Source: a virus
Taxonomy: Duplodnaviria; Caudoviricetes
Virus record (IMG/VR): IMGVR_UViG_3300044640_001991
Location: 1-25,432 of that record
Strand: one strand, 5' to 3'
DNA: 25,432 bases
The notes beneath the pieces are model-generated. The model did not search any database. It saw nothing but the letters and a program-made list of their open reading frames with translations, and was not told the origin of the DNA. This document shows positions 1-25,432 of this stretch, one piece after another. The stretch's first letter is position 1; the number at the start of each line of letters is the position of its first letter. Position numbers and translations under genes: made by a program.

Positions 1-1346
1 GTCCCACTTGTGCCTGAAGAACCTGTTGTACCGCTAGTTCCACTTGTTCCTGTAGTTCCTGATGTTCCGTCTATACCTGAAGTACCGCTGGTACCAGTTG
101 TACCTGAAGTACCTGTAGTTCCTGAAGTTCCTGATGTACCTGAAGTACCGCTTGTTGCAGATGTCCCACTTGTGCCTGAAGAACCTGTTGTACCGCTAGT
201 TCCACTTGTTCCTGTAGTTCCTGATGTTCCGTCTATACCTGAAGTACCGCTGGTACCAGTTGTACCTGAAGTGCCGCTTGTTCCTGATGTACCTGAAGTG
301 CCGCTTGTTCCTGATGTACCTGAAGTACCACTTGTTCCTGTAGTTCCTGATGTTCCACTTGTTGCTGATGTTCCTGAAGTACCACTTGTTGCTGATGTTC
401 CTGATGTTCCTGATGTGCCTGTTGTACCGCTAGTTCCACTTGTTCCTGTAGTTCCTGATGTTCCGTCTATACCTGAAGTACCGCTAGTACCTGATGTTCC
501 TGTTGAACCTGAAGTACCACTTGTTGCAGACGTACCTGATGTTCCTGTTGAACCTGAAGTACCTGACGTTGCAGATGTTCCTGATGTTCCACTAGTACCT
601 GATGTACCTGATGAACCACTAGTACCTGAAGTTCCGTCTATTCCTGATGTTCCACTTGTACCTGTAGAACCTGAAGTTCCACTAGTCCCTGTTGTACCTG
701 AAGTACCACTCGTTGCAGATGTTCCTGATGTTCCACTTGTTCCTGAAGTACCTGATGTACCTGTAGTACCAGTTGTTCCTGTTTTTCCTGATGTTCCACT
801 TGTTCCTGAAGTACCTGTTGAACCACTAGTACCTGAAGTTCCGTCTATTCCTGATGTTCCTGATGTTCCACTTGTACCTGTAGAACCTGAAGAACCTGAT
901 GTTCCACTAGTCCCTGTTGTACCTGAAGTACCACTCGTTGCAGATGTTCCTGATGTTCCACTTGTTCCTGTAGAACCTGAAGTTCCACTTGAACCGTCAA
1001 CACCTGAAGTTCCACTTGTACCAGATGTTCCTGTAGAACCTGAAGTTCCGCTTGTACCGTCAATTCCTGAAGTACCTGATGTTCCATCTATTCCACTAGT
1101 ACCTGAAGTTCCGTCTATTCCACTAGTTCCTGAAGTACCGCTTGTTCCACTTGTTCCTGACGAACCTGAAGTTCCGCTAGTTCCTGTTGAACCTGATGTT
1201 CCACTTGTTCCTGAAGTACCGTCTACCCCACTCGTCCCTGATGAACCACTAGTTCCAGATGTTCCTGAAGTACCACTTGACCCTGAGGTTCCTGAAGTAC
1301 CACTTGACCCTGAGGTTCCTGAAGTACCAGATGTTCCTGAAGTACC
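1..1346 (-). repeat. Coding 9-bp-period repeat (G-X-Y, about 149 triplets in window) with higher-order duplications
   Basis: cctgaagta/cctgatgtt/ccacttgtt units. 1-110 is repeated exactly at 163-272 and partly at 418-485. About 631-745 is nearly duplicated at about 838-970. Confidence 0.95.
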
Positions 1347-1538
1347 ATTAAATGTTGTGGCACTTATTGTGTGTAATTGTCCATTAGCGTCAATAGTAAC
1401 CACCAAAGGGTCGACCGATTGGGTCAACCCTGAGATGAAAATTTCTCCTGCGCTTCCGAGTTTTATTCTTTTAATTCCATCCGTTGATAAAAATAATTCA
1501 TCGTCAATCGAATAGAAAAAACCTTTATTAAGTGCCAT
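1..1538 (-). CDS. Gly-Thr-Ser repeat protein 2, putative virion fibre/appendage; 3' end lies beyond the left edge of the window
   Basis: Not in the ORF track because it has no stop in the window. ATG at 1538-1536, 3 nt after the upstream TAA (TAACATATG). Reads [64 protein letters not shown], then ([18 protein letters not shown])n open to the edge (512 codons). Same strand and repeat type as the neighbouring gene. Confidence 0.9.
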
Positions 1539-1541
1539 ATG

Positions 1542-4500
1542 TTATATAATTTGTACCCATCCACCTGATTTATAGATATATAGTCCTTCGTCTCCGTCCG
1601 TTTGATATACTATTAAAGCCACATCAACTGCTGACATCGTTAGACCATTTCTCTGAGTTTCTGTTAATCTTGGGAACATGATTCCTCTTGTTCCAAATAT
1701 TTCGAATATTGCGTTTGCGGTTGTTCTTGTTGTTTGTCCTATAACTATTGTATTTCCTGTTCCTCCTGTTACCTCAGCAATTGGTGTTGTAGTATCTCCA
1801 ATAGTATCTGTTGAAGTGAATTTAACAATTGTGTTAAGTGTTCCTCCTACTGCAACTGAGGTTCCTGAAGTACCTGTTGTACCTGAAGTTCCACTTGTTC
1901 CTGTTGTTCCTGAAGTACCTGAAGTTCCTGACGAACCACTAGTACCTGAAGTACCTGATGTACCTGTTGTACCACTTGTACCACTTGTACCTGTTGTACC
2001 ACTTGTACCTGTTGTTCCTGATGAACCTGATGTTCCATCCGTACCACTTGTTCCATCTGTTCCTGAAGTTCCTGAGGTACCACTTGTGCCTGTTGAACCT
2101 GATGTACCACTTGTACCACTAGTTCCTGATGAACCTGAAGTACCGCTTGTTCCTGTTGTCCCTGAAGACCCTGATGTTCCGCTAGTTCCTGATGAACCAC
2201 TTGTTCCTGTTGTCCCTGAAGTACCATCTATTCCACTAGTTCCTGAAGTTCCACTAGTTCCTGAAGTTCCACTAGTTCCTGAAGTACCGTTATCACCCTT
2301 AGGTCCATCTAAATTAGTATCCCACGTTGAATATACTCCTGAACCACTAATGTCCGTAACTTGTAGTGTTAGAGAACCTGAAACAGGATTGTACGAAACA
2401 ACGTTTCCGTGAAAGTTATTCACAGTACTATTTGCAACAATCACATGTTGTGCTGTTGTGTAAGATAATCCAACACTTGTTGTTAATGTAATATTATTAC
2501 CGACTGTTAATCCTGATAATGATATTGTATCATTTGATATTCCAATATACTCAGCACTTGTTCCGCTAGTTCCTGAAGTACCTGTAGTTCCTGAAGTACC
2601 CGAAGTACCTGTAGTTCCTGATGTTCCATCTATCCCTGAAGTACCCGAAGTACCTGTAGTTCCTGATGTTCCATCTATCCCTGAAGTACCCGAAGTACCT
2701 GTAGTTCCTGATGTTCCATCTATCCCTGAAGTACCCGTAGTTCCTGATGTTCCTGATGTTCCTGATGTTCCTGATGTTCCTGATGTTCCTGATGTTCCAT
2801 CTATTCCTGAAGTACCCGAAGTACCTGTAGTTCCTGATGTTCCATCTATTCCTGAAGTACCTGATGTACCATCTATTCCACTTGTTCCTGACGTGCCATC
2901 TATACCGCTAGTTCCTGAAGTACCACTTGTACCGCTAGTTCCTGAAGTACCGTCTATTCCTGAAGTTCCGCTAGTACCTGATGTACCATCTATTCCTGAT
3001 GTTCCTGATGTTCCTGACGTTCCATCTATTCCTGAAGTACCCGAAGTACCTGTAGTTCCTGATGTTCCATCTATTCCTGAAGTACCTGATGTACCATCTA
3101 TTCCACTTGTTCCTGACGTACCATCTATACCGCTAGTTCCTGAAGTACCATCAATTCCTGAAGTACCTGAAGTACCATCAATTCCTGAAGTACCTGAAGT
3201 GCCTGAAGTACCACTTGTTCCGTCTGTTCCTGATGTACCATCTGTTCCACTTGTTCCGTCTGTTCCTGATGTACCATCTGTTCCACTAGTTCCGTCTGTA
3301 CCTGAAGTACCGCTAGTTCCGTCTGTACCTGAAGTACCATCTGTTCCACTAGTTCCGTCTATTCCACTTGTTCCTGAAGTACCATCTGTTCCACTTGTTC
3401 CTGAAGTACCATCAATTCCTGAAGTACCTGAAGTTCCGTCTATTCCTGAAGTACCTGAAGTTCCGTCTATTCCACTTGTTCCTGAAGTACCATCAATTCC
3501 TGAAGTACCATCAATTCCTGAAGTACCTGAAGTACCATCAATTCCTGATGTTCCTGAAGTTCCGTCTATTCCACTTGTTCCTGAAGTACCATCAATACCT
3601 GAAGTACCACTTGTACCATCTATTCCGCTCGTACCTGAAGTTCCGTCTATTCCACTTGTTCCTGAAGTACCATCTATTCCTGATGTTCCTGAAGTACCGT
3701 CTATTCCACTAGTTCCTGAAGTACCTGAAGTTCCGTCTATTCCACTTGTTCCTGAAGTACCATCTATTCCTGATGTTCCTGAAGTACCGTCTATTCCTGA
3801 TGTTCCTGAAGTACCGTCTATTCCACTTGTTCCTGAAGTACCTGAAGTACCACTTGTACCTGAAGTACCATCTATTCCTGATGTTCCTGAAGTACCGTCT
3901 ATTCCTGATGTTCCTGAAGTACCGTCTATTCCTGATGTTCCTGAAGTACCGTCTATTCCACTTGTTCCTGAAGTACCGTCTATTCCACTTGTTCCTGAAG
4001 TACCATCTATTCCACTTGTTCCTGATGTACCATCAATACCACTTGTTCCTGATGTTCCATCAATACCTGAAGTACCACTTGTACCATCTATTCCGCTCGT
4101 ACCATCTATTCCTGAAGTACCTGATGTACCATCAATACCACTTGTTCCATCTATACCTGAAGTACCGCTAGTTCCTGAAGTACCTGAAGTACCATCTGTT
4201 CCACTAGTTCCATCTATTCCTGAAGTACCGCTAGTTCCTGTTGTACCTGAAGTACCATCTGTTCCTGATGTACCACTAGTTCCTGTTGTACCTGAAGTAC
4301 CATCTGTTCCACTAGTACCGTCTGTTCCGCTAGTCCCTGAAGTTCCATCTGTACCGCTAGTTCCTGAAGTTCCCGTTGTACCTGAACTACCTGATGTTCC
4401 TGTTGTCCCTGATGTACCATCTGTACCGCTTGTCCCTGAAGTTCCGCTAGTTCCTGTTGTACCTGACGAACCTGATGTTCCTGTAGTACCTGAAGTACCA

Positions 4501-6173
4501 TCTATTCCTGAAGTTCCACTAGTACCGTCAGTACCTGAAGTTCCACTAGTACCTGATGTTCCTGTTGTTCCACTTGAACCTGATGTTCCTGTTGTTCCCG
4601 AAGTTCCTGTTGTTCCACTTGAACCTGATGTTCCTGTTGTTCCCGAAGTTCCTGTTGTTCCCGAAGTACCACTTGTTCCGTTAACCCCACTTAATCCTGA
4701 AGTACCTGATGTTCCATCAGTTCCGCTAGTTCCTGAAGTACCGTCTGTTCCGCTAGTTCCTGAAGTACCGTCTGTTCCGCTAGTTCCATCTGTACCTGAA
4801 GTACCGTCTGTTCCGCTAGTTCCGTCTATTCCTGAAGTACCACTAGTACCGTCTATTCCACTTGTTCCATCTATTCCTGAAGTACCGCTAGTACCATCTG
4901 TACCTGATGTTCCATCTATTCCACTTGTTCCTGAAGTACCATCTGTTCCTGAAGTACCATCTGTTCCTGAAGTACCGCTAGTTCCGTCTATTCCTGAAGT
5001 ACCGCTAGTTCCTGTTGTACCTGAAGTACCGTCTGTTCCACTTGTTCCATCTGTTCCGCTAGTTCCTGTTGTACCTGAAGTACCATCTGTTCCACTAGTA
5101 CCATCTATTCCTGAAGTACCTGATGTACCATCTGTTCCACTTGTTCCGTCAGTACCTGATGTACCATCTGTTCCACTTGTTCCGTCAGTACCTGATGTAC
5201 CATCTATTCCTGAAGTACCACTAGTTCCTGTTGTACCTGATGAACCTGAAGTTCCTGAAGTACCATCTGTTCCACTAGTTCCGTCTATTCCTGAAGTACC
5301 TGATGTACCACTTGTACCTGAAGTACCTCCTGTTATTGTTACGGTAATATTTCCACCACCATCGTTTGTTACTGTTGCACCATTGAATGTTATTCCTGAT
5401 ACAGGGTTAACTGTCGTAATCCCGTCACCAACCGATAAGGCTGAACCAGAACCTGAAGTAATTCCTGTTATTGAGACATTTAAACCATCACTATTATTAA
5501 GGGTTAACGTTGAAGTTCCACTATCATAAGTCCCTCCCGTTACTGTACCTGTAAATCCTGTGATTGTTACTGTTTGTCCGTTGTTTTCATATAATTGTAA
5601 AGTAGTTGTTGCAGAAAAATATGTTCCTCCTGTAATAACAGTGTCGTTCATATTTGCAACTTTCCATCTTGCGTTTTCATGAGTCGCCCCACTAACACCT
5701 TCAATTGTTGACCCTGTCCAAGCATTTAAAAACAAAGCTCCCGCTTCGGTACTGTCTTCACATGTCCAGTTTGTACCGTCAAATCCAAGAGCTCCAGAGG
5801 TTTGTGCATTATTCCATAATGTTACATAGTTGTCTATGACATATTGATAGGTAGTATCTGCTGAAATAACATACACCATCATACCTAACCTTCTTCTTCC
5901 TGATGATATCTCATCACTATATAAAGTTAATACGTTGGGTATACTAAAAGGTGCGTTATATGCAAATGATATTGGGATTGTGTTTCCCGAATAAAGTACT
6001 GTTCCTTCAGTACCTGGCGGGATAACATAATTTAAGTCAGCATACGAATATACTTCCATGTATCCACCTATGTTGTATACACTGAAATTCGTACCTGTAC
6101 TATTGTCAAGAGCAACTCCGACTGGTGCTTCGTAGATTGTTCCTGCTAATGGATTTTGATAGTTAAAGCTCAT
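1542..6173 (-). CDS. Gly-Thr-Ser repeat protein 1 (1543 aa), putative long collagen-like or glycine-rich virion fibre
   Basis: Architecture: about 282-aa N-terminal region, 308 G-X-Y triplets, 83-aa beta-rich insert, 50 G-X-Y triplets beginning GPKGDN, about 104-aa C-terminal domain with [13 protein letters not shown]...[20 protein letters not shown]. Lies downstream of baseplate genes. The fibre role is inferred. Confidence 0.85.
1857..2306 (-). repeat. Second G-X-Y block (50 triplets)
   Basis: 450 nt running from GPK-GDN-GTS to GTS, with Gly at every third residue. Confidence 0.95.
2556..5327 (-). repeat. Main G-X-Y block (308 triplets: GTS, GTD, GID, GTT, GSS)
   Basis: 2772 nt = 308 x 9. 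Contains six perfect cctgatgtt copies (2743-2796), 45-bp tandem units near 2590-2735, and a near-duplication of about 130 bp (about 2794-2925 vs 3019-3150). Confidence 0.95.
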
Positions 6174-6190
6174 GTTCTTTTTTTATTTTT

Positions 6191-7816
6191 TTATATTAAG
6201 GTGTTTCCTTTGAAGTAAACATTATTCGCTGACGCGTTTATTCTAAATTCGGTATTACTATATGTTGTGTAAACTCGATAAGTTCCTGGTGGAATTGTCG
6301 AACCTGTAAATCCAACAGGAATTGTTGCGATAGTTGAATTTAAGTTTCTTGCTGTTAATGCGTTTGGATTACCTGCGGTATTCGTACCAATTTGAGTCAT
6401 AATTTGACCATTTGTTGCTCCTGTTGAAACGTACCAAGTATACCAAGCGTTTGTTGGTGTTGTTCCTGCCGCAACTTGAGTTGTTTGGAACAGATATGCG
6501 TTGATTGGATTACCATATGCATCAACTCCCCCTGTTGTTGGCGAAATTGTACCTGTAATAATTGCAGGTGCATTACCTCCCCAACCTGAGTATTGTAAGT
6601 AAGCGTTCATTTGTTGGTTAAACGTTACTGAATTAGCCGTTGTTGGACCATTAATGAAATATCCTCTCCATGTACTTCCTTGAGACAACATCCATCCATT
6701 AAAGCTTGATGTAAGTCCTTGAGGTTCAATTGTTAAGTAAGCAAGTAACGGTGCGTTTGTCGGTGTAGGTGTTTGAGTTTGAGTTGGTGTAGGTGTTTCA
6801 GTTGTAGTAGCGGTGTTAGTTGGTGTAGGTGTTTCAGTTGCGGTTGCCGTAGGAGTTGCCGTCTCGGTAGGAGTCATTGTTGCGGTTGCCGTAGGTGTTG
6901 CCGTCTCAGTTGGAGTTGCCGTTATTGTTGCGGTATTAGTTGGTGTAGGTGTTTCGGTTGCAGTAGGAGTTGGAGTCGATGTTTGAGTTTCACTTGGAGT
7001 ATTTGTAGGCGTCTCACTTGGTGTATTTGTTGGAGTTTCCGTCTGAGTCGGAGTATTTGTTGGAGTTTCCGTAGGAGTTTCCGTAGGAGTCTCTGTAGGA
7101 GTTTCCGTAGGTGTTTCACTTGGAGTATTTGTTGGAGTCTCAGTTGGAGTTGATGTTGGAGTCTCAGTTGGAGTCTCACTTGGTGTATTTGTAGGGGTCT
7201 CTGTGTTAGTAGGTGTTTGAGTAGGGGTCTCTGTTGGAGTCTCTGTTGGAGTCTCTGTTGGAGTTGGGGTAGATGTTTCGGTATTAGTTGGCGTGTTTGT
7301 AGGAGTCTCAGTTGGAGTCTCAGTAGGTGTTTCAGTATTAGTTGGTGTTACTGTAGAAGTATTTGTAGGTGTCGCAGTTGGAGTCTCTGTTGGAGTCTCT
7401 GTTGGAGTTTCAGTTGGAGTCTCAGTTGGCGTAGGGCTAGCACCTATTGAAGGTGTTTGAGTTGGAGTTTCAGTAGGTGTTGGTGTACTAGTTGCCGTTT
7501 CTGATGGAGTCGGTGTATTAGTCGCAGTTTCTGATGGTGTTGGGGTGTTTGTTGCACCTGGTGTTGGAGTAGGAGTTGCAGTTGGTGTTGGAGTAACACA
7601 TTCTAACGCAACTACAATACCATTAAACATGTCATTTCTTGACGCATTTGCATAATAAAGAACGTCATCGACATAGATATTAAATGGCCCAAGAGCGTTT
7701 GAGTTAGAAGCAAGTCTAACAATATATGTTGTACACCCTGTTACTGTTAATTGTTGTTCAATTTCAGTATCACATCCTGGGGCGTTATTAGTTACAAGAA
7801 TAGAATATATGGACAT
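6191..7816 (-). CDS. Mucin-like Pro/Thr-repeat protein (541 aa), putative virion surface protein
   Basis: About 74-aa Cys-containing N-terminal domain, about 279-aa [12 protein letters not shown] low-complexity stalk, about 188-aa aromatic-rich C-terminal domain. No signal peptide visible. Confidence 0.85.
6758..7594 (-). repeat. Coding Thr-Pro-Thr-Glu repeat (6/12-bp period)
   Basis: Units such as gttggagtctct and gtaggagtttcc encode (TPTE)n. Confidence 0.9.
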
Positions 7817-7832
7817 CCGCTGTTTTTATTAA

Positions 7833-7839
7833 ATAAATA
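7833..7839 (-). promoter_or_regulatory. TATTTAT motif, candidate late-promoter element
   Basis: Minus strand reads GCGG-TATTTAT-TTAATAAAAACAGCGG-ATG. Same core as three other intergenic copies. Confidence 0.45.
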
Positions 7840-7870
7840 CCGCAAGTATTCTATTTCCTTACCAACTATC

Positions 7871-7900
7871 TTAAAAATAATAAAATGAATTTATTTTTAA
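7871..7900 (-). terminator. AT-only 10-bp inverted repeat directly after a stop codon; possible terminator or processing hairpin
   Basis: TTAAAAATAA-N10-TTATTTTTAA begins immediately after the TAG at 7903-7901. No GC stem and no separate U-tract, so it is not a canonical terminator. Confidence 0.25.
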
Positions 7901-8260
7901 CTATGCGAGATATATTTCACACGACGCATCGGAAGAATATATATTAAAATTACAATTTGATTCTTGGATGTCGATGTTAACAACACAAGATGCTAATTCA
8001 ATTGTGATTTGGAAGTCACATCCGAAAGTACAATCTAATATTTTAAAGACAACACAATTATTTGAGTCAACTAATGTTAACATTATTTGTGGCGCATTCT
8101 GAAAAATACTAGGTATAACAGTATTATATTTCACTGTTGGTGGAACAGGTCCCGAACTAATAGTACCTATTAAAGTACTGTTGTTACCATAGATATCTGC
8201 TATGTAAACTTGAATAGGGTAAGTACCCCCTGATATTTCGGTTATTCTAACTTGTGTCAT
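7901..8260 (-). CDS. Small hypothetical structural protein (119 aa): degenerate SprB-like module plus 11-aa Cys repeats
   Basis: ATGA overlap with the upstream gene. ISGGTYP...LTLVDSNNC resembles the neighbouring modules. Tail reads CDFQITIELAS/CVVNIDIQESN/CNFNIYSSDAS/CEIYLA. Confidence 0.8.
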   Translation of the reverse strand: MTQVRITEISGGTYPIQVYIADIYGNNSTLIGTISSGPVPPTVKYNTVIPSIFQNAPQIMLTLVDSNNCVVFKILDCTFGCDFQITIELASCVVNIDIQESNCNFNIYSSDASCEIYLA

Positions 8261-10392
8261 GATAAACAGATTATGTCATAAACAATTACTAAGTCTAAAA
8301 CAATTTCTTGTCCTTCTAATGAAGTATTATTTCTACTTGTTTCAATCGTTATTTGATTATTTAATTGGTCTATAGTTACGTTACCCACACCAGGAATACT
8401 TAGTAACAAAGATTTGACTGTGTTGTACCATGTATTATCACTTGGAGCCTGTACCAAAGATGTTGAAGTAAAAAATTCTTGTTGTGCAGTTAGTCCTGCA
8501 GGGTTTACCGACACTTTCGCAGTGAATGTTGCACTAATTAAATCACAACTAGTATTTCCTGTTGTTAAATCAAAGAATCCTTCGTTTAACATTTGTAATA
8601 AACCAAATTTAGTTGGTGACGTAATATTGAATACTTCTGCACCCATTACATATGTTTGATAAGAAGCATAGTTTTTATTACAAGTTATTGTAGCGTTTCT
8701 CGAAAGTGTACATCCGTTAGCATCAACAACAGTTAAACTATATGACCCCCCTGTTAAACCTGTTACTTGTATTTGCTGTGGTTCATTCGGTACGTTGTCC
8801 GACCAATTAAAACTAAACGGTGGTTCACCTGAACTAATAAAGGCAGTTATTTTACCACTATCACCACTACCACAAGATGTTGTGAATAATGAGTAATCTA
8901 ATCGTTGGCTAAATGGTATTAAAATATTTGCAGTTTGAGTACACCCATCAGAATCTGTCACTGAAACGGTATGTGTTCCTGCGGATAAATTATTAAAGGT
9001 TACCGCACTTAAGTTTGTGTCTATCACATTGAAAATTCCGTCAACAGAATAATCCAAAGGCATTGTTCCCCCTGTTGTTGAATAGATGGTAACTTGTCCA
9101 TTATTTTGGTTACAACTTGTTGACACAACGTCTGTAGATATCGTAAATTTATTCTCAGTGATTATTGTTATCTCTTGAATATACGAACATCCCGAATTGT
9201 CAGAAACCGCAACTGTATAAGTTCCACTTCCTAATCCGTCAAATAATTGAGTTGTTTGTGAATTGTTGATGTTTGTTTGTGCTCCTGATGGATAGATTAA
9301 AGTATATGTATAAGGTGTTGTTCCTCCAACAACTGAAATCTGAATTGAGCCATCAGTACTTGAACAAGTTGAATTTTGATTATTTACAGATACTGAAGTT
9401 ATTCCTCCAGGCGTTTGTAAAGTCGTTCCCGCAAATGTCTGACAAAATCCTGCATCAGTTACTTGGAAGTTATAATCTCCCGCAGATAATCCTGATATTG
9501 AGAATGTTCTACCATAAGATATTTCAACATTACCTGTTGAGGCTGAATAGTAAAATGGCGCGGTTCCACCTGTAATGGTTAAACTAATTGACCCATTACT
9601 TTGTAAACATGATGGTGATACTGAAGTTATAAGTCCAAGTCCAATAACGTTAACGTCAGTTACCGACCCTTCCATTGATTTTGTACATCCGTAAGCATCT
9701 GTCACAGCGACTGAATAGTTACCTTTTGTTAACCCTGTAATAGTACTACCCGTTTGACCATCACTCCACAGATAAGTAAAAGGAGCTAACCCTGTTTCCC
9801 CTGTTACGGTAATTTTACCAATAGGTACTCCACCGCAACTAGAGTTAGGAACTACGTACAAACCAAAACTAAACTCTTCAGAAGTATCGATAATAAAACT
9901 TTGTGTTATACCTGAACATCCTCCCAAATCTTCAGCAAGAAGGAAATAGGTACCCGCACTTAATCCCCCAAAAGTAAATTCAGGTGTGTTTGTAACACCA
10001 GATTGAATTAAACTATTATCCATCCCCAACAAATAGAAATTTGTTGACGAATATTGTGATGTTGATGTACCGACAACCGACCCATTATCCGAATTACAAG
10101 TTGTATCTTGTACTGAAAGAATTGACGCACAAACTCCACTCGAAACGGGTACATTAATATAGAATTCTTGGTTGGTAGGTAATGTACTATCGTTAACTCT
10201 GGCGGTATATGTTGACGCAGATAATCCTGTCACTATCGAAGCCCCTGTTGTAACCAAATCAACTTGAGTCAAAGGTGACTGCCATTGTACAGTGTATGGA
10301 GGAGTACCTCCTAATAAGGATAAACTTATAATACCATTATTGGTATTACTACAGTCTCCTGTTATCGATAAGTTATAATCAAATGATGCCAT
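8257..10392 (-). CDS. SprB-like repeat protein (711 aa, 7 modules), putative virion adhesin
   Basis: Seven modules of about 80 aa with the pattern C...NG.I...GGT.PY.Y....GL.AG.Y.V.V.D..GC, matching the SprB repeat of Bacteroidota adhesins. No signal peptide. TAATG overlap with the upstream gene. Confidence 0.85.
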   Translation of the reverse strand: MASFDYNLSITGDCSNTNNGIISLSLLGGTPPYTVQWQSPLTQVDLVTTGASIVTGLSASTYTARVNDSTLPTNQEFYINVPVSSGVCASILSVQDTTCNSDNGSVVGTSTSQYSSTNFYLLGMDNSLIQSGVTNTPEFTFGGLSAGTYFLLAEDLGGCSGITQSFIIDTSEEFSFGLYVVPNSSCGGVPIGKITVTGETGLAPFTYLWSDGQTGSTITGLTKGNYSVAVTDAYGCTKSMEGSVTDVNVIGLGLITSVSPSCLQSNGSISLTITGGTAPFYYSASTGNVEISYGRTFSISGLSAGDYNFQVTDAGFCQTFAGTTLQTPGGITSVSVNNQNSTCSSTDGSIQISVVGGTTPYTYTLIYPSGAQTNINNSQTTQLFDGLGSGTYTVAVSDNSGCSYIQEITIITENKFTISTDVVSTSCNQNNGQVTIYSTTGGTMPLDYSVDGIFNVIDTNLSAVTFNNLSAGTHTVSVTDSDGCTQTANILIPFSQRLDYSLFTTSCGSGDSGKITAFISSGEPPFSFNWSDNVPNEPQQIQVTGLTGGSYSLTVVDANGCTLSRNATITCNKNYASYQTYVMGAEVFNITSPTKFGLLQMLNEGFFDLTTGNTSCDLISATFTAKVSVNPAGLTAQQEFFTSTSLVQAPSDNTWYNTVKSLLLSIPGVGNVTIDQLNNQITIETSRNNTSLEGQEIVLDLVIVYDIICLS

Positions 10393-13379
10393 TAGTTAGC
10401 CTTACAATTTATGCTGATGTTTATTCCTGAATTTAATGATAGAATTTCATCAAGATTTCTATCCGTACACGTTAGACTAGTTATTGTTAAAACATTACCA
10501 TTCAAGTAATACGTATAACCAAAGTCATATAATTGTGGTAGGTATTGAATTAAGGCGTTTCTCCAAGCTCTGTTTGAAGGTACGTCTGTTAAACCATACC
10601 CTGTGTAGAATAGTTCTTGTATAATAATATCACCAGCTATTCGTAAATCAACATACCAATTACTTTCAACCGAATTTTGAATACAATCGTTTAGGGTAAG
10701 TCCACTAGATGCCAACATTGAATTAACTCTGTTTGATAAGATACTATTGAAGTTACTAACCTGAATATCCCCATTCAACCATGGGTATATATTAAAGTCT
10801 GTAAATTCCGTGGTACAGGTGTAATCAAATATGTTTGAAATAATATAACAAGGGTCAACAGGTACTGGTATGAACTGGCATCCTCTTTGTCTTCTATAAA
10901 CAAACTTTTGTTTGTGTAATACAGAGTTTTCCATTCTAACCCCTGTATTCCATATTGTTGTTGCGGGAACCATCTGTTCCACTAACTTCATCCAATAAGG
11001 CCCAATACCATCTACGTAATCAATTAATTTTTGATACGTATACTTGTTATTTGGAATATTGATTGTTTGTTCTTGTTCAATGTACTTCCACCATATTGAC
11101 TGAAGTGTTGGGTACCCACCAGTTTTACCGTCACTAATGTATTGTCTGTTTCTAACATTAATCATATTCTCCCAAAATGTTTGAGAAAATTCAAAGAATG
11201 TTTTCTTTTTTGGTTCTGGCTTAACAAAAGTCCAATCTACTCCACCTGGGACAGGATATCCGACAGTTAAACCTGATTCAGGTATCGGATAGTCATATCT
11301 TTTTGACTGTTCCCAAACGTCATAAACAAGTCCTTGTGATGGATTTAAGAAAAGGTCAACGTTTTTAACGTTTAATACTAATTTTTCATTATCCACATAA
11401 TAGTAGGCGTTATAGTCAGCGTTAGTAGAAACCCTAATTCTATTGTCCTCTTCTAACCATGATTTATTATTATCCACTACTTGAGTTAGTTTAAATCCTT
11501 CAGTCATATAAGGAAAATCTCTAAACCTATCCAAGTAGGGTTGACCATATGAGAATGGAGTTAAGGTTGTTTGAATATCATAGTTTTGACCTGTATAAAC
11601 ACTACCTGTTATTCTAACTTGGTCAGGGCTTCTGTGTTGTGGTGTGACTTCATACCATCCCGCACCTAATTGGAAGAAATAGTCTTCTGTATTTAAAGGT
11701 GCGGCAGGGAACCCTAAAGCATCAATAGGATAATCTTCTAATCTAACATTAACATCTTCGTATGTTGAAGTTGAAGTAAACCCTGAATATATCTTACCTT
11801 TAATTTTATATGTCTCACCAGGTAAAAATGTTGGAGTGTCCTCAACATAGGTTCCTCCCGAAATACTAGCCCATTGAGTATAGAATTGGTCTAAATTAAT
11901 TCTTTGGTCTGCAAGATATATGTGTTCGTTGAATTCAATTAACGATTCAGGAGCACCTATTAATCTCATTAAAAACTCAATCGACCTTCTCGTACCTTTA
12001 GATTTGAATAGATAAGCAGCATTAAGAATTAAGTTTCTATAAAAAGCATAATTTAATTCCGTAGGAGTTAGAGCTCTTGCATAACCAGGGTATGTTGGAG
12101 TTGTTGTATTTCCAAACACAGAACTTAAAAAATCTTCATTTGTAATTGGAGAAAAATTTGAAGTCCATCCTAAAGTTTGAGACAAGTTTACAAGTAATTG
12201 TGATGGAATGTCGTTTGACGGATTATAGTTAACCGAATTCATATATGACAACGCATCAATAAACTGTTTTACTTGGTCAAAACTTCTACCATAAATTTGA
12301 AATATTTTTTCAACTTTTTGTCCTAAGGTGTCAAACTCTTTTAAAGAATCTGTAACTAAAAATCTTGATATTAAATTACTTTTAAAAGAATCTAAATCAA
12401 CGGCAATTGTCTCCAATGTCGTTAAATAATCGTCGAATAAGAAAGACCTAATATCTAAATTCCATCCACCGTCTTTTGGCCATGTTACTTGTTGATACTT
12501 AACATAAAATTCCCCATTTTCAGTTTGAGCGGGTACTTGGAATGCTGCTGTATATTCTGGTCTTACCAATCTATTTAATAAAAATTTTTCAACCTCATCG
12601 AAATCTTCGGAAAATATTTTATCTGTAATTAAGTCGTTTGGTCTTATTTGAAAATTTTCATTGGTTGTTGTTGCGGTAGTACCAAAAGGAGCCCCCGAAA
12701 CATAGAATTGAATAAACCCTGTCGTTAAATTTTCCGATGGTAAGAATGAGACAATATTGTATATGTTATCATTAATACTAACAGAGTAATCTAAGTAAGT
12801 GTTATATAAATTTCTATAAGGAGAAACAAGTATTTCTCTAACCGATAAGTTGGTTGCAGCACTTACTGAGTAATCAATATCAAAAGGATTGTTAATCCTA
12901 TCAACATTCACTTGAAAGTAAGTTTCATCTTCGACAGGGTCGTAAAGAATATTAGTTGCAGTGGCGCCTGTAGTAAAATCCAAGTTAGTGAAAATAACAT
13001 CTAACGCTGCTGGAAAATAATTAATAATTTTTGTAATAGATACTTGAAATCTTTTACTCAACGAACCATACATTGAGAAGTTTAAGACTTGTGACACATC
13101 GTAGTTAGGATAAACCCTAAACTGTGTTGCCATAATTCTTCTACTCTCAGCTAAATCATTAATATTTAAATCACCTAAATTAATAGGTTCAGAAAACGCT
13201 CCAACACTAAAAGTTCTATTAACCTTTTCAACCACTGAAGTTGTGAACTCAAAGTTACCTTGCGTAAGTCCACCACCCTCAACTGTTTGTAATCCTACAA
13301 TATTGTCAGAGAAGGTTGCAGCACCACTACCAGGTCTTGGAGGGTAAAAGTATTTTGTCGTCTTTTGCGTTATCGCCAT
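10392..13379 (-). CDS. Baseplate wedge protein, T4 gp7 / P2 gpI-like core with long extensions (995 aa)
   Basis: DIPSQLLVNLSQTLGW ... YRNLILNAAYLFKSKGTRRSIEFLMRLIG resembles the gpI/gp7 'LL..LA...W ... KGT...I' signature. In the same operon as gp6 and gp25. Confidence 0.7.
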   Translation of the reverse strand: MAITQKTTKYFYPPRPGSGAATFSDNIVGLQTVEGGGLTQGNFEFTTSVVEKVNRTFSVGAFSEPINLGDLNINDLAESRRIMATQFRVYPNYDVSQVLNFSMYGSLSKRFQVSITKIINYFPAALDVIFTNLDFTTGATATNILYDPVEDETYFQVNVDRINNPFDIDYSVSAATNLSVREILVSPYRNLYNTYLDYSVSINDNIYNIVSFLPSENLTTGFIQFYVSGAPFGTTATTTNENFQIRPNDLITDKIFSEDFDEVEKFLLNRLVRPEYTAAFQVPAQTENGEFYVKYQQVTWPKDGGWNLDIRSFLFDDYLTTLETIAVDLDSFKSNLISRFLVTDSLKEFDTLGQKVEKIFQIYGRSFDQVKQFIDALSYMNSVNYNPSNDIPSQLLVNLSQTLGWTSNFSPITNEDFLSSVFGNTTTPTYPGYARALTPTELNYAFYRNLILNAAYLFKSKGTRRSIEFLMRLIGAPESLIEFNEHIYLADQRINLDQFYTQWASISGGTYVEDTPTFLPGETYKIKGKIYSGFTSTSTYEDVNVRLEDYPIDALGFPAAPLNTEDYFFQLGAGWYEVTPQHRSPDQVRITGSVYTGQNYDIQTTLTPFSYGQPYLDRFRDFPYMTEGFKLTQVVDNNKSWLEEDNRIRVSTNADYNAYYYVDNEKLVLNVKNVDLFLNPSQGLVYDVWEQSKRYDYPIPESGLTVGYPVPGGVDWTFVKPEPKKKTFFEFSQTFWENMINVRNRQYISDGKTGGYPTLQSIWWKYIEQEQTINIPNNKYTYQKLIDYVDGIGPYWMKLVEQMVPATTIWNTGVRMENSVLHKQKFVYRRQRGCQFIPVPVDPCYIISNIFDYTCTTEFTDFNIYPWLNGDIQVSNFNSILSNRVNSMLASSGLTLNDCIQNSVESNWYVDLRIAGDIIIQELFYTGYGLTDVPSNRAWRNALIQYLPQLYDFGYTYYLNGNVLTITSLTCTDRNLDEILSLNSGINISINCKAN

Positions 13380-14287
13380 TAGGTTGTTATATTTGTAAAG
13401 TTTTTACTGAAATCAATATTATCATTTCTATTCTGTCTAACCTCATATAACAATGCATTAAATTGGTCTCTAATCTCATACAAGTTGTATTGTCTGTAGA
13501 TATTGTTTTGACTATCGTAGATTGTGTAGATACCATCATCAATAGATTTAGTTTGATTACCGTAAAGAGCAATTGCAAGAGATGATATATCGTATTCAAC
13601 CATTTCTACTTCTAACGTTATTGGATTGAAGAACGTATTAGTAATAATAATGTCTTGATTCGGCTGCCCAATAAATGGAGTTGCGTTTGGTTTGTTTGTT
13701 GGTGAAGATGATGGTGATAGTGTTAAGAAAATAAGATTTGAATCTCCATCAACATATCTATATCTAATTGATTTTTGAGTCGTATTAACTTCATTAGTTA
13801 CAACAGGTTCACAATAGAAACTTGAAGTTACAACTCTAAAAAAGTTAGGTATTTTGGAACCGTCAGGATTTAAGTATTCAATTCTGAATCCAACAAGCCC
13901 TTGAGGTACAAACTTGTTTTGGTATTCTGTTGGTACGTTAGTAATATCAATTATAATACCTTTTACGTTTGGTAACGCACTTAAAACACCACAATCAGTG
14001 ATTACAGTTCTTATTTGGGCTGGTCTTATGTATAATGTGTAGATACCTAAAGCATTAAATTGATTTGCAGGTAATGTTAGATTATATAATCCTCCTAATA
14101 CTTCAACTCCTGCATTTCCACCTGTCTCAGTATTATTGAAATAAGGTCTAAGTAAAGTCTGTGCATCCAATTGCGTAAGCACGAACTGGTCTGTCACATC
14201 CCTTGTTGGAGTGTAGTTCATGATAATCTCAACATCTTGTGGTGAGACATCTGATGGTCTTATTGTACCGTATGAGCCTATTGCCAT
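13379..14287 (-). CDS. Hypothetical phage structural protein (302 aa)
   Basis: Long ORF, TAATG-coupled to the gp7-like gene and preceded by the 20-bp conserved motif. No family recognised. Confidence 0.8.
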   Translation of the reverse strand: MAIGSYGTIRPSDVSPQDVEIIMNYTPTRDVTDQFVLTQLDAQTLLRPYFNNTETGGNAGVEVLGGLYNLTLPANQFNALGIYTLYIRPAQIRTVITDCGVLSALPNVKGIIIDITNVPTEYQNKFVPQGLVGFRIEYLNPDGSKIPNFFRVVTSSFYCEPVVTNEVNTTQKSIRYRYVDGDSNLIFLTLSPSSSPTNKPNATPFIGQPNQDIIITNTFFNPITLEVEMVEYDISSLAIALYGNQTKSIDDGIYTIYDSQNNIYRQYNLYEIRDQFNALLYEVRQNRNDNIDFSKNFTNITT

Positions 14288-14296
14288 TTTGTCTTA

Positions 14297-14316
14297 TTTA
14301 ATTTATAAATAGTTTA
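14297..14316 (-). promoter_or_regulatory. 20-bp upstream element TAAACTATTTATAAATTAAA, candidate late promoter
   Basis: Identical to 23010-23029. Ends 9 nt before the ATG at 14287. Confidence 0.65.
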
Positions 14317-14330
14317 GTTCTTTTTTTCAT

Positions 14331-15419
14331 TTACGTTCTTTCTTTATTAATAACATTAAAAAATCCGTAACCATAATTTATCATGTCTCCTAAGTTATCA
14401 ACCTCACCTATTCTCATCACCCTTTCATACGCACTATTCTTACCTCTCTCAATAAAAACGTCAGTTTGTATTTGAGCTTGGTCAACAACTTTCAATAAAA
14501 CTTCGTCTTTTGTTATTGGACTTGCCTGTAAATTGTTTTGAGTCAATCCTGAAGATTCTTGGAAGAATATTGTTGTACCATCTGTATAGTCATAATAATC
14601 AACACCTGTTATAGTGTAAGCAGTAAATGTTGGATTCATGTTGGAAATTGCTCCCCATATTTGTCCATTAGCAATTACGGGTACCCCTACTTGGAACTTA
14701 GGTGACCCGTACTGAGCCAATTCGTTCACCCTTGACTTGGTCAATCCTGAAACTGTAAATGGGATTGTAACGTAGTTAATCGATGTTTGAGCCGATACCA
14801 CGTTAACAGCATCTCCTGAAAATATATAATCATACGATACTGGTGTTCCTATCCAGTTACCTGACGAAGGAGCAAAAAACGCCTCTCCTTTTGGGTTATA
14901 AATTGTTGGGTTAGTGAACGGAGTACTTATTTTTTTAGAAACTTTTGTCACTCCCCATGGATTTGTTTGTTCCAAGGTTATTGTGTATTCACGAGTCGCA
15001 GATGCGTATGTATGATTAAGAGTGTTCGGTGTGTACCCCGTTATTATTTGTTTTGGAGTGTTATCACCCCAATCAACTCTATAAGATGATAGGTTTAAAA
15101 ACTTTTGGAACTCGTCTGAAGTATTGTAGATATTGTATACGTATGGGTTTGCCGTTGTGGATGAAAATATAAAATTTGCAACTACATTTTTCTGTAATAC
15201 CGCTCCGTCAAATGGACTATAGTATCCCGCATCGACAGCGGTTTGTCTGAACAATAATGGGACACTTAAGTTTGTTAATAATGAAGCCCCGTTTGGACCC
15301 GAACTAACAACTTTGGTCATAGCAGAATACACCCCAACAGAAGTTCCATCGTAATTAACGACGGATAAATCTCTTGCAACGTTTTCAGGCGATACCGTTA
15401 TTTTATAATAATCTGACAT
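14331..15419 (-). CDS. Hypothetical structural protein with a PKD-like domain (362 aa)
   Basis: YRVDWGDNT...LNHTY....EYTITL fits the PKD-type 'W(D)FGDG...HTY...G.Y.V.L' pattern. Confidence 0.75.
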   Translation of the reverse strand: MSDYYKITVSPENVARDLSVVNYDGTSVGVYSAMTKVVSSGPNGASLLTNLSVPLLFRQTAVDAGYYSPFDGAVLQKNVVANFIFSSTTANPYVYNIYNTSDEFQKFLNLSSYRVDWGDNTPKQIITGYTPNTLNHTYASATREYTITLEQTNPWGVTKVSKKISTPFTNPTIYNPKGEAFFAPSSGNWIGTPVSYDYIFSGDAVNVVSAQTSINYVTIPFTVSGLTKSRVNELAQYGSPKFQVGVPVIANGQIWGAISNMNPTFTAYTITGVDYYDYTDGTTIFFQESSGLTQNNLQASPITKDEVLLKVVDQAQIQTDVFIERGKNSAYERVMRIGEVDNLGDMINYGYGFFNVINKERT

Positions 15420-15421
15420 TC

Positions 15422-16243
15422 TTATTGATTTACATATTCATACCATTTTATGGGTAAATTTGTCCCTAATCTTTGACCGTAAGTGTTAAACACTTGATAT
15501 GTTTGTGTTGGATAATCTAATTTAACTTTGTAGTATAATAATTGAGTACCATCAAACGAGTACTTATTTTCCATTAGAGCTTGTGGTCCTTCAGTCAGGT
15601 CAAATGGTGTGGTCCCTCTTCCAGTCATCATAGTTGTAAACTGACCTGTCTTGGCGTTATAGAATTTGGCACTCATATAGAATGTGTCAATGTCTAAAAA
15701 TGTTCTTTTCTTTAACCAATAAAGAAAGAAACCTTCTTTATCTCCAACATAGTCTAATATAAATTCAGGTTTTTTAATCGACACTAATGTTCTTTGCATT
15801 TGAGCATCCATCTTCAACCCCTGTTGTGTTGGTAAAATTACTGTTAGGTAATTTGTTTGTTTTTTGTCATCAGGAGTATCGTAAAAATCTAATTTAAAAA
15901 ATGAGTTAGTGAAATTGTTTTCATAGTAATAAACCTCTTGAGGTGTAAACCCTTCACTTAGGTAATTAACTCTCCAATTGTTAATATCACTCATTGAACC
16001 TCCTGAATAGAAATAAAACTCGTAATTAATCTCTGTATTGTTTGTTGTTCCTGTGGCAGGTGCGTGTGCAAACCTTGATATTTCAAAATCGCGTCCAACC
16101 CCAATAACTTCCGTTATTACTTCTTTTTCGTACTCTTGAATTGCCATATCTAATCCCAAGTAGTCCCACTTAAGTTCTACAGGAATATTGATTTGCTTGT
16201 CAGTATCTCCGTCTTGTCTAATTACAAATTTATTCACACTCAT
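15422..16243 (-). CDS. Hypothetical structural protein (about 273 aa)
   Basis: The ORF track starts at TTG 16246; the adjacent ATG at 16243 is more likely. Overlaps the upstream stop. Aromatic-rich (SFFKLDFYDTPD). No family recognised. Confidence 0.8.
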   Translation of the reverse strand: MSVNKFVIRQDGDTDKQINIPVELKWDYLGLDMAIQEYEKEVITEVIGVGRDFEISRFAHAPATGTTNNTEINYEFYFYSGGSMSDINNWRVNYLSEGFTPQEVYYYENNFTNSFFKLDFYDTPDDKKQTNYLTVILPTQQGLKMDAQMQRTLVSIKKPEFILDYVGDKEGFFLYWLKKRTFLDIDTFYMSAKFYNAKTGQFTTMMTGRGTTPFDLTEGPQALMENKYSFDGTQLLYYKVKLDYPTQTYQVFNTYGQRLGTNLPIKWYEYVNQ

Positions 16244-17921
16244 CAATTAACGGTTTAAATGAGAAGTCACTCTGAACCTCGTTATAGTTTATTCCTTCAG
16301 GTATTAATCTAAACACAACATTTTGAAATGGATAATGTGCTGTATTAAAAAATGGATAATCTACCCCTAACCCTGTGTTATCTTTAAACCCATAACTAAA
16401 CAAATCTCTCCATCTAAACTGTTCGTCTGATGAAGAATAAAATGCCCAATTTGGAACTTGGTCTAAGAACCCTACTCCTCCTGTTTCAACATAATCGGAG
16501 AATACTCTTAGAGTCATTGGGTTATGTGGTTTATAATAATATCCTGGCGCATTGTTAGTTGGGACCGTAGTTGTTGCAAATACAGTTTGGTTGAACTTCA
16601 TTTTGTGATAATATGGTGACACGGTTCTTTCTATTTGTTCGTAGTTGTTCCACTCACAGAAGTCCCCATCCATAATGTCATCCTTTTTCAAATCCAAATT
16701 ATAGAAGAAACTTTTGGTTTGACCATTAGTTAAAGTATACCCTGAAACAGGAATTGATGTGTTTGATTTTTGGTTATTATTACTCCACCACGGATTTACA
16801 ACTTTAGATAAATTAAATCCCCACCCTTGTTTTAATCCAATACCATCAAAAGGCATATTAAAATACCCTGAAAACCCTTTATTTACGATTGTCAGATTAA
16901 TCTCAGATAATGGTCTCATTTGGTTGTCTCTATATCCCGCCAAATCAATGTCATAATTTGATGTGAAGTTGTAAGCATTACTACTAGATTTCTGAGAAAC
17001 TCTTGTAACGTTATTTGGAGTAATAGAACTATACTCTAACTTCATTTGTTCCCCAAAAACATTCTTTTCAAAACCAACTTTAGTAACCGCTAAGTCAGTT
17101 AGATTAGTTAAAACTTTATATTGTTTAACATAATATTCTGACCTTGTTTCCGTTAAATTATCAGGATTAAGTACTCTTTTAAAAGTACCTGTGGTGCCAT
17201 TATTAAATGTCGTACCCGTATATCCAATATTCAACACATTAAATGTGTATACATCCGTACCAAATAATCCAGTTCCTAACGAATACACTTGGAAGATGTT
17301 TGAATTTCTATAAGTTAATGATAACTCAACATATTCGTTTGGAGTTAATCCGTGAGGAGCAACACAAGTAAATGAAATTAACCCATTACCATTTTGTGAT
17401 GTATTTGTTATTGTAAACGCAATACCATCACTCGCCTTCCAAGTAATGTCGTTAGAGTTACTTGAATAATATGTTAATTCCTTATCATAATTATTATCTG
17501 ATGGATAGGTTAAATAGTATGTCCAATTGTACGTATATGCACTTTTGGCTTTGTACTGAAAATGTTGGTCTCCGACATCAGGTCTATAAAAATCAAACTC
17601 GTAGTATTGTGGAAATCCTTTCCAAATACCACTTTGTTTAGAAGCCTCGGGTGATGTGTAATAAAGATTATCTCTAAATGGTATATAACCTGTGGTACCA
17701 GTATAAGCGTTGTCGTACAAATAAGTAACTTTAAAAGTAGGTCTAAAAATAGTACAAGCCTGTCTTTCGTCGTCATATACTTGAGCAAGGTTAACCGTTG
17801 CACTTCTGTCGTATTCAGTAATTTCCTGACTTTGTTCATCAAGATTTATCGAAATTTTTTGATTGACAGATGGTGCCCCTTTATACCTTAAACCGCTTGG
17901 AACTATTGTATACTTATTCAT
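16230..17921 (-). CDS. Hypothetical structural protein (563 aa)
   Basis: 8-bp overlap with the upstream gene. Contains FTCVAPHGLTPNEYVEL, a 'T..HGL..G(D/E).V.I'-type beta-domain motif common in phage structural proteins. Confidence 0.8.
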   Translation of the reverse strand: MNKYTIVPSGLRYKGAPSVNQKISINLDEQSQEITEYDRSATVNLAQVYDDERQACTIFRPTFKVTYLYDNAYTGTTGYIPFRDNLYYTSPEASKQSGIWKGFPQYYEFDFYRPDVGDQHFQYKAKSAYTYNWTYYLTYPSDNNYDKELTYYSSNSNDITWKASDGIAFTITNTSQNGNGLISFTCVAPHGLTPNEYVELSLTYRNSNIFQVYSLGTGLFGTDVYTFNVLNIGYTGTTFNNGTTGTFKRVLNPDNLTETRSEYYVKQYKVLTNLTDLAVTKVGFEKNVFGEQMKLEYSSITPNNVTRVSQKSSSNAYNFTSNYDIDLAGYRDNQMRPLSEINLTIVNKGFSGYFNMPFDGIGLKQGWGFNLSKVVNPWWSNNNQKSNTSIPVSGYTLTNGQTKSFFYNLDLKKDDIMDGDFCEWNNYEQIERTVSPYYHKMKFNQTVFATTTVPTNNAPGYYYKPHNPMTLRVFSDYVETGGVGFLDQVPNWAFYSSSDEQFRWRDLFSYGFKDNTGLGVDYPFFNTAHYPFQNVVFRLIPEGINYNEVQSDFSFKPLIDECE

Positions 17922-20900
17922 CTAATGAGTATTTTGTTTTAAACCTATCTAATGCCGATTCACCTTTAACAACCCCAAAATAGAATTGATATGGTGCTCC
18001 CACTAAAAATCTATTTGAAGTTTGTGGTGTTGAGGTATATCGACCACCCACAGTTGGGTAACTTACAACATTCCCATCTACACTATATATGTACCCTCTC
18101 GCGGTTAAATCATTCGCTACGGACGTTCCATTTAAATAATATTTAGTATCTGTTGTTGACCTATCTAAAGATTGATACTTACTTTGAATAATATCCTGAC
18201 TATTTGTTGCCCATGTGTTATTTTGATTTCCAAATATTGTTGATGAACCCGACGCTAGTCTCCATTGATAGAACGGAACTAATTGCGATTTAATACCATA
18301 TGGATATGGGTAATACCCGACGTTGTCGGTTCCTCTAAAATTAATTCTTCCTGGTGTTAAATAATCTTTGGTTTGAAGGTCTTCTGTTGTAGATGAAAAC
18401 CACACAGCCATAATCGGGTCACTAGGAGTTCCTAATATTGTTGTCGGGTTAATTGCCCCAGGAAAAATTTCATAAAATTCAGGTGAAAAATTAACATTCC
18501 CTATTTCAGAATTTATCGATAATAATTGAGCCAAGTCACCATCGATTCTTTTTTGTGGTCGGCTAAATAATTGGTCTATACCATTATCACCTGCAGGGAT
18601 TAATTGTTTTAAAAAACTATCATCAGTAATTCTTGAAATAACAAATAAATTAATTAAATCTGAAGTGTCCCCATAACTAGTTGGATTAATATTTGGTAGA
18701 ACATATCCTTTTGTTGATGGGTCAAAGGTTATTTCAGAATAAAAATAATCTTTCATCCCTAAATTAATAATTGTTGTTGGGTATAAAAGATTCGAGGCAT
18801 TTACACTTCCCGTGTCCGTTGCTCTTTTGCCAACAAATTTATTTGACGTGTCATTCCAAGGACTACTTCTATAATAGAAGTTATTACTATCCATATTGAA
18901 GTACACTATTTCTCGAGGGAAACTAGGGTACTCTGGTTTATTTTTATTATTATAATATGTGTTAACTTGTATTGGGAATGCGTATAGTGAACCATTAATC
19001 CAATTATTCATAAATGATTGGGATAATACTCCTCGACATAATCCGTAAAAAAATCTAAACCTAAATCCCCATTCTCCAAAATTACGTAAATCTTTAACTA
19101 AGTCAGTTATTGGTCTTCTTAAAAACATATAACACCCACTTTCAACAGCATCTTTAGTAGTACATGATTGGTTAATACCAAAAGTATCTCCAAATCCTTC
19201 GTAACATTCTAACCCAACCATTGCCTCACAATCGAAACTTTCCAAAACTTTAATAGAGTTTGGTAACCCCTCTAAATCTGCAGTTACAGTTTGAGCACCT
19301 GTTTGAAACGCATCAGATGTAATATCTTCCGAGTCTGTATTTATTAGGTAGACATTAAAATTAACGTTTTGTTGTAATAATGATGGATTTAATGTCCAAG
19401 AACCACCATCTAATCCGTCTGACGATGGTAGTCTATCAGTCCTTAGTACGTTCAATTGAGCGTTATCAATTAACATTGATGGGTTGTAACTAAAAAAAGT
19501 TTTTGTTGTATAATAATATCCTAAGTCGTTAACATAATTACTTGCAAAAACAAGACCACTATTATTAACTTTCATAACCGCACTACCAGATAGGTCTTCA
19601 CTGTTATCATATTTAATACTTGAAGAAAATGGACTATAAAATCCATTTGAAGATATCGATACTACTTTAGGTAAAGTAGATAAATCAACGCACGATATGA
19701 ACCCTCCTATAACACCTGAAGTATTAACTTTAACAGAATAGAAAATACCGCCCCAATTCATTTTCCACCAACGATTGTTTCCATCAAACCTACTTGTATA
19801 CCCAAAAAATGAGTCATAATTATTATACATTGTCAACCCAAGTCTTGGCGTGGCATTTGCTGCTACATTTGGTACAAATAAACTATCGGTATTCAGATAT
19901 GGGGCATTACATCCCAAAACATCTGAAGACGCAGAAACCCCACTTCGAGTAATCCTTTTCGCAGAACCTAAAGTACCAGGGTTGTTTGGAGCTACACCAT
20001 CTAATGTTGCCCCTACAGGTAATGGGTTTATACTTGCATCTAACGAACCGTAATATGCCGTATTTGTTGTATTAAATCCTGAAAACGATTGTCCCGCAAT
20101 TGACGATGTTGTGGTTCCAGGTTTAAAGAAATACGATTGATTATACATATCATTTTGATTGTAAGATTGTACCGATATACTACTATTATTTAATTTTTGT
20201 ATTGGTATGTTAACTCTTGTTGCTGCGGTTACAGTCCAATTCGAATCAAATTCACTTGTACCAAATAAATTACCTAACGAATATTCATTAACATATTTTG
20301 GAGAGTATGGGTCAACTCCTCTCTGTAAAACTAATATAAACTGAGAACTTGCTCCTTCAAAATATTCAAAAGCATTAAAATTGATTACGGCATTGTCAAC
20401 CGACCATCCTCCAAAACTTGGTTTAGCTGGTATGTATGTACCAACACTGTTAAGAATATTACCAAAAGATTGTGTCGTACCTGTATTCCATATTTTGGCG
20501 GCGTCCGATACTGTTATCGCAGTAATAACTTGGTAATACTCAACATCCGCAGGGAATCTATAATTAGTTTCAGATGAACCATAAGGTAAGTTATATCTAA
20601 CAGGTGTTACAATATTTGATACTTGTGTTGTTGCATAAGATACGTCTATTGTTGTTGCTCCACTACCATTATAAGTTTCACCACTAATACCCGTAATAAT
20701 ACCGTCGGCAGTTGATGCACTGTAAAGATAATTTGTATCTGTAGTTCCAGTTATATTAATAAAAGTTAATAAATCTCCCGCAGCAAATTGCTCCTGCGAT
20801 AACACCGTTATGGTATTATCATAATGATGTTTTCCAAAATTGGAATCTTTTGCGAATGTTACTTTAATTTTATTAATATTTGAAAAATAACTTTCTCTTA

Positions 20901-23001
20901 AATTAAAAATATTAATTCTTTCACCAATAGGTAAATCATATGATGCAACAAATCTACCTCCTCCAATGTTTAATTGTTGTGAAAGAGGTAACTTATATCT
21001 TGATGGGTCTCCAATATTAGAAGTTAACCCAAGTCCTGCTATCGCTTCACTAAACATGATGGACCAATCCTCACCATTTTCTGTATCTCCTGAGAAATAA
21101 CTAGATGCTAATCCATCGTAATAAAGGTCTGAAGATGAAAGATAAGATAAAACACCTGCACCATCTACACCTGAAGTTGCTTGGTTATTTGAACTATCTT
21201 TAAGGGTTTGTTTACAATCACAAGCCTGACAATCAGGATAAGTAATCATTGGTAACCTTATTGTATAATCTTTTTTAGTACAATACTTTCTCCATTTTTT
21301 AAATGGGTACCAAGAAAAAACTCTTTTCACTCTAATACCAACATAGGAAAGCCAACATAAAAAGTCTAAAACTAAATTATATAAAAATAATAAAATATGC
21401 CCAATAGTTAATAAGATTAACGCTACTGGTTGTATTACCGTCATTAAAATTGAGAAGAGGAAAAATAAAAAATCAAAGTTTCTAAACCCGTCATTAACAG
21501 GAAATTTGTTAACACTATCTTCACAATCTTGGTCATCAATTTCTTTAATACCAATAAACCTACCTGGCGCGGACCCAATAATATTTCTACCACTTTTGTA
21601 TTGGTCAATCAAAGAAGACACCGTATAAACTTTATTGAATTGAAATTCGTAGAATGTATCTTCGCAATCGATAATCTCATTAAGTCTCTCTATTTTTTTC
21701 TGTCCAATAAATCCATCAGTATAACCACTCCAAGCCAATCCAAAATAATAAGAACTCTGTTGTTGTTTAGAATTATTTGTTGTTGGAATACTTCTAGTTG
21801 ACGGGTCTGATGATGATGTTGTCCATCCGTATTCTTTAACGTTTGGAACTAAATAATAAGCTCTTCTTGTTTGTAAAGTTAAATCATTTGGTTGAGTCCA
21901 TTTGACCTTAAAACGGTACTTGGCCTTTGTTGGAACTCCAACAGTTGGGTCATTTGACAATACTTTTTCACCAAATTCATTAGTTATAAAATAATCTAAG
22001 TTCATTGGTAATTCTATTAACCATGTTCCTGAACCATCAATAACATTTCCTGATTGTTCTAACTCATATTGTTCTAAAACAGGGTTACCATCTATATCTT
22101 GTTGTATTGTTTGTCTTAACGCTAATATTTGACCTGGTGATGTTGTTAAACCGCATAGGTTACCCATGTTATCTTTTGGTCTTCCATTATTCCTTACTCT
22201 TAGAGTGTCAGGTGAAGAAAACATACATCCCATAAACACCGATGTCGGTTGTATATCAACATTGGCATCATCTCTTAAATCAAAATCTAATCGATTTATT
22301 GCAATTTGACAAAGTGACGCATCACCCCATAATGGAGAAACTTCAACGTTCTTAACTAAATTAACTATTTGTGGTAATGAATTTAAATCTGTTGAAGTTC
22401 TAAATTTAGAACCCGCAACTTGTGCTTCGGTTGCCAACCCCATTCTAATTAAATCCTGAGGTGTTAGTGAGAACTCTCCAATATCGGATAAGTCAACATC
22501 CATAACAATCGCTTGGTCCCCTAACGGAACCCCCATTATCATGTAATCCCCACTTTCGTTTGTTTTGGCAGTATACTTGTAATACGTGTCATATATTTCA
22601 ACTGCAGTTATCCCCGTAAGAGAATCCGCTCTTGTTGGTAGTGTACCTGTCGCTGAGTGCTTTGAATATGATTTTTCGTAAGGTAAAAGATTGTATCGAT
22701 ATCCGTCTTCATTTTTATCTGAAGGAGATTCATAAGGATAGATACTTGATATTAAAGGATTAGATTCGTCAACATTGGTTATTGGGACGAATACCGCAAC
22801 TCTCGCATTAGGTATACCCAACCCATTATTGGCGGTAACTCTACCAACAATAACACCATAGTCCGCACAACTTCTTGTGTAGATATCCGCTTGTTGTATT
22901 TTTAACGATAAGATTTCTAAGAATTCAAACTCTTGGTCTAATTGGACGTTGATTGTCTTATTAGACCCGAGTTCGGTTTTTATCCTATATGATTGACCCA
23001 T
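17914..23001 (-). CDS. Large baseplate-associated protein (1695 aa) with an N-terminal carboxypeptidase-regulatory/prealbumin-like fold and an internal hydrophobic segment
   Basis: GVIVGRVTANNGLGIPNARVAVF...AKTNESGDYMIMGVPLG matches that fold's pattern. A 48-aa hydrophobic stretch is followed by a basic patch and CQACDC. Confidence 0.75.
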   Translation of the reverse strand: MGQSYRIKTELGSNKTINVQLDQEFEFLEILSLKIQQADIYTRSCADYGVIVGRVTANNGLGIPNARVAVFVPITNVDESNPLISSIYPYESPSDKNEDGYRYNLLPYEKSYSKHSATGTLPTRADSLTGITAVEIYDTYYKYTAKTNESGDYMIMGVPLGDQAIVMDVDLSDIGEFSLTPQDLIRMGLATEAQVAGSKFRTSTDLNSLPQIVNLVKNVEVSPLWGDASLCQIAINRLDFDLRDDANVDIQPTSVFMGCMFSSPDTLRVRNNGRPKDNMGNLCGLTTSPGQILALRQTIQQDIDGNPVLEQYELEQSGNVIDGSGTWLIELPMNLDYFITNEFGEKVLSNDPTVGVPTKAKYRFKVKWTQPNDLTLQTRRAYYLVPNVKEYGWTTSSSDPSTRSIPTTNNSKQQQSSYYFGLAWSGYTDGFIGQKKIERLNEIIDCEDTFYEFQFNKVYTVSSLIDQYKSGRNIIGSAPGRFIGIKEIDDQDCEDSVNKFPVNDGFRNFDFLFFLFSILMTVIQPVALILLTIGHILLFLYNLVLDFLCWLSYVGIRVKRVFSWYPFKKWRKYCTKKDYTIRLPMITYPDCQACDCKQTLKDSSNNQATSGVDGAGVLSYLSSSDLYYDGLASSYFSGDTENGEDWSIMFSEAIAGLGLTSNIGDPSRYKLPLSQQLNIGGGRFVASYDLPIGERINIFNLRESYFSNINKIKVTFAKDSNFGKHHYDNTITVLSQEQFAAGDLLTFINITGTTDTNYLYSASTADGIITGISGETYNGSGATTIDVSYATTQVSNIVTPVRYNLPYGSSETNYRFPADVEYYQVITAITVSDAAKIWNTGTTQSFGNILNSVGTYIPAKPSFGGWSVDNAVINFNAFEYFEGASSQFILVLQRGVDPYSPKYVNEYSLGNLFGTSEFDSNWTVTAATRVNIPIQKLNNSSISVQSYNQNDMYNQSYFFKPGTTTSSIAGQSFSGFNTTNTAYYGSLDASINPLPVGATLDGVAPNNPGTLGSAKRITRSGVSASSDVLGCNAPYLNTDSLFVPNVAANATPRLGLTMYNNYDSFFGYTSRFDGNNRWWKMNWGGIFYSVKVNTSGVIGGFISCVDLSTLPKVVSISSNGFYSPFSSSIKYDNSEDLSGSAVMKVNNSGLVFASNYVNDLGYYYTTKTFFSYNPSMLIDNAQLNVLRTDRLPSSDGLDGGSWTLNPSLLQQNVNFNVYLINTDSEDITSDAFQTGAQTVTADLEGLPNSIKVLESFDCEAMVGLECYEGFGDTFGINQSCTTKDAVESGCYMFLRRPITDLVKDLRNFGEWGFRFRFFYGLCRGVLSQSFMNNWINGSLYAFPIQVNTYYNNKNKPEYPSFPREIVYFNMDSNNFYYRSSPWNDTSNKFVGKRATDTGSVNASNLLYPTTIINLGMKDYFYSEITFDPSTKGYVLPNINPTSYGDTSDLINLFVISRITDDSFLKQLIPAGDNGIDQLFSRPQKRIDGDLAQLLSINSEIGNVNFSPEFYEIFPGAINPTTILGTPSDPIMAVWFSSTTEDLQTKDYLTPGRINFRGTDNVGYYPYPYGIKSQLVPFYQWRLASGSSTIFGNQNNTWATNSQDIIQSKYQSLDRSTTDTKYYLNGTSVANDLTARGYIYSVDGNVVSYPTVGGRYTSTPQTSNRFLVGAPYQFYFGVVKGESALDRFKTKYSLDE

Positions 23002-23009
23002 GTATTACC

Positions 23010-23029
23010 TTTAATTTATAAATAGTTTA
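23010..23029 (-). promoter_or_regulatory. 20-bp upstream element TAAACTATTTATAAATTAAA, candidate late promoter
   Basis: Identical to 14297-14316. Ends 8 nt before the ATG at 23001. Confidence 0.65.
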
Positions 23030-23096
23030 TGTGTTATTTTTAAAGTACTAACACACTCTTTTTAATAATAAACTAAACGTAACGAGAATAAACCTA

Positions 23097-24935
23097 TTAA
23101 GAGAAGGTAACTGATTGGAAATTTTTAACCGAAACTCTAATATCTTTGTTTGGATAACGGATTTGGTAAACTTGTGAAGGTTGAGCAAACACCGTATCAT
23201 CCACAGGTAATATTTCTTTAGTTTCAGGGTCGGAATACTCCATAGATGTTTCAGCCGAAGAATATTGCCCCCCAACTTTATTGTAAACATTCATTCCTGC
23301 AACAGTGATTACACCATTTTGATTTTGAACAATACTTCTAAGTTCAGATAGGTATACGTTTTGCCCTAACTGTCTTACTTGAGGATTAAAATACGCTGAT
23401 ATTTTGTCAACCACATCAGCAATAACTTGTCCTGAATTCTGAGCAGCATCTAATACAATCTGAACATCAACACTAAGGTCAATAACTTCAGCGGTTAAGA
23501 TAGAAATGTAGTCATTTATCATTCGATAGTTTGATAGATAAGTTGCCACATTCTGTCTTAAAGTATCAGAAACAATATTGGTTAATTTACCTGAAGTATC
23601 GTATGATAGTAATTGAATTAATATTTTGTTGTTATTTTCTGTAATTGAAACTTTGGCAGGTGCTCCGAATTCCGCTGGCATGTTTCTAATAAGAGCCTCA
23701 TAATCTTGGACTGTCACTGCTCTTTTTTGAGCGGAGAAGTTAAACGATACATAGTTTCTTATTTCTTCTAATGATGGAAGTCCTGCTCCACCAATTGCCG
23801 CGGTTACGTTAGTACATCTTAACGAGTTAACTACTGAAGAGTTTGTTAACTCTGAAGGACCATTAACGTAGAATGAAACAGTGCCTATTTGATTAATAAC
23901 ATTCGTTCCTAAGTTTGATGCCAATCCCCCACCAACTCTATATTGTATGAATAGTGTTGAGTTTGGAACTAATGCCGAACCTAAAGAGAAGTTGTTTGTA
24001 TATCTTTGTAAATCTAATGTTGTCCCTACTGTTGTAAATTGGTCTAAAGCATCTTGAGCGGTATTGGTACCACCACCGAAAGTCATTTTCTTAAATCCTT
24101 CAGGTGTGTATTCGCTAATAAATCTGTTTTGTGTTTGAATGTATCTTCCTACTTTAATACCAGGTTGGTCAGATACTTTTGTAGGGTCTTCAACAAAAAC
24201 TCTATCTTCGGCTAATGCGTCTACCTCGTACCATCTATTAGATGCTCCGATAAACTCAGCACTTGTTGGTATATTACTATACTCGGTACCACTCTTAAGT
24301 AATACACTTGTAATACCTAATACATTTTTTTCAGGTAAGAATAATTCAAAGAATGGTCTAACGTCATTTGGACTAACTACTTTTTTGAATACTTTAGTTA
24401 TACCATTAACAACTAACTCTCTTTTGGTGATAGTATAGTTAATTAATACGTTGTTGGAGTTGAAATTTGGAATCTTTAATCTGTTCGGAAACCCTTGAGC
24501 ATTATATGGTGATGTAAAATCAATATCATAGATATTCTCAAATACAATACCCGCCCCTGTTACTTGAGACCCTCTTGTTAGAGTTCCTAAGTATCTTTCA
24601 TCTTCTTTATCACCGAACGCAGGAACTGTGATTGAGAAGTCAACAAGAGCAACTGAAGGTCTTTGACCTGGCAATTTTAAACCGTAGGTTCTTGCAATGT
24701 TATATATTGAAGACCTTTGTTGTGCGTATTGAAGTACCGTTTCTTGAATACTTCTATCAATATGATAATGTAGGTTATCGGCAACGGCTGCGTTTAAATC
24801 TAAGAATACTGAGAATACCGAAGCATCATTAAAATCTTGAATTAATTCAGGATAGTATGTTTTGCAATAGTTAAGTAACTCAGTTCTTATTCCCTGATAA
24901 TCTCTGGTTGTATATGATATTTTACGATTCGCCAT
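23097..24935 (-). CDS. Baseplate wedge subunit, T4 gp6 / baseplate J-like (612 aa)
   Basis: N-terminal YTTRDYQGIRTELLNY...LDLNAAVADNLHYHID...ETVLQYAQQRSSIYNIARTYG, plus IQYRVGGG and AQKRAVTVQDY, are typical gp6/J motifs. Follows the gp25-like gene. Confidence 0.9.
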   Translation of the reverse strand: MANRKISYTTRDYQGIRTELLNYCKTYYPELIQDFNDASVFSVFLDLNAAVADNLHYHIDRSIQETVLQYAQQRSSIYNIARTYGLKLPGQRPSVALVDFSITVPAFGDKEDERYLGTLTRGSQVTGAGIVFENIYDIDFTSPYNAQGFPNRLKIPNFNSNNVLINYTITKRELVVNGITKVFKKVVSPNDVRPFFELFLPEKNVLGITSVLLKSGTEYSNIPTSAEFIGASNRWYEVDALAEDRVFVEDPTKVSDQPGIKVGRYIQTQNRFISEYTPEGFKKMTFGGGTNTAQDALDQFTTVGTTLDLQRYTNNFSLGSALVPNSTLFIQYRVGGGLASNLGTNVINQIGTVSFYVNGPSELTNSSVVNSLRCTNVTAAIGGAGLPSLEEIRNYVSFNFSAQKRAVTVQDYEALIRNMPAEFGAPAKVSITENNNKILIQLLSYDTSGKLTNIVSDTLRQNVATYLSNYRMINDYISILTAEVIDLSVDVQIVLDAAQNSGQVIADVVDKISAYFNPQVRQLGQNVYLSELRSIVQNQNGVITVAGMNVYNKVGGQYSSAETSMEYSDPETKEILPVDDTVFAQPSQVYQIRYPNKDIRVSVKNFQSVTFS

Positions 24936-24940
24936 CTATA

Positions 24941-25411
24941 TTAAATATTGATAATTACAAAATCACTCTGAGCAAACGTATTTGATTCTACTGAGTAATC
25001 GATTTTAATTTTTGCAGTATATTCTGATGTCCCTTTACCTGGAAATCTATATACTGGTGATTCGCTACTTCCTACGATGTTTTGTCCTTCCGCGATATCA
25101 ACCTCTTCCATTGGGTCTGCAGGTGTGATTGAGATATTATTTAATAATAAATTTGGCATGTATCTCGAAACAGCTTCTCTGATGTCAGATTGAATCGCAT
25201 CAAACGTAAGTCCGTCAAAAGGTTCAAATAAAAATTCATATAGTCTTGTTCCAAAATCAGGTAAGTAATATCTTGTACCTTTTCTTGTTAACAATAAATG
25301 AACTAAATCCGCTTTAATCTGTTGAGCTTCAAGCTCTGTTAATTGTAAATAATCTCCTCTTTTAGAATCTCTAAAAGGAAAATTAATACCATATGTAGTT
25401 CCATCTGCCAT
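24941..25411 (-). CDS. Baseplate wedge subunit, gp25/GPW-like sheath initiator (156 aa)
   Basis: GINFPF...QIKADLVHLLLTRKGTRYYLPDFGTRLYEFLFEP...IREAVSRYMP is the gp25-family signature (L.T..GER...P.FG). Confidence 0.92.
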   Translation of the reverse strand: MADGTTYGINFPFRDSKRGDYLQLTELEAQQIKADLVHLLLTRKGTRYYLPDFGTRLYEFLFEPFDGLTFDAIQSDIREAVSRYMPNLLLNNISITPADPMEEVDIAEGQNIVGSSESPVYRFPGKGTSEYTAKIKIDYSVESNTFAQSDFVIINI

Positions 25412-25414
25412 AAC

Positions 25415-25422
25415 TATAAATA
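25415..25422 (-). promoter_or_regulatory. TATTTATA motif, candidate late-promoter element
   Basis: Minus strand reads TA-TATTTATA-GTT-ATG, 3 nt before the gp25 start. Confidence 0.5.
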
Positions 25423-25432
25423 TAATACCCTC

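Follow-up and report, generated by a model that had tools for sequence, protein, structure and literature searches.

A tetrapeptide, Ser/Thr-Gly/Ala-x-Thr ([S/T]-[G/A]-x-T), occurs about fourfold over expectation on the exterior virion proteins of large uncultured phages belonging to a common group, is held under protein-level selection in orthologs and is lineage-specific. The window, i.e., the whole 25,432-nucleotide stretch of DNA analyzed here, carries three signals: Thr-Pro (TP) repeats, Gly-Thr-Ser (GTS) repeats and this dispersed motif (Table 1). We give an even chance to the reading that the dispersed motif serves as a sequon for O-glycosylation, the probable writer being a conserved GT4-like enzyme of the phage (gene 79 of the related genome G001). 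As the genome of the window phage is represented by only 25 kb, its enzymes are deduced from relatives: a search of the window proteins yielded no modifying enzyme, as the first-pass annotation had stated, and the glycosyltransferase genes, of which there are many, are seen in complete relatives.

Table 1 Genes of the window and their content of [S/T]-[G/A]-x-T
Positions	Strand	Gene product	Motifs and repeats
3..1538	-	Fibre-like gene, runs off the window end; Pfam Collagen match	64-aa leader with 2 motifs, then GTS triplet tract (3-1346)
1542..6173	-	1543-aa fibre-like protein	11 motifs in residues 1-284 (about 5322-5990); GTS tracts about 2556-5336 and 1857-2288
6191..7816	-	541-aa protein, predicted GT60 substrate	Thr-Pro-Thr-x tract (about 6758-7603) with only 1 strict motif
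7901..8260	-	119-aa protein	1 motif (8222-8233), kept in 23/23 orthologs
8257..10392	-	711-aa SprB-repeat protein	14 motifs vs 3.8 expected
10392..13379	-	995-aa protein	7 motifs, each kept in 20-24/24 orthologs
13379..14287	-	302-aa conserved protein	0 motifs, internal negative
14331..15419	-	362-aa protein	6 motifs, 5 kept in 25-29/29 orthologs
15422..16246	-	274-aa protein	1 motif
16230..17921	-	563-aa protein	4 motifs
17914..23001	-	1695-aa protein	11 motifs, cluster at 20653-20751
23097..24935	-	gp6-like baseplate wedge	1 motif, at chance
24941..25411	-	gp25-like baseplate wedge	0 motifs

Across 16 non-repeat segments of the window, 63 copies of the motif were observed versus 16.7 ± 4.0 expected, and none of 5000 shuffles reached this number, so that the enrichment proposed from hand counts is borne out. 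The counts themselves were closely reproduced: the 11 copies noted early in the 1543-aa protein comprise 10 in residues 1-280 (1.9 expected) and TGGT at 281-284, the SprB-like protein holds slightly more than the 12 or so first estimated, and the numbers for the 362-aa protein (6; 0.9 expected), the 1695-aa protein (11; 3.0 expected, p=0.0004), the leader of the leftmost gene (2; 0.16 expected), gp6 (1; 0.9 expected), gp25 and the 302-aa protein (both 0) agree. Copies absent from the earlier count are found in the 995-aa (7; 1.3 expected) and 563-aa proteins (4; 0.9 expected). Post-hoc choice of the pattern can be rejected as the explanation, because TGxT, SGxT and SAxT rank as the top three among 8000 a-b-x-c patterns, in a ranking that covered six spacings with 8000 patterns each. 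A hydrophobic residue precedes 46 of the 63 sites (about 32% expected), yielding the fuller form hydrophobic-[S/T]-[G/A]-x-T, and Pro is absent at x. Taken singly, TAxT shows no enrichment in the window (5 vs 3.4), Ser in the fourth position occurs as often as chance predicts (14 vs 14.1), and N-G/A-x-T and D-G/A-x-T are about twofold enriched. The general O-glycosylation sequon of Bacteroidota, D-(S/T)-(A/I/L/V/M/T), is likewise a short Ser/Thr sequon but of another sequence, and it is depleted here (16 vs 24.9 expected), in agreement with the distinction drawn in the first reading.

Selection was analyzed on 44 motif sites in seven ortholog sets. The last motif Thr undergoes 0.39 changes per site per tree length compared with 1.07 for 399 other Thr residues (p=1e-5), and the x position changes faster than background. 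Ortholog alignments thus display a sequon-type trait, with fixed hydroxyl positions conserved and x free. Ser/Thr swaps make up 58 of the 115 events leaving motif position 1 (851/2412 in the background) and Gly/Ala swaps 30 of 75 (background 140/812), while replacement of Ser/Thr by Asn/Asp at position 1 is only slightly rarer than background (15/115 vs 401/2412). A DNA-level repeat was rejected, since all 55 of 55 motif 12-mers differ and codon use is ordinary. Likewise rejected was an artefact of the SprB fold: five bacterial SprB-repeat proteins contain the motif at chance (63 vs 61). A homolog search with the 995-aa protein retrieved close relatives only. The claim that unrelated virion folds share one word is supported, with the word under selection.

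In a complete 326-kb relative, the motif is confined to virion proteins. A genome-wide comparison in G001 gave 46 copies versus 45.9 expected in 314 genes outside the virion sets and 16 versus 12.6 in 17 virion genes classed as core or internal; the accessory or exterior class holds 131 versus 28.7, a class partly picked after the counts and hence of no use as a test. The motif is found on the sheath, in an insertion of the capsid protein and on many tail-side proteins; there is none on the tail tube. Within the capsid protein of 40 relatives, 121 copies fall in the insertion (26 expected) and 8 outside it (14 expected); the sites are internal rather than C-terminal. The flanks of the insertion align to T4 gp23, and the insertion itself matches the outer I-domain of T4. 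The insertion domain of T4 gp23 faces outward. AlphaFold models of the capsid and 362-aa proteins are of low confidence (mean pLDDT 44.6 and 40.2), and outward location is accordingly assigned only at the level of the capsid domain. A fold search returned helical-hairpin matches only (Z 7.5 or less).

In related phages, the homologous operons for sheath, capsid and baseplate carry a different word or none. Immuto, a cultured Flavobacterium phage that shares accessory genes with G001, as well as Mel-JY01 and G079, harbor [S/T]-G-S in place of the motif (3.1x, 4.3x and 4.5x, respectively). Among 134 sheath representatives, 33 are enriched for the motif only, 10 for the sister word only, 2 for both and 89 for neither. 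Both words are located within variable insertions of capsid and sheath, where alignment is too poor to equate sites one by one; orthology of the family's core glycosyltransferases with those of Immuto was not established (best profile E=0.002-0.003 among sister-word phages).

The two repeat types pair with enzymes of their own. Thr-Pro repeats travel with a GT60 enzyme in 25/25 genomes, and Gly-Thr-Ser repeats with an Aah/TibC-like enzyme in 23/25; the dispersed motif tracks neither. Dictyostelium enzymes are among the GT60 polypeptide alpha-GlcNAc transferases. Gene 69 of G001 matches PF11397 (GT60) at 226 bits, and GT60 was present in 10/10 family contigs first tested. As writer of the motif it was rejected: G053 (which also lacks TP repeats) and LR756501 carry the motif without GT60, and XacN1 shows the reverse. 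Gene 329 of G001 contains a TIGR04414 domain (275.8 bits, cut-off 200 bits) and keeps the catalytic Asp110, Lys230 and four iron-finger Cys residues in alignment with 4RB4, with Arg286 falling in a gap. GTS-repeat fibre genes neighbor the TibC-like gene in 38/80 loci. The TibC-like enzyme was rejected as sole motif writer, being absent from the circular, motif-positive G006, which also lacks GTS repeats; five TibC-positive genomes (Mel-JY01, G035, G037, G079 and LR756504, the latter read in part) are without the motif. The first-pass annotation had viewed the giant repeats as polymers of a relaxed motif, which is not confirmed, given position-4 Ser at chance, 22 strict matches against 195 GTS triplets in the 927-aa GTS tract, and one strict match in the 282-aa TP tract. 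Its remark that Ala is the sole departure from Gly stands for seven ATS triplets, which are restricted to the leftmost gene. Nor is there support for a single motif read by a single system in which the GTS and TP proteins are dense carriers, as the repeats mostly mismatch the motif and track other enzymes, and G006 and G053 split them.

Co-occurrence with modifying genes, suggested at the outset as a check, thus separates the repeats from the motif: the dispersed signal tracks one GT4-like GT-B gene, G001 gene 79 (orthologs at 35% identity or more). All five genomes counted as positive (G001, G003, G006, G053 and LR756501) are enriched (2.56-3.10x), and all eight without the gene are not (0.93-1.44x); the count leaves out G002, a 61% fragment that is motif-rich (2.63x) and where gene 79 was not found, and G011, G012 and G075, all with gene 79. 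LR756501, an unrelated 735-kb phage, was picked for carrying gene 79; in the part read it shares only 25 G001 genes, gene 79 among them, has a TibC-like gene and lacks genes 103, 104 and 83 as well as GT60 (LR756501 was read over 375/735 kb, LR756504 over 240/636 kb and LR756508 over 400/484 kb). In relatives of LR756501, [ST]GxT is found at 26 vs 4.0, 14 vs 2.7, 12 vs 2.4 and 36 vs 3.1 at four of six loci, the other two being without a scorable protein. ESCO13 shows no motif enrichment (0.93x) but encodes a gene 79 homolog of 27% identity, which lacks an internal stretch of ~50 residues common to four aligned motif-positive orthologs. Gene 79 had no Pfam match at 1e-4 and weak NCBIfam matches; its Atlas neighbors carry PF00534/PF13692, and the ESCO13 homolog is annotated as glycosyltransferase. 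Profile, PDB and Atlas searches gave no tie to characterized protein glycosyltransferases, and the PDB search no match for gene 79 or GT60; gene 103 matched a putative glycosyltransferase (8XSG). With two independent positive lineages only, and a TibC-like gene in LR756501, different writers may act in different lineages. Gene 79 lies near exonuclease and dUTPase genes in G001, and in ESCO13 the homolog has primase and polymerase genes nearby; because of these neighbors, its acceptor could be DNA or the cell wall.

The motif might instead be an unmodified structural element, a strand-end turn of the ST/Asx-turn type favored in beta-rich outer virion proteins. The preceding hydrophobic residue and the lack of Pro at x fit strand-to-loop geometry, and the twofold excess of the Asn and Asp variants and the near-background rate of replacement by Asn/Asp point in the same direction. 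We nevertheless consider this unlikely, as bacterial SprB proteins of the same fold are at chance, homologous operons of related phages use another word or none, and enrichment tracks one enzyme gene across lineages. A low probability is also assigned to a tag for a non-sugar modification (acyl, methyl, carbamoyl or phospho) or for docking of a decoration protein or chaperone. Selection and outward location would suit any tag, and G001 encodes methyltransferases, a carbamoyltransferase, and GDSL-like and 2OG-Fe(II) enzymes; however, motif-positive G006 retains six GT-like genes but is devoid of the carbamoyltransferase, both checked methyltransferase genes and almost the entire sugar island, and the small gene set common to LR756501 and G001 includes gene 79.

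If the tag is glycosylated, its writer could be another phage enzyme, perhaps depending on lineage: the Aah/TibC-like enzyme, given that TibC modifies Ser before Gly or Ala in TibA; GT60, given its presence in all contigs first tested; or the products of genes 103, 104 and 83, which are present in G001, G003, G006 and G053. This is quite unlikely in view of the mismatched genomes described above for TibC and GT60 and of LR756501, which lacks the three core genes. Very unlikely is a single system reading one relaxed motif, although each GTS tract contains 22-23 strict matches along with S-G and T-G dipeptides and there are seven Ala-for-Gly exchanges, as the three signals separate across genomes. 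The accessory genes common to G001 and Immuto would be compatible with a host enzyme reading the motif, which we regard as extremely improbable: the Bacteroidota sequon is depleted and the motif tracks a phage gene. Moreover, O-glycosylation in Bacteroidota is periplasmic, whereas virions assemble in the cytoplasm.

We therefore lean toward a sugar-acceptor tag; no glycan was observed. That gene 79 writes this tag is plausible, at somewhat below even chances. From enrichment, protein-level selection, virion restriction, capsid-insertion location and gene 79 co-occurrence, we infer the following mechanism. A soluble GT-B enzyme would, in the host cytoplasm, bind the peptide at the point where a beta-strand runs into a small-residue loop and transfer a nucleotide sugar to one motif hydroxyl or the other. 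As Aah modifies the residue at the loop start of a strand-loop-strand element, the acceptor may be the first Ser/Thr and the strict last Thr a recognition residue; the reverse is also possible. Extension of the glycan would fall to core genes 103, 104 and 83 and to a variable sugar island, and GT60 and the Aah/TibC-like enzyme would coat the Thr-Pro and Gly-Thr-Ser tracts, respectively. Tentatively, and with the odds against it, this may extend to a modular virion glycocode in large aquatic phages, in which at least three separate initiating glycosyltransferases encoded by the phage each have their own peptide signal on the same particle (gene 79, [S/T]-[G/A]-x-T; GT60, Thr-Pro; Aah/TibC-like, Gly-Thr-Ser), lineages gain, lose and exchange both writers and signals, sister clades such as that of Immuto change the word to [S/T]-G-S, and diversity of the coat comes from the variable sugar island.

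For this phage family, the capsid matches stored in IMG/VR are estimated at about 4000. If the proposal is true, an abundant family has a sugar-coated particle, with possible consequences for host binding, decay and grazing, and the many glycosyltransferases in such genomes, usually read as DNA- or host-surface modifiers, would be accounted for. The three enzyme-peptide pairs are open to in vitro test, and cultured Immuto allows a check of the sister word by mass spectrometry.

Virion glycosylation by phage enzymes is already known from mycobacteriophages (PMC11256854, PMC12619734). For Che8 and relatives, capsid and tail tube subunits are reported to bear glycans at their C-termini (Freeman et al. 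2023, as relayed in the same two papers). Both systems involve phage-encoded glycosyltransferases, here in complete relatives, and virion-protein sugars, here by deduction. They differ in that the word in our phages is dispersed and internal on tail-side proteins, sheath and capsid insertion, with none on the tube, and in that mycobacteriophage glycans have been demonstrated, whereas motif and genes are here read from sequence. Aah and TibC (TIGR04414) are described as bacterial autotransporter heptosyltransferases, soluble GT-B enzymes acting on Ser at strand-loop-strand elements, TibC modifying those Ser residues of TibA that precede Gly or Ala (PMC4358343, PMC3835316). In this family the enzymes act with an autotransporter partner and an ADP-heptose donor. 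Gene 329 resembles them in its domain, catalytic Asp, Lys and four Cys; unlike them, the phage enzyme tracks collagen-like Gly-Thr-Ser tracts, is fused to other glycosyltransferase and methyltransferase domains and has no evident autotransporter. Aah is described as acting without a sequence consensus, whereas the dispersed phage motif has one. GT60 (PF11397) comprises the polypeptide alpha-GlcNAc transferases of protists, including those of T. cruzi mucins (PMC3769586); gene 69 differs in being phage-encoded and travels with Thr-Pro repeats, not [S/T]-[G/A]-x-T. A literature search, with most subscription papers outside its scope, found no acceptor sequon described for phages and no substrate assigned to a GT60 or TibC-like enzyme of a phage. 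Moraphages are described as large aquatic T4-like phages of predicted Bacteroidota hosts, with four core putative glycosyltransferases and sizes up to 307 kb; the abstract, introduction, methods and pan-genome section describe no such motif (PMC12619734). Compared by description, our relatives reach 326 kb and so exceed the reported size; like moraphages, the window family keeps four core GT-like genes (79, 83, 103 and 104).

The tetrapeptide [S/T]-[G/A]-x-T is a genuine word of virion proteins, kept by selection and specific to certain lineages. With repeats removed, the window contains 63 copies against 16.7 ± 4.0 expected from per-segment shuffles, a number reached in 0 of 5000 shuffles, and TGxT, SGxT, and SAxT occupy ranks 1–3 among 8000 a-b-x-c patterns. 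The enrichment test named by the first-pass annotation comes out in its favor; its counts hold overall, except that the SprB-like protein has 14 copies instead of 12 and the 995-aa protein contributes 7 more. At position 4 the requirement for Thr is strict (Ser: 14 vs. 14.1 expected), Pro never occupies position x, and 46 of the 63 sites are preceded by I, V, F, Y, L, or W. The giant repeats, previously read as dense carriers of the motif, proved to be a separate matter, with 22 strict matches in 927 residues and 23 in 448 residues of the Gly-Thr-Ser (GTS) tracts, and one in the 282-residue Thr-Pro tract.

All 13 window genes lie on the minus strand, in an order running from gp25-/gp6-like baseplate wedges to fibre-like repeat proteins. 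The source record is 25 kb long, i.e., the window only. The 302-aa gene has 308 confirmed IMG/VR relatives, the best 80 of which share at least 89% identity. A 326-kb relative rated complete (G001) carries T4-like capsid, portal, sheath, and terminase genes. Our search for a cultured close relative found none; the nearest gp6 matches (27–29%) are LR756508, Mel-JY01, and the Flavobacterium Immuto phages.

Comparison of 24–41 dereplicated orthologs per gene indicates that the motif is selected as a peptide word. Many sites are retained with letters switching within class, such as one in the 995-aa protein that reads SAFT, TAFT, TGFT, or SGFT and persists in 24/24 orthologs; other sites turn over, being kept in only 5/27 or 6/40. 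By parsimony on trees (44 sites), the last Thr changes at a rate of 0.39 vs. 1.07 for other Thr residues (p = 1e-5), while position x changes above background. Ser/Thr exchanges (58/115 at the motif vs. 851/2412 background) and Gly/Ala exchanges (30/75 vs. 140/812) are in excess, and all 55 motif DNA 12-mers are distinct. The SprB fold is no explanation, because five bacterial SprB-repeat proteins gave 63 vs. 61.

Across G001, it is the tail-side accessory proteins, the sheath, and the capsid protein that hold the excess: the 314 genes outside the virion sets contain 46 copies vs. 45.9 expected, and the count for 17 core or internal virion genes is 16 vs. 12.6. Among 40 capsid proteins, copies concentrate in an insertion at residues 107–349 (121 vs. 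26; elsewhere 8 vs. 14), whose flanks align to T4 gp23. The insertion domain of T4 gp23 forms the outer surface. The AlphaFold capsid model, poor overall (pLDDT 44.6), shows an insertion rich in beta structure, where one motif falls within a strand and three others in loops or irregular segments; that of the 362-aa protein is usable for residues 80–170 at most.

In S/T/G-rich proteins the motif is enriched 3.10-, 2.63-, and 3.01-fold in G001 and related phages G002 and G003, but reaches only 1.35- and 1.28-fold in Immuto and Mel-JY01. The latter two favor a sister word, [S/T]-G-S, in their tail and baseplate operons (3.13- and 4.28-fold), as does phage G079 (4.47-fold); Immuto is a cultured phage in which the sister word is testable. 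These three phages share a conserved GT4-GT4-GT2 gene trio. Of 134 representative sheaths of at least 600 aa (from 150 returned; enrichment threshold p < 0.01), 33 are enriched in the motif only, 10 in [ST][GA]S only, 2 in both, and 89 in neither.

The proposed search for sugar genes was productive, as G001 encodes 15 or more genes with glycosyltransferase domains, along with numerous nucleotide-sugar enzymes; among them are a GT60 gene immediately downstream of a Thr-Pro gene and an Aah/TibC-like domain that scores above the family cut-off and retains the catalytic residues. We compared each signal across near-complete phage records, using raw counts uncorrected for relatedness. Thr-Pro repeats and GT60 occur together in 7 of 25 records and are both missing from 18, with 0 discordant, the positives being the window phage's family and the XacN1 group. 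GTS repeats and TibC-like genes coincide in 14 of 25 records, with 9 having neither and 2 discordant (G043 and LR756504); agreement is 14/14 among records chosen by neither trait, including one gain in the Immuto-like set. GTS-type repeats lie within 10 kb of 38/80 TibC-like loci, and the enzyme occurs in 12/32 mostly partial contigs picked by GTS repeats vs. 4/50,697 phage records at large; GT60 occurs in 1/32 of these contigs. XacN1 encodes 14 Thr-Pro-rich proteins. In G035, a TibC-positive 115-kb phage with terminal repeats, large proteins carry strong N-T-A-S-G and V/I-x-G-G repeats that look like the strand-loop-strand repeats found in TibC substrates.

The dispersed motif tracks neither GT60 nor the TibC-like enzyme, and the single system originally envisaged resolves into three signals. 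The circular relative G006, with GTS repeats absent, the sugar island almost absent, and six GT-like genes kept, has no TibC-like gene and shows 3.04-fold enrichment; G053, lacking both GT60 and Thr-Pro repeats, reaches 2.56-fold, and XacN1 carries GT60 but not the motif. The candidates left are therefore the core GT-like genes 79, 83, 103, and 104 of G001. Among 24 records, gene 79 (GT4-like) has a single match outside the family, in the 735-kb phage LR756501, where genes 83, 103, and 104 are absent. The 375 kb of LR756501 examined as a test show 3.03-fold enrichment, with SGxT and TGxT as top patterns and no match to the G001 structural genes checked. Since Ala variants are unenriched there and in G053, the core common to the lineages is [ST]-G-x-T. 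In eight records lacking gene 79, the motif ranges from 0.93- to 1.44-fold. Against this pairing, gene 79 has matches in 138 phage records, the cultured ones among the matches listed standing at about 27%; ESCO13, the sole cultured match tested, shows no enrichment, and its enzyme lacks an internal stretch common to four aligned motif-positive orthologs. The neighbors of gene 79 would also allow a DNA-related role.

Coordinates of features in the window and in compared phages
Record	Position	Feature
Window	10-1515 and 2893-5529 (+)	Long open frames rich in Val-Pro, antisense shadows of GTS repeats; probably not genes
G001	1-26600, 105000-126700, 303500-326291	Very large variable sugar islands with GT7 with lectin domains, GT10, GT11, GT25, radical SAM, 2OG-Fe(II), and many GDSL-like paralogs; content nearly all missing from G006
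G001	161112-163598 and 314056-316311	TonB-dependent receptor-like gene and protein with two Hint domains
G001	152000-260000	Similar short leaders (MKK..RLTE.DL or MKIII.E.QY) at the start of many unrelated genes
G006	238700-240200	Near-identical tandem paralogs
Immuto (MW353176)	about 84-100 kb, 128-149 kb	[S/T]-G-S at 3-4.5x in tail/baseplate proteins; also Mel-JY01 (PP395634) and G079
XacN1 (AP018399), locus L114	11989-18946	GT60 block with carbamoyltransferase and YibB/HtrL-like gene, shared with G001; also Xoo-sp13
LR756501, locus L591	8020-15993	GTS/GSS repeat gene two genes from TibC-like gene
ESCO13, locus L813	3678-6822	Tandem array of four glycosyltransferase genes in E. coli phages of Phapecoctavirus type; two of the four are distant relatives of gene 79

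We consider the motif rather likely to be a glycosylation sequon, and tentatively name gene 79 as its writer. The GT4-like enzyme would most likely act on virion subunits in the cytoplasm, binding the strand-end word and glycosylating one of its hydroxyls, in the way that Aah acts where a strand-loop-strand loop begins (PMC3835316). Gene 103, similar to alpha-1,6-glucosyltransferase-like clusters, would extend the glycan together with genes 83 and 104 and the variable island; we infer every chemical step. Our literature search for a phage acceptor sequon found none; new here are the split into three signals, the concordance of GT60 with Thr-Pro repeats, gene 79 as a candidate, and a sister word in a cultured phage. 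Virion glycans are already known for mycobacteriophages, as cited in PMC11256854 and PMC12619734, and moraphages, which may be the same lineage as the window phage's family or a sister lineage, have four core glycosyltransferases (PMC12619734).
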